A DNA stretch of 62,286 nucleotides, counting the filler, from Stramenopiles sp. TOSAG23-3 (Eukaryota), in NCBI GenBank assembly GCA_900128585.1. It is 5 parts of 5 records of this genome, joined end to end, with 100 filler letters (N's around TTAATTAATTAA, not from the genome) between each part and the next. Parts side by side here need not be neighbours in the genome. Positions count along the whole stretch, not along the records: positions 1 to 27,871 come from LT642254.1; positions 27,972 to 55,672 come from LT642255.1; positions 55,773 to 57,877 come from LT645072.1; 2 more parts are not named here. One strand, given 5' to 3'. Of the stretch, positions 1-62,286 are shown in pieces. The notes below the pieces were generated by a model that was not told where the DNA came from, did not search any database, and worked only from the letters and a program-made list of their open reading frames with translations. Numbering within the stretch: the first letter of the stretch is position 1; each line of letters starts with the position of its first letter. The translations under genes were made by a program, and so were the position numbers.

Positions 1-392
1 ACGAGCCGAAGAGCAAGGAGGGAAAGACAGGGGCGTACCTAGCTGCGTTCCATGGAAAAGAGGACGTGGTAAAGTACTTGCTTGGGAAGGGGGCGATCAA
101 AGGGGATGCTGTGGAGGGTAGATGGCACGTAGCATGCGCCAAGGGAAAGTTGAAGGACGTCCAGTTGATGGTAGAATGCTTGCCCACCCTTGTCGAGTCG
201 AAGAGCAAGGAGGGAAAGACAGGGGCGTACCTTGCCGCGTTCCATGGGCACGAAGACGTGGTAAAGTACTTGCTTGGGAAGGGGGCGAACAGACAGGATG
301 TGGAGGACGGTACTTGGGTTAGGGATAAGACTATGATGTACAAGCGTCATCGTCATGTACCGTCTTTTTTACTCCCCACAATAACGGTGTAA
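1..392 (+). CDS. Ankyrin-repeat protein, 3' part (5' end outside window)
   Basis: Two GKTGAYLAAFHG..DVVKYLLGKGA ankyrin-type units; nucleotides ~1-98 and ~193-290 are near-identical (about 192-nt period). Confidence 0.8.
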   Translation, partial: EPKSKEGKTGAYLAAFHGKEDVVKYLLGKGAIKGDAVEGRWHVACAKGKLKDVQLMVECLPTLVESKSKEGKTGAYLAAFHGHEDVVKYLLGKGANRQDVEDGTWVRDKTMMYKRHRHVPSFLLPTITV

Positions 393-1003
393 TGGAATTT
401 AAAAGTCCGTTTCTAGCGCGACGGTCTTACCTAAGAAAAGTTGTACTGATTCTCGGTCTAATCACGGTACCGGTGGATATCTACAAAGCCGAAGAAGGCT
501 TATTTATGATGTTAGGAATTGACCCAGACGATCCTGCGATAGCAAAAAAGTTAAATGACGCATTGAAGTGGTTAACCTGTTGTAATGGCAATACATTGGA
601 CAAAGAGCGGGTTTATCAAATCGACAAAAGACAATTCCGTGAATATAAAGATATCTGGAAGCGTGAAAACCGATTGCGTTCCACTGGACGTGAATATGAA
701 GACTGGACTCGCACATGTGAACTATGCATGGTATCAGGCGGTCGATGTAACAAGTCTTTTTACACATTGCAGAGTTCTGGAATATTGGTCCATTGGTACC
801 TTGAATGCATTTCATGCTTCCCGATAGTGTATACGTTGGGCGGAGCAATCAATTCCATTGGCTTCCGTCGGTGTTCGTACTTAATTGGTGTATCAGTTAC
901 ACCCAATTGCCGTGCTAAACGCGATAATGCTTTTCCTATCGCTTTTAAATTGCTTTCTGNNNNNNNNNNNNNCATCCCCTCGGTGATTGACAACCAACAA
1001 TGA
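392..1003 (+). CDS. Hypothetical Cys-containing ORF (uncertain, spans N gap)
   Basis: 203-codon ORF whose ATG overlaps the ankyrin stop (TAATG); CELC and CISC pairs; no family recognised. Confidence 0.25.
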   Translation: MEFKSPFLARRSYLRKVVLILGLITVPVDIYKAEEGLFMMLGIDPDDPAIAKKLNDALKWLTCCNGNTLDKERVYQIDKRQFREYKDIWKRENRLRSTGREYEDWTRTCELCMVSGGRCNKSFYTLQSSGILVHWYLECISCFPIVYTLGGAINSIGFRRCSYLIGVSVTPNCRAKRDNAFPIAFKLLSXXXXXIPSVIDNQQ

Positions 1004-1021
1004 AACAAAACTACAGAACCA

Positions 1022-1093
1022 AGTTAGGATTAGGGTATGAGGACGCTAAATATTTAATTTTATACTTAAATAACAGCCAATTTTCTTGTTTTT
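1022..1093 (-). repeat. Gene-3'-end element, copy with telomere-like tail
   Basis: Minus strand reads AAAAACAAGAAAATTGGCTGTTATTTAAGTA...TTTAGCGTCCTCATACCCTAATCCTAACT; 35 nt past the kinase stop. Confidence 0.9.
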
Positions 1094-1128
1094 ATTTAAA
1101 CTTATTTTTAGCTCTCGCTTCTTGTATC

Positions 1129-3060
1129 TTACGCGGATTTCAGGAGCAACGGCGACACGAACTTGTAGGCATTCTTGATTCGAGCAGAATCCCCTTCTTG
1201 GTATTTTCTACAGACCTGTCCAATCTCAACCCACAGCTTTCCGTACTCGTCTAGTCTGTCGAAGAAGCGATCGCGCAACTTTCTATTGTGGGTGTAATTC
1301 AACATACTTTCCACATGCTGGTTTTTCTGGTACACCCCCAGGATCACGGTGTCGATAGCAGTCCAGAAATTAGTGAATTCTTGCAAAATCGTATCCACCT
1401 CGGACAACTTATGGACGCAGCCTGAAATTTTTGTCATGACGTTGTCGTCCTCCCCCTGCCTACCGCTTTCAGCTTCGGGCGAACTACTACGACTCCTAGG
1501 AGAAAGGCGTGGTGGAGTCAACGGAAGTACTGCCTCGATAATTTCATTTGATTTTCTGCTGCTGCCCGTGTTTGCGGCATCGGTGATGTTCGGCAAGCGT
1601 CTCTGCAGGGCCGCTTCGCACGTGTAGTTAAGCTTCAGCATAAGGTTCCCGTTCTCCTCCATCAACGATTTTGCACGCTGCCTCATTTCAGCGACGAAGC
1701 CTTGAATGTTCTTAAAAATTTGCCCAGCAAGTTCAGGCTCGCCCTCTTCAACGGCGAGCTTCAAATCATCGATGATTTCTGCCAATTCTGCCGCGGTCTT
1801 GCCAAGGCTGTCCATCATGGCGCCCGACTTTTGAAGCTGCATACTGCTCACTTTGGCATTCAACGATATCGCAATTCTAAAATCGCCACTCGCCAGATTG
1901 TATGCCTCTTCGAACAAATCTTCGATCTGAAGCTGCAAATTCATCAAATTGGTTAATCTATACACAATGTCGCCGTTGTACTGTTTCTGCAGTAGCATCG
2001 GCTGTTGCTCACTATTATGGTCCCTCGTATCGACCTCCATCAGAACCCCAGAGGCCGTCCGAACGGCCTTTCGTTTCTTGTCCCCAGATTTTCCCACAGC
2101 ACTATCCGACAATTCTTTCGTCCCATGCTGCGGGCTTGAGGTTTGGGCAACCACGGTGGCCTTGCCTTGGAACCACGGGTGGGAGAGGCATGCTTCGGAC
2201 GATGGTCGTCCCTCAGGGTGCGGGTTCATCAGCTGCTTGATCAGGTCTTTCGCATCGTCGGAGACGTTGCCCCAGTGGGACGACCGAGCAAAACTTATTT
2301 GACCGGAGCCGTCATTGACGAACTCTGGGAAAATTCCCGAGAGCATTACATACAAACACGCACCAAACGACCAGCAGTCCGCCTTCACGCCATACCCTTC
2401 GTCCGCCCCCCCCATGCGCCGTTTCGGGTCAACCTCAGGGGCGTAATACTCCGGGGTTCCAGCAAACGTCTTTGCGTACGAACCCGACCCAACTGTCCTA
2501 CTCAACCCAAAATCCAATAATTTCACGCTGCCGTCATCGGTCAGAAGAATGTTCTCTGGCTTGATATCGCGATGCACTATCTTCATGCTATGAATGTAAA
2601 TAAGAGCAGACAGCACTTTCGACATGACCGGTCGTGCGTCCTCTTCCAAAAATTTTCCACGGCTCAAAATTTCGTCAAACAGCTCCTTTCCAGGCGCGTA
2701 TTCTAACACGAGCAGCAACCGTTCGTACTCCCCCGGGTTGTGGGGGATCGAGCCGTCGTGCTTGGTCCAAAACGTTTCTACCAGCCCGACTATGTTCGGG
2801 TGCGAAAGGCTTTGCGTTATTTTCACTTCTCGCAACAACCGTTCCGGATCAAAGGACTCCCTTAGCTTCAGCGGCCGCACGTCGATGTTTTTAACAGCAA
2901 AAGTCTTCCCATCCATATTCCTTGTGCATCGATGAACCGTAGCATACGCCCCTTTCCCAATCCGTTCATGCGTCATGTACTTTTCTTGAAACGCGCTGGT
3001 TACAACACCAGACGCCGACACGTTCCCAGCGCTTTGGCCGGACGACGCGAAGGTTGCCAT
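1129..3060 (-). CDS. Ser/Thr protein kinase (CAMK/Chk2-like) with helical C-terminal domain
   Basis: IGKGAYATV, AVK, HRDIKPEN, DFG, GTPEYYAPE, ADCWSFG motifs. Confidence 0.93.
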   Translation of the reverse strand: MATFASSGQSAGNVSASGVVTSAFQEKYMTHERIGKGAYATVHRCTRNMDGKTFAVKNIDVRPLKLRESFDPERLLREVKITQSLSHPNIVGLVETFWTKHDGSIPHNPGEYERLLLVLEYAPGKELFDEILSRGKFLEEDARPVMSKVLSALIYIHSMKIVHRDIKPENILLTDDGSVKLLDFGLSRTVGSGSYAKTFAGTPEYYAPEVDPKRRMGGADEGYGVKADCWSFGACLYVMLSGIFPEFVNDGSGQISFARSSHWGNVSDDAKDLIKQLMNPHPEGRPSSEACLSHPWFQGKATVVAQTSSPQHGTKELSDSAVGKSGDKKRKAVRTASGVLMEVDTRDHNSEQQPMLLQKQYNGDIVYRLTNLMNLQLQIEDLFEEAYNLASGDFRIAISLNAKVSSMQLQKSGAMMDSLGKTAAELAEIIDDLKLAVEEGEPELAGQIFKNIQGFVAEMRQRAKSLMEENGNLMLKLNYTCEAALQRRLPNITDAANTGSSRKSNEIIEAVLPLTPPRLSPRSRSSSPEAESGRQGEDDNVMTKISGCVHKLSEVDTILQEFTNFWTAIDTVILGVYQKNQHVESMLNYTHNRKLRDRFFDRLDEYGKLWVEIGQVCRKYQEGDSARIKNAYKFVSPLLLKSA

Positions 3061-3385
3061 TACTCTTATAAGGATAGTTCAATAGTTTCCAGTTCGCACG
3101 ATGGAAAAATGAAAACGAAAAACACAAAACAGGCAACTTCCTTTCCAGTCTTAAATCGTTCAAAATAGTAATACAATTGAAGAAGAAAGCTTTCCTCTTT
3201 CTCCAACACTAGATCAATTGGTCGTCATTTCCGGAATATACATTTTTTAATAAAAAACAAACTATATACTCAATACTTAAATAAAAAAAGTTTAATTCTC
3301 TTCTTCTTCTTTTTTTTTTAGTGTGTATTTTATAATAAAATATCATCTCCTCACCACCACAAACAACACGAAGCAGGATGGACGG

Positions 3386-3505
3386 AGAACGGAGAGGAGA
3401 GAGAGAGAGAGAGAGAAGGAAGGAAGGAAAGAAGGAAGGAGAGAGAGAGAGAAGGAAGGAAGGAAGGAAGGAAGGAAGGAAGGAAGGAAGGAAGGAAGGA
3501 AGGAG
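3386..3505. repeat. (GA)n/(GGAA)n microsatellite
   Basis: Direct inspection; lies in a divergent intergenic region. Confidence 0.9.
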
Positions 3506-4137
3506 GTTTATTTCTTCTTCTTTCTGTATTCATTTTTTATTATTTTTTATTATTTTTTATATTTTTATATTATAGTCTAATATAGCAATAGTATAGAAAT
3601 TATTAAATATTAGGAATTTCAATCTTAATACTAACCCTGATTATGCCCCTATAATAAGTCCTAATAATAAAATAAGGCCAAAAATTTATTATTTTCCAAA
3701 TCGAAGCTTATTCTCGAATTCTTTAATATACGTACTATTAATACACGTATACAGCATTAATGATTATACATAGATACAGCATTGTATATTCTTTTTTGTT
3801 TTTTGAAAATGGAGAAGAAGAAGAAAAAAAGAAGAAAGAAAAACAAAAAAGGATTATAATATTAGCTACAGTATATTGATGATTGAATTCCCACTCTTCT
3901 CTTCTCTCTCTTCTCCTCTGCTGTAGTATGTTATAATATTATTATTATTATTATGAAAAAGTACGAAACAAAAAGTTGGTACGACGGTATGGTAGGAAGC
4001 ACGTAGAACTTTTTTTTTAAAAGTGGAATTGAATGGGTGTATGTAAACGGATGTTCATTTAACTCAGTGAATACTGAAATTACAATGCCTGAATTGTACG
4101 CGTAACGATATCGATTGGATAGAGGCGACGTAAGCAA

Positions 4138-5241
4138 ATGGAAGTTAGGTTCGAGGAGGAGGACCGCAAGGTTGGAGAAGAAACAGCCGAGCCGTCAGCT
4201 GGGTGGGTCCAACAGTTTGATGACGCCGGCCAACCGTACTTTTACGAATTGCGAACCGGTGAGAGTAGATGGGAGGAGCCGCCTTTGGGTGAAGGTGGGT
4301 ATTGGAAACAATTGTGGGACGATCATCATGACGCTTTGTTTTATCAACATACTGTTTCGGGCGAAATGCGTTGGGAATTCCCCTCCCTTGTGGATCCTGG
4401 ACGGAAACATGGGAGCCCCGCCGCCGTTGATCCGGAGCCCCGGGCCGGTTCGGGTGAAACCGACAGTGCAGCAGAGCGCGTATCTCTGTACGACGCATCT
4501 GATAGCAAGAGCGATAGTGATAGTGATGGAAGGAAGGGGGAAGAAGAAAAGCCGTCAACTAACGTGTCTATTGCCTCCAGCTCGTCTGTTAGCAGCGACA
4601 GTAGTGACAGCGACAGTAGCGACAGTAGCAGCAATAGCGCTGATGATGATACGGTATTTTACGTGTACCACTGCGTGTTTTTGGCCCAAGGGTGCTTGTT
4701 TGAGTCCCCTGCGGCAGGAATTGAGTCTGTTTTCAAACTGGTGTACAGGATTTTGGTCACTGTGTTTTATGTGCTTTTGGCCGCGTTGCAATGTTTCAAC
4801 GATGCGGCATTGCAGAAAATAAGAATCCATGCCGTGGAATGTGGCATACTTCTTGCGTCCGCTGTAAGTTTGTTTTCGTGTATCCCGGGGGCTCTGGTGT
4901 ACAGAGACTTCAACAGTTTTGAGGATACATTTCAATTAATGCCTCTGTATACTTTGATCGGGCGTGTGGATCCCCGTCGTTTTTGGGTGTTCACCCATTT
5001 CCAAGGCTCGGAGGCCACGAACGTTTTGTCTGGGAGCTACCCCGCAGACTCGATGGACGATTTTAAAACCCACACACCCAGGCGTAAATACAACAGGGTG
5101 AAAAGTAAAGGGCCGGGTGGTAAAGGGGGTGGGAAGAAGAAGAGGAAGAAAAAGAAAGGCGGTTCCAAGAATAAAAGTGTTAAATTTTCTGGCATCGAAA
5201 GAATTTCCGATGAAGATCACTTTGAAATGACCCGGATATAA
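4138..5241 (+). CDS. Tandem-WW-domain membrane protein
   Basis: GWVQQFDDAGQPYFYELRTGESRWEEP and YWKQLWDD..LFYQHTVSGEMRWEFP WW domains, Ser/Asp tract, hydrophobic segments, Lys-rich tail. Confidence 0.8.
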   Translation: MEVRFEEEDRKVGEETAEPSAGWVQQFDDAGQPYFYELRTGESRWEEPPLGEGGYWKQLWDDHHDALFYQHTVSGEMRWEFPSLVDPGRKHGSPAAVDPEPRAGSGETDSAAERVSLYDASDSKSDSDSDGRKGEEEKPSTNVSIASSSSVSSDSSDSDSSDSSSNSADDDTVFYVYHCVFLAQGCLFESPAAGIESVFKLVYRILVTVFYVLLAALQCFNDAALQKIRIHAVECGILLASAVSLFSCIPGALVYRDFNSFEDTFQLMPLYTLIGRVDPRRFWVFTHFQGSEATNVLSGSYPADSMDDFKTHTPRRKYNRVKSKGPGGKGGGKKKRKKKKGGSKNKSVKFSGIERISDEDHFEMTRI

Positions 5242-5368
5242 AAGGGAGCAGGGACGAAGCAAGACAAAAAAATCAAAATTTAAAAACAAAAATTTGGTAT
5301 TATTGAAAAAAAAACTGATTAGTATGGTATTATTGAATAATAACGTACTACCGGTATATTAGAAAAAA

Positions 5369-5723
5369 CAAAATATATAGTATGTTTTAAGACTCTCATT
5401 TTAAATCAAGTACTTCTCATAAATTATATGAGATTCAGTGCGCGTTTATTCCAAAAGGACACAGAGAAAGTACAAAATTCAGTTTTGCAGTCGTTGCTTT
5501 AGATTTGCGCCAAAAGGAAAATTGTGGAATCGTGTGTGTGTAGTGTACGAATTAGTGCAAATATCTCCCTCGACACTAAAACATATAAACATTTAAGTAC
5601 CGATTCGGATCGTTCATGGACTCCACTCTAGATTTCAGTTTCCAGTTTTCAGTTCGCAGTACATTAATTTTAATTACTTAAATAACATTAAAATGAGAGT
5701 CTTAAAACATACTATATATTTTG
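5369..5723. mobile_element. MITE-like segment bounded by a perfect 36-bp inverted repeat
   Basis: 5369-5404 CAAAATATATAGTATGTTTTAAGACTCTCATTTTAA is the exact reverse complement of 5688-5723; no TSD seen. Confidence 0.5.
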
Positions 5724-5751
5724 GTTCTTAAATAACAGCCAATTTTCTTGT
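5649..5751 (-). repeat. Gene-3'-end element, copy split by an insertion
   Basis: TCAGTTCGCAGTACATTAATTTTAATTACTTAAATAACA (5649-5687), then the IR arm, then CTTAAATAACAGCCAATTTTCTTGT (5727-5751). Confidence 0.85.
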
Positions 5752-5799
5752 ATTAAACATTTAAGAATCTTGACTTGAAAATTAAAAATGTAAATTTAC

Positions 5800-5866
5800 A
5801 GTTAGGATTAGGGTACGACGAAGCTAAATTTAAAATTACTTAAATAACAGCCAATTTTCTTGTTTT
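5800..5866 (-). repeat. Gene-3'-end element, copy with telomere-like tail
   Basis: + strand AGTTAGGATTAGGGTACGACGAAGCTAAATTTAAAATTACTTAAATAACAGCCAATTTTCTTGTTTT; 29 nt past the IPK stop. Confidence 0.9.
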
Positions 5867-5895
5867 AATTTACAGTCAATGTGCAATGTTAATCT

Positions 5896-6822
5896 TCAGG
5901 TGTTCTCTGTATAAGCCCGCGATTTCACGAGAGATTCGACCCACTGGAAGGAGCGCAAAAGGGACTTTATGCCTTTGATCGAACTTTCATCCCTCTTTAT
6001 GCTCACGCCTTCAGATTCATACCAGTGAGCAAAGTCTATTAGCTTAACGTCCACGCAGGAGTGCTCGCGCGGCAGAGGCCTTACATCTTGGTCCATGTTT
6101 ACGCTGTCACTGTTGCAACATCCGTCACTTTCATACACAATTAAAACCGAATGTCCATAAAACCGGTAAGGGCTCTTCTCGCTGAACCACTTCTCAATTG
6201 CCAGAAGCTTTTCAATGATTTTCTCCAAAACATCGAACCGAAAGAATTCTCCATCAAAAATGAAATTCAACAACGCATGGGGAATATTTTTGTCGTTGAA
6301 ACTTAGGCCATAGGATTTGTCAAACAGACGATACTGCCCAGATTTTTTGTCGTAAACTTTCATCCCGATGATCCTGTACCCAACAGACTCTTGGTAAGGA
6401 AACTTTAATTTTTCTCTAGAGATTTTTTCGATCGATGCTTCTTCGTCGTACGTTCTTGTCCCTAACTTAATATCAATTGAGCATGGGTTTAAAAAGGGGG
6501 CCTCGATATCCTGAAGTTTTATAAACCTGCAGCCAGTTTGGTCTCTGGAACAAATGCCAAAAAACTTAGGGAAAAACGAAGGTGTAGGGTAAGCAGTGCT
6601 CCAGATTTTTTTGTAGAACGCCACTTCCTTCTGTGCGAGACTGATATTCTTTTGGAAGGGCTTCAAGAAACACGTTTTCCATTTAAAACTAGGGTACCCC
6701 TTCGCATGCCTTGAGTTGAGGGTTACATACCTCGCAACGTGCTCCACCCAATCCCCTGGCGGTATTACCTCACAGTCACCAAGGTTTTCTTCACCCTCCT
6801 CATCGCAAGCAAGGCTGCTCAT
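5896..6822 (-). CDS. IPMK: Inositol polyphosphate (multi)kinase, IPK family
   Basis: PCSIDIKLGTRTY (PxxxDxKxG), SVLIVYE (SLL-like), LIDFAH; first ATG at 6822. Confidence 0.88.
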   Translation of the reverse strand: MSSLACDEEGEENLGDCEVIPPGDWVEHVARYVTLNSRHAKGYPSFKWKTCFLKPFQKNISLAQKEVAFYKKIWSTAYPTPSFFPKFFGICSRDQTGCRFIKLQDIEAPFLNPCSIDIKLGTRTYDEEASIEKISREKLKFPYQESVGYRIIGMKVYDKKSGQYRLFDKSYGLSFNDKNIPHALLNFIFDGEFFRFDVLEKIIEKLLAIEKWFSEKSPYRFYGHSVLIVYESDGCCNSDSVNMDQDVRPLPREHSCVDVKLIDFAHWYESEGVSIKRDESSIKGIKSLLRSFQWVESLVKSRAYTENT

Positions 6823-7273
6823 AATAGGAATGGCCCTCAAAGTTTACCAGGCGTCTCAGTCTACCACCACCAAATTGAAACGCCAGCCAAATGTTGTACG
6901 ACGAGCCAGTATAAAATTATACTTATGTGGGGTGGTGCGTTGTTTTTTTTCTTCTTTTTTTTTATATATAATATTTTAATATTTATTAAATAAAGCTTAA
7001 TAATTATTATAATTTTTAAGAAGAAAAAAGAATAATAATATTAGTTAGGTAATAATATAATAATAAAATATGATGATGGGTCGGTTGTCCCGCCGCCGGG
7101 GTGGTATTATACTCTACTGATTGGTAATAATTGGTAATATTTTATATGATCAAAACTTTCCAAACAAATTGGCAATCTATATGTATAAGAACTCTTCTCT
7201 ATGCGTAAATAATTTGGATTGTTCATCAAGAAGAGGGTGTGCAGCAAACTGAGGAAATTATTATTTGCCGGCC

Positions 7274-7805
7274 CTACACTTTTATATCCTTGCTTTCCTC
7301 CCTCATGCATAGTTGTTCACCAGCTATGCACATCAACGCGCAACAAAATCCGTTTATAAACCACCATTCACCGTTTGTCGGCAAGCCCTGTTTTATAGAT
7401 GAAATGATGTGTTAAAGGTTAGAAAACAAAACGGGGGGGGGGGGCGCGGAGGGCGCCATAACAAGTGGCCTTACTTACATCATAAATCATTGTGTTAATC
7501 CAGTGGATGAAAAATATTGTAACAGAAAAATCCAGACATTTTTTTGCGCGCTCTATTATCGGAACAAATAAAAATGAAACAAAAATGGAGACAGCGACTA
7601 AAACTGCAATGTGTGACCACCCGCTTGCTGTAGACACCGTTAGTCTTCTCCATTCTAACAAAAAACCAATCGACAAAGAGTGTCCAAAAAAGAAGTGCAG
7701 GCACAGCAGCAAAATTCCTTGCACCAAGTAAAAACTAGCCTGCAACACTAGTATCTGAGAAGTTATGAGGTGAGGGTCGAATTTTACCGTTCCATAGAAA
7801 GGCAT
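7274..7805 (-). CDS. SYS1: Golgi trafficking membrane protein SYS1; two exons (7805-7479, 7387-7274)
   Basis: FDPHLITSQI..LQ..FY and IERAKKCLDF motifs; 91-nt intron 7478-7388 (GTAAGT...TTCTAAC...AACAG) restores GLPTNGEWW...GEQLCMREESKDIKV*. Confidence 0.9.
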
Positions 7806-8721
7806 GTTTCCCGCAGTCAAAATCCCAAAGGTAGAAGGAACCGCTTTCTCCAGTAAATAAAATACCGCAAAGCAATGATTAACGACAACTTTGTTGACCG
7901 GATAATACGAACGTTTTACAAGGTCCCGATCATGAAGTAATAAATTTATCGTTTTAAATAGAACCTTACGTAAATAAAAATGGTGTACATCTCTTTTTTT
8001 TAATTAATTCAAACATTATTATTATTAATTATTTATTATTTATTATTTTTTTTTTTTTTTATTACAGTATTATTCAAAAAAAAAAAAAAAAGAAGAGATG
8101 AGGAGAGGAGAGGAGAGGAGAGGAGAAGAAAAAAAGATGAATGAAAGAAGAAAAAAAAAAGAATAGTATTAAATTAATATATGTTTAACAGTATGAAATC
8201 TCTATACTATTTAGATGTGTTATAATGTATTACAGTAAAAACGTACAGCTGAAGCTGAAAGCTGAAAGCTGAGCGAGCGGAATGCCGTTATTTTTATATT
8301 ATTTTATTTTATTTTATTTTAGCTCTGACGACTGATGAAAAAATAAGGACTGAATTCCACGTGGACTGCATCATGCATGCTGCATGCATGCTGTGATGAA
8401 TTGTGAAGAATGCAATAATTTAAGAATGCAGCAATGCAGTTGAATTACTCTTCTTCTCTTTGCATGCTATATTATAGTAATAAAACTACTATTGTCCATG
8501 GTCACATTAGCGAGTTACGTTAGTGTTAGTAATAATAATAATAATAAAAACAATTATTAAAAAATAGCGGTTGCAATCGCTGGTTGATTACATTTCATTT
8601 GGCGAAATTGGATAGCACATTCGTCTAATCAATTTGATTGAAAACCACCACTAAAAAGGTAGAAGGAATCTCTGCTACATAATTAGTGTTGCCGAAGTTT
8701 GCGTCTAGAACCGGATACAAA

Positions 8722-11700
8722 ATGGAAGAGCAGGGACATCCAGAGGAGTCTGGCAAACAGGAAACCGTTAGTTCCAACCAGGAAGACGTTGCTGCCAACC
8801 CGGAAGTTGTAGTTGCTGACGTTGATTCCGATCCTGATGACTTGGACGAAGACGTTCATGTTGCGAAGTCAGGTATGGACATAATGATGTCCCTGGAGGG
8901 CTCAGCTTTGAACGATCTGAGATCACGCTTTGAAACGAAAGAGGAAGAAGAGGGCGACGGGTTAGACTTGGACGAGTTTGTTGACACGTTTTTGGAGTTT
9001 CTTACACCCGACCAAGACGATCGAAAACATCTTGTGACCGATCTTGTCGAATTGTTTCACCAGATTGATATCAATGGCGACGGAACAGTAGAATGGGAGG
9101 AATTTACTTCGTACTGTGTGGAGGCGGGATTGCTTGCAACCCGCCGTGTCAAAATTCCTCTTAAATACCAGTTTGTTGAAGACAAACGGTTTGTGGACAA
9201 ATATACGAAAGGGGAGTTGTCTGGGATTACTTGGATCCCTGAAATCAATCGTTTGGCAGTGCTTGAAAAAGGAACCTGTGTTCTAAAAATGTACGACAAC
9301 AATTTCCTGCTGCGCGGTACCGTGGATTTAAGGGATGGAGTGCACCCGGAAGAACAAAAGAAAAACGAGAGCGAGCACAAAATCCGTCAAGACATCCAGG
9401 AAGTTAAAGCGAGCGTGCTGACAGTTTGCTACGTTGTCCCTAAGAACATTTTGGTGATTGCCTCATCTGATCTGGGTATTTCGCTGTGGGAATGTGGCCT
9501 GCAAAAGAAAAACCCCTTTTTGAAAACTTCTGCGTTGCTCAAGCCGGATGAGTACCGTTTTTGTGGCCAGATTCATACCGCGGCAATGGTCTTAAAACTA
9601 AAGTTCTGCCCTGTGTCGGATTTGGTATGGGCGGTTGGAGGGCATGAGGTGATTAGTAATGGGGTCAGTGAGGAGCCTTCTCAAAATCACCCTGGAATAA
9701 TACAAGGCTACAAAGTTGTGATGACAACTGCGGGGGGTCTTAAAGATTTTTACGACCTGAGTCCGTTCTTTCGTTTGGAAGGATACCATCGTGCCTGCGC
9801 CATGGACATTCTGGAAATAGAAAAAGAAGGCGTACTGGTCACGTCTTCTATTGACAAACACAAAAATTTAGGATTGTGGGATATACACACAAAAAAGTTT
9901 CGTTCGCCACTTCAAGGGCACAGTAGAGGGGTAGTTTCTATAGTTTATGCTGACGACCAAAATTTGTTAGTTAGTGCTGGCTTTGAATACGAGGCGCTTA
10001 TTTGGGATGTGAAAGGGTCAAAATTCCCAATAATGACAATTTCAGGACATCATTCGCCCCTCGTTGGCGTCAGTCTGGCCCCCTTCACAACTGGTTCAAA
10101 TGCAATTACGTTGGATCGAAAAGGGAATTTCAAAATGTGGGACATACGGCGCTCCACGCACTCAAAAGCCTTGCTGCTGGAGACCTGGGAAGTTAGCCAA
10201 GGCGTCGGTGGATTTCAACCCAAATGTTTTGACATTATGGTGCCCGGAAAGGATTGTGTTGCGGCGGGCTACAATTTGCACGTATTTAAATGCAGACGCA
10301 AGCGAACTACAGAAATGATTCCCTCCTTCGTGCAATATAATCCTGAATTTATGAAGTTTGCCGTTGCGTTTGGGTCCGATATTCTCATCTACAACGCGGA
10401 GGATGGGGCGGAGTTGCAGCATTATAGAAATATTGGTAAATCAGAAATTACCTCAATGTGTTTGGATCGCCGTTATAGAAAACTGATCGTGGGCTACCAC
10501 AACGGCGATATTTTAGTGCATAACTTTATGAACGGTGCGGTTATGAAACGGTTCCAAGGGCACTCTTGTGATGTCACGGCACTAGTTATGATTCGGCAAG
10601 ATGATTGCCTTGTAAGTACATCTTGGGATAAGTCGATAAGAGTGTTCGATGAAATTGCACCAGGAGAAGGTTTAAGCCACCCTCCGACTGTCTCGAGCAT
10701 GAGAAGTATTAACGACGTTCATGACCGTGACGTCGGGTGCATGGCGGTATCGCATACCTTGAGTCTTGTTGCAACGGCAGCTACAGATTTTAAAATTAGA
10801 ATCTGGGACTTTCAGCAACTGAAGCTGGAAAAGAACGGCAGTTACTTACACCACACCGTCGAAATCACGTGCATCAAATTTGTAGACCCTTACCCTATCC
10901 TGGTATCGTGCGATTGCAGCGGCTTAATCGCGATATGGACGGTGCGACCAGACGTAAATAGGGGAAGAGTATTGCATGCATTTCACAATCTTTCCGTTGT
11001 GAATGAATTTGTGTCCATGGCTACGATGCAAAAAATTGAGAAGCGAGAGAAAGAGGAGAATTTTGCATTTTTGACCGGCATTCCCTTAGAGAAAAATGAA
11101 ACGGAGGAGGAAGAGCCTAGTAATTTGCAACCAGTTGCCGTGAATGCTATAGCAATTTCAACAAGCAAAGGTTTTCCTGAGCTGTACAGCGGCGACGACG
11201 TTGGATCGATAAAGAAATGGGATTTGAAACGTTTCATAGATTCTTACAAAATAACCCCTGTAACCAAGTCGGTCACAGGGTTGATAAGCTATAACGCAAG
11301 GAGGAGGTTTCACCGGTCAGCGAAAGGCGACATAAATTTTGAGGGTAACTCTGACACCCGCAACAAGCCAGGGGGTATAGTTCAAGGAAAGAACAAGGAC
11401 GTTAAGGTAACAATGGTGAAAGCATGGAAGGCCCACTCCGACGCAATCAATCATTTGCACGCGGTGAACGAAAGGCCATTTTGCGTTGTTAGTTCCTCGA
11501 TGGATCTTAGCTGCAGAATTTGGTCGTGCGATGGGCTTCCCATGGGCAGCCTTTGCGTCAGTGTATTGGAAAAACAAAGGATAGCAGAGGGGCGAGCAAA
11601 GAAGGTTCCTTGGCTGCTGACCCCTCCTGTTAATCACCGAAGGCACGAGCGTCTAAAACACGGCCAGTTTGTCATGGAGTCGGTAGATAAGATAAGGGAG

Positions 11701-12997
11701 GAAAAGGCAAAGAGGGCACAGAAAGATGCCGCGCGCGTTGCTATACCCGCGTTGGTACGTAGCAGGGCGCCATCCCCTAAATCGGAGGGGGGGGGGGTCA
11801 AAAAGCTTCAGTGCAATTTTGGGGCAGCTCGAGAAGCCAGACGACTCAAACACTTTACCGCCATTGAAGGAAAGCAAAGGCCCAAAGTACCGTCACTTTT
11901 CAGCAGAAATAACATCAAGAGAAAGGGTTTTATCCTCTTCTATCGCTCTGCAAACTCCCGACCTAGGACTCTCCCCGTTCTTGCAGGAGCAATTGGGGGC
12001 CACATGGCACCCGCAGACCGAAAAGAAGAGCCCTCGTAATTCTATATTTGGGCAAAGCTTACCAAAGAATCCTCGGCCTCCCATGGTTGGGAGCGCATCC
12101 GCCCCAGAATTGTTGCCACCCGTGGCAGATGCTGAAGAGAAGCCGCAAACTGCAAGTGTAGTAGAGGTTTCAGAGGCAGTAAAAGTTCGTAAAAGGATAC
12201 GTATGCGGAAAACCTTGACCCGTGTCAATTCGATGCTTGCTGAGGCAGAATTGATGGAAAACGTTCACTTGGGATCCAGCGAACAGGACCGTCTGCGCAA
12301 TGTCCATTCCTCAATTTTTGGCGCTCGCGCAAGTGCAGAGATACCGCTGAAGGGAGGGGAAAATGTTCAGCGTGTGAAACATTTTGGGCCATACACAATG
12401 CAAGACGTGCAATCCGTTAGGGCGCTGTTCAATAGTTACGACGATGATGGCTCAGGCTCCATTGACTCGACTGAATTTAAAACGTCCGCAAACATGAAAC
12501 ACCAACACTTGTTTGAGAACGCCGGGAGCATGTTTTCCGCAATTGACAAAGATGGCTCTGGAACTGTAACGTTTCAAGAAATGTGCGAAGCGGTTTTCCC
12601 GAACCTCCCCGAGAGCGTTTACCAAGAGATGCTTGATTACGTCACGAATAACGAAGAATCGCAAAGGAAAAGACGCAATATACAACTCGCCCCCAAACAG
12701 GTAGAAGAAATAAAAGAAATATTTCATCTTTTTGATGTGGACAAATCTGGGGGCATAACGATTGAAGAATTGTACGGGGCTCTAGCAAGTTCTCATGGTT
12801 CCGATACAGAAGAATTTGAAACTTATTTTTCTATGGAAGAATTGCGTAAACTTGTATTGCAATACGACGCGGATGGAAACGAAACTCTAGATATTGACGA
12901 ATTCGTCAACTTGTTTCATGACAATTTCTACGATGATGGCGCTGTTAACGATAGCAGAGACCACTCCTCGGTAGTTGATTCCAATATCCGCTATTGA
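8722..12997 (+). CDS. EF-hand + WD40 + C-terminal EF-hand protein (WDR49/CFAP337-like); one apparent frameshift at G11 run 11787-11797
   Basis: N-terminal DINGDGTVEWEEF, many GH..WD repeats; the overlapping ORF 11726-12997 carries four EF loops (DDDGSG, DKDGSG, DVDKSG, DADGNE); removing one G fuses them. Confidence 0.8.
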
Positions 12998-13021
12998 AAC
13001 AAAACATTTTACTAAGTTATT

Positions 13022-13120
13022 AAAAACAAGAAAATTGGCTGTTATTTAAGTAATTAAAATTAATGTATACTGCGAACTGAATATCTAGATTTAGACATTC
13101 TAGGTTTGCATTCTTTCATG
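13022..13120 (+). repeat. Gene-3'-end element, long copy
   Basis: AAAAACAAGAAAATTGGCTGTTATTTAAGTAATTAAAATTAATGTATACTGCGAACTGAATATCTAGATTTAGACATTCTAGGTTTGCATTCTTTCATG; 24 nt past stop; aligns over ~100 nt with 54906-54998. Confidence 0.92.
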
Positions 13121-13261
13121 AAGTAAAGTTTTTAAGAAAAACTTAGTCCTTGTAGGACAATGAAAACAACGCAGCTCGCAGAAAGGTCCATGAGACGCTT
13201 GTCAAAATGCAAAAAGGATGCGAATAAAAAACTATTAAAGCTTAATCAAAGACTTTTAGTT

Positions 13262-14167
13262 TTAGTTCTCTATCTGCTTTTCGAGTTGCACGACTTTGGC
13301 CTTCAATACAGCCGTTTCTTTCGCTAACTTTGATCTTTGTTTTTGTAAAGCTTTGCACAAGTCTGAAAGTTTAGAATTTTGCTTGGAAGTAGCCGTCTCC
13401 TTCTCCTTTACCAGTCTATTTTCGGCCTCCAAACGTTTTATGATCTTTCCTGATGAGTCCAAGTTGGTCCTGAGCGTTGTGAAAGTCTTGTTGCTCTCAG
13501 CAATTGCCTCGTCAAAGGAATCAAATTTTTCCTTGTAGAAACTAAGCTGTTGAGTTGCCCGAGATTCTGATTGTTGAAGTAGCGCTGACTGCTCTTTGTA
13601 AAGACTCAGCTTCTTCAGATCTTCCTGTATGGCATGGTTTTCCTGCGCTTGTTCGGCCACCAGTAGTTGGCGCTTCAAATCCTCGGCGTGTAACTGCTGC
13701 TTAAAATACTCTTCTCGTTTGTCATACTTTTGTATCAGGCTCTGCAACTGCTTGCGCAGTTCACTGTTTTCTTCGATTTGCTCCCTTCGTTGGTCGGCTT
13801 GGTTATTAATTTGAGTTTGGATGTCTGCTATTGAGGTTTCGAACTTTTTCGACAAAGCTTCCTGCTTGGCACGCTCCTCCCTTTCCGAAGTCTCCTTTGC
13901 TATGCCAAGGAGTTTCTTTTGCTGCTGCAGCGTACGGCAAAGATTTTCAAGTTTTTCCACTTTTCGCTCCAGCGCAGAATTAGTACTTGAAATTGTTTCA
14001 TATCTATTATGAGAAGTTGACAACTTGGATTCCATCCCGCGAATCTTCTGAATTGCATCGGAAAAACAGGATCGCAATTGGTCTAACTTTTTCTGAGGAT
14101 CGGCACCTTCTTGTTGCAGGATTTTCTTCAGTTCAGTCGTGGCATGCTTGCTCAAAGATACCGCCAT
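13262..14167 (-). CDS. Taxilin-family coiled-coil protein
   Basis: KVEKLENLCRTLQ, LSKKFETSIADI, EENSELRKQL..Y.KREEYF, KLSDLCKALQ match the taxilin pattern. Confidence 0.82.
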   Translation of the reverse strand: MAVSLSKHATTELKKILQQEGADPQKKLDQLRSCFSDAIQKIRGMESKLSTSHNRYETISSTNSALERKVEKLENLCRTLQQQKKLLGIAKETSEREERAKQEALSKKFETSIADIQTQINNQADQRREQIEENSELRKQLQSLIQKYDKREEYFKQQLHAEDLKRQLLVAEQAQENHAIQEDLKKLSLYKEQSALLQQSESRATQQLSFYKEKFDSFDEAIAESNKTFTTLRTNLDSSGKIIKRLEAENRLVKEKETATSKQNSKLSDLCKALQKQRSKLAKETAVLKAKVVQLEKQIEN

Positions 14168-15048
14168 GTTGAGAAACGTGTACTGTTTGGTGAAGCAATA
14201 TAAAATTGTCAACGAGGTTTTTTTCAAGAGCTTTGAGGCTTTTTTGAAATTAGTTGGATCGAAACGTTTGTTCCAACAAGGGAAAATATAATTGAAATTC
14301 TTTCAATCGTGTCCGTCGGGGAACATTTTTTTTGAAAAAGAGAAGAAAGGTGGAGAGAAGAAGAAGCTCTTATAGTAAGGTATTTTATGTATACACAATG
14401 CGCAATAATATTTTGTGTGCAGAGAATAAATTTTCTTATTATAGATTATAAATATATATACAAAGTTATATAATAATAAAATGAAGAACTGATAAATAAA
14501 AGAATGATGAAACTATATACCTTAAGTTTTGAATAGAATACACACAATCTCTTGCCGCGAAAAGGACAGGTCCAGCAATTTGCCTTGATTTCCTGTGTTG
14601 TGTTGATGTTATTTTATTAATAAATATAAACCTCCACCATCCCCCCGCGCCCCGTTGCTGCTGCCTGTGCTATGTAGGAATAATAATAATAAAATAATAA
14701 TAATAATAAATAGAAGAAATAAAAATGATGATTATTGTACCGCCTTTCACGGAATTCTCCTTTTAGACTATACTACCAACCACAAGTATATAATAAAAAT
14801 CATCAAATGCGAAGGGTTGTTTGAAGCGAGCAAAAAACAAACAATTGTGAAAATGCAAAGGGAAGCAAATGTATACGTTAATCAAACGGATCTCCTGATT
14901 TTTTCACTCTATCCCTACTCCCCCTTCTTACATTAAAGCTATCTTCACCTCAGTGGTACAATTCATAGAAGAAGCATATTGTTAGCAATAGTTTAGTGTT
15001 GTTGGGAGAAAGTTTTTAGTCCGTCCGTCCGGTGCTAGGGGGTGGGGA

Positions 15049-16326
15049 ATGGACGCCTCGGACTTTGAAAATACCCTTAGGGAGAAACTTGTTAACCTTG
15101 AGCTGACCCAGGGTTCCATTAGCGATGCGTCAAATTTTATGAAGCAGCAGTCCCAGAATATCCAAATTCAGCGGAAAGTGTTTCGTGAGACCTTAGCGAA
15201 ATTTGATATCAATAAAAAAATGACTTCCGTTTACCTATTGAACGACGTGATCCAGAACACCAAGAAGTCACACGGGGACTTATTTTCTCAGGCTTTTTCC
15301 AAGCTGATTGACCGCACATTTCGTAATTTTGCGGGTCACGCAGCGGCAGTGGAGAAGATGAATCGGGTGTGCTCGATATGGGCGGAGCGAAATTGTTTTA
15401 GCCCGGACAAAATTTCATCGTTTTTTGCAATATTGTCGGGGGCAAGTAGCGAGACCCTAGAAGAACAGCCCCTGCCTCCTCTTCTCGAATTGCAAAGTGA
15501 CTCCGAAACAAAGAAACACGGACTGCTGCCCGTTCTCAAATCCTTAGAGGAGTCGGGGACAAATTCGAGCCTGGAGGAAAACCGCATGAAGCTGTTACGA
15601 GACAACATTGTATCTTTGATGGAACAAACAGAATCAGAGCAAGAAGCCAGCGTTCTCGGCCGAGAAGAAGAAGATTCTTCGAAAGACGAGGATTTTGTCA
15701 CCGAACATATTTACATGAATTATGAGAAAAATTTTGATAGCCTAGAAAAATATGAAGCGCGCCTTAAGCACGAAAGGAAGATACGGAAAATACTGATAAA
15801 AAAGTTAAAGGACGAGGCTGAGAAGCAGCGCAGTAGTTTGAATGCAGACATCGACTTAGGGCTTCAAGCGAACTTGGACTTAGCTGATCGATCTTCAAAT
15901 GCTTGGGATGTCGTGTGCAAATTTGAACAGTCCATAAACGCACAATCAGTAAATGGGATGCATCCTGGTTTTGCGCCCACTGCGAACATGTCTTACCCAC
16001 CCGTACCGGTAGACCCCCGGTTCGCTTCTGCCAGTTCCTGGAATGGCACGGGCGGTCCAAAGCGAACTCGGGTAGATGACCGATCTTGGGTGTCAGGCGC
16101 TTACCCTAACAAACGTCAAAATATAGGGAACAATGCTGGGGTTGCCCCTCCACCCCCCTATAGAACCCCCCCCCCTGTTGCATTTGGAAGGCCCCCATTT
16201 CCAGTTGGCAGAGGGCCACCACCACCAATGGGCAGAGGACCTCCGCCGTCAATGGGCAGAGGACCACAACGCCCGGGTGGAAGGGGAAGGGGAAGGCAGC
16301 TGCCTGCATGGATGACGCAAGGATGA
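15049..16326 (+). CDS. CTD-interacting-domain protein (RPRD/Rtt103-like)
   Basis: TQGSISDAS, VYLLNDVIQN, RVCSIWAERNCF CID motifs; Pro/RG-rich tail ending LPAWMT. Confidence 0.82.
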   Translation: MDASDFENTLREKLVNLELTQGSISDASNFMKQQSQNIQIQRKVFRETLAKFDINKKMTSVYLLNDVIQNTKKSHGDLFSQAFSKLIDRTFRNFAGHAAAVEKMNRVCSIWAERNCFSPDKISSFFAILSGASSETLEEQPLPPLLELQSDSETKKHGLLPVLKSLEESGTNSSLEENRMKLLRDNIVSLMEQTESEQEASVLGREEEDSSKDEDFVTEHIYMNYEKNFDSLEKYEARLKHERKIRKILIKKLKDEAEKQRSSLNADIDLGLQANLDLADRSSNAWDVVCKFEQSINAQSVNGMHPGFAPTANMSYPPVPVDPRFASASSWNGTGGPKRTRVDDRSWVSGAYPNKRQNIGNNAGVAPPPPYRTPPPVAFGRPPFPVGRGPPPPMGRGPPPSMGRGPQRPGGRGRGRQLPAWMTQG

Positions 16327-16442
16327 CAGCGATTGTCATTTTAGACGTATGATAAAAGATTCCCTTGACGCAATTAATAGAACGACAGCAAATCAAGCTT
16401 GCGGAAGAAAAATCGTAAAGTTAAGTTTAACACACATGCATT

Positions 16443-16475
16443 AAAAACAAAGTAATGGCTGTTATTTAAGTAATT
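16443..16475 (+). repeat. Gene-3'-end element (slightly diverged)
   Basis: AAAAACAAAGTAATGGCTGTTATTTAAGTAATT; 116 nt past the CID gene stop. Confidence 0.8.
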
Positions 16476-16831
16476 ATCTCTGCTCCTGTGATTTTACTGC
16501 GTGTACTTCGTACTTAGTCATTCAACAAAATACTCTTTTGTCACTTAGTCTTTGATATGCATTACTATTTGTTTTTTTTCATTTCCCCATGACCCACAAT
16601 CAACTTCCTCATCCGGTGTAAAACTTTACATTCATTGCGAGGAGGGATGAATTGGGAGAAATTTCAGAAGTCATTTTGAAAGAATAATATTTAAAACTTT
16701 AGATTTAATATCTAAATAACAGGCACATACTTTGTGTATTTTAGTTTTAAATTACACGTACCAAAAATCATTTTAATAAATGGACTTTTTAGGGACGGAC
16801 GTACTGTGATGGACATGCATTTTTCTTCTTC

Positions 16832-17230
16832 TTAGGGACCAGCTTCCATCTGATGAATATTTTGTGCCCACTTGCTGAACGTTTTGTACCCGTCCCCAAA
16901 TTGTTGTGGTGCCTTAAAGAGAAAAACGACAAATCCCCACGAAAATCTCTCGAATGTCACTTGAAATTGTCTGCTACTGGAAACGGCTGAAATGCGTGCA
17001 TCCACCACACTAACCACTCTAAATTTCTTGCCGAAGAAGTTAAAGCAAAAATGTGAAGATTCCAAAAGATACGGGTTGCTGCTTGCAAATATTTGTTTAG
17101 CAATCTGCACTACACGCTCTTCTAACTGGACCCCATGGAGTTCCCCATACGCTTCAACAATCCGCCCTTGACCCCGGGAAAATGCCAGAGCCCCCTCTAT
17201 TCCACTGTGCACCTCCACCCAGTCTAACAT
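16832..17230 (-). CDS. Small protein, possibly divergent profilin-like fold
   Basis: GALAF..G, FNFFGKKFRVV, FVVFLFKAPQQFG spacing resembles profilins; weak by-eye match. Confidence 0.5.
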   Translation of the reverse strand: MLDWVEVHSGIEGALAFSRGQGRIVEAYGELHGVQLEERVVQIAKQIFASSNPYLLESSHFCFNFFGKKFRVVSVVDARISAVSSSRQFQVTFERFSWGFVVFLFKAPQQFGDGYKTFSKWAQNIHQMEAGP

Positions 17231-17546
17231 AATACTTTTTTGGCGGCGGACGTCGATGTGCGACGTGAACGATCTCGACCTGTCCAAATAAAATGGTCTT
17301 ATCTTATATATATAATACTATATGCTAACAGTTATAATCGATATAACAAACATCTTTTTAGCTTGAGAAAGAAAACGTAAGTTGGGCAAGAGAATGTATA
17401 CCTGTTTCGTTTCTTTGAAAACAATTCACTCTTCTTTCTTCCCTTTATCACAAAACGAACGAAGGGGATGTTATATTTTTTATATGATGTTACATAGTAA
17501 AACCAACAACAACCAACAACAACAAAATCAAAATTCAAACAACGAA

Positions 17547-17740
17547 CAGAAGAAGAAGAAGAAGAAGAAGAAGTAAAAGAAGAAGAAGAAGAAGAAGAAG
17601 AAGAAGAAGAAGAAGAAGAAGAAGAAGAAGAAGAAGAAGAAGAAGAAGAAGANNNNNNNNNNAGAAGAAGAAGAAGAAGAAGAAAGAAGAAGAAGAAGAA
17701 GAAGAAGAAGAAGAAGAAGAAGAAGAAGAAGAAGAAGAAG
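17547..17740. repeat. (GAA)n microsatellite with internal N gap
   Basis: Direct inspection. Confidence 0.95.
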
Positions 17741-18169
17741 ACAAAAGAACCCAATTAATTCAAGGCAGGTACTGTACAGGTGTAAAGGACGGTAAGGAAC
17801 CAGGTATAATTAATATATAAATACGAAGTCTAACTTGGTACAGGTACCGTAAAGGTACGGTACCTGTATTAATACCTGTACCGGGTAAAAGGGCGCACAC
17901 GACAAAGACTCTAACAACTCTAATAATAACATTAAAAAAAAAATAATAACCTTGCGCTTCCATTCTCCTCTGTTACCTACCCCTCCCTGTATCCAACCGG
18001 ACGCGGAAGATGCGTTGGTAGCTTTCGTGGCATGCAATGAGCTAAATGAGCACGGTCAGCGAGGGCATCTTGAAGGTCGTATCCAGGGACAACTATGGTC
18101 TTTTCCATCGGAATAGGAGTGTTATCCATGGCCGACTCCACGAGACCAAAGGGAAGTTTTCGAAGCCCA

Positions 18170-19846
18170 ATGAATACGTTTTTTGCCACTCTCTTCCTGT
18201 TCTTTTCCTCGGGACACGGATCGTCAGTTCATTTGTCCTTTCAACAGAGCCCGTCGTCGAAACCAGTGTCTTCTAACTTTGCATCGCTATCCATGGAATG
18301 GACTCGCGTTCAAAAAATAACTACTGAGCCATCGTTTCTACGAGTGCTGTCTCATTTGCACCATCCCGGCAAAATAGGGCCGAATTTAAGAATTGGCGGG
18401 AATTCGGCGGACCTCTCTTGGTTGGATGAAAGCGGCCACAAGAACAAGTCAGCGTCCTGCAAGTATTCGTGGAGTGGCAAACAATGTGTCACACATGGTA
18501 TCACGATAAATGATATCGCTTCTGCGTGGCATGCAGCGAATGCACTGAATGGTACTGTCACATACGACTTGAGTTTCGTGCAGAACAAGTCAACGGACTG
18601 GGCGGCTGAGGAGATTGCAGCCATCAAAAACATTACTCAGTATGATCATGTTGAAGCAGTGGAGATTGGCAATGAGCCTGATTTGTTCGGTGGGGCATTT
18701 CGGTCACCATCCTATTCTCCAGACGACTACGAGCGAGAGTGGACCATGTACGAAAGTTCGTTATCGAATGAGTGGCCTACAACTCCTTTTGTTCAGGGTG
18801 GGACATTCTGTTGCGTGGGCAAATTTCAAGAATACCAACCTAAATTCTTGAAAAAGCACGCATCACGCTTGAAAACTTGGTCATACCACCATTATCCAAC
18901 ATCAACATGCAATGGTGGGATATCGACAATACCTCAATTGATGAGCGTGGCTTCTTCTGATTGGCAAGCATATTCTGTCCGCAAATGGGTGGAAACGGCA
19001 CAATCTGTTAATATCCCTTTCTTGCTAGGAGAAGCGAATTCCGCCTCGTGTGGGGGTCAAGAAGGGGTCTCGAATACCCTGGCGTCTGCTTTGTGGGCAA
19101 TTGATTTTATGATGGGGATGGCGTATATGAATGTCTCCCGAATAAATTTTCATGGCGGTGGCAACGGAGCGTACACGTGGCTCGGAGACGCTCATCAAGA
19201 TGGCTCACCAGATGTGCGGCCACTCTTTTATGGTATGTACTTCTTTTCCGAAAGTACAAAAGGGGAAGATTCCCGGCTGGCACCGTTGATTAGTAATCGC
19301 GTTCTGAAGGGGAAATGTGAAACGGGCCTTTTCGACAGCTCCAAATCGGTCTGTTGCAGCAGTGCCTGTGGTAAATGCGGTGGCGAAGGGTGTGCAGAGT
19401 TTCCCGGTGGAGTAGACTTGTGTTGCACGGGTAAAATCATCTCCAGAGGCAACATTTGCAACCTCAGTTCCGACGTTGGTTGCATCTTGAAAGACGCCAC
19501 GGAACCGTTGATCAAAGGATGGGGAGTCCAGTCTGGGACCAATGAAGAACGCATTATAGTTATAAACAAGGATTACCGTGCCGCTTCAACCGAAACAACG
19601 ATTGTGTTCCAGTCATCTTATCCCTGCCGGCAAGGGCGACTCGAGCGACTACGCTTAAGTGGCAGTGAACAAGGGAATTTCAGCGCTAAATATGGATTGG
19701 AATATGCGGGCCAGACATGGGATGGCTCGAAGATGGGTGAGTTAGTCGGGGAGAAGTCTTGGGAAGAGGTTCACTGCACACCGGGCCAAGAGTACACATT
19801 CCACGTGCAGCCAGGCACGGCAGCAATGTTGAAAGTTTACGATTAA
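18170..19846 (+). CDS. Secreted GH79 glycoside hydrolase (beta-glucuronidase/heparanase-like) with Cys-rich insert
   Basis: LRIGGNSAD, EIGNEPD (acid/base Glu), LGEANS..CGG.EGVSNT..SALWAID (nucleophile), VRPLFYG; signal-peptide-like MNTFFATLFLFF (upstream ATGs at 18095 and 18128 also possible). Confidence 0.88.
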   Translation: MNTFFATLFLFFSSGHGSSVHLSFQQSPSSKPVSSNFASLSMEWTRVQKITTEPSFLRVLSHLHHPGKIGPNLRIGGNSADLSWLDESGHKNKSASCKYSWSGKQCVTHGITINDIASAWHAANALNGTVTYDLSFVQNKSTDWAAEEIAAIKNITQYDHVEAVEIGNEPDLFGGAFRSPSYSPDDYEREWTMYESSLSNEWPTTPFVQGGTFCCVGKFQEYQPKFLKKHASRLKTWSYHHYPTSTCNGGISTIPQLMSVASSDWQAYSVRKWVETAQSVNIPFLLGEANSASCGGQEGVSNTLASALWAIDFMMGMAYMNVSRINFHGGGNGAYTWLGDAHQDGSPDVRPLFYGMYFFSESTKGEDSRLAPLISNRVLKGKCETGLFDSSKSVCCSSACGKCGGEGCAEFPGGVDLCCTGKIISRGNICNLSSDVGCILKDATEPLIKGWGVQSGTNEERIIVINKDYRAASTETTIVFQSSYPCRQGRLERLRLSGSEQGNFSAKYGLEYAGQTWDGSKMGELVGEKSWEEVHCTPGQEYTFHVQPGTAAMLKVYD

Positions 19847-20524
19847 ATGCAGCCGGGCCTGACTGTTCTCTTTAATGGTATTCCATGTATGGTTGAATAG
19901 ACCCCATTTATATGAGAACAGCAGATCTCATATTAACATTCAATACCATTGAACATTTTGTTGTACCAGTTGTACATTTAGAGAACTATACATTTATATA
20001 TAGTTTTATTGACTCTCTCTCTCTCTATCTAATCTCCGTTCCTTCCTACCCTTTCTTCCTTCAAAATATATTATTATTATATATTTACAAGCCAAACCAT
20101 CAGTTAAAAACTCGAATTGCTTGTTAGCAGTTACTTTTTATTTACTTCACACCATCCCATAATGAGGAGAGTGAGTACATAGTGTGTTGTGTTATTAATA
20201 ACTATAATAATATTACTGTAATTATTTTATTATTAGTCCTAATAATACCAAGTTAGGCTACTCTACACTTTGGCTGTTTTTTATTATTATTATTAATAAA
20301 AATCAACAATTATATAATAAAATAACAAACGTAGTGTGATAAAAGGAATGGGATACACAGGAACTTCCTCCATTTGTATATATTGGCAACCATCAGAGCA
20401 AGACGTGAATAGGGTATTAACTCTCTGCGGGAAAGAACGCGACAACGGTACGCTTTCCAGCAATCAAATTTTTGCCCTTCTGAACCACGCACGATAGAGG
20501 ACAAAGAGGGGCATTTCGGCAAGA

Positions 20525-21916
20525 ATGAAAAGCTCGACTCACGGCGGGAGCCTAGTAGAACGACTGCAGGCCCAAGGGGACAGTTATATGCTAAAGATTG
20601 AAGAACAGCGGCAACGGCTGTTAAGATTGGAAGAAAAAGCTGTGGAAATGACTCTGAAAGAGGAAACACAGAAGAGAGAAAACCTGCAGGTTTCCCCAAA
20701 GCATTCTCCACGGTCCGTGGCCAGACGAGTGAAAGCACAGGAAGACCGTTTGGTTATGCTCACCCAGGCGCTAAGCAACATACACTCGACTAATGCCCAG
20801 CTTCAACAGACCATAAATAGCCGTCGACTGGAGAGACATTTGCTTGTAAAATTTGTGAACAAGCAAGACACGGAGCTTTGGACACACAAACAAAATCTGG
20901 ACGAACTGTTGAAGTTGATTGAAAACCAGGGCGTTTTGAACGACAAAGTGAAAGCAACGATCGAAGAAGTAAAGGAAATACTTAAAGAAGAAGAGGACAA
21001 GCACAAGAGTCAGGTAAAAACACTTGTCAAGTCTATTGATGAAGATCTCTTGGCAGCCAGAAATGCAAAAATTACATTGGAGAAACGAAGGAAGCAAGGC
21101 ATGCTTTCGAACGAGGTCGAAAACACGCTGAAAGAAGCGAACAAGGTGATAAAGGCTAAAGAAACAAAAATAAAGCGGAGGATTTCTATAGGCGCTTGGA
21201 AAATTGCAAAACAGCGTGCCCAGCTTAAATTGTCGTCCGCTCGCATTAAGAGATACGAGACTGCGTTCTTGAAAATTCTTTCTTCAAAAGGGTTTACCGA
21301 TACGAACGAATTAGTTAACACATTTGTCAGGGTTCAGAAAGAGAATTTTGTCTTAGTCGAGGCCCTTAATAATTTAAACACGAGAGTAGAAGATTGCAAT
21401 GCAGAAATCCAAGGCTTGTGGAAAGAGATAGATGGCCGGCGAGTGATTACCACACAGGCGGAGAGCGCCAACCAGAGGATAGTTCGAGAAATCGAGGAAA
21501 AAATTCTTGGAACACAACATCGATGGAGTCAGTATAATAAACATTATAAAGGATACGAGCAAGTGGTGAAAGAGCTGAAAGTTCTCGTCCCTCCACTCAT
21601 GTCCGCGTTAGGGATTTTGAATGGAGAAACCACAAAACCAACCTCGGAGTGGACCGATAGCGAGCTGATGCGGGCGGTAGCAACCATTGAGCGCCGGTGC
21701 GGTGAAATAATGGAACTATATTCAAGTTTATATTTAGGCGATTTACATTTGGACGACACCCTTCTAAGTCATCTTCAGAAAAATGCAAAGAAAAAACAGA
21801 TTTTGACCAAGCAGGAACTTATTAATTTAGAAAGGCAAATAACGTCAGAGAATGTTCCAACACATTATCTCTCGAGAGGGGAAATAGAGAAAGAACTGAA
21901 CAACAAACTTTTTTAA
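20525..21916 (+). CDS. Outer dynein arm docking complex-like coiled-coil protein (ODA1/CCDC114/CCDC63 type)
   Basis: N..L.QTINSRRLER, YETAF.KI, ELVNTFVRVQKENFVLVEALNNLN pattern. Confidence 0.7.
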   Translation: MKSSTHGGSLVERLQAQGDSYMLKIEEQRQRLLRLEEKAVEMTLKEETQKRENLQVSPKHSPRSVARRVKAQEDRLVMLTQALSNIHSTNAQLQQTINSRRLERHLLVKFVNKQDTELWTHKQNLDELLKLIENQGVLNDKVKATIEEVKEILKEEEDKHKSQVKTLVKSIDEDLLAARNAKITLEKRRKQGMLSNEVENTLKEANKVIKAKETKIKRRISIGAWKIAKQRAQLKLSSARIKRYETAFLKILSSKGFTDTNELVNTFVRVQKENFVLVEALNNLNTRVEDCNAEIQGLWKEIDGRRVITTQAESANQRIVREIEEKILGTQHRWSQYNKHYKGYEQVVKELKVLVPPLMSALGILNGETTKPTSEWTDSELMRAVATIERRCGEIMELYSSLYLGDLHLDDTLLSHLQKNAKKKQILTKQELINLERQITSENVPTHYLSRGEIEKELNNKLF

Positions 21917-22238
21917 GAACAAAAATCTGTTATTTAAGCTTAATTCGTATCACTAGTACAAAGTACAGGCATTTAAAAATTTATAATAGTAAATAAAATA
22001 TTAAAAGAAAAAAGGGGGGTGTCAGTTCAAGAGCAATACCTCCTCCTATATTTGCAGATCCTTCCCAACTTCTGGGGTAAAGTAACCTCCAATTGGCTAA
22101 TAGACAGCGGCGTAAATGTTTTAAAGGTGTTCGTTTTCTGTTGTATTGCTCTTATGAAAGAATGATCGGTAATGAGTTTGAACTTTAAGATCCTTCCCAA
22201 GTTCTGGTCAAAAATCCGATTCACTTGTAAACAGCAAA

Positions 22239-23693
22239 TTAGCTTACAACTCTGTTTTCCTGCAATCCACCTGCCCATTCCGGCCTGCCAACTTGATACT
22301 CCCAATCGCTCCCTTTGTATTTTAAAGCATGCAGCCAGATACCGGTGTGACGCAACTGCGTGTTGGTAAAGGTGGCGCTTGACCCACCATTGCAGTAACT
22401 GCACAAAGCCTTCAATCTGCCCAAGTCAGTGTCGGGAGCTGCGGTGGCTGGCAACGGGCGAAATACTTCGCTCTTTGATGCGATGGTTTCTACGTTGGTT
22501 TCGGGTGGTCCATAATTTGGATCATTTCCGATTGGAAATCCTAAAAATTGCAAATGTAAACGGATTTGGTGGGTTCGCCCAGTTCGCGGCATGCACGCAA
22601 CTACGCTTCCTTGTCGGTTGGCGCCTATTCGCTTGTGCCCGATGCATTTGATAAGTGTTGTTGCACTTTTCCCTTCTGCGTGACACTCATACACTCCATT
22701 TTTGGGGTCCAAGCATCGTTGCGGGACGGAAACTTCTATAAATTTTTCGCCATGTTCGCCGGGTACTACTTTGACCGTACCACCGTGAAGTTCAAGATTC
22801 TTTACATCGATGTGAGCCACCATGGCATCGAGGTCCGTTGGAAACTTCCCACGCACTAAGGCGAGATAGGTTTTCTGAACAGTCTTCTTCTCTATCTCTA
22901 AACAGACTTTTCTTGCAAAATCCCTGTTTCTTGCCAATAAAACTAATCCAGATGTTAATCGATCTAATCGATGAACAATGTGGACAGGCCAAAGATCAGG
23001 GTGCTCCTTTCGGAGGATGTGGGTAAGGGAATTGTGGTAGTAGGCCCCACAGGGGTGTACGGGAATTGTAGACGGCTTGTCGATCACGAGAACATCATCG
23101 CTTTGATGACAAATCTTTAACGGGCCACAGATTACTGGTGGCTCATGCCGGTGCGTTCTATGTATAATTTTATCACCATTCTTCAACAAATGATTTATGC
23201 CACTGCACTTTTCCCCATTGACAGTTATCATGCCTTGTGAAATGGCTTGTCGGTAGTAGGAGGAAGGGTGGGCGCTGAACTCACTACTGTAAACATCAAA
23301 CAAACCACGGCCTATCCATCGCTCTTTGGTGTACGTTGAAAACTCGTGAACGTACGGAATAACAGCGCGCATAGTCGATGAGCATATGAATTCACATGTG
23401 GCAATATCAACGCTCTCTCGGCTCCTGCGGGTCTTTTTACTCTCGCGGAGGTTGCTCCTCTTTCTTTTCACATTTTTTTTCAAACCCCTACCCCTGTAAA
23501 CGTTTTCCGCTTTCCGAAACAGGCGCTTGCGCTTTTTTTTACTTATATTCTCCCATGCATCCGCAGCAGCATTCGCCTGATCTCCATTGACAAATGTTCT
23601 GGCTATCTTTTCGATCTCTTCTAGGTCTTCTTTCGTATTGGGTTGCTGCCGTTGTGACCCCAACAAGGACGACACGGAACTTACGGAACTCAT
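22239..23693 (-). CDS. RluA-family pseudouridine synthase (RPUSD2/Pus9/Rib2-like)
   Basis: TYTKERWIGR, HRHEPPV, DKPSTIPVHPCG, HRLDRLTSG, TGRTHQIRLHLQFLGFPIGND, IWLHA. Confidence 0.95.
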   Translation of the reverse strand: MSSVSSVSSLLGSQRQQPNTKEDLEEIEKIARTFVNGDQANAAADAWENISKKKRKRLFRKAENVYRGRGLKKNVKRKRSNLRESKKTRRSRESVDIATCEFICSSTMRAVIPYVHEFSTYTKERWIGRGLFDVYSSEFSAHPSSYYRQAISQGMITVNGEKCSGINHLLKNGDKIIHRTHRHEPPVICGPLKICHQSDDVLVIDKPSTIPVHPCGAYYHNSLTHILRKEHPDLWPVHIVHRLDRLTSGLVLLARNRDFARKVCLEIEKKTVQKTYLALVRGKFPTDLDAMVAHIDVKNLELHGGTVKVVPGEHGEKFIEVSVPQRCLDPKNGVYECHAEGKSATTLIKCIGHKRIGANRQGSVVACMPRTGRTHQIRLHLQFLGFPIGNDPNYGPPETNVETIASKSEVFRPLPATAAPDTDLGRLKALCSYCNGGSSATFTNTQLRHTGIWLHALKYKGSDWEYQVGRPEWAGGLQENRVVS

Positions 23694-24513
23694 TGGCGCA
23701 GAATGACACTGGAATCGGATGAGCTCTCAATTACAAAATAATTAGTAACGCTCCATTCTATTTAAATTTACTCTTGGTTGGCTCGTTGGGCACTGCTAAC
23801 TTTTTCAACACATTTCAATCCATTCCATATGAATGAAGGGAAGCTAAATGGAGCGACGGTGGACTGATACGATCGCCACTATTTATTAGTCGTCGTAGTC
23901 ACGAAAAAACGAAAATGATGAGGCGCGAGTCTCCTCCTTCTTCCATCATCTTCTTCTCGCTTCGTCTTTCGTCTTCTTCTTCTCTTCTCCAACGTGTTCT
24001 TTTTTGATAGATAAACTTCTGTACCAGACAATACAATTTGAACTACTTGTCGTAAAGAAAATATTAAACTACCTCAAATGCTACCCCAATCAATGCTGTG
24101 CTCATTTTTTAATGCTCGAGTGGTTCCTCCGTTCATTTTTCCCACAGTAATCAATGTATTTCAAAAGTTGACTAAGAACGAAGCACAGCGTATACACTGT
24201 GTTGGGTAGTAATTCATTAGGAGGAAACAACAGGGAAGGAGAATGAAGGGAACGAGCGTTTGTTTGTTTGTTTTTTGATAAAAAAAGTTCCTTTTGTTGC
24301 AAACGCTGTTTTTGCAGAGTGGCAGAAACCTTTCTTCAGAAGAAATAGAGGGGTCCAGGCATGACGTGGTTTCTAAGTAGGCAACGGCTTGAGGGCGTAG
24401 GCGCCGCGATGCAATGTATATGTAAATTTAACAGGAGCAGTCCACCAAAATTTTATTATTTATTGATTAACTACAATGAATCATATATACCTTTGGAGAT
24501 CCGTTCTATTGAC

Positions 24514-24957
24514 TTACTCATAACGAGCTTGTACGGCAATCAAATCCATATCTTTCTGACCTTTAGCAGTAACAATGCGTCCACCATTTTCGCCATGGGC
24601 AACAACCCCAGCTTTCTGTAGTTGCTGTAGGCAGTGACGGATAATACCCTGAGTTCCTTTGCGGCTCTTGTTCGTGCAGGTACCACGACGAGCTTTCCCT
24701 CCGAAGGCTCTTGTCAATTGGCCAATGCCACGAGGTTTCAAGTAAACTTTGCGTGCTATAGCTGCGGCACGGGTGAAGTACCAGTCAGTTTCAAGTGGGC
24801 CGCATTCTTTCCATGTAGCCGTCTTGACCATATCGGACCACTCCGGGGGAGTCACCTTGTTGGAACGTTTGATGTGGGCAGCGTATGCTTTGATGAAAGC
24901 TTCCGCTTGGACGTCACGTACAGTCGTACTGCGCCTTTCCTCTTCTTCGCCTGGCAT
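24514..24957 (-). CDS. RPS19: 40S ribosomal protein S19 (eS19)
   Basis: TVRDV.AEAFIKAYAAH.K, PEWSDMVKT, DWYFTRAAAIARKVY, GQKDMDLIA. Confidence 0.97.
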   Translation of the reverse strand: MPGEEEERRSTTVRDVQAEAFIKAYAAHIKRSNKVTPPEWSDMVKTATWKECGPLETDWYFTRAAAIARKVYLKPRGIGQLTRAFGGKARRGTCTNKSRKGTQGIIRHCLQQLQKAGVVAHGENGGRIVTAKGQKDMDLIAVQARYE

Positions 24958-26625
24958 TATTATTGAAAAATGTAAATTACTAATGGACTAGATAATACGT
25001 GCTATTATGAGCAAGTTTTGTTCTTGTGATAGCTTATAGCCTCCGTTCCGAAACTATTAGTCGCTTTTCTTCGGGTTCAAAACGTAGTGTTGCACTAACC
25101 GTCTTGTGCGCAAGAACGTGCTTGAAGGAATAATGAAAGCGAGTGGAGACTGTCTCTCCGTTTGTTTGTATCGGTCCGTGCTGTTGTGTGGAGGTATTCT
25201 AAAACCAAGGAAAGAAGAGAGCGAAGAAGAGAATAATATTAGCACAGCATCCAAATGCACAAAGGATTCCAAATCATCTAATTTTATNNNNNNNNNNNNN
25301 NNNNNNNNNNNNNNNNNNNNNNNNNNNGAAGTGATAAATATGTTTAATATGAATATTTATTTACCTTAATTATAAAACAATGCTCAAAATAAATACATAC
25401 GCATAGCATTGGAATCGAAGCACAAAATAAAGATTATGGAAATACATTTAAACAACATTGGATTCCATTCTATTGCTTTATTACACCTATGTAGCATCAC
25501 TAAATTGAATGGTGGTTGTTAATCCTGAGTAATAATTGTTCCTGACCAGTGAAGGAAGTATAATAATATTTATTAATAATATTTTAATACTCCTTCCTCG
25601 TACGTACAGCTATGATTTTTAAGTAAGGAAATGTGTCTGTAGATATTATATATGCTGTGTGTATTATATGTAGGTCCACTATGTTTTAGACTAAAATAGT
25701 TTTTAATTCTATTTAGTTATTATTAAGATAAAAAATAAGTGATTTCATCTAAATCCTAACCTACAGACACAGACAGGCCTTATCACCCCATCCCGAATGG
25801 TCTTACATCGTTATATTAATACCGAAGGGACATATCCTTAATTAAGGCTTATCTTGTTCAGCCCAGCTCAGCCCAGCCCAGCCCTACCTACTCTACTCGT
25901 CCAGCTTGAGAGCTTGAGCGAGAAATGAAAAAAGTGAAGTCAAGCCAAGCCAAGCCACTTACTTCACTGCATTGTTTAATTCCTTAACGATATGTGTTTG
26001 TATAAAATACATAATGTATAATAGTATTCATTAAATTAAATTCTATGAAAGGTTCTTTTTTTCATTTTCATTAGTTTTTGGAACATTTGCTTTACTAATT
26101 ATAGTTATGTATTTTAAAAATGAAATAGAAATGTGTTTAAAACACCTCCTTAAATTCGTAGTTTGTTGCTTAAAACCGCAAAAAAATAATTCTTTTTTTT
26201 TAGTGTTAACATACGAACAGTAGGGATACTCGAATAAATGAATTAGTTCTTAGTTAGTCTAAACTGCAAATAGTCATAATTTAAACTGAATCAAAATGTC
26301 TTTATATTCATAATTATCTATTTCCTTTTATAAGTAAATTATTATATTACTGAACAAAAAAATTAAAAACAAAAAAATTATTATTAAAAAATTATTTTTA
26401 AATTTTTATTATAAACAATAATAATAAAACAGAGAGGAGGAGGAGGTGGAGGAGAAAGAAGAAAAAAAGAAGAAGAGAAAAAGAGAAAAAGAAGGGAATA
26501 GAATGATGGAATTTTGTGTCAATTGAACCTGGAGATAGTTTTAAACTAGGAGAGCTGAAATTAGCGTTATCTAACAAGCCTAGGATTTGTATAGTTTGCA
26601 CTCCCCCCGCCTTGTTTCTGTCAGT

Positions 26626-27598
26626 ATGCGCAGACTTCTTCCTTTTGCGTGCTCTACTACGCAGAGGCGCCTTTTTTCTAAATGGACCAAGCACGCCGCA
26701 GGGGCGTCTCGCTTTGGTCCGTCGATGCCTGGGTTTACTCCGTCCAGATTGACTCCGCGCGTCATTAGTGCCTCTTTCTTCAGCAGCAATTCTTCGTTGG
26801 AAAAATCGCGCCCGGGGGAGGGGTTAACTGTCCCCGCGAATTTGACTGTAAGCCACCTCGAGGATATTCAGAGGGAACCGGAGGATAATCACAGGGAACT
26901 AGAGCAAAGACACTGGTATCGTTTTCATGAACAAATAGTTCGTGACGGTTCGACTGTGTGGAACAAGCCGGTATTATCGCTATCGAACCGGGAGGAGCCG
27001 GTGGGGCAAGTTACCCTTGGATATGATATTTTTGGAATTCCACCACGAAACGACATTTTGCAAAGGGTAGTGCGCTGGCAGTTGGCAAAGAAACGCCGAG
27101 GGCTCGCGAAAACGAAAGACAGAGGGGAAGTTAGCGGTGGTGGAAAGAAGCCTTGGAAACAGAAAGGCACTGGTCGAGCAAGGGCAGGAAGCATACGATC
27201 GCCCCTTTGGAGAGGGGGGGGGGCGAACGCACGGCCCACTTGGCGGTCGCGACTGGAGCCACAACTTGCCGAAGAAAGTCCGGAAGTTGGGTTTGAAAGC
27301 AGCCCTCTCTACGAAACTTCGAGAAAACAGGCTGGTGGTTGTGGATACTTTGCAACTGGAGTCCTACAAAACGGGCAACTACGTTAGTGCACTCCATGAG
27401 CTCGGGTGGAAGTCCGCATTGTGTATTGAGGGCGACGAAGAAGACAATATGAACGCAAAAACGGGCCTTAACAACGTCCACTATGTCGACATATTACCCT
27501 CGCGGGGGGCCAATGTTTATAATATACTAAAACGGGAGTTGCTGGTTTTAACCACTGCTGGCCTGAAAGACTTAGAGGAACGGCTGGCTGGGCCTTGA
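26626..27598 (+). CDS. MRPL4: Mitochondrial ribosomal protein uL4m; apparent +1 frameshift at G10 run 27214-27223
   Basis: [38 protein letters not shown] continues in another frame as [26 protein letters not shown]; Arg/Ser-rich presequence. Confidence 0.92.
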
Positions 27599-27871
27599 GT
27601 TTCTCCAATGACGTATATACTTTCTCGGACGTTGTGTTGTGATGGGCACATGTATCGAGAGATGTAAACATAAAAATGCATATTTTTTAAAACTCTGTCT
27701 ACGATTAATTCAAAGCTCCCTAGATTAACATCCATGCCAAAGATTAGAAGCAGAAACTAAAAATTGACGATTTTACAGCCGTTTACCTCAGGACATTCTT
27801 GATGGCACGCACCATAGTATTTTTTACATACTATATAATTTGTTTTTTTTTATCATTAAAATTTTCTTTTT

Positions 27872-27971
27872 NNNNNNNNNNNNNNNNNNNNNNNNNNNNN
27901 NNNNNNNNNNNNNNNTTAATTAATTAANNNNNNNNNNNNNNNNNNNNNNNNNNNNNNNNNNNNNNNNNNNN
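27872..27971. other. Artificial contig-joining linker
   Basis: N44-TTAATTAATTAA-N44; stops in all six frames; same at four sites. Confidence 0.97.
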
Positions 27972-28060
27972 GAAGAAGAAGAAGAAGAAGAAGAAGAAGA
28001 AGAAAGAAGAAGAAGAAAGAAGAAGAAAGAAGAAGAAGAAAGAAGAAGAAGAAGAGAGAG
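27972..28060. repeat. (GAA)n/(GAAA) microsatellite at contig start
   Basis: Direct inspection. Confidence 0.9.
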
Positions 28061-28268
28061 GTTTTTTTTCATTCTTTCTTTCTGTATTTATTTACCATTC
28101 AAGAACACACACACGTTTGTCACAGTAGATATATAAAGATTACAATTCATTTCATTTTTCATCATCGCGTTGAGTACAGTGTGCGTTGTTTGGTTTAAGA
28201 TTTTGTTTAAATTGGGGAAATATTATCCTAACTACAGAACGACGAACTAGCCAACGGTTGGAAGAAAC

Positions 28269-29858
28269 ATGCCACGGTTCTTGTCGAAACTCCGGGCGGT
28301 GTCGACCCAGCAACGCCACCGTGTGTTTAGGGGTTCAGGGGCAAGGTTTCTTTCGGTGGGGTACAGTATAAGGCCTGCCGCTGACACAGAGGATGTTGAT
28401 CGAGGGGAGGAGAAGGTCATGGACAAGCAGGAGAAGGGCCAGTCCCAGCATTTGCCAACTTTGGACGTGCCGCTGGAGGGGATGCCCGACTTGGTCCCGG
28501 CCTCCGACTTGAAAGCCCCGGAAACGGAAATGACCACGCTGTCCAACGGGCTGCGCGTCGTGTCACAGGAAACGTACGGCCAGTGCACGACCGTTGCCTT
28601 ATTAGTAAATGCCGGGAGCCGTTTCGAAGCCGACGCCGCGCAGCAGGGTTCCACGCACGTCATGGAAGCGATGGCGTTCAAGAGCACCACCAACAGGTCC
28701 CACGCCGAAGTGGTCCGGGAGTTTGAGGACCTCGGCGTGTTCCCGTCCTGCGTCTCGGCGCGGGAAGAGATTCTGTATACGATAGATGTGATGAGAGACC
28801 GCGTTGAATCGGCGGTTGAAATTTTTGCCGACGCTGTGTGTAACCCCCTCTTTGACGAGAGCGAGGTATCTGAAGCCAAAGAAATCATGGGCTACATTTT
28901 GGAAGACATTTACTCCGAATCGCCCGCGCAGTTGGTGACGGAGGAGTTAGTGTGCGCGGCCTTTGGCCGGGACACCCCGGTGGGGCGGCCCATGATGTGC
29001 GACTTCGAAAGCTTGCCCGGGGTAAGCCCCGAGGGGCTAAAAGGCTTTGTGGACGCCCATTTCAGTGCCGAGAACATGATTCTTTCGGTAGCAGGGCTGG
29101 AGCACAAAGACGCAGTTGCGATCGCAGAGAAGTACTTTGGCGCCGTCCCCCGAAACTCGAGCGTCCCAGGAATAGAGGGCGTCCGTGCAAGCCAGTTGCA
29201 GCCGGGGTCGTACGTTGGTGGCCAGACGTTAAAGTCTGTCGAAAATTTGCCGTTCACCCACGTCGCGCTAGCATTTGATGCGGGCGGCTGGCACGGGGAC
29301 GATTTGGTCCCCGTGTGTGTATTGCATAGCCTGCTGGGTGGGGGGGACTCGTTCAGTGCCGGGGGGCCAGGGAAAGGGATGTACTCCCGGCTCTACCGTC
29401 AAGTGTTGAACCAGTACGCCTGGGTGGAGAGCATACTGGGCACGTCCGTGATGCATGGGGACTGCGGGATAACTGGAATGGTTGGCAGCTCGGAAGGACA
29501 CTTTAGTGCCAACATGCTTGCCGTCATGTGCTACCAATTGAAAGCCCTTGCCACAAACCCCGTCGAGCACATCGAACTGTCCCGGGCCCGGAATCGTTTA
29601 AAATCCTCCGTGTTGATGAGCTTAGAATCTCGCATGTTGCTGGCCGAGGACATGGCCAGGCAAGTGGCAACCTACGGCTTTCGGGAGTCTCCGGGGCTTT
29701 TGATGGAGAGAATAGAGAAAGTAACGGCGGAAGATTTGGTGCGTGTCGCAAACCGTGCGATCAATTCCAAACCCACCATAGTTGCGTACGGCGATATCTC
29801 AAAAATACCACCCAACGTATCCGAATTGGTCGAAGCAACGTTGCAAGCAGATGCATGA
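28269..29858 (+). CDS. PMPCA: Mitochondrial processing peptidase alpha subunit
   Basis: TTLSNGLRVVS, degenerate THVMEAM (no HxxEH), Gly-rich loop GGGDSFSAGGPGKGMYSRLY, presequence. Confidence 0.95.
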   Translation: MPRFLSKLRAVSTQQRHRVFRGSGARFLSVGYSIRPAADTEDVDRGEEKVMDKQEKGQSQHLPTLDVPLEGMPDLVPASDLKAPETEMTTLSNGLRVVSQETYGQCTTVALLVNAGSRFEADAAQQGSTHVMEAMAFKSTTNRSHAEVVREFEDLGVFPSCVSAREEILYTIDVMRDRVESAVEIFADAVCNPLFDESEVSEAKEIMGYILEDIYSESPAQLVTEELVCAAFGRDTPVGRPMMCDFESLPGVSPEGLKGFVDAHFSAENMILSVAGLEHKDAVAIAEKYFGAVPRNSSVPGIEGVRASQLQPGSYVGGQTLKSVENLPFTHVALAFDAGGWHGDDLVPVCVLHSLLGGGDSFSAGGPGKGMYSRLYRQVLNQYAWVESILGTSVMHGDCGITGMVGSSEGHFSANMLAVMCYQLKALATNPVEHIELSRARNRLKSSVLMSLESRMLLAEDMARQVATYGFRESPGLLMERIEKVTAEDLVRVANRAINSKPTIVAYGDISKIPPNVSELVEATLQADA

Positions 29859-30767
29859 ATGGAAATGAAAGAAGGATGGATGGAAGTATTCTAGGTAAAA
29901 AAATATATCTATCCCCATAAATAGCTTAATCTATTATATACAAACATAATTATGTATAATGTTCATTATTTTATAGAATATAATCTTTACCTATGAATTA
30001 GTAAAATCTAACTACCTATAAAATTGGTGGTTTTCCTTCCTTTCGCGAAGCTTCTTCTTTCTGGAATTCGTATTATTAAGTAATGTATAAATACATATAA
30101 TTGAATTGAATACTATATATATATATAATACTTTGCTTATCTATCTTTTATTTCATAATACCTTACTTTTATTACATTTCCTATTCGTTATTCTCGCACA
30201 TTTTTATTGATGATATTTTATATCATTAACATAACCATAGCATAAAGAATTGATTATTATTTATTAAAAAAGGTGTGTGTGGTGTGATGATGGATGGGCG
30301 TATCTTCTTCTTTCTTTTCTCTTCTTTCTTTCTTTCTGTCTTCCTTCGTTCTTTTTTTTTTAATAATATTCTAAAATATTATTTTGTTATTAAGCTTACA
30401 CAGCCGGCACCACCGCCGGAAAAAATATAATAATAATAATAATATTAAAAAAATGCCGATCGTCGGATGACCACCGGACAGGACAGACTGTTTCAACAGA
30501 GCGTGTAAGTAATTGTTTCTACCATCCATATATAAAATCTTATGAATTTGTTGCGCGTCATTGCAGAATCGTGAAGTTTGATATTAAACGTCACACAACG
30601 ATTTATATATATATTCTATATACTAGTCGTGCTTTACTTTTTTATTGTCCAGTTTGTTGTGCCTATACTACGGCCGTCCGCCCACCCCGCCCCGTGCGTT
30701 TCTTTTCCGCTTCCCTTTACCGTCGGTGACCGAGGTCCGACCAGAAACTTGAACCGTATTACTTACT

Positions 30768-33053
30768 ATGAGGCGTTTTATCTCTACGGCGGTGCATAAA
30801 GCAAGCGGTGGTCGTGCTGGGGCGCTGAACAATACCGCTGGTGTCTCTCAGGGGCTGAGGTCGCGCGCGGTATGGAACCACCACCGTCTACTGGCTTTGA
30901 CCACTAGTCACGCGAATGGTTTGGGTGTGCAGCCGTTCAGCAGCGGGGCAAATTTCGACAACAGCAGTAGGAGTCCTGTTCGCCGTTTTTCGTTGAACGC
31001 GCACCCGGTGGTGAAATCTCCAGAGCTGTACGTTCAAACGGGAGGGGGGCGTGGCTATGACAGTAGTCGGTCCCACTTGATTAGATACCACGGCTCTGCC
31101 CGCCCGTTCTCCAGTGGCTCGGGGAAGGACGAGGAAAAGGAAAAGAGCAAGGACGAGGGGGGGGCGGAAAAGGGTGGTGGCGGCTTCTTTTCTACGTTTC
31201 TGAAAGAAATCCAAGACGAATTGGAGAAGAACGATGAGCTGAAGGAGAATTTGGGAAAGCTAAAAGGGATGAAAGAGGACGCTGTGAAATCCGCCGAAGA
31301 AGCGAAGGAATCTTCAAAGGTCGAAGAGAGATCTGACGCTGTCAAGGAGGAAGCGAAGAAAAAGCTGGACGAAGCTACGGAAGAAGCCAAGAGGAGGTCG
31401 GAAGAATTGTACAATACGGCAAAATCGGCGCAAGAACTGTTCGAGGAAAAATGGGGAAACGTTTCCCAGACAGTCCGCGACAAGACAGAAAAATTAGAAA
31501 AGGATAGCGAATTTTACCGATCTGCCAAGGAGCGGGCAAAGAAAGCCCAGGATGCAGCGTCCGAGGGCGCAGAGAAGCTCGGCGAAGACAGCCGGTTCCG
31601 GCGAATTTCCAAAACGACATCTTCGCTGTTTAAAGAGGCGAAGGACGATTTGTTCGGTGCTGACGCTGAAACCCGCAAAGAACGGAGGGATCAAACGAAG
31701 CGAATCCGCGAGCGTAAAGCGGAGCGCATAGCAGCCCGAAACGAGGCGATAGCGGCGAAAAGGGCGGCCGAACTCGAAGCTGAAGTAGGTGGAGAAGGCT
31801 ACGATCAGGAGAAGGACGAAGGGGGCATGAAAAGTGACTGGGCAGAAGCGATAGACGAAGAATCAGGAGACCCATACTACTACAACGTAAAGACGGGGGA
31901 AACAACCTGGGAAAAACCGGTAGGGTTTGGGGGGGTGGAAGGCGCGGAAGAAACGGAAGAAACGGAGCGGCTTGCTGCCGGCGAGGGGGAAGGGGGCGCT
32001 GAGGAAAAAGATGGGGGCGCAGAAGAACAGTACCCAACGATCAGTGAAAGCGAAGCCAGGGCCTACTTTGACGGCTTTGACAGAGATGGGGAGGGTGTCA
32101 TCGGAGAAGAAGATTTTGATGAACTGGTCGACATCATTGCAGAAAATCGACCAGAAGTTTGTATTCCACAAACTCGGGCCGAAGTGCTGGCTGCATTGGA
32201 GAGGATGGACCCGGACGCAAAGGGGGAAGTGCACGCGGATGCGTACCTGGACTGGATCGACGCGTACACGTCGTCGGGGGGGCAATCGCACGGGGAAGTT
32301 ACTGGTGGGGCCATTATTCTTCGGGGTGACGTGGAGACCGCGTGGCAGCGTGCGGGTGAGCGCCTTCGGAGTACCCCTCTTATCCAAGATATTTTGGGCG
32401 CCTCCGAGTACGCGGGTAGGCAGTTTGACGAAACGGATATGGGCCAACGGACCCGCAACGTTCGTGACCGCGTGTCTAACCTGCGCGAGGACGCATTGGA
32501 AACGTGGGAGACCAGTCAAAACCCGTGGGTTTACCGCTTTGCGTCCGCGTACGATGGACTGACAGCAGAGACCGAGCAGGGCCAAGCAATACGGGAACTG
32601 AAGCGCTTGGACCCTGGTTGGGACCTGTTGGACTGGTTCGAAGAGGTCCAGGATGAGATAGCACCCGCCGTGCTACGTGGCTACTTAGAGGGTGACGATG
32701 AGATGATCGATTTCTACTGCTTTGAGCAGGCCGGTGCGGTGATCAAAGCGGCCACCAAGGAGAATAAATTGAACGGCAAAATCCCGGATCCGACCATATT
32801 GGATTGCCGGGGCGTCGAATTGCTCGCCGCGCGGGTGCTGCAAAAGGCTCCACCCATTCTAGTCGTTAAATTCCAGACCCAACAGATTAAGTGCGTCAGA
32901 AACAACAAAGGTGAAGTTATCGAGGGATCCGAAGACCAAGTCGAAGCAGTGTTTTACTACATGGCCGTTCAAAGAAATTGGGACGAGGAAGCAGAGGAAC
33001 TCAGGTGGCACGTCTTGGAGTTTCAGCTAGTCGGGAAGCTGGATTGGCATTAA
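30768..33053 (+). CDS. TIM44: Mitochondrial import translocase Tim44 with internal WW and EF-hand domains
   Basis: Presequence; WETSQNPWV, ETEQGQAIRELKRLDP, FQTQQIKCVRN.KGEVIEGSEDQV C-terminal Tim44 domain. Confidence 0.88.
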   Translation: MRRFISTAVHKASGGRAGALNNTAGVSQGLRSRAVWNHHRLLALTTSHANGLGVQPFSSGANFDNSSRSPVRRFSLNAHPVVKSPELYVQTGGGRGYDSSRSHLIRYHGSARPFSSGSGKDEEKEKSKDEGGAEKGGGGFFSTFLKEIQDELEKNDELKENLGKLKGMKEDAVKSAEEAKESSKVEERSDAVKEEAKKKLDEATEEAKRRSEELYNTAKSAQELFEEKWGNVSQTVRDKTEKLEKDSEFYRSAKERAKKAQDAASEGAEKLGEDSRFRRISKTTSSLFKEAKDDLFGADAETRKERRDQTKRIRERKAERIAARNEAIAAKRAAELEAEVGGEGYDQEKDEGGMKSDWAEAIDEESGDPYYYNVKTGETTWEKPVGFGGVEGAEETEETERLAAGEGEGGAEEKDGGAEEQYPTISESEARAYFDGFDRDGEGVIGEEDFDELVDIIAENRPEVCIPQTRAEVLAALERMDPDAKGEVHADAYLDWIDAYTSSGGQSHGEVTGGAIILRGDVETAWQRAGERLRSTPLIQDILGASEYAGRQFDETDMGQRTRNVRDRVSNLREDALETWETSQNPWVYRFASAYDGLTAETEQGQAIRELKRLDPGWDLLDWFEEVQDEIAPAVLRGYLEGDDEMIDFYCFEQAGAVIKAATKENKLNGKIPDPTILDCRGVELLAARVLQKAPPILVVKFQTQQIKCVRNNKGEVIEGSEDQVEAVFYYMAVQRNWDEEAEELRWHVLEFQLVGKLDWH

Positions 33054-33140
33054 ATTAAGGAGTCCGTTGTGCGTGGTGTAGTCAGTGTCACACTCGCCCT
33101 ATTGCTTGAGTATGGTGTTTTTATTTAAATTTTAAAAATT

Positions 33141-33178
33141 TAATTACTTAAATATAACAGCCAATTTTCTTGTTTTTT
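33141..33178 (-). repeat. Gene-3'-end element (2-nt insertion)
   Basis: + strand TAATTACTTAAATATAACAGCCAATTTTCTTGTTTTTT; 72 nt past the NACHT-WD40 stop. Confidence 0.88.
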
Positions 33179-33250
33179 GAAAACTTAATCTGTGTGGCAT
33201 TTCATATTTTTGTGCCAAACGTCAAACCACATTAACCTCTCTTGTGATGT

Positions 33251-36200
33251 TTACCCGAGGTGCACTTTTGCCAGATACAGCCTTCCGCCCTGGTCCCCAC
33301 AGCATACAAGCTGCCCTTTGATCGATGCCTGGCCTCCAATGCCATCGGGCGACCCAAAGGGCGCAAACGATGGGAAGCTTCCTACCATTTTAAGAACACT
33401 ATTGTCGTCTGTTTCACTTGCAGACTCCCCGTACTCAAACAAGTACATTGTTTTGTCCGAACTGTTCGCAAGAATATGATGCCGGGATAGAAATGAACAC
33501 CATGCAACCGTAGTGCCCATTCCTCCAGCAGAAATTTTTGTGAGGATGGAAAAATTCCCTTTTAGGCTACAATCAATCATGTGAATAAAACCGCCTTTGA
33601 CACCTGCCAGTCCTAAATTGCTAGCCCCAGGCCTGTCGTCCAAACCACATTTAATCTTCACGCACACGACCCAATTTTGAAGCTCTATTGCAGCCATTTG
33701 AGTCAATGTTGCTGCGTTCCAAACGCGAACAAAATTATCATTTGCCCCTGAAAGGCAAACTTCGCTGCCGACTGAAACGCACAAAATGGAAGTGTATTTA
33801 TTGGCATTTTCTACCAGGCTCGTATCGAATTCCCGTGGGCTAGATAAAGTGCCATTATCGTCCACTGATAGCATTTGTAAACAATTGTTATCCCCACCCG
33901 CAATAATTTGTCCACGAAAATACTCAATTGAATTTATCCAGTCTGGAAAGTCATGGAAAGTGCTGCGCAAGGTACCATCTGCAACGCACACAACATGAAC
34001 AGTGCTATGCATTCCAACGGCCAGGTACGCGTCCTCGGATTGAACGTCTCCCAGGCAATACGCAAGGGATGTAATTGCTGCCATTCCTGGCGATTTAGAC
34101 AGAAGTTTGGTATTCCAAATTTCCGTTATACAATCAGACTCAAATAGTTTTAAATTCCCAAGACCATCTGCACTTGCAATGTACTCTTTGCTCCCCATTT
34201 GACAAAATACAACGGCAGAGACACTGGCGACATGCCCTGGCGGTGCTTTCGAAACTTCGGCGAGCGGGAGGGAATATATTCGTGCCGTTCCATCGTCGCT
34301 ATTTGTCATAAACAAACCGCTGTTTGCAGGGTGCTGTGATACTCCTTTGACAGGAGCGGAATGGCCTCTGAAACTCGCAGCGTACGCGGTCCCTACGGCT
34401 TTCTCTTTGGGGTTCACGTTCCATACACTGACTGTTTTATCCTCTGCCGAGATGAACAACTTGCCGCAAGCCGAGCACGAAACTGTGTATAACATTTCGC
34501 TTTGGTGCGGCATGAAGCTGAGAACGCAAGAGACATTCTTCACATTTTGAAGGTTCCATATTTTCACTTTTGAAGAACCAGTCGCGCACACCAAATATTC
34601 CGCCGATCCATCGAAACGCGACGTGCACATGGCTAAGATTCCATCATCTTCCGGGTCACCGAACGAACATACTGCATCCTGGATCTCCAGAGAGCGTTTT
34701 TTTCCCTCCAAAGCAGACACTGCCTCAAACAGGTATATTTCCTTGGTGTAGGTGGGAGTTTCCACTCCTTCGTTGTCAGAATTGTCGCGCACCGGTAAGT
34801 TTGTCCCAATGACAATGAAATCGTTTGCTGTTGTAAATGTACAGCATGATGCCGGGACATTGAACACAGTACTCTCTTCATACATCAAGGTTTTGGCCGA
34901 CTTTGTTAAAATTTTGCAAAAGCTCTTGCTGCAAACAATGGCTAGTTGCTCACCGCTTGGAGAAAATTTCATGTCCGTAACAAAATCCAAGGTGTCGTAT
35001 ATTTGAATTTTAGAACCGTTTACAATGTTCCAAACTATAAGATCGTTCCCTTTGCGATAGGGCCTGCACGAAGCGATGGTGACCAACTCGTTTGCTTCGT
35101 GTTTAGGATTGAACCGCAGAAACGTTACATCATCGGTGTGGCCTTCCATGGTCATGACTTCATCGCCGTTCTCGCTTTCGATTACGTGCACCAAACAGTC
35201 CGAACACCCAAATGCTATGTATTTTGCATCCCGTGAAAAATCGCCGACCCATATATGATTGTCGGGATAAGTGTAAATGGAATGGCAAGGCGAGCGCGTC
35301 CGTGGCCGGTTTAACCATTCAAAGTATGCCATTTTTTTGGAAGCACTGAGTGCGCCCTCTGCGTCGCTTTGTGCTTTTGAACCATCGTAAGAATTGAAAG
35401 CTTGCTGCAAAAGCATTCTTTCTGTTAGCGCATTGGAGGTTCTTCTTAAAACATGGGCCGATGCATTCAAGAAGCAGTGATAATCATTGAACGAGTTGGG
35501 TTGTTTCTGGCCCCCAGACGCAACGCTTTGACGAAAATTGTACAACAAATCCCCGAGAAGGTTGGCGTGGCACTTGTGCGCGCAAAACTCCAAATCGCAT
35601 AAAACTGCCTCCGCTTTCTGACTATCGCTGCAATTCAAAAGATGGATAGGCAATCGCCGCAAAATTTGCTTCCACGAAAAGTCTGCCTTATTCTTTCTTT
35701 TTTCGTAAGAGCTCAAAAAATAGTCCCCTAGCTTTGAATGCACGTCCTCGACCAACTCTTGGTTGCTGAGGTATTTGCGCTGGCAAGCATCCCTTGCTTG
35801 CATATGTACAAAATTTATTTTGGAGAAACCAGAGTTCCCAATAGAACGAACTTTCAAAATCCCATTTAAAACTGATGTGTCATTGCTTGTCTCTTTTTTG
35901 CCCTGGTCCAAAACATCTTTGGCAATTTCCTGCAGCTGGGATAAAAACAAATCACCATCCGTAGCCCAAACAGAAGTAAATATCGTATTAGACAAAGCGG
36001 CCCCAAGGTTTCTCTCTACATAAAGTATTGCTAAATCAAATGCAGCAGGGATATCGTTCGGAAAATCGGAAAGTAATTGCTTCGCTAAATCATCGTTATA
36101 TTCGCCGTTCATTTTGGTCTGGAGCAGCAATGCCCTCGCAATCAAATGCAGGTATAATGGCGAATGCTCAGGCTTGGCAAGTACGATATCAACAGTGTCG

Positions 36201-36988
36201 CTGGGCATAGGATCCATCGATTTCGCTACCAATTTCACAAAGAGCTCCCGCCTTTCGCCCCTCGACATCGAAGTTAAATTGTACACTGACTTTTCGGCCT
36301 GCGAAAGAAATTTCCATCGCTGGTTTAAATTTTCATAGACACTAGCTGTTGCAATTCCCGAAGGTGATCTAGAATCGATAGACTCTGGATCAATTGTACT
36401 AAATACATATTTACAATTGCTCGGTGGTACCAAAGGGAGCCATGTTAACGAAAGAGAGGTTTGGTCCAGCTCGTTCACAGCGTCGAAGAAGAGAAGGACT
36501 TTTTTCCCAAGTTTACCCAGATTATCTATCGACTCGACAATCTGGTTCTGCATCAAAAAAATATTGTTTGTTTCCAGAGTTTCCTCCTTTATACCTGATC
36601 CTCCTTCTTGCTGCAGGTTTTTATTTATTGAGGTGTTCAGTTGGGCTAGTATGTCAAAAGACGCGGTTGACCTTTCCGTTGCTCCAACAAACACAGAGAA
36701 TGAAATGTACTCACCCGGTTCGCTGCTGTAAGCAGCCAAGATGCTCGCTATCAAAGTAGATTTTCCCGCTCCACTTTGCGCCAGGATAAGGACTGGGTTG
36801 GGATCTGAGAAGTCTTTAATCATACTATTTACCCGTTGGCTCACATCTTCTCGCGGAACAACCTCCCCCCCGGCGCGGGACAATATATACGCGTGCCTAT
36901 TGACACAGACGTTCTTTTCAACTTGAGACAACCCCTCCACTACCGAGGTATCATTTTTTCTGACTGATACGGACACGCCTCCACCCAT
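33251..36988 (-). CDS. STAND NTPase (NACHT-like) + WD40 protein, TEP1/NWD-like
   Basis: Walker A AQSGAGKST, FVGAT, Walker B LLFFDAVNEL, LTWLP, SPLYL, F.H...RDA...YL, then WD40 repeats; N-terminal MGGGVS. Confidence 0.85.
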   Translation of the reverse strand: MGGGVSVSVRKNDTSVVEGLSQVEKNVCVNRHAYILSRAGGEVVPREDVSQRVNSMIKDFSDPNPVLILAQSGAGKSTLIASILAAYSSEPGEYISFSVFVGATERSTASFDILAQLNTSINKNLQQEGGSGIKEETLETNNIFLMQNQIVESIDNLGKLGKKVLLFFDAVNELDQTSLSLTWLPLVPPSNCKYVFSTIDPESIDSRSPSGIATASVYENLNQRWKFLSQAEKSVYNLTSMSRGERRELFVKLVAKSMDPMPSDTVDIVLAKPEHSPLYLHLIARALLLQTKMNGEYNDDLAKQLLSDFPNDIPAAFDLAILYVERNLGAALSNTIFTSVWATDGDLFLSQLQEIAKDVLDQGKKETSNDTSVLNGILKVRSIGNSGFSKINFVHMQARDACQRKYLSNQELVEDVHSKLGDYFLSSYEKRKNKADFSWKQILRRLPIHLLNCSDSQKAEAVLCDLEFCAHKCHANLLGDLLYNFRQSVASGGQKQPNSFNDYHCFLNASAHVLRRTSNALTERMLLQQAFNSYDGSKAQSDAEGALSASKKMAYFEWLNRPRTRSPCHSIYTYPDNHIWVGDFSRDAKYIAFGCSDCLVHVIESENGDEVMTMEGHTDDVTFLRFNPKHEANELVTIASCRPYRKGNDLIVWNIVNGSKIQIYDTLDFVTDMKFSPSGEQLAIVCSKSFCKILTKSAKTLMYEESTVFNVPASCCTFTTANDFIVIGTNLPVRDNSDNEGVETPTYTKEIYLFEAVSALEGKKRSLEIQDAVCSFGDPEDDGILAMCTSRFDGSAEYLVCATGSSKVKIWNLQNVKNVSCVLSFMPHQSEMLYTVSCSACGKLFISAEDKTVSVWNVNPKEKAVGTAYAASFRGHSAPVKGVSQHPANSGLFMTNSDDGTARIYSLPLAEVSKAPPGHVASVSAVVFCQMGSKEYIASADGLGNLKLFESDCITEIWNTKLLSKSPGMAAITSLAYCLGDVQSEDAYLAVGMHSTVHVVCVADGTLRSTFHDFPDWINSIEYFRGQIIAGGDNNCLQMLSVDDNGTLSSPREFDTSLVENANKYTSILCVSVGSEVCLSGANDNFVRVWNAATLTQMAAIELQNWVVCVKIKCGLDDRPGASNLGLAGVKGGFIHMIDCSLKGNFSILTKISAGGMGTTVAWCSFLSRHHILANSSDKTMYLFEYGESASETDDNSVLKMVGSFPSFAPFGSPDGIGGQASIKGQLVCCGDQGGRLYLAKVHLG

Positions 36989-37300
36989 CGTGCAAGCGTT
37001 TCAACCCAGTCTTGCTCCCTTGTTCGTGCACTTCATTGCAGCCACCAACTCGACACTTTTCTATTGTTATTGTGCTGGAGGGTACCGCCAAAAGAATTCG
37101 GGGTTTCGTTGAAATATAGAAATGGGGTAGACGGCAACTATACTGATTGGTTGGTAGAGAATAATATTAATTCACATCATCATTCATCAACAACAGTCGT
37201 GTTGTTTGTTGTCGCAACATAAATGTGATCAAAATAGCAGGTACACAGCATTAAATTTTTGGCAAATTTTGCTTTCTTCAATTATTCATAAATTATTAAT

Positions 37301-38581
37301 CTAAACACCTTTCTTCTTCTTCTGTTCCCCAGTTAGTTTGTCACTAATCCATAAAAGGATTGAGCTGAAATCCTCAAGTTTGGCGTTCGTCTTTTTCTCA
37401 GAATTTTTGAAAGCTGATACAGTTATGTCTGCAATGTTTTGGATTCTAGAAATTGAGTTCTCAACCGCGTCAACGAGCACAGCTTGCTGTTTCTTCATAA
37501 CTTCAACTTGGTTTTGAAGCTCGGCGACTGTGTTGTCCTTCGTGCCGCACTCGCACGTACATTTTCCACGGCCAGCTTGGCTCGTTTCGTCTAGTGCTGC
37601 ATGCTCGCCTTTACTATCTCTCAAAATAAACATACGGTCCAAGTGCTGAGAAATTTGCGTATTCATTCGAGACCCTGAATCTAAGTGTTTCCTGGCTTTC
37701 AAAGCAATCAGCCGTTCCCGCATACCAGCTGAGTTAAGCTCCATTAGCGCGACTGCATCTCTGTTGTTTTGTACATCATCGACTAATCCACATATATCAC
37801 GAGCGAGTGAACGGTGTGTTAGCTCGGTTTCTTTCTGTAGCTTCTGGTAACCCCCTTTTCGCTCTTCTTCTTTGCTTTCGAGGTCAGAGAGCCGCTCTGT
37901 TAACCGCGTAATGTCACTAGCAATCCCTGTTAAGTATAGACTAACCTGTGTTGTGGTGATCTTTTCTAGCTCTTCTAGTTGTGTTCTTCCCCGGCTGTTG
38001 AATCGTTCAGTCAACACCCTTACTTCTTCTAAGGCGTGCCTTGATTGCGCGTCTATTTTAATGATGGAACCATGCACGTCACCTCCCCTTTCTTCTGTCG
38101 AAATTATCTTTGCCCTGAGCTTGTCATAGTTTGTTGATATTCGTTCGTCTAGTGTTGTCTCCAAATCAACAATTCGCTTGTCCATCTTTCTTGTATTGGT
38201 GTCAATTGATCGTCTCAAGGAATCTTCCAGATTACGCAAGTCGCTCTTCATCTGCGGCACAGTATTGGACAGGTTCAGATCACCTAAACGTAACAGTTCA
38301 CCGTCCAACTTATCAAGCCGAGAACTGAGGAATAAAAGATTGTTCTTGTTCTCCCGAACATCAAAGCTGTCTGTTGCTGCAATTTCGGATGTTGCATAAA
38401 GGGATGCAATGGTTTTATCCAGACGCTTGCTAAGAATCTGGAACGGTGGACGCAAAGTTGCAGGTGTTACCTTTGTCAAACTTTTTCTCAGCTGTTTAGG
38501 GACATCTTTGGTTGGGAGACAAATTTGCTTAAGCAGTTCATCCAACGTAATGGACGCCCCTGGGTCATTGTTTCCCTCCAT
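37301..38581 (-). CDS. Hypothetical coiled-coil protein
   Basis: Long ORF with heptad pattern; start uncertain. Confidence 0.7.
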   Translation of the reverse strand: MEGNNDPGASITLDELLKQICLPTKDVPKQLRKSLTKVTPATLRPPFQILSKRLDKTIASLYATSEIAATDSFDVRENKNNLLFLSSRLDKLDGELLRLGDLNLSNTVPQMKSDLRNLEDSLRRSIDTNTRKMDKRIVDLETTLDERISTNYDKLRAKIISTEERGGDVHGSIIKIDAQSRHALEEVRVLTERFNSRGRTQLEELEKITTTQVSLYLTGIASDITRLTERLSDLESKEEERKGGYQKLQKETELTHRSLARDICGLVDDVQNNRDAVALMELNSAGMRERLIALKARKHLDSGSRMNTQISQHLDRMFILRDSKGEHAALDETSQAGRGKCTCECGTKDNTVAELQNQVEVMKKQQAVLVDAVENSISRIQNIADITVSAFKNSEKKTNAKLEDFSSILLWISDKLTGEQKKKKGV

Positions 38582-39110
38582 TGCTTCGATGAACAATGCA
38601 AATTAAATTTGTGTTGTTCGGAAAACAAAATGGATTTAATAGCGCGTGAATATTCCAGCTTAATAGTTGTTTATCTAGAAAAGATTAAGCTTGATGTAGA
38701 TTTGATGAAATGCTCCGTCTCTTTGTTTGCCTGTGGATGAATTAAACAACAAAAACCAAAACATTTCGTTTGGTTTTTTCAGTTTTAAATATAAAAACAC
38801 TTAGCCGTTATATTATAAATAATAATAATATTTTTTTATATAAGTGTCGTCTAAGAGGAGAAGAAGAAGAAGAAATATTAATAATGTAATAAGAAGATAG
38901 AAGAAGAAGAGAAGAATATTTTATAACAATTCATAATGACATCTAAAGTATGTGATGAGAATTTCAAAAATGCATTAATATATATTAAAATATAAGTTAT
39001 TTTATATGAGAGAAGAAGAAGAGCAGCAATATAATGAAAGAGAATTTAAAATATATAAAGATACATTTCGTATCATTTTTTATAAGTATAATATTCTGTA
39101 GTGTAAAATG

Positions 39111-40970
39111 TTATTGTTCTTTTTTTTTGCTTCGAATTGCCACCACGTCGTCTATTCTTAGCAGTTGATGCCAGCATACCAAGAGTTGAACGAGAACATT
39201 TTGCTTCGTTCCAAGGCTATCAAAAATGCTTCGTTCTTTCTCTCGCCATTCTTCTTTTTCCTCATCGTAAACGGTTTCCAATACGTTTTCATCTTCGTCA
39301 AAATGGTGCGCTTTCAACAGTATATGTACAATTTGTCCCATAGACCTGCTCAGTGCAATAAATGCGTTCGCAAGATCCGAGGGCTGGGAGCGGCACCGCT
39401 TTAGAACAGAATTATAGCGTTCAAACGAGCTTTCCGGGTCTGCCTTGAGACTTGGAAATGTGGTAGATAATGACCCCCCTTTCCCAATCCATTCCGAAAC
39501 ACCCTTGCACCAGCTTTGCAGCCGACGTTCAAAGTATCCTCTTCCGCACACAATTTGAGGGAATCCTACCAAACCTTTTTCATTTGTGCACACGGAACGG
39601 TACAGCATCTTAAAAACTCGTTTTAATGCCTTGTGGTATTGTACGCACAACCCCGATGTCGGGGCTCGAAGTAAGAGCTGGGGGCACGTGACAGGGTACG
39701 AGGCACTCGCCCAGCGTTGTTGAGAAATAAAAAATGGCTGGCCAAGACCGTCCATCAATACATAAGACTTTCCGCCGTATACGATCTGCCTGGCGCTCTT
39801 TGCGCCCCCAATGTCGGCGTTGTGGAAAGTCTCCAAGGTGCAAGAGTTGGACGGGTAAATATTTCCACGGCGACACAGGTACAGTGCTTCCTCTTTGTCA
39901 AGGTACTCCACAATCAAGATCTTCTGTTTGCCCCATGCATTAACTAATTCCTCCGGAACTTTTTCTGTACATATTACTAAATTCACGCCTCTGCCCGCAA
40001 GAATGTTTGCTACAGAACGGGCCCTCTGTAGTGGAAGTTCTTTCCAGCCTTCCAATTCGCCCATGTTGCTGATTACAGAGGTGGTCATTTTCGCCCCAGA
40101 CAAGCTAACATTTATATCTAGTGGGCCCGTAATGACGATAAACCGCACTTCTCCCAATGCCTCGCCCGAAACCAAATTGTTGCTGTTATGGGACATTAAG
40201 AATGCTCTTGGCAAAAGTACGCTGCCAGAAACGATCGTTGATTTGTTCAATGGCGCCCTTTCGGCGCACAAGACTGGGAAACATTGTAAAATTTGCTCAA
40301 ACGCTTTGTGCAGCACTTCGAAGCATGAAAGGTGGCCATGTTCCGCGGCAATAGAGGCGCACGTAACCGAGATCCATTTCATGCAGACGTTTGAAAGCAC
40401 ACTGCTAGCATTTTCCCCAAAAGAGCAGCCCAAAGAAGACCGCGCTAATGTGAAAAACACACCGCCCACACTTTGCCAAAACTCGCCAAAGTTTCTGAAA
40501 GAACTTTGCGGAGGAAACGTTGCCTTCCACTGCTTCAGCATTGGTAGAATGACAGCGGGGTACCAGGTATCTTTTATGTCCGCGACGGCAACGGATAGTT
40601 GCGTCAATCGTGCCCGTGCTACTACCTTGTTATACAGTGGCATGAGTGTCGTGCAATACGTAGAGTTCAGGTGCGCTGAGTTTCTCAAAACATTGGCGAG
40701 CAACAAGACAAAAGCACTACATCCGTCCCCACCAACGTCGTCTACGGTCCGGACGTTTTCCAAAACGTATGCCCCAATGGGATGGTTTACGACAACTGCC
40801 TGTAAAACTGTATAACCGCAGTTCGTAACTAAAACACTGTTGCCCTCAGTTACAATCATTTGATCCCTGCAACTACCCCCCCCGAAAGTTGGCGCTACCA
40901 AAGAAGCTAACGACTGGGCAACATGAACAGAAACGTCAAAAGGTAGGACTGTGTTTTCGCGCAAAGCCAT
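39111..40970 (-). CDS. BBS10: Chaperonin-like BBSome assembly protein (BBS10-like)
   Basis: VLVTNCGYTVLQAVVVNHPIG...GGDGCSAFVLLL, LLLRAPTSGLC.QY, C-terminal QLLRIDDVV; degenerate GDGT(T) as in BBS chaperonins. Confidence 0.7.
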   Translation of the reverse strand: MALRENTVLPFDVSVHVAQSLASLVAPTFGGGSCRDQMIVTEGNSVLVTNCGYTVLQAVVVNHPIGAYVLENVRTVDDVGGDGCSAFVLLLANVLRNSAHLNSTYCTTLMPLYNKVVARARLTQLSVAVADIKDTWYPAVILPMLKQWKATFPPQSSFRNFGEFWQSVGGVFFTLARSSLGCSFGENASSVLSNVCMKWISVTCASIAAEHGHLSCFEVLHKAFEQILQCFPVLCAERAPLNKSTIVSGSVLLPRAFLMSHNSNNLVSGEALGEVRFIVITGPLDINVSLSGAKMTTSVISNMGELEGWKELPLQRARSVANILAGRGVNLVICTEKVPEELVNAWGKQKILIVEYLDKEEALYLCRRGNIYPSNSCTLETFHNADIGGAKSARQIVYGGKSYVLMDGLGQPFFISQQRWASASYPVTCPQLLLRAPTSGLCVQYHKALKRVFKMLYRSVCTNEKGLVGFPQIVCGRGYFERRLQSWCKGVSEWIGKGGSLSTTFPSLKADPESSFERYNSVLKRCRSQPSDLANAFIALSRSMGQIVHILLKAHHFDEDENVLETVYDEEKEEWREKERSIFDSLGTKQNVLVQLLVCWHQLLRIDDVVAIRSKKKEQ

Positions 40971-41996
40971 TTCGGACGGCTGTTCTATTCTACTGCCTCG
41001 GGTCCAAAGTATTCTTTCAAACCATTGTTCTAATACATTAAGCTGCCTATACAATCCTTTACTCCTTCATTTCTATCTATCCAAAAAGAAGAATCAAGAC
41101 GGAGAAACAATCATTTCTTTTTCTAAATAGTAAAAGGATACGGATTAAACCTTTTTTCTGTCGTCGTCAGAATGAAGAATAATTATTCTTTCACAATCAT
41201 CCTCCACCACCACACAACATGACCAAAACTATTATTATTATTATTAGTCTTCTACCCCAACAACAACAAACAACAAACAAGAACACAAAAAGGAAAAAAA
41301 AAGAAGAAGAAAAAAGAAAGAAAACAGAAAACCAATTTAAACCCTATTTATAACTATATTCAACTTTTTAAATTTAACGTACGTCTCCTTCGCCCTACAC
41401 CTACGAGGACTACACCTTCTGCTGTGTTATTTGTTTCTGTTTTGCTCTACACTGATGCTGTGGCTATGTTATACCAAGGGTATTTCACAATGCTATGATG
41501 AGAAAAGGATGGAAGAAGAAAAAAGAAAAAAAAAAAGACATTATTTTTTGAATCTTTTTACAAAATGCGGAGAATACGAAACTATTTTATATTTTATTTA
41601 AATAAATACAAATCTGAAGTATAATAATGTAACGTATTACCTATTTGATACATTTAATATTTGTATTCCAATTTGTTATTGTATAAAATAAGAAGTAGTT
41701 GAATATTATTTTATCCTATTATTTTCTGATTGATTACTGTACTTGTTATTAGGCTTGTAGGAAGATCAATCCCAATAATGATTTAATAATCTATTATTAT
41801 TTTGAATCAACTTCAACTGTGTTAATAAACAGAGAGTGAGTTGAATGATGAATGAAAGTTTACGTCTTGGAAGGTGTGTGTACGGCTAATGGTTTGTTCA
41901 AACCATTTTATACAGAAGGCGCAACATTGTCCTTTCATTTTATCAACCATTTCAAACCATTTGTGAGTGTTCTTTTTTGCTACTCTGCCAACCGCA

Positions 41997-43283
41997 ATGA
42001 CTGAAAACCAACCGAATAAAAAGCGCTTGAAGTTGAGCACGCCCTCCTATGTCGCGCTCACCACGCACCCTACCAAACAGAGCAACGAAGTAAAGGTTGT
42101 TTGGGGTGCAAAGACGCCGGCAGAGAGAAAGCCTGTCATTGGGCAGCAGCAGTTAAAGGTGCCCCGAAATGCGATCGGGGCGCACGGCGGATCGTACATG
42201 GTGTACCGGGCAATGGCCGTGGCAAACGGCAGCTTAGACCCGACATACAAACCAGACTTGCACAATACCCAGCCAGCGTTTACGATCCCACCAAACCCGA
42301 ACTGGTACGGAACCGATCCCTACAAAAGTATTGTAACCATCGATCCGTGGGGGCACATCATTAAGGAAGCGTTTGCCGATTCGCTTGAGAAGGGAATTGA
42401 TGTCAGACCAACGATTGCTGTTACTAAAGCCCATATTGACATTCCTGAAATCATGGCAATGGTAAAGGAAGGAGACCTGAAGCCGGACGGCAAGATTCTC
42501 AGTGCAAATGGCCAGATTTCCACGGGAAAGGCGGCCCTGGACCCAGTATGGTATCTTCCTGGACTTGCAAGACGGTTCGGGTGCACCACAGCGGAGTTAC
42601 GGCACCAGCTGTTCCAACACACCAACGGCATGTTTCCTGAATTGCTGACCCGAACGGATTTGGATATCTTTCTTCCACCTATTGGTGGGATGACTGCCTA
42701 CATTTTTGGGGATTATGAAGCTATTGCAGACCCAAGCAAAAAAGTCGCAGTGCGAGTGCACGACGAGTGCAACGGTTCGGATGTTTTTGGAAGCGACATT
42801 TGCACCTGCCGCCCCTACTTAGTGCATGGGATTGAAATGTGTATTAAGATGGCCCAAAGCGGCGGCGTGGGTATTATTGTGTACTTCCGGAAAGAAGGTC
42901 GAGCGCTTGGTGAGGTGACGAAATATCTGGTTTACAATGCTCGCAAGCGCCAAGAAGGCGGCGACAAGGCAGAAGAGTATTTCAACTGCACGTCAAACGT
43001 GGCCGGGGTGGAAGATGCCCGGTTTCAGTCCATGATGCCGGATGTGCTTTTGTGGCTCGGCGTGAAGAAAATTGACCAATTAATGTCAATGAGCGATATG
43101 AAATACAACGCCATTGTTCGCTCGGGCATCGAAGTCGTGGAGCGCGTTCCGATTCCGCCGGAGCGTGTCCCTGCGGACGCACAAGTTGAAATTAGTGCGA
43201 AAGTCTTTCATGGTTACAACGGTGGCAGTGTGTACAATGTCACCGAAGATGATTTGAAGAAGGTTAAAGGTCGACAACACTAG
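41997..43283 (+). CDS. URC1: GTP cyclohydrolase II-like protein, Urc1/Urg1 uracil-catabolism type
   Basis: RNAIGAHGGSY, RPTIAVTKAH, RVHDECNGSDVFGSDICTCRPYL, RKEGRALGEVTKYLVYNARKR. Confidence 0.88.
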   Translation: MTENQPNKKRLKLSTPSYVALTTHPTKQSNEVKVVWGAKTPAERKPVIGQQQLKVPRNAIGAHGGSYMVYRAMAVANGSLDPTYKPDLHNTQPAFTIPPNPNWYGTDPYKSIVTIDPWGHIIKEAFADSLEKGIDVRPTIAVTKAHIDIPEIMAMVKEGDLKPDGKILSANGQISTGKAALDPVWYLPGLARRFGCTTAELRHQLFQHTNGMFPELLTRTDLDIFLPPIGGMTAYIFGDYEAIADPSKKVAVRVHDECNGSDVFGSDICTCRPYLVHGIEMCIKMAQSGGVGIIVYFRKEGRALGEVTKYLVYNARKRQEGGDKAEEYFNCTSNVAGVEDARFQSMMPDVLLWLGVKKIDQLMSMSDMKYNAIVRSGIEVVERVPIPPERVPADAQVEISAKVFHGYNGGSVYNVTEDDLKKVKGRQH

Positions 43284-43430
43284 ACTTGTTGGCCGATTAA
43301 TACATAATATTTCTTAACCAGAAAAAAAGTTAAAAAGTCTGTCTAACTCAGGATGATGTTGTTTTTATTTTTTTTGATGATTTTATATTTTTTGTACACT
43401 GCTATTGGTTGTTTTTCCAGAGAACAAATT

Positions 43431-43582
43431 AAAAACAAGAAAATTGGCTGTTATTTAGAACAAATTTAAAGCACAAAATAAAATGCTGGTTGCAAAAATG
43501 TACGATATGAAGAGAGAACTACACTTTGTTAAAACTTTATTTAAACACAAGAAAATTGGCTGTTATTTAAGTAATTAAATTT
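43431..43582 (+). repeat. Two copies of the gene-3'-end element (43431-43457, 43546-43582)
   Basis: AAAAACAAGAAAATTGGCTGTTATTTA and CACAAGAAAATTGGCTGTTATTTAAGTAATTAAATTT downstream of URC1; TTAGGGTTAGG at 43620-43630. Confidence 0.9.
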
Positions 43583-43673
43583 AACTTTATTTAAAAACAA
43601 AACAACTTATATTTAATATTTAGGGTTAGGTAAACATATTTTAATACTGCTGGCGGCTACCTTTGTGAAATCT

Positions 43674-44780
43674 CTAAACGCTTGTACCGCTGGCTACTTT
43701 GGGGAGGTTGGGCTTTCTCCCCGCGCTGCTTGGACCTGAGCCTGCTCCAGCATGATCCACCATTGCAAACGTGTGCATTCTGGCCCTGGTTTTGTTCATG
43801 CATTTCATCAGCACTGAAACTTTCTTCTCGTCCGAGTTCGAACCTTCGTAAAGTGCTGCTACAAGTTTAGACTTTCTTCTCCCTTTCACTTTTATACCCA
43901 ATACTTTGGCATACTTTAACAGGTTATTGACCGTCTCTGTGCACAAAAGTTCTTCTAAATCTACCTCAATATCTTCGGTGGGCTTGTTTTCGTTCCCATA
44001 CTGTGCAATAATACTTTCCACGGCCAGCTTTGTTGGCGTGCTTGCTTGTCGTTTTCTTTCCTGCTCCAGTGCAAGCTGCCGTTCCTGGTCCTTTAAAACT
44101 CTCAATTGCAGCCGATGCAATTGAGACGCTTTTTCTTTTTCTTTTGCTTTGGACGCGATGGCCAATTTTTGCTCTTTCATTCTCTTTTGAATATTGTCTA
44201 AGATTTGAAGATCTGTTCCCCATGGATCCTCCAGAGTCTCTGAAAGCCGTAAAAGCATTCTGTTGCGATAAACTACGCCCTGGTCCATATACAGCCTGTG
44301 TCTTCGAAACGAATGGAAGGCGTTTTTAAGATCTAAATGAGACCGTCCCGGGAAGCAAAGCGCTAGCAACGGCCACGTGCCTCGCGGGGGGGGTCCGAAC
44401 ATGTCCCTGCTTTCTCCCACGTTTACACTTTCCACTGCAAGAAGCATTGTGTATGTTTCTTTGTCTGTCATCGAGTCTTCTCGCCGGCCTGGTCGAAGGT
44501 GATCTAGATACCTTGTTCTGCAAGACTTGTGGTCTCTAACAATTGAACCAGTACTGTTATCGTTCAATTTCATTGATATTCTAGACCATACACCTGGCAT
44601 CTGGATCTCCCCAGTTTCAGGGTTAATAAACTCGTCAAGAACATACTGTTTCAATAACGCATCGTCATCTGCACTCCATGTCCTGCTTCGACGCTTCCGC
44701 TTTCGCTCCCGCCCCGTTCGAGACGGTGAAACAGCTGGAGAAACTTCACTCAAGAACGCCAACGTCTCCTCGGAATCCAT
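43674..44780 (-). CDS. R2R3-like Myb protein with C-terminal helix-extension-helix (Rho_N/SAP-like) motif
   Basis: TWSADDDALL..WSRIS..RDHKSCRTRYLDHLRP; WPLLALCFPGRSHLDLKNAF; TVNNLLKYAKVLGI..RKSKLVAAL. Confidence 0.8.
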   Translation of the reverse strand: MDSEETLAFLSEVSPAVSPSRTGRERKRKRRSRTWSADDDALLKQYVLDEFINPETGEIQMPGVWSRISMKLNDNSTGSIVRDHKSCRTRYLDHLRPGRREDSMTDKETYTMLLAVESVNVGESRDMFGPPPRGTWPLLALCFPGRSHLDLKNAFHSFRRHRLYMDQGVVYRNRMLLRLSETLEDPWGTDLQILDNIQKRMKEQKLAIASKAKEKEKASQLHRLQLRVLKDQERQLALEQERKRQASTPTKLAVESIIAQYGNENKPTEDIEVDLEELLCTETVNNLLKYAKVLGIKVKGRRKSKLVAALYEGSNSDEKKVSVLMKCMNKTRARMHTFAMVDHAGAGSGPSSAGRKPNLPKVASGTSV

Positions 44781-45335
44781 AAACCACCAATTTTTGTCGA
44801 TTTAAGTGTTGCGCCTTACTTTGTATCGAGCATTTGAGAATTTTCGGTGGCTTTGCGGGGGTGGAAAATGTCGTCTGTGCAAATGAGTAATAATAATTAA
44901 AACGATTTGCTTATAGACTTAAGTTCAATTTATTGCCGCCGCCGCGTCCGCGTCTCGTGTATATTGATGATGATGATGAAGTTGATGATGATGGCCTATC
45001 TATTATTATATTAAATACCATATTCATTATTATTATAATAATTTAAATTATATATAAATATATTAATGAAGAAATAAAACTGCAACAATGTATTATAACG
45101 TAATAGTCGTCCTTTTAGTTTTTTTTTAAATTATTATTAATTACTTCTGCTAGCTGGCTCCTCTATATGGTATAATGATATACCAGGTACTATGGGTATG
45201 GGGGGTTAGAATGGTGAGGTTCATGGAGACAGTAATACGGCACCCTAGTCGTCTACATTAATTGGAGATTAATAATATAATATCGCATTGAATACAGAAT
45301 GAGGAGCCTGCTACTGTGCCTGCTATGTAAACCCT

Positions 45336-48143
45336 CTAGGGCATGTCCTGGGTTGCCCCGTTCACAGGCAACAAATTCCAGGGTATCAAATGAAAGCCCA
45401 CCCCAAAATCTGTCACCACAGGGACGTCTTCCGTCCTGGGAAGATGTTCTTTTGCAATAGTGACCCATGCGACGATGTCCTCTTCGTCGATAGACTCTTT
45501 GTCTTCCAAGTATTTGTCAAGCGACACTATCGGGGGTGACATTTGTCCAAATAGATCGTACACGCTCGTTACGCGTTGCTCCGATTCATGACGCTGCGTC
45601 ACCGCAAGATTGTACTTGCTAAATGTAGTTGACCGAACCATTGGGTGGTTTGCTGGCAGGGTTTGGCGTGCCGTAGTCCCCGTGAAAGCAATCGCATAAC
45701 CCGGGATTCGGTCAACAGCATCACCAGAAGGTGGACGAAGTGACTTATCCGTGTTGACGATTCGCCACATTGTAGTTGTGTTCGCATTTGCGGTAGAGGC
45801 CTCAATCCCTTCTCGCGGCACGATAGAGCGCGTGACGAACTTAGTGCCATATGTAGCCAAGCCAGGCACGCCTTTTGGTTTTCCAACCTTGAAACGAGTC
45901 GCCTCTAAACTGTTTTTCTCGTTAACAACATCCAAGTCAATTTTAAAGGCCCCAAAGTGCGAGTGCAGCGGAGCAGCAACACCAGGCGCGTGTGCGACCT
46001 CTCCAAGATCCCGTTCCCAGGGGTTAATGTCTTTATTGAACCAACGCACTTCGCAGTAACCAGCAAAGACCAAATCAATGCGAATGGAACCGTCCGGCAC
46101 AAACTCAAATTCCGTTAGATAATCGTAATTGTCTACAGTGGAAACCATGCGCACAACAAGGGTGGTTGCTCTGATTCCAGCCCTTGCCTTCCCAGGGGCT
46201 TGCACTTGTGTGTGGCGCCACAACGCCGCAACGTCATCTCGCTCAAATACACACGCAGCCTTGAACGGCACGGCTTTCGTGGGGTCGCTTCGAATGATCT
46301 GCCCTGGTGCTGAAACGCCAGTAATGTCTCGGCCACGGAATCGCGCCTTCATTTCCCCCTTCTCCGACGAAGAATCCAATACAGGAATGTCGTCCTCCTC
46401 CCCCGAATCATCTTCAGCAGCAGCGGAAGTAGCCTTTCGTGAGACCTGCGTGGTGCCAGTGCCGTCAGATGGGCTTTCCAAGAATGTCATCTGCGTTCCA
46501 TTGATGTAGGCGGCATCTGCGGGGCAATCGACCCCTGGTATCAGCTTGGCGCTGAGTTGGGTCATGGACCAAGCCGAATCTAAATACATAACTTGGTCTT
46601 TCCCGCTTCCACTGTAGTAAGCCACCGCTTCCGACAAGGCAATTTCATGGGCAATTCGCTTTCCTTTGAAGCGAACGTCCATCACTGCCAGTCCCGTGGC
46701 TGGCCTCACGGTCGCGAAGAACGTCCATCCAAGCCAGCTCACAAGGCGGCCGTTGTTTCCGCCGCGATCGGCTCCCAGCTTGAAGCGACGGCGTGAACAT
46801 GTCTGCTTTGGCGGGGCTAACGTCGACCCAGGTCGTGCGTTTGCGCCTGGGGCCAAACCTGGAATGTCCCAATTTCCACGAGCCCCATTGGTTTTCGGAT
46901 CAATACTAGATTTATCAAAGGGGCAGTCCTTCAGCGTCTTGCCCTCCCATGCCCGAAGCAATTGTGACGCAGAGGCGAATGTTTGTAAATGTCCGCAGTA
47001 CATTATATCGTACACAAACCAGTTGGAAGGGTTGCTGCCTGTTTGGTTCGTTCGAAACGCTAAAGGGAGTTCATGAAGCCACTGGGCTTGTACGTTTTCT
47101 CCCGTTTTGTACCAGTTAATGCTAAAACGGCTGATCCTTGAAATTGCCGAGGAAGTTATATCGTTGTACGGGACAACAATACTTCGCCCTGCCGCCGGAT
47201 CCCAGCACTCCGATCCCGCAGGGCAATTTGGAAGCCAATCCCAAATAGGACCAAGAAATTCAACAAGAAAAGGTTTGAGTTTTTGTAATTCTGGAATCGC
47301 AATTTTGATGCTTGTATCATCGTTCACGTCGTAGGGTCTCTTTGCATACGGTATGTCTCCCGGCGCCGTCAAAGGGGTGACCTCGCCTTTTGCCTCATCA
47401 ATATGCGGCTCGCTGGGAGTTCCCGTGATCGGCCCTATGCGATACAGCATAACATCGGGAGGGGAGACCAATCCTCGAACAACGGCGACCTTTGCAAATC
47501 TTGGTGGGGGGAGATCCCTGTCCCCCGCGACGTACGATCGTGCCATTTTTTTGTTTGGCGGGATCAAAACGACAGATTCTGTACCGCTCAAGGAATTTCC
47601 CGTTGATGCTTGTCCCGCCATGGACGACTTGATCTTCAAACGTTGCATTGCAAAGATTGCTGCAACGCGCGTTTCTGCCGGGCTTAGTTCGTCATAAATC
47701 CATGACCTTTTGTCAAGAAGGGAAGGTATCGGTGACAATCCGGACGAGTCACACGGTGTGTCGCCATCATGCAAAGACGAAGCAATGGAAGAGGTCGATG
47801 AGTCACTTGATTCTGTCTGCACTATGAACACGTCCAGGCGTACATCGCTGTAGATACGCCCCAAGAAAAACCCAAGGAACACGGCCACCGCAACACGCAC
47901 CCGCGTTTGTGAAGTAGTCGGGGACGGAGAAGATTTCGCAGCGACTCTAACCTCAGACATATTTGTTTTCCTCCCTGGAACTGGATGTTCTTTCAAACAG
48001 CCTTTTATTGTAACGTTGGGTGTTTGAAGTTTCGTGCTGTATGTTTTTTTGTGTTGTATATTGTTTTCAGACTGCACTACTTGAAGCTTGGGGTAGGGAG
48101 AGAACGGGGAAACCATCCTGTTACCTTCCATGTTTTCCTCCAC
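45336..48143 (-). CDS. Membrane-anchored copper amine oxidase (TPQ)
   Basis: TVDNYDY TPQ consensus, HSHF and EHLPRTED Cu ligands, YLD catalytic Asp, N-terminal TM VAVAVFLGFFLG; start codon uncertain. Confidence 0.92.
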   Translation of the reverse strand: MEENMEGNRMVSPFSPYPKLQVVQSENNIQHKKTYSTKLQTPNVTIKGCLKEHPVPGRKTNMSEVRVAAKSSPSPTTSQTRVRVAVAVFLGFFLGRIYSDVRLDVFIVQTESSDSSTSSIASSLHDGDTPCDSSGLSPIPSLLDKRSWIYDELSPAETRVAAIFAMQRLKIKSSMAGQASTGNSLSGTESVVLIPPNKKMARSYVAGDRDLPPPRFAKVAVVRGLVSPPDVMLYRIGPITGTPSEPHIDEAKGEVTPLTAPGDIPYAKRPYDVNDDTSIKIAIPELQKLKPFLVEFLGPIWDWLPNCPAGSECWDPAAGRSIVVPYNDITSSAISRISRFSINWYKTGENVQAQWLHELPLAFRTNQTGSNPSNWFVYDIMYCGHLQTFASASQLLRAWEGKTLKDCPFDKSSIDPKTNGARGNWDIPGLAPGANARPGSTLAPPKQTCSRRRFKLGADRGGNNGRLVSWLGWTFFATVRPATGLAVMDVRFKGKRIAHEIALSEAVAYYSGSGKDQVMYLDSAWSMTQLSAKLIPGVDCPADAAYINGTQMTFLESPSDGTGTTQVSRKATSAAAEDDSGEEDDIPVLDSSSEKGEMKARFRGRDITGVSAPGQIIRSDPTKAVPFKAACVFERDDVAALWRHTQVQAPGKARAGIRATTLVVRMVSTVDNYDYLTEFEFVPDGSIRIDLVFAGYCEVRWFNKDINPWERDLGEVAHAPGVAAPLHSHFGAFKIDLDVVNEKNSLEATRFKVGKPKGVPGLATYGTKFVTRSIVPREGIEASTANANTTTMWRIVNTDKSLRPPSGDAVDRIPGYAIAFTGTTARQTLPANHPMVRSTTFSKYNLAVTQRHESEQRVTSVYDLFGQMSPPIVSLDKYLEDKESIDEEDIVAWVTIAKEHLPRTEDVPVVTDFGVGFHLIPWNLLPVNGATQDMP

Positions 48144-48561
48144 GCACTACTGATGATCGATTTTTTAAGCAACAACAGCAGCAGTTCAGTGTGAACTTGA
48201 AGTTCGTTCGTATGGTATTATACCGTAGTACCGAACCGGGTTGTTTTTTTGGATAGTACTAATAATTAATAGTTTCTATAATAATAATAATAAAAAAATA
48301 TCTTCTTTTTTTAAATCTTTTTTTTCATTTTTTTTATCAACAGCAACACATCATCACATCCTGCTGCGTCTATTTTAAATGACTTTACCTGGTAATACAT
48401 CTCTACTTGACTACCGTACTACTACCATCAATAAAAAAAGAAGAAAAATTCTTCAATAAAAAATGATATATTGTATATTATAAAAGATACTGTACGATAC
48501 CGGTAGAACTAATAGCGTAGTTAAAAGCGGGCGCGGTAGGAACAAGCCGACATGCACACAT

Positions 48562-50427
48562 TCATGGCATTGTGACGGGGAACTGTCGCGTGACTGAATC
48601 CATGCCAGTGGTAAGCAAGGTGTTTTCGTTTAACCATGCAACGCCTTGCACGTCGCCGTTCGCGTGCACCCTGGGGTATTTCGATTTTTTGAACTTTTTT
48701 GCAATGTCCCAGACAAACACGGAACTGTCCGTTCCCCCACTTGCCAAGTTCGTAGAATTCGGGTGCCATGCGATGCAGGTTATTTTTGCGGTATGGTATT
48801 TCCAATAGCCACTGACCATGTACTTGCTCGAGGCAAAATCCCACACTTTCACCTCCCGGTCATCTGTGCCCATTGCCAATTTTGCACCATCTGGACTGTA
48901 TGCCAAGACTCGGACGACGCCGCTTGCGTTGCCCAGAACAGTAGAATTTTCAATCACATCCCCATTAACAGGGAACCGATGAACGTTCTTGTCGCTGCCG
49001 CCCATCATAATCTCAGACCCGTTCGCTGCGATGGCCACCGAAGTGGCCTCCAGGCTCCCTGGTAGATCTTTCTCTCCCACAACGCTGCCGTTTCGGATTA
49101 ACATCAGCTGGTTTCGTTTCGCGCAAACGACCAAAGAGTTGTCCTTTTGGCACACGGAAATGCCATTCCTTATCGGCTGTCCCCCTAGCGGTATCTCTGA
49201 CGTGTACTCTCCCGTCGAAACGTTGCAAATCTTGATTTTGTCGTCAAACGCGCCGGAGTACAACTTGTCGCCGGAAATCGCGACAGCGCAGCAGTTCTTG
49301 GTATGTATGTTTCCCGTGACACGGGAAGCCGTTCCTTCTCCGCCTTCGTTCCAAACGCACACAGCCCCTGTCGATCCTGCCGTCGCAAACCGGTTGCTTG
49401 CCCTGTCGTACGCAAGGGAGTTTACAACACCCTTGTGGCCTTGGATGACCCGGACGGGCCGATCACTACTAGATTTAGGGTCAAGGAAGCTCAGGTCGCC
49501 GCTCAGCGCCAAACTGATGAATTTGTCGCCGGCAACCGTGCATGAATTTTGCATGTGCTCCAGCCCTGGCGCGTCTGCAAACGTGAACGTCTTTATGCAC
49601 GTTGACGTTTCGACGTCCCAGAGCTTTACAGTTTTGTCGGCCGATGACGTCAAAAGCTGCGCGCTGTCCTGGGTCCACGCGCACGAGTACAGGGACCCAA
49701 GGTGGGCGTTCGGAATCTCAAGTTTCTTCTCTCCCGTGCCTCCGTCAAAAAATGCGATCTTTTTGTCGGAGGCCACCGTAGAAAACAACGACCCGTTGGG
49801 AGCGTAGCGGACGCAGTTGATGAAACTCGAATGCGTTCGTTTGTCGGACGACGTCCATTTGAAAGGCGGGCCTTCGTAGAACATGACGGCCATGTCCTCC
49901 CCTACGCTGGCGATGCGGAATGGACGCTTGGGTCGGTAGGCAATAGAAAGGGCGCCTTTCATGTGGCCTGACATTTTCGCGCCCAAGTCGCTTCCAGTAT
50001 CGTAAGCGACGCACCCCGCCTTTATTTTTCCATCCCCTGATACAGCAATGCGCTTGCTTTCCGAATCCCAGCAGAGATCTGTGATCCCTTTTGGCATCAA
50101 GCTTGTCTCCTTCTTCAACATGTGCTCTGGGTTTGTCCAGGCCCACACTCGAAGCTTTCCGGAAGCGTCTGCCGACGCAACGTAGTGCCCGTTTGGGGAA
50201 AACTGAGCGGCCGTGGTATTGCTTGAGTGTTCCTGGTAAACATACGATGACCCAGCGTCTTCCAGGCTCCTTACAACCACGTTTTTTCCATGCGTGTAAA
50301 TGAGCATGCTACCATCTGCACTCGCTGCAAGCTTCGCAGCAACCCCGCGTTCAACCGCGGGCGCCGGTGGCAAGCAACCAGCCTGCAACAAAGGCGGGCT
50401 GTCGTTCCCTGAAGCAATGGAAGCCAT
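48562..50427 (-). CDS. AIP1: Actin-interacting protein 1 (WDR1)
   Basis: PAVERG, YVASADASGKLRVW, RPKRPFRIAS, FYEGPPFKW, WKYHTAKI. Confidence 0.93.
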   Translation of the reverse strand: MASIASGNDSPPLLQAGCLPPAPAVERGVAAKLAASADGSMLIYTHGKNVVVRSLEDAGSSYVYQEHSSNTTAAQFSPNGHYVASADASGKLRVWAWTNPEHMLKKETSLMPKGITDLCWDSESKRIAVSGDGKIKAGCVAYDTGSDLGAKMSGHMKGALSIAYRPKRPFRIASVGEDMAVMFYEGPPFKWTSSDKRTHSSFINCVRYAPNGSLFSTVASDKKIAFFDGGTGEKKLEIPNAHLGSLYSCAWTQDSAQLLTSSADKTVKLWDVETSTCIKTFTFADAPGLEHMQNSCTVAGDKFISLALSGDLSFLDPKSSSDRPVRVIQGHKGVVNSLAYDRASNRFATAGSTGAVCVWNEGGEGTASRVTGNIHTKNCCAVAISGDKLYSGAFDDKIKICNVSTGEYTSEIPLGGQPIRNGISVCQKDNSLVVCAKRNQLMLIRNGSVVGEKDLPGSLEATSVAIAANGSEIMMGGSDKNVHRFPVNGDVIENSTVLGNASGVVRVLAYSPDGAKLAMGTDDREVKVWDFASSKYMVSGYWKYHTAKITCIAWHPNSTNLASGGTDSSVFVWDIAKKFKKSKYPRVHANGDVQGVAWLNENTLLTTGMDSVTRQFPVTMP

Positions 50428-51233
50428 TATTGTCGTGGTCTTTCTTCTGTGCCGTAAAAAATGTATTTCGTGAGTGCGTACTTTTTTTTATAGTCCTTTT
50501 TTCTTCGTGCCCTTGTGTCTGAGAAAAGGACAAAAGTCATTTGAGGTTTCCTTATTTTTCTGTGCAAACAAAATAGACACTATAGTATTACGGTAACATC
50601 AAACCGTAGTAGTCATTATTTTATTATAATTATTATAACAATCAGCCACGGAACGGACGGGTAGCTAGTTTTATAATAATAATAAAGAAGATAGAAGAAG
50701 AAGATTTTCTTTTCTTCTTTTTTTTTTTTCTTCTTTCTTTTTTTTTTGTGTGTTTTTCTTCTTCTTCGTTGAAGTTTATTATACTTAATAATTTAAATAA
50801 TACTACAATCATATAGAAATGCTGTTACTGAATTATAGTACTATTGTAGTATTGTAGTACAATCCAAATAGGGGATGACACAATGATAGTGAAATTGGAA
50901 TAGAATAAGAATAGCAGGCACGATGACGATCCTATCGATCAGCAAGGTACAGGCACAGAAAAAGGGAAGGTCACCACCTTATTATCGTTGTTAGCAAAAA
51001 AAAAATAGAAAAAAAGAAAAGTTGTATGTAATTGATGGATTCGGTGCACAAAGGATTGGGACTACTCGAACATACTGTTTCATCCAATAGAGAGTGGTTG
51101 ACTGGAGGGGATGAGGTATGAAATATTACACGACCTCCAAGAGACTCGCAACGTAGAAGAGAGACGTATGGTCGCTAAATTATAGTACGTGTAAAAAGCT
51201 GACCAAACGGACGGACGGGGCACGCAACCAACC

Positions 51234-53300
51234 ATGTTTGGTGACAAGTTTAAGGAGCTGGCGAAAAAGGTCGGGGAGGCGACCTCGAGTGGAAAAGATG
51301 AAGAGTTGCAAAAGGTGCGAAACGAGAAAGCAGCAATGGAGGAGCAGTTCAAAGGACTGGTGGAAGACTTTACGCAGATGAATGTAAATTTGAACGAGTA
51401 CAAAGGCAAGGTGTACGACTTGGAAAAAAATCAAAAGATGTACCAAAAGCAGGTCAAAGAACTTCAAACCCAAGTGAATACTGCCGAGAAAGACCTTCGG
51501 AAGAAAAACATGACGATAAAGAAAAGCAAGGAAAAGGGGGCGCTGGAATCCCTGATGGAGGAAAATGACAACCAGAGAGAGCAGATCCTTGTTCTGAAAA
51601 ACTCGTTGCGGAGCCTGCACGAGGCCCAGCAGGCGGCAAAAGAGGAAGCCGCGGAAACGGCAGAACGCGGGGGCGCGCAAGGCAACGAGGACGACGGCGA
51701 CAGCCAAGCCGTCCTTGACGACCCATTGTCGCACCCCCTGGCTCCTTTGGACGAAGCAAGCTCCGCCTCGTCTGAAAAAGCTGAACAGGTGAAGTTAACA
51801 GAGAGCCCGACCGCGTCGCCATCGGCTAGCACGAGAAAGGTCGCGCGCAGGCCGTCCGTGTCCGACCAAATGGCCGTGAAGCAACAAGAAGAGTTGATCT
51901 CCTTGAACAAGCAGGTGGACGAGTTGAAGTCCAAAATTGAGCGGGACAAAGTCGCGCATTACGAAGATTTGCAGCGTATGGTAGAAAAGTCCACGCAGAA
52001 GGAAGAAGAGATCCAAAAGCTGAAGACTGGCTTGAAGGGGGAGAACGACAAATTAAGCAGCAGCCAAAAGAAAATTTCAGAAATGGGTAAAAAGCTGGAG
52101 TTGATGGTGAACGCATACCAAACGCTGAAGAAGTCGAACGACACCGTTGTGAAGAAAATGTCGGAGCTGGAAGCCGCGAACCAGAAGCTGGAAGAATTGT
52201 CTGCCGATAAGAACGAGGAAGGGATCAAAGCAGTGGAGCAGAAACACCAAGAAGCGCTCAAAAAGGCAGAGATGGAGTCGAAGGGGGCCTTGGACGGGGC
52301 GCGAGCACGGAGGGAGGCGGAGGTCCAGGGGTACCAAGAGCGGCTGGCCAGAGCAACGGAGAAAAGCGAGAAACTAGAGAAAGACATTGTCGAAACCACT
52401 TCGGAAAAGAAGGCCCTTCAGGAAGAAATCGCCCTCTTGCAGAAGTCAAAGGACGAGAATGACGACCGGTTGCAGCAAACGAAAAAAGAATTGCAGGCGC
52501 AGCGGGTGAGGGCAACAGAAGCGGAAGTGAAACTGACTGAAACGAATGAACTCCTGGAAGGACGTGTAACGGAAGTCCAAGACGTCATGAGGCAACTCGA
52601 AGAAGGGGGGAAAGAGCGCCTCGCCATAGAAGAAACCCTTCAAAGTGTCCGGGAAGACGTAGAACAATTGAAAGAGGGCAAGAAAAATGCTGAGCAAAAG
52701 CTCGTGGATCAGTCTATAGAGCATAAAATTGCGGGTAAACGGCAAGTTCAGATGATTAAAGATTTAAAGACCGTGCTGAAGCAAGAAGCGCAGCGGCGAG
52801 AATTGGCAGAGGGAAAACTGAAGAGCACGACTAGCGTGCTAGAAAAATTGCAGGAAGAAATGGCGAGCGCTCCCGTCATGCCTCCGCCAGCCCCAGCCCC
52901 CACCCCTAAAGAAGGTGGAATACTGTCACCGGGCCGGCGCAAAAGTCTTAGTGCGCTAGTTGGTGCAGTCAGCGGTGGTGGTGGTGGAAGCAGCAATGAT
53001 ACTGTCAGTTCGGGGAGCACCCAAAAGGGAAGGAGCGCGAGTGTTGCCGACGATGACGGGGTGAAGAAAGCCCTTGCGAAGCGCCTAGAATCGCTTTTAG
53101 AAGAAAATGTCATGATCAAGGAAAAAGTTAGCATGTTGGAAGGGATTGTGCAGGAACTTACTGACGAACTGAACATAGCAAAATCAATCAACACTGCAGT
53201 GGAGAGCGCAACCAAAAAGGATGAAGCTGAAGGTGCGCCCGAGGAGAACAATGAAGACCCTCTTGGCGAAGATGACCAGATGGAAAGCTTTGATATATGA
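51234..53300 (+). CDS. Long coiled-coil protein (C-terminus GRIPAP1-like)
   Basis: Extended heptads; MIKDLK..LKQE and LESLLEENVMIKEKVSMLE motifs. Confidence 0.7.
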   Translation: MFGDKFKELAKKVGEATSSGKDEELQKVRNEKAAMEEQFKGLVEDFTQMNVNLNEYKGKVYDLEKNQKMYQKQVKELQTQVNTAEKDLRKKNMTIKKSKEKGALESLMEENDNQREQILVLKNSLRSLHEAQQAAKEEAAETAERGGAQGNEDDGDSQAVLDDPLSHPLAPLDEASSASSEKAEQVKLTESPTASPSASTRKVARRPSVSDQMAVKQQEELISLNKQVDELKSKIERDKVAHYEDLQRMVEKSTQKEEEIQKLKTGLKGENDKLSSSQKKISEMGKKLELMVNAYQTLKKSNDTVVKKMSELEAANQKLEELSADKNEEGIKAVEQKHQEALKKAEMESKGALDGARARREAEVQGYQERLARATEKSEKLEKDIVETTSEKKALQEEIALLQKSKDENDDRLQQTKKELQAQRVRATEAEVKLTETNELLEGRVTEVQDVMRQLEEGGKERLAIEETLQSVREDVEQLKEGKKNAEQKLVDQSIEHKIAGKRQVQMIKDLKTVLKQEAQRRELAEGKLKSTTSVLEKLQEEMASAPVMPPPAPAPTPKEGGILSPGRRKSLSALVGAVSGGGGGSSNDTVSSGSTQKGRSASVADDDGVKKALAKRLESLLEENVMIKEKVSMLEGIVQELTDELNIAKSINTAVESATKKDEAEGAPEENNEDPLGEDDQMESFDI

Positions 53301-53327
53301 GCCCTGGCGTCGTGCCGGTTGGTTAAT

Positions 53328-53468
53328 AAAACAAGAAAATTGGCTGTTATTTAACGTACTATAATAATATATTTGTTTTTTTTTTTATTATATATATAAT
53401 TTTAATAATTTGTTTTTAATTTTAATTACTTAAATATTATAATATATCAGCCAATTTTCTTGATTTTT
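53328..53468. repeat. Inverted pair of gene-3'-end elements between convergent genes (53328-53354 +, 53416-53468 -)
   Basis: AAAACAAGAAAATTGGCTGTTATTTAA 27 nt after the + gene; TTAATTTTAATTACTTAAATA[insert]CAGCCAATTTTCTTG 83 nt after the - gene. Confidence 0.88.
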
Positions 53469-53551
53469 ATTTTAAGAATTACCCCCCCATCTTTTCTAAT
53501 CTGGTCGTATTCAAAAAAGGTAAATTCGTTTGTACTACTCGTACAGTTCTT

Positions 53552-54358
53552 CTACTTAATTTTTGTTTTGGGTTTCGGACAGGTGCGAAGAAGCGAAGCG
53601 GCAAGAAGGCTGACCATACCAGACAACATAATTACCCACTTTAAAATCGCCGAAGTGGAGGCCACTGTTATTGCTGCGTTGGGTGTCCCTTCAAAATCTT
53701 CTAAATTCAAGCAATGAATTGTATTTTCAATCACATCGCATGCCCCCCCTAAAATAAAGATTTTGGAAAGAGAGGGAAAATACAACGTTCCATCCAGCCC
53801 CCGACGTTCCACTTCAAACGCAAGCCACGAAATGCAAAAGAGGGTGTAGAGGGTGGGGTACAGAAACAAATCGACGAAAAAGTGATTCTTAAACTTTTCG
53901 AGATCGTCTGCCGTCCACGCCTTCACTTGCTCTCTAAAAGTTTCTGGGGATGGCGTCAGCTGCATTTTGAGCAGTTTGCGGGTAAACTCTGGGCCGAGGG
54001 TCACGCCGATCGCGGCTTGTGCAGCGGCGGCCAACAAAAACAACTGCCACATGTACGTTCGTAACCCAAACATATCAAAACTAGTCCGCTTTTCAAACAA
54101 AACTCTAACTTTAAAGACCTGCTGTTTCTTGACTAGGTCTGAAAATCTAGCTTTGTTCGACAGCCGCACCCCTTTTCCGATCAGCTTATACCCACTGTAA
54201 GAAGGCCCGATCAACTTAGGAAGCTCCTTCAATAGCTCTGCCACTGTTACACGTTGGCCGCAACGAAACAGGTACCGCCCTTTATTGAACGCTGCCTCAA
54301 CTGCCACCAAAGGTGCACTTTGATCTCCGACGAGGACGGCGTCCCGTTCCTTTCCCAT
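53552..54358 (-). CDS. Ubiquitin-like domain fused to a ~4-TM membrane domain
   Basis: VTVAELLKEL..IG..YKLIGKGVRL UBL pattern; hydrophobic helices with GACDVIEN and ASTSAILKW. Confidence 0.65.
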   Translation of the reverse strand: MGKERDAVLVGDQSAPLVAVEAAFNKGRYLFRCGQRVTVAELLKELPKLIGPSYSGYKLIGKGVRLSNKARFSDLVKKQQVFKVRVLFEKRTSFDMFGLRTYMWQLFLLAAAAQAAIGVTLGPEFTRKLLKMQLTPSPETFREQVKAWTADDLEKFKNHFFVDLFLYPTLYTLFCISWLAFEVERRGLDGTLYFPSLSKIFILGGACDVIENTIHCLNLEDFEGTPNAAITVASTSAILKWVIMLSGMVSLLAASLLRTCPKPKTKIK

Positions 54359-54905
54359 TGTATGGATATGTACGTTCCACAAAAGGCTTTAACGATTCTG
54401 CATCACATACTAGGAAAGAAGAACAGGCGGTTAACAATTAAAAAATCAATATATTATGAACTCTAAATTGTTAATCAATCGCTTTATATAATTTGTTAAT
54501 TACCAAGCCACCAAGGGCCAAGGAAGGGGCGGGGCAGTAAACTCTTTAAAAAATATTACCAACAAGGGAAGAACCTCCTCCTCCTCTTCCTACCGGTACG
54601 GTATATACGGGTATACCAGTTACTACGACGGGTAGTACGTTTTTCATTATATTTATGTTGTAGTCCTCGTAGTACACCACCACACCAGCAGTGCCCTACT
54701 TTATAATATAACCGGTATAATAATAGTCTAAATACCATTTTCTACTAAAAAAAATAAAAAAGATGACCGCCGTTGTTTTTTTGTATCTTAAGTAAAAGGC
54801 TTTGATAGACGACAGCTGTTCAATAAAAATGTTCGGTGTCCGATCTCCATCTCCCCATTAAATAACGATTAGTAAAACCAAAAGAGCAAAGATATGTTCG
54901 CAGTA

Positions 54906-54998
54906 CATGAAGGAATGTAAACCTTGAATTTGTCTAAATTTAGAGCTCAGTTCGCAGTACATTAATTTTCATTACTTAAATAACAGCCAATTTTCTTG
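54906..54998 (-). repeat. Gene-3'-end element, long copy
   Basis: + strand CATGAAGGAATGTAAACCTTGAATTTGTCTAAATTTAGAGCTCAGTTCGCAGTACATTAATTTTCATTACTTAAATAACAGCCAATTTTCTTG; 68 nt past stop. Confidence 0.92.
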
Positions 54999-55066
54999 CT
55001 TATTAATTTATAAATTTTTACGCGTAAACGTTTTTAAAAAATTGAATCGCGAAGGGTGTCTGACTA

Positions 55067-55672
55067 CTACCGCGCTTCGACCTTTAATCGCTTCGCCAAA
55101 CCGTTTGCTTTTCGACTCCATTGTCGCAACTTTTTTGCCATATCCTTGGTGTACGCTTCTCGCCCCTGGAGGGCGTCAAACTCTTTTTGCATTCGTTGCC
55201 ATTTATTTTCCCAGCTGCACACCATTTGTTGCATACCTTGCAATTCACTCACAGCGCCAGTCAACTGCACGTTTAAGCTGTCTTTTTCAGTATCCATGGC
55301 CTCCTTCTCTGTCAAAATACGTCTCTCAGCATCTTTTAACTCTTTCACCTGGTTTTGCAAGATAACACGAACGTCTTGCAGTTGTTTCACTTCATTTTCT
55401 TTGTTTTTTAAACGAAACTGAAGCTCTTGCATTCTTTTTTCCCGATTTTCCGTATCCTTTTTCATCGCGTCGTTTACGATTTTAAGTTTTGTTTCATTTG
55501 AGCTTCTTGCGCGCACTTCCCCGCTTTGGAATGCACTTACCTGCCCGTTCAACCGCTCGTTTGCACGTTTCACGGCATCTAATTCCTTTTCCTTTCTGTT
55601 CATTTTCATAATGATTTCGTTCAAGGAATCTTCTCTGTCTTTTTCTACTTTGGCTAGAAGGGCGTCTTTCTC
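55067..55672 (-). CDS. Coiled-coil protein, 3' fragment (truncated by contig end)
   Basis: Frame open up to the linker; K/E/Q-rich heptads. Confidence 0.7.
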   Translation of the reverse strand, partial: EKDALLAKVEKDREDSLNEIIMKMNRKEKELDAVKRANERLNGQVSAFQSGEVRARSSNETKLKIVNDAMKKDTENREKRMQELQFRLKNKENEVKQLQDVRVILQNQVKELKDAERRILTEKEAMDTEKDSLNVQLTGAVSELQGMQQMVCSWENKWQRMQKEFDALQGREAYTKDMAKKLRQWSRKANGLAKRLKVEAR

Positions 55673-55772
55673 NNNNNNNNNNNNNNNNNNNNNNNNNNNN
55701 NNNNNNNNNNNNNNNNTTAATTAATTAANNNNNNNNNNNNNNNNNNNNNNNNNNNNNNNNNNNNNNNNNNNN
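55673..55772. other. Artificial contig-joining linker
   Basis: N44-TTAATTAATTAA-N44. Confidence 0.97.
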
Positions 55773-57689
55773 CCAAACGTGCAAGATTTCTTGGAAGGCA
55801 ACGAAAGGTACGGGTACCCACCAGTGGAGGTGCTTGGCGAGCCGGGAAAAGAGTTCCACTACAGTGGGGGCGGGTTCCTCGTTTTGCAGCACATCATTGA
55901 AATGATGGAGGGCAAGAAGGCAATTGAAAAAATCATGGAGCCGTTTCTGGACCAACTGGGCATTTCGAACGAAGAACTGACGTTTGAACCAAAGCCAGAC
56001 CAGCGCATCGACGTTGCCCAAGGGTTTGACGACAAAGGCAATATGATCGTAGGGGGGAGGAAAATGTTCCCGGGGTATGCTGCCGGGGCGGTGGGCACCC
56101 CGGCGGCTGTCATGAAAGTGCTGGAACACTTGTCCATCGCGTTCTCGGACATCAACGGGTCGGGGCCAATTTCTCACGACACCGCCGTGACGATGCTGCA
56201 CGGGTCCGATAAGGGGTGCAAGAAGTTTATGGGGTGCAAAATGGGCGTTGGTGTCTTTGTCATGGAGGCCCGGCGAAACCGGTTTGCCCTTCACCAGGGC
56301 GCCAACGATGGGTACCGCGGGATGTTCCTGTACTGTTTCAGCGGGCCAGACAAAGGGGCCGGAATCGCAATATTTGCGAATGGAGACAACCGGGCAATGA
56401 TGATGATATCGGAAATGACACAGTGTATACTGAACGAAATGTTGCTCGAGGGGGTGGACGTGTCTAAGTTCTCAGAATCGTTTTCATTCGATCAAATAAA
56501 GCAGGAAGAGATCGTCAACTTTGGGTACAAGAAAATGGTGTTCGACGCTTTCCGGGAAGACCTGCCGGACATTATTGCCCCCCCACTGTTCACCAGCAGG
56601 TCATACGATCAGCCTGCCCCATTGGACCGACTGTCGCGGTACAACGGCGCCATTGGGGCGATGCTGGTGTCCACGACGAATCAAGGATTTGCGCAGGCGT
56701 CCAACCTAGTCCTTCCTTTTGTGCCGATGTTCGACGAGACCCTTTTTGGCCCCCACGGAAAAGTTATGGACAGCTGGGAATCTGTGCGCCACAACCCGAA
56801 AGAGTATGAACGGGCCGTTTTTGAGCTAAGGTCGCCAATGAACAACATTGCGTACCTGTCGCTCTCGACCAAATGGCACTTTGGAAACCAGGTCAAATTT
56901 GCCCAAGTATTTGGCAGCGAAAACTTGGACGAGGAAGAGTGGGTGCCGCTGATGGACAAGGCGAACCTGTCTGGCCACGCAGAGGTGCGCTTGGAGGCAT
57001 TGGGGACGGGCGGCAGGACGATCAGGTTCTTGAAAGTGCACGGGTACCCAGACGGTGGACTCTCGCGCATCGGTGTTTACGCCGATGGAGCCATTAGCGA
57101 CGAAACGGTTTTGAGCACCTTTGACGGAAACAGCATTCCGTTTCCGGACAAGATACCCCAAACGGTGAAACCAATGTCTATCGAATTCGACATGACCCCA
57201 GCGGAAGTGGAGGCGAACTTTAAAAAACTAGGGGCAGGGCAGGAGTACAATGTTGCCAGCACAACCTACGGGGGGTCCATAGTGTCCGTCACAAACGAGC
57301 ACTACGGCTCAAGCAGCCAGACCCTTTCCCCCTTTGTTCCATTGTCTATGTTTGACGGGTTCGAGTCAGCAAGGAGCCACAGCCGAACCCACGTAGAAAA
57401 AATGGTTTTAAAGCTTGGGCGAGCGAGCAACATTCATCGCATCGAGGTAGACTTTACGTTTTTTGTTCACAACAACCCCGTCGACATGCAGATATTTGGA
57501 AGCGAAACAAACGACGGCGACGAGAATAGTTGGACGTCGTTAACTGCTAAAACCCCAACGAAAGCCTTTAGGGGTAACACGAAAGCGTTCGACGTTTCCG
57601 AGTTTTCCGATCGAAAGATACAGTTTATAAAACTAATCATTTACCCCGATGGTGGATTCAACCGGATACGGGTCATGACGAGGGCATAG
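55773..57689 (+). CDS. Beta-lactamase-fold serine hydrolase / allantoicase fusion (5'-truncated)
   Basis: PGKEFHYSGGGF.VLQ, AAGAVGTP, HQGANDGYR, then two allantoicase repeats (MDSWESVRH..YPDGGLSRIGVY; MFDGFESAR..YPDGGFNRIRV). Confidence 0.85.
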   Translation, partial: PNVQDFLEGNERYGYPPVEVLGEPGKEFHYSGGGFLVLQHIIEMMEGKKAIEKIMEPFLDQLGISNEELTFEPKPDQRIDVAQGFDDKGNMIVGGRKMFPGYAAGAVGTPAAVMKVLEHLSIAFSDINGSGPISHDTAVTMLHGSDKGCKKFMGCKMGVGVFVMEARRNRFALHQGANDGYRGMFLYCFSGPDKGAGIAIFANGDNRAMMMISEMTQCILNEMLLEGVDVSKFSESFSFDQIKQEEIVNFGYKKMVFDAFREDLPDIIAPPLFTSRSYDQPAPLDRLSRYNGAIGAMLVSTTNQGFAQASNLVLPFVPMFDETLFGPHGKVMDSWESVRHNPKEYERAVFELRSPMNNIAYLSLSTKWHFGNQVKFAQVFGSENLDEEEWVPLMDKANLSGHAEVRLEALGTGGRTIRFLKVHGYPDGGLSRIGVYADGAISDETVLSTFDGNSIPFPDKIPQTVKPMSIEFDMTPAEVEANFKKLGAGQEYNVASTTYGGSIVSVTNEHYGSSSQTLSPFVPLSMFDGFESARSHSRTHVEKMVLKLGRASNIHRIEVDFTFFVHNNPVDMQIFGSETNDGDENSWTSLTAKTPTKAFRGNTKAFDVSEFSDRKIQFIKLIIYPDGGFNRIRVMTRA

Positions 57690-57730
57690 GCAGGGGTTTG
57701 CATTCTTGGTGGGGCGGTAAATTATTATTT

Positions 57731-57832
57731 AAAACAAGAAAATTGGCTGTTATTTAAGTAGACTAATTAAAATAATTATTATTTATTAAAATATCAAATT
57801 TTCTTTTTTTAAATTTAGCTTCCTCATATACC
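57731..57832 (+). repeat. Gene-3'-end element with detached tail
   Basis: AAAACAAGAAAATTGGCTGTTATTTAAGTA 41 nt past stop; AAATTTAGCTTCCTCATATACC at 57811-57832 resembles the tail of copies 1022 and 5800. Confidence 0.88.
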
Positions 57833-57877
57833 GCGAAAATGAATCTACTCAGCTTTTGTCCACATTTGAGGTTTACA

Positions 57878-57977
57878 NNNNNNNNNNNNNNNNNNNNNNN
57901 NNNNNNNNNNNNNNNNNNNNNTTAATTAATTAANNNNNNNNNNNNNNNNNNNNNNNNNNNNNNNNNNNNNNNNNNNN
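57878..57977. other. Artificial contig-joining linker
   Basis: N44-TTAATTAATTAA-N44. Confidence 0.97.
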
Positions 57978-58251
57978 TAAAGTACTTTTCTTCCTTTAAA
58001 CTTTTATTTTTTCGGATTGTTTTTATCCATCTGTCTCGGACGATACGTTGCATTTATTTTCGTCAAATTTCCTTGTTGTGTTTTTCGTTAATTTTGAGTC
58101 ATTCCTGATGATTTCTCATGATGTATGCGTGTATCTTTGATTGGCTGTTATTTCGTCAACGTCTTTTCTCTGCTGTTTGCTGCTTTTTCTTTTCTCTTTT
58201 TTCTTTTTTCTTTTTTCTTTTTTCTTTTTTGTTCTTCATCTCGTCGTTATT

Positions 58252-60082
58252 TTATTTAATTTTATACCCTTTGATTTTTTGGGAAATCCCTACATACATA
58301 GTGGTCACGTGATATTTAATTGCGGTAAGTTGTTGCAGGATTGGTTTCCATCGATTGTCGAGCGTACTGAAACATCTTATTGGTCCTCTGAGCGTACTTA
58401 GTGGGTACCCGGCTTGTAGGCATTCCGTGATGAATGTACTCGCCGATCGCCTCAGTTCGTATTCGTGTTCCTCTCCGTTTCGTGGGGAAAGTTGCTGTAT
58501 ACGTTTAAACATTCCGTACAGCTTTGCGGAGTGTCTGTTTTTTGGTCCAAATGATGTGTACGGCACGATGATCTTTAGTCGCTTGCTTGCCGGTTTTTTG
58601 TTTATTGAATCTTCGTTTTTTCTACGGTATCGCATCTTTATGTTCTTGTTGTCTGCTGTCGTGCTCATTTCTGCTTCTAGAAAGTTTGTTGATCCGTCGT
58701 CGTTAAGTGGTTCGTCTACTATTTTTAGTGGGCTTTCGAAGACCCCGAGTGGGGTGTCTTTTTTATCCTGAAATAGTCCTGCCAGTGTTTTTTTCGCTTG
58801 GATTAACGTGTTATTGTCTCTGGCGTCGTATGTTGCTATTGCGAACATGTCATCGACGTACCTAAGTATTGCCGTTGTACGGAATTGCCGTGGGTTTCGT
58901 TGTGCCCATTTTTCTAGTGCAACTGTAGCTAATGCGTTCGCCCCTGGTGGGGCAATTGCTTCTCCCATGGGGAAGCCTAATTGTTGTTTTCGTATGTGCT
59001 TTCCCTGTTGGTAGAATTGATTTCGCAGACTCCATGTGAGTATTTCTATAACCTCATTTGCTGTAATGATTCGATATTTGCGGTCGCCATAGGTACCAGT
59101 TGTCGTGTTTGTTACTCCAGCTGTTCCGCGCGTTCTAACTTTGTAGTATTCTGTTTTGTCCGCGGTCCTTTTTTGCAGATATTTTATCGATTCCAGCGCT
59201 TGTTTGTGGTTACAAAGCGTAAAGAAATTTTTTATATCACCTGGTCTAATAAGGTAGCGTGTGTGTATTCCGTATATTCCGATTCGTTTCTTCTCTTTTC
59301 GTATGTGATCGTGTAGTTTTAATGTGTCCTGTATGTGCCAATTTTGTGTCTTAATCTTCGCTTTTTTAATCCAATAGTTTACAACCTTTCCCGCTATTTT
59401 TAGCGCTTTTCCCGCTGGATTTTTAAAACTTGGTCGTACCGGTCTCTGTCTATTAATGTCTTTTTCCTTATTCATGTTATAAACAGGGCCAGGTATGTCG
59501 CCGTTGTTGTTCCATTTTCCAACGTTTGTCCAGTTGTATTCCTTTTTGATTTTTGTGATTATTTCACTTTTCGACTCTTGTACTTTCTCGTCTGTCTTGT
59601 ACATTTTGTGTATGGTGTTGTGGTATCGGCACGGGCATTCAATTGTTATTTCTCCCTTGTGCCTATCCATCGGGGATATTACCATCTCTTGTAATTCCTT
59701 TTTTATCTTTTTTAGGTCGGATGTTTTCACATAATCCTTCCTTGGGTATTTTATTCGTCTAATTCGTGGGCGTTCTGTACCTTCTGTTTGCTTAGGGCGT
59801 AGAGCTTTGCCCCTATCTCTTTGACTTTGCTTTTATCGTTTCCACGATAGTTGTACTCATGTTTTTTGATGGTACTGACTACTTGCTTTATACTTTCGGT
59901 ATTTTGAACAGTTAGTCTTGCCGATCTCAGTATTTTTTTGATGCTCTTCACATCCACCTTGTGATAGTCATCTTCGTCTTCTTCGTCTGATAGTTCCTCC
60001 AGTAGTTGCTTTGGAACGATAACCTTGTACACTAAATCGGACGTTCGGCGCCTTCCCAACTTCAGCAGTGCCCCGGAAAACA
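58252..60082 (-). mobile_element. Penelope-like retroelement reverse transcriptase (5'-truncated, two overlapping frames)
   Basis: VISPMDR..ITIECP..Y, GDIKNFFT, QQLGFPMGEAIAPPGAN, LRYVDDMF, NFLEAE, YRRK, thumb ..AGYP; no complete GIY-YIG seen. Confidence 0.82.
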
Positions 60083-60182
60083 NNNNNNNNNNNNNNNNNN
60101 NNNNNNNNNNNNNNNNNNNNNNNNNNTTAATTAATTAANNNNNNNNNNNNNNNNNNNNNNNNNNNNNNNNNNNNNNNNNNNN
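60083..60182. other. Artificial contig-joining linker
   Basis: N44-TTAATTAATTAA-N44. Confidence 0.97.
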
Positions 60183-60546
60183 GGCAAAATGAAAACAGCA
60201 GCAGTTACGACTGCTATGCGAGTGCCATTAGGTGCATTGTTATTGATTGCTTATGATCAAATTTTAACAAATACATCATCAAAAAAAAAGACGTGAAGAG
60301 AAGAAGAAGAAAAGGAGATTAAATAGGAACAGAGAAGAAAGTGGGGACAATATCTGGAGTACGTCTTAAACAGTACAATATAATACGATATTCGTATTTT
60401 TTAAAAATAAAATATTCGCGCGTAATATATTATTATGACCGCTAGGTTGATATTTAATTTTTTTTTTTATAAATATGATGATATCATATCATTACTTCAA
60501 GATTTAACAAAGAAGATCATTATCCACACCACACACACTTTTTTTT

Positions 60547-61944
60547 TCATTTTCGACCAAACTCTATTGATATCTCCTCACCATCTTTTAAAACAACCGC
60601 ACTATTACGACTTCCTACACCATCAAAATCCTCCAAGTTGGTAGAAAAGGACATCAATGAAGATTGTCTATGTATTATTTCATGTTTTGTACATAATGGT
60701 ATGAAAAAGCATGAAAAACATGGTAGAAATACACAAATTAACGAAACTGTAGCTAACGCTTCGCTAAGCGAATTAACATTACTATCAGTAACAGTTTCAT
60801 TATCTTCTATTGGAGAACCCCAAGTCATTATGTAAAACATTATCGCAACAATACTTGCAATAATTAATAATATACCAGACGCGACACGTGCAAGGTACCA
60901 TCTATGTTCGAAATGAGCAATTTTACTATCCGTTGTTTTCAATGCTTTTAACAACACATCACTTTCATATGATTTTAAAGTTGCAGTTGAAAAGGTTGAT
61001 TTTAAATGTTGATGATTTTTACTTAATATTTTATGGTCGTGAACATTACGGCCATGAATTTCAATTAAAAAACCGATTGATAAACCAAATAAAAATCCAA
61101 TAGCCCATTCAAAAGAATTATTTCCATAGCTAGATGTTGAAAATGTATCCGCAGATTTAATTATACGCTTCATTGCATTGTAAAATGGATATACCCATAC
61201 TATCAACAAGAAAATATCAAACATTCTACTAATTTTAATAAAATAAATTTCACTTTGAGTAAAAAATTGATTATTCCTCGGAGTCTGCATTGTCATATTA
61301 TTATCAATGGTATTATTATTAGGTACTACATCTTTATGAAATAATTTATTGAGGATCTTTACCATGAAATTTGTTATATAAAATCTAGCTTGGCAAAACA
61401 TACAGATACATAAAAATCCTTGAAATGTATGGCCTAATGTATTAAATGCATCTTTAGCATCATCAAATGTAAAACTATATTGATGAATTTCTTCACATTT
61501 CAAAATACTTTTAGTTTTATTCAATTTATTATCAAAACCATTTGTTTCATAACAATTTTTTGGACCGAAATCAAATGAAAAAATTGATGAATTGTAAAGT
61601 TGGAACGATGTTAAACGTATAATTAACATTAAAAATACCATCATCCAACCAGCTAATATCACTCTACCACCTGGCATGATCCAATATAATCTTTCATCTG
61701 GATGATGTTCTTTGTAAAAATAAGCAGTCAACGCAAAAATTATTGAAAATAATAAATATATAAAAGAAGACATAAAATATGGATGTACATTCTCTATAAA
61801 AACAAGGGAAAAAATAAACATAACTGCCATGGCAATGCTAAATGTTATATTCAATGATTTCATAACAACAACAGAAAACAATTTCTTTTCTACTTTTTGT
61901 TCCATACCAGCGGCTTCCTTTTCCAATTCATTGATTTTCCCCAT
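60547..61944 (-). CDS. Multi-pass membrane protein of unknown family, AT-rich codons
   Basis: 465-codon ORF with roughly 8 hydrophobic segments; may lack its 5' part. Confidence 0.65.
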   Translation of the reverse strand: MGKINELEKEAAGMEQKVEKKLFSVVVMKSLNITFSIAMAVMFIFSLVFIENVHPYFMSSFIYLLFSIIFALTAYFYKEHHPDERLYWIMPGGRVILAGWMMVFLMLIIRLTSFQLYNSSIFSFDFGPKNCYETNGFDNKLNKTKSILKCEEIHQYSFTFDDAKDAFNTLGHTFQGFLCICMFCQARFYITNFMVKILNKLFHKDVVPNNNTIDNNMTMQTPRNNQFFTQSEIYFIKISRMFDIFLLIVWVYPFYNAMKRIIKSADTFSTSSYGNNSFEWAIGFLFGLSIGFLIEIHGRNVHDHKILSKNHQHLKSTFSTATLKSYESDVLLKALKTTDSKIAHFEHRWYLARVASGILLIIASIVAIMFYIMTWGSPIEDNETVTDSNVNSLSEALATVSLICVFLPCFSCFFIPLCTKHEIIHRQSSLMSFSTNLEDFDGVGSRNSAVVLKDGEEISIEFGRK

Positions 61945-62286
61945 GTTTGATATGTGTGTGTTTTATATTATTATAAAAAGATTATTACACAAATTTCTAT
62001 TATTTTTTATTATTATTTATTCTTCGTATTAATTTATATTGTCTATTTTTTTCTTCGATTTTTCTTTGATTTTTCTTCTATCTTTATGCATGTATTTACT
62101 TTTATTGTACGTACGTATGATATATTGTTTCTCTCTTATATACATATTAATATCTATCTAATATCTATCCATTGTGCCACTATTATTGATTATTTTCTTG
62201 TTTGTATACTCAAGCAAGAAGTTCTAACAACTTGTAAAAAAATGAATTAATTAAATGAATTATAAAATAATGATGTGTGACTAACT

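Follow-up and report, generated by a model that had tools for sequence, protein, structure and literature searches.

A recurrent motif behind stop codons of an uncultured marine eukaryote is probably the tail of a non-autonomous retroposon family

Described systems with one constant end

In stringent LINE/SINE systems, as reviewed in PMC3747384, a tail is common to different elements, members are cut at various 5′ positions, and the 3′ end is needed for reverse transcription. The repeat family described here resembles such systems (e.g., the eel LINE/SINE pair in the same review) in that a single conserved sequence ends several differing non-autonomous elements at the 3′ side and in that most copies are 5′-shortened and flanked by duplications of variable length. 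It departs from them in three respects: a partner LINE with the tail was not found in the sample of this family; the tail lacks a stem-loop and finishes with neither a simple repeat nor a poly(A) run, in contrast to most stringent tails described so far; and the larger elements carry an ORF of ~280 codons instead of a tRNA- or 5S-derived head.

Other known sequences match in part. The family shares with 5′-truncated (“dead on arrival”) LINEs and Penelope-like elements a 3′ end that is constant, a 5′ end that varies, many very short copies, and tandem and inverted partial copies now and then, but none of the copies seen is joined to reverse transcriptase sequence. Since the longest units seem to share one starting point, some 1.1 kb away from the tail, a non-autonomous element fits better than a truncated LINE. 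Like MITEs in compact genomes, the copies are short, abundant, intergenic, AT-rich, and away from promoters; unlike MITEs, they have no regular terminal inverted repeats, their flanking duplications vary in length, and one of their ends is variable. Bacterial REP/BIME-type intergenic repeats are short, conserved sequences that build up behind genes, frequently where two of them converge. The motif piles up in the same places, yet its host is eukaryotic, it forms no palindrome or hairpin, and it shows signatures of truncation and duplication. Eukaryotic genes also carry poly(A) or other 3′-end signals, and some protists have short lineage-specific motifs near poly(A) sites. The motif is like these in lying within about 20–250 nt past stops, with some copies necessarily in 3′ UTRs, and unlike them in being far longer, not found at most genes, indifferent to orientation, and delimited by duplications.

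Copies of the motif and anatomy of the element

The DNA analyzed, hereafter the window, is a stretch of 62,286 nt (filler included) from Stramenopiles sp. TOSAG23-3. It consists of five contigs joined by N44–spacer–N44, and motif copies lie on the first three, matching the three-contig spread reported in the first-pass annotation. The conserved motif is 30–40 bases long, and its 14-mer core occurs 14 times in the window at ≤2 mismatches, compared with 0.76 expected, and none of 100 shuffles reached 14. A profile built from the copies gave 12 strong matches in the window, each with E ≤ 1.9e-7, thereby recovering all 12 sites listed previously (Table 1); an extra exact 14-mer at 58140(+) comes without the remainder of the motif. 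The three degenerate copies that had also been proposed are not significant by the profile (21927–21938, E = 0.61; 16698–16724, E = 1.4; no match at 5282), but the sequence at 21917–22245 is indeed a decayed family copy. No Rfam family matched the window.

A further 198 copies were found in 120 marine metagenome loci. These loci were fetched using the motif itself as the query, and occupancy outside the window is therefore inflated. The window and the 885,644 nt of the 120 loci together contain 210 dispersed profile matches, 12 of them within the 62 kb of the window; one of the 210 falls within a long ORF.

Table 1. Motif copies and related insertions in the window
Position	Strand	Target-site duplications	Profile match	Content	Setting
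1055–1100	−			Tail; family B body toward N gap 960–972	Convergent ORFs 329–958(+) / 1129–3078(−)
5586–5765	−	12 nt; 5586–5597 and 5754–5765	5708–5760	Complete insertion, 156 nt between duplications: tail motif, nested small repeat (inverted copy also at 5363–5404), A-type body	
5793–5876	−	10 nt; 5793–5802 and 5867–5876	5819–5876	Complete short family B insertion, 64 nt between duplications: tail motif and first part of B body	
13016–13068	+			Tail, then family A body to about 13125	Convergent ORFs 11696–12997(+) / 13262–14302(−)
16433–16490	+			Diverged tail; 14-mer with 1 mismatch	Convergent spacer
21905–22245	+			Old, decayed family D copy	Only convergent spacer without an intact motif
33135–33182	−			Tail; 2-nt insertion at indel-prone point	197-nt convergent spacer
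43427–43458	+			Tail; separate insertion, other end undefined	112 nt upstream of minimal insertion 43533–43595
43533–43595	+	13 nt, exact; 43533–43545 and 43583–43595	43536–43585	Minimal insertion, 37 nt: tail alone (43546–43582)	
53321–53375	+			Tail	Faces 53417–53473(−) within one 251-nt convergent spacer
53417–53473	−			Tail; 10-nt insertion at indel-prone point	Orientation opposite to 53321–53375
54955–55007	−			Tail; family A body	Sole window copy between tandem genes; 60 nt to stop of 55067–55672(−), 567 nt to start of next gene
57723–57771	+			Tail; B-like body up to contig end 57877	

One end of the element is sharp and conserved, whereas the other is variably truncated. In a set of 151 copies, information content climbs steeply at the A-rich edge of the motif and tapers off toward the opposite side. 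The 181 copies with an exact 13-mer continue into family A (35), family B (43), or other sequence (103). Truncated copies end at differing points of one family consensus, and the inserts enclosed by duplications, 34–337 nt in length, are collinear with that consensus. Family D is 96–98% identical over about 330 nt at four loci, and one family D copy, at locus L041, has a 9-nt duplication. The old D copy in the window has a body roughly 85% like that of young D copies (by eye on the alignment) and has lost the tail motif, with no sign of in-place constraint there.

Most copies are solo or in direct tandem, and an inverted motif lies within 200 nt of 10 of the 181 copies. When five copies were folded, including one on each of its strands, all were less stable than shuffles (z +0.76 to +1.98), which means that none forms the stable stem-loop of a hairpin-type terminator. 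No tRNA-like sequence was found in the window, and the bodies consist of ORF fragments or other repeats, not of the tRNA-, 5S-, or 7SL-derived Pol III-type head that marks a SINE in the strict sense.

Exact repeats of at least 9 nt directly adjoin the sharp edge of 32 out of 143 copies, compared with 8 and 7 of 143 when the flank windows were displaced by 60 and 90 nt. Under stricter filters the count is 20 of 165, compared with 6, 5, 3, 2, and 2 of 165 at shifts of 30–150 nt. The duplications vary in length: 9, 10, 11, 12, 13, and 14 nt are represented by 2, 4, 6, 4, 2, and 4 of 22 cases, two of which (L025 and L079) are doubtful and repeat-derived, while two pairs are a single locus present in both of two assemblies (L013/L102). 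Only about 12% of copies yielded exact duplications; in the window, 3 of the 12 did. The five overlapping locus pairs contained no filled-versus-empty orthologous site. In the insertion at 5793–5876, the own sense of the element is the + strand.

Upstream of the motif, on the opposite strand, lie fragments of a multi-copy ORF, most of them cut at the 5′ side. A tblastn search with the 280-aa ORF gave 34 matches, of which 25 reach the C-terminus; these 25 start anywhere from residue 1 to 256, mostly at 200–256. A tail copy follows on the opposite strand within 51–282 nt for 18 of the 25 fragments, lies on the same strand for 2, and is absent for 5. The ORF of ~280 codons has no Pfam match and is under weak constraint (dN/dS 0.41–0.85 where computable). 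In a library of 1.84 billion proteins the 150 homologues listed (of 152 at E ≤ 0.001) are all fragments of 29–419 aa. No reverse transcriptase or endonuclease gene with this tail was found in about 950 kb, a crude search for reverse transcriptase motifs gave 0 matches, and no autonomous partner combining reverse transcriptase with the tail appears among the listed ORF homologues. The sample consists of fragmentary metagenome contigs, and the lack of a partner is therefore weak evidence. The domain-less ORF is the only multi-copy ORF family in the same 950 kb, none being transposase-like; 92 tail-adjacent ORFs resemble ordinary host genes (among the 25 Pfam families listed of 130 matched).

Position relative to genes

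Copies strongly avoid spacers that contain promoters. Among the 209 intergenic copies of the window and the loci, flank combinations include convergent (106), tandem with the copy antisense (21), tandem with the copy in sense (12), and divergent (1). These 106, 33, and 1 copies are spread over about 50, 85, and 50 kb of convergent, tandem, and divergent spacer, respectively, at equal G+C. As the first-pass annotation had noted, no strong copy in the window lies within a long ORF or in a divergent (promoter–promoter) spacer.

The motif had further been described as strand-polarised, each copy lying in the sense of the gene that precedes it. This is literally correct in that a same-strand ORF stop lies 19–253 nt 5′ of every window copy (12/12). 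Yet of the 10 spacers in the window that hold an element, 9 lie between convergent genes or at a contig end, which makes being in sense to some gene automatic. Without convergent geometry the preference is not seen, since between tandem genes the antisense copies (21) outnumber the sense ones (12), many of the former lying 47–120 nt from the stop of the antisense gene. Hence, the apparent polarity is largely geometry, most copies sitting between convergent genes.

Origin of the family and competing explanations

We consider it likely that an uncultured marine eukaryote harbors a family of non-autonomous, non-LTR-type retroposons and that the motif is their conserved 3′ terminus of ~45 nt (the “tail”) seen in antisense. 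The duplications, the one-end-anchored variable inserts, the several body families, and the 5′-truncated ORF fragments together support the earlier suggestion of a mobile element at gene 3′ ends. By target-primed reverse transcription, an enzyme acting in trans would make a DNA copy of the element RNA, starting at the 3′ end of the RNA where AT-rich intergenic DNA has a staggered break, and would recognize the tail sequence instead of a poly(A) run or a hairpin. Copying would usually stop early, leaving most copies as the last 34–337 nt, each flanked by a target duplication of 9–14 nt. The tail is common to several bodies, namely A and B (which carry the 3′ part of the ~280-codon ORF), D, and C. 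Copies persist almost solely in promoter-free DNA behind stop codons, above all between convergent genes, where either orientation appears to be “in sense, just after a stop”. Selection or targeting may underlie this positional bias.

The alternative raised in the first-pass annotation, that the motif is a lineage-specific signal for 3′-end processing, polyadenylation, or termination acting in the sense of the upstream gene, now seems highly improbable. It would agree with the same-strand stops upstream of all window copies, with copies that start 3–7 nt past a stop and are thus necessarily inside a 3′ UTR, and with the expression of the organism in six metatranscriptome runs. Moreover, the motif edge is nearer to “its” gene, on the 5′ side, in 36 of 51 single-copy convergent spacers, but this 36:15 asymmetry falls to 7:4 when distances are taken from the ends of whole insertions delimited by duplications in convergent spacers (tail side nearer to the stop in 7, farther in 4). 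Such a signal would be expected after most genes, in sense, but 122 of 147 tandem spacers have no copy (25 have one), and in 51 of the 75 element-bearing convergent spacers a single copy would have to serve two genes. The excess of antisense copies in tandem spacers, the flanking target-site duplications, the failure of either strand to fold, and the loss of the motif from an old copy all argue against the signal. Equally remote is the idea that a DNA transposon or MITE family has the motif as its terminal inverted repeat, or that a rolling-circle element ends in it. Inverted pairs do occur, as in the hairpin-like arrangements at L026 and L082 and at 53321(+)/53417(−) in the window, but they account for few copies (10/181), the majority being solo or in direct tandem; the duplications have no one fixed length; and the search for multi-copy ORFs turned up nothing like a transposase. 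The far boundary varies in position and stays collinear with a longer consensus, a pattern that points to truncation instead of another terminal repeat. Rolling-circle elements are not known to make target duplications.

An origin as a mobile element is also compatible with a later function. The tail or the whole insert may have been co-opted at gene 3′ ends, chiefly between convergent genes, either as a terminator or roadblock that works in both orientations or as a protein-binding site of another kind, a scenario that we regard as unlikely, if less so than the two preceding ones. It would draw on the near-saturation of convergent spacers in the window (an intact copy in seven of eight and a decayed one in the other), on the skew of copies toward convergent spacer at equal G+C, and on a CCAAT-like word that can be read directly from the sequence on the element’s sense strand; CCAAT-like words can bind a factor. 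Occupancy beyond the window is inflated by retrieval with the motif, however, and 30 of 103 convergent spacers in the metagenome loci have no copy. Purifying selection against promoter-near insertions predicts the same skew, and one old copy kept its body while losing its tail. The high occupancy of convergent spacers and the 36 of 51 spacers in which the edge is nearer to the gene would also fit a selected role.

As it stands, the retroposon family inferred here is a new repeat family of a kind already known. Three of its details are unusual: the tail lacks both hairpin and poly(A) run, the ORF is domain-less, and copies are strongly excluded from DNA that bears promoters. When this widespread uncultured marine eukaryote is annotated, the motif should be treated as a repeat and masked, rather than modeled as a 3′-end signal. 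The case illustrates a trap: if a compact genome retains elements only between convergent genes, every repeat in it will seem “strand-polarised” and just past a stop. There is a slim chance that the family is targeted to gene 3′ ends, or retained there, and that in this very compact protist genome its tail now works as a terminator or insulator where genes converge, which would account for a copy in nearly every convergent spacer of the window. If so, it would be a 3′-end counterpart to the promoter- or Pol III-targeted retroelements of yeasts, and targeting to, or co-option at, gene ends would bear more widely on how compact genomes keep converging transcription units apart.

Distribution of the motif and the contigs that carry it

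The motif, a conserved element of ~30-40 nt behind stop codons, is real: its 14-mer core word, searched with up to two mismatches, gave 14 matches in the window compared with 0.76 expected. The sites that the first-pass annotation had listed on the first three contigs were borne out by a profile search, which found 12 strong copies there. Its "degenerate" copies were not significant by profile, but 21917-22245 does hold a decayed element. An exact 14-mer on the fourth contig, at 58140-58153 (+), stands without the rest of the motif next to a long T/C-rich tract and could be a relic or a chance occurrence.

Metagenome contigs were scanned with a 20-mer of the motif, which yielded at least 120 loci, and the window and the 120 listed loci together contain 210 profile copies, one of which lies inside a long ORF. 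Viral contigs searched for the motif gave no matches. Prokaryote genomes gave three, two of them due to chance; the third (L121:3666-3685) is a true family B copy with tail and body, located on a 4.1-kb contig of 52.5% G+C in a metagenome-assembled genome labelled Dehalococcoidia, and mis-binning of a eukaryote contig is the most likely explanation. Neither Rfam at gathering thresholds nor ARAGORN gave a match in the window, and a search of 8.4 million papers returned a single match to the exact 13-mer core word, in an unrelated primer.

The five contigs of the 62,286-nt window are joined at 27872-27971, 55673-55772, 57878-57977, and 60083-60182 by N44, a 12-base AT spacer, and N44, and gene pairs across the joints are not true neighbors. 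The genes, which show up as long ORFs without interruptions, are of eukaryotic type (protein kinase, Tim44, NACHT/WD40, copper amine oxidase, and allantoicase), and G+C is ~48% in coding regions and ~32% in spacers. The WD40 and EF-hand long ORFs (8683-12039 and 11696-12997, +) share 344 nt that are read in different frames; an assembly error, a frameshift, or an intron may be the cause. Two long GAA/AAG microsatellites (17511-17768 and 27972-28064) are thus likely assembly break points, as one is interrupted by an N run and the other lies at a contig end. The region 45300-55200 turns up in numerous marine DNA runs; among metatranscriptomes, six runs contain 24-39% of its words. Among named sequences, the amine oxidase and ribosomal protein uL2 have distant relatives at best, the top matches being 40% to a pelagophyte protein and ~68-70% to assorted eukaryotes; a relative with 83% protein identity was also seen, and the source is described as an uncultured marine eukaryote.

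Coordinates of contigs, repeats, and insertions
Feature	Coordinates	Strand	Remark
Contig 1	1-27871		
Contig 2	27972-55672		
Contig 3	55773-57877		
Contig 4	57978-60082		
Contig 5	60183-62286		
Small repeat C	5708-5760		coordinates are those of the window copy in which it is nested
Small repeat C	5363-5404		inverted
Telomere-repeat-like word, family B body	1020-1045	(-)	example
Telomere-repeat-like word, family B body	5803-5818	(-)	example
Element ORF	L025:5280-6119		longest example
Duplication-delimited insertion, window	5793-5802/5867-5876		
Duplication-delimited insertion, window	5586-5597/5754-5765		
Duplication-delimited insertion, window	43533-45/43583-95		

Anatomy of the element and signatures of insertion

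Conservation of the motif starts abruptly at its A-rich, sharp edge and fades gradually on the opposite side, where the repeat bodies lie. Among the 181 exact 13-mer copies, 35 carry the body of family A and 43 that of family B; family D bodies are 96-98% identical over ~330 nt at four loci, and a small repeat, C, is a further recurrent body. Within the family B body, ~45 nt from the tail (the motif read as a 3' end), lies a conserved telomere-repeat-like word of two imperfect units. Inside the motif, immediately behind its ...TGTTATTT part, one site repeatedly carries short insertions of 2-10 nt, for example at 33152(-) and 53442(-), and one locus represented in two assemblies (L013:8980 and L102:2497) differs by 6 nt at this point; these insertions may reflect template slippage, repair scars, or another process.

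Immediately beyond the sharp edge, and again at varying distances on the fading side, exact direct repeats of 9-14 nt occur in 32 of 143 copies, compared with 8 and 7 of 143 at displaced controls. With strict filters, the count was 20 of 165 copies versus 6, 5, 3, 2, and 2 of 165 at displaced controls. The inserts enclosed in 22 strict cases, which include two pairs representing the same locus in two assemblies and two cases that are doubtful because they are repeat-derived, are 34-337 nt long and consist of the terminal part of a family consensus with differing cut points. Two further loci (L087:1519-4159 and L115:8944/8945) are 97-99% identical apart from a 2.6-kb difference that ends exactly inside a family B copy. 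This segment was considered as a large mobile unit and rejected, as it contains an ordinary gene (CfaA_B_C domain); it may be a repeat-mediated deletion or an assembly join.

On the opposite strand, long A and B bodies correspond to the 3' part of an ORF of ~280 codons, and the motif comes after a further 50-280 nt. This ORF gave 34 tblastn matches; 25 of these reach the C-terminus, with starts scattered over residues 1-256, and in 18 of the 25 the match is followed by an opposite-strand motif. It has no Pfam domain, and its dN/dS of 0.41-0.85 indicates weak constraint. In a library of 1.84 billion proteins, 152 matches were found, and the 150 listed are fragments of 29-419 amino acids. One of the library entries (P0218, 419 amino acids) resembles FAE1/type III polyketide synthases up to position 205 of a 290-position profile, where it is cut, and from there reads on, without a change of frame, into the N-terminal region of the element ORF, a possible case of a host gene hit by an insertion in some population. 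At L025:2700-6540, at least four copies of the ORF are nested in both orientations with tails in between, and this locus may represent either a hotspot or a source.

Placement and orientation relative to genes

For the assignment of spacer classes, genes were taken as non-overlapping ORFs of at least 150 codons. Within contigs of the window, an intact copy is present in seven of the eight convergent spacers and a decayed one in the remaining spacer; of the other spacers, a single tandem one contains a copy and the divergent ones contain none. Considering all 209 intergenic copies, 106 are found in convergent spacer (~50 kb), 33 in tandem spacer (~85 kb), and 1 in divergent spacer (~50 kb), the three classes having equal G+C; for the remainder, one or both flanking ORFs are lacking. 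Absolute occupancy outside the window is inflated, since the motif itself served to retrieve the loci. In tandem spacers, copies lie close to the stop and away from the next start. Either the loss of promoter-proximal insertions or a targeting of 3' ends would account for this pattern.

The first-pass annotation had also described the motif as polarized in the gene's own sense. In a convergent spacer, however, a same-strand stop lies upstream in either orientation, so this description cannot fail there, and orientation is scorable between tandem genes. Relative to the gene whose stop precedes, tandem copies are antisense in 21 cases and sense in 12; by spacer, 14 are antisense-only, seven sense-only, and four mixed. 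The antisense copies are not due to overlooked small genes, since G+C in the gaps resembles that of spacers. In 36 of 51 single-copy convergent spacers, the motif is closer to the gene on its 5' side, a figure affected by the repeat extending from the motif to the other side only; the ratio becomes 7 to 4 if the ends of duplication-delimited insertions serve as the reference. The apparent polarity is an artifact of gene arrangement.

Interpretation as a probable retroposon family

The suggestion that the motif belongs to a mobile element gains support from the flanking duplications, the single constant end, the truncated inserts, and the several bodies attached to it. A constant end shared by different bodies, variable truncation, and variable duplications are hallmarks of non-LTR-type retroposition, so that the motif is most likely the 3' tail of an element, seen from the complementary strand. 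The evidence is best explained by a new family of truncated retroposons that share this tail and are confined to promoter-free spacers. During retroposition of this type, the specific 3' tail would be recognized; we infer both the RNA step and the enzyme. In "stringent" LINE/SINE systems, as reviewed in PMC3747384, a specific 3' tail is likewise recognized, and the present family resembles these systems in its constant end, truncated other end, and variable duplications. No reverse-transcriptase partner was seen in ~950 kb of fragmentary contigs and the ORF homologs listed, the Pfam screen of tail-adjoining ORFs covering 25 of the 130 matched families. The partner could equally well be Penelope-like or a LINE. 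Long family A copies are followed by ORFs that were considered as possible transposases and turned out to be unrelated host genes.

The inverted arrangements at loci L026 and L082 prompted the idea of a MITE, which was rejected on counts. A hairpin or terminator was rejected as well, since folding of five copies, one of them on both strands, gave no stable structure. One old family D copy has a recognizable body and has lost the motif, which argues against constraint on the motif in place, and we consider it unlikely that a retroposon copy has been co-opted as a terminator. Some copies start 3-7 nt past a stop codon and hence lie inside 3' UTRs, and it is plausible that such copies affect host messages.
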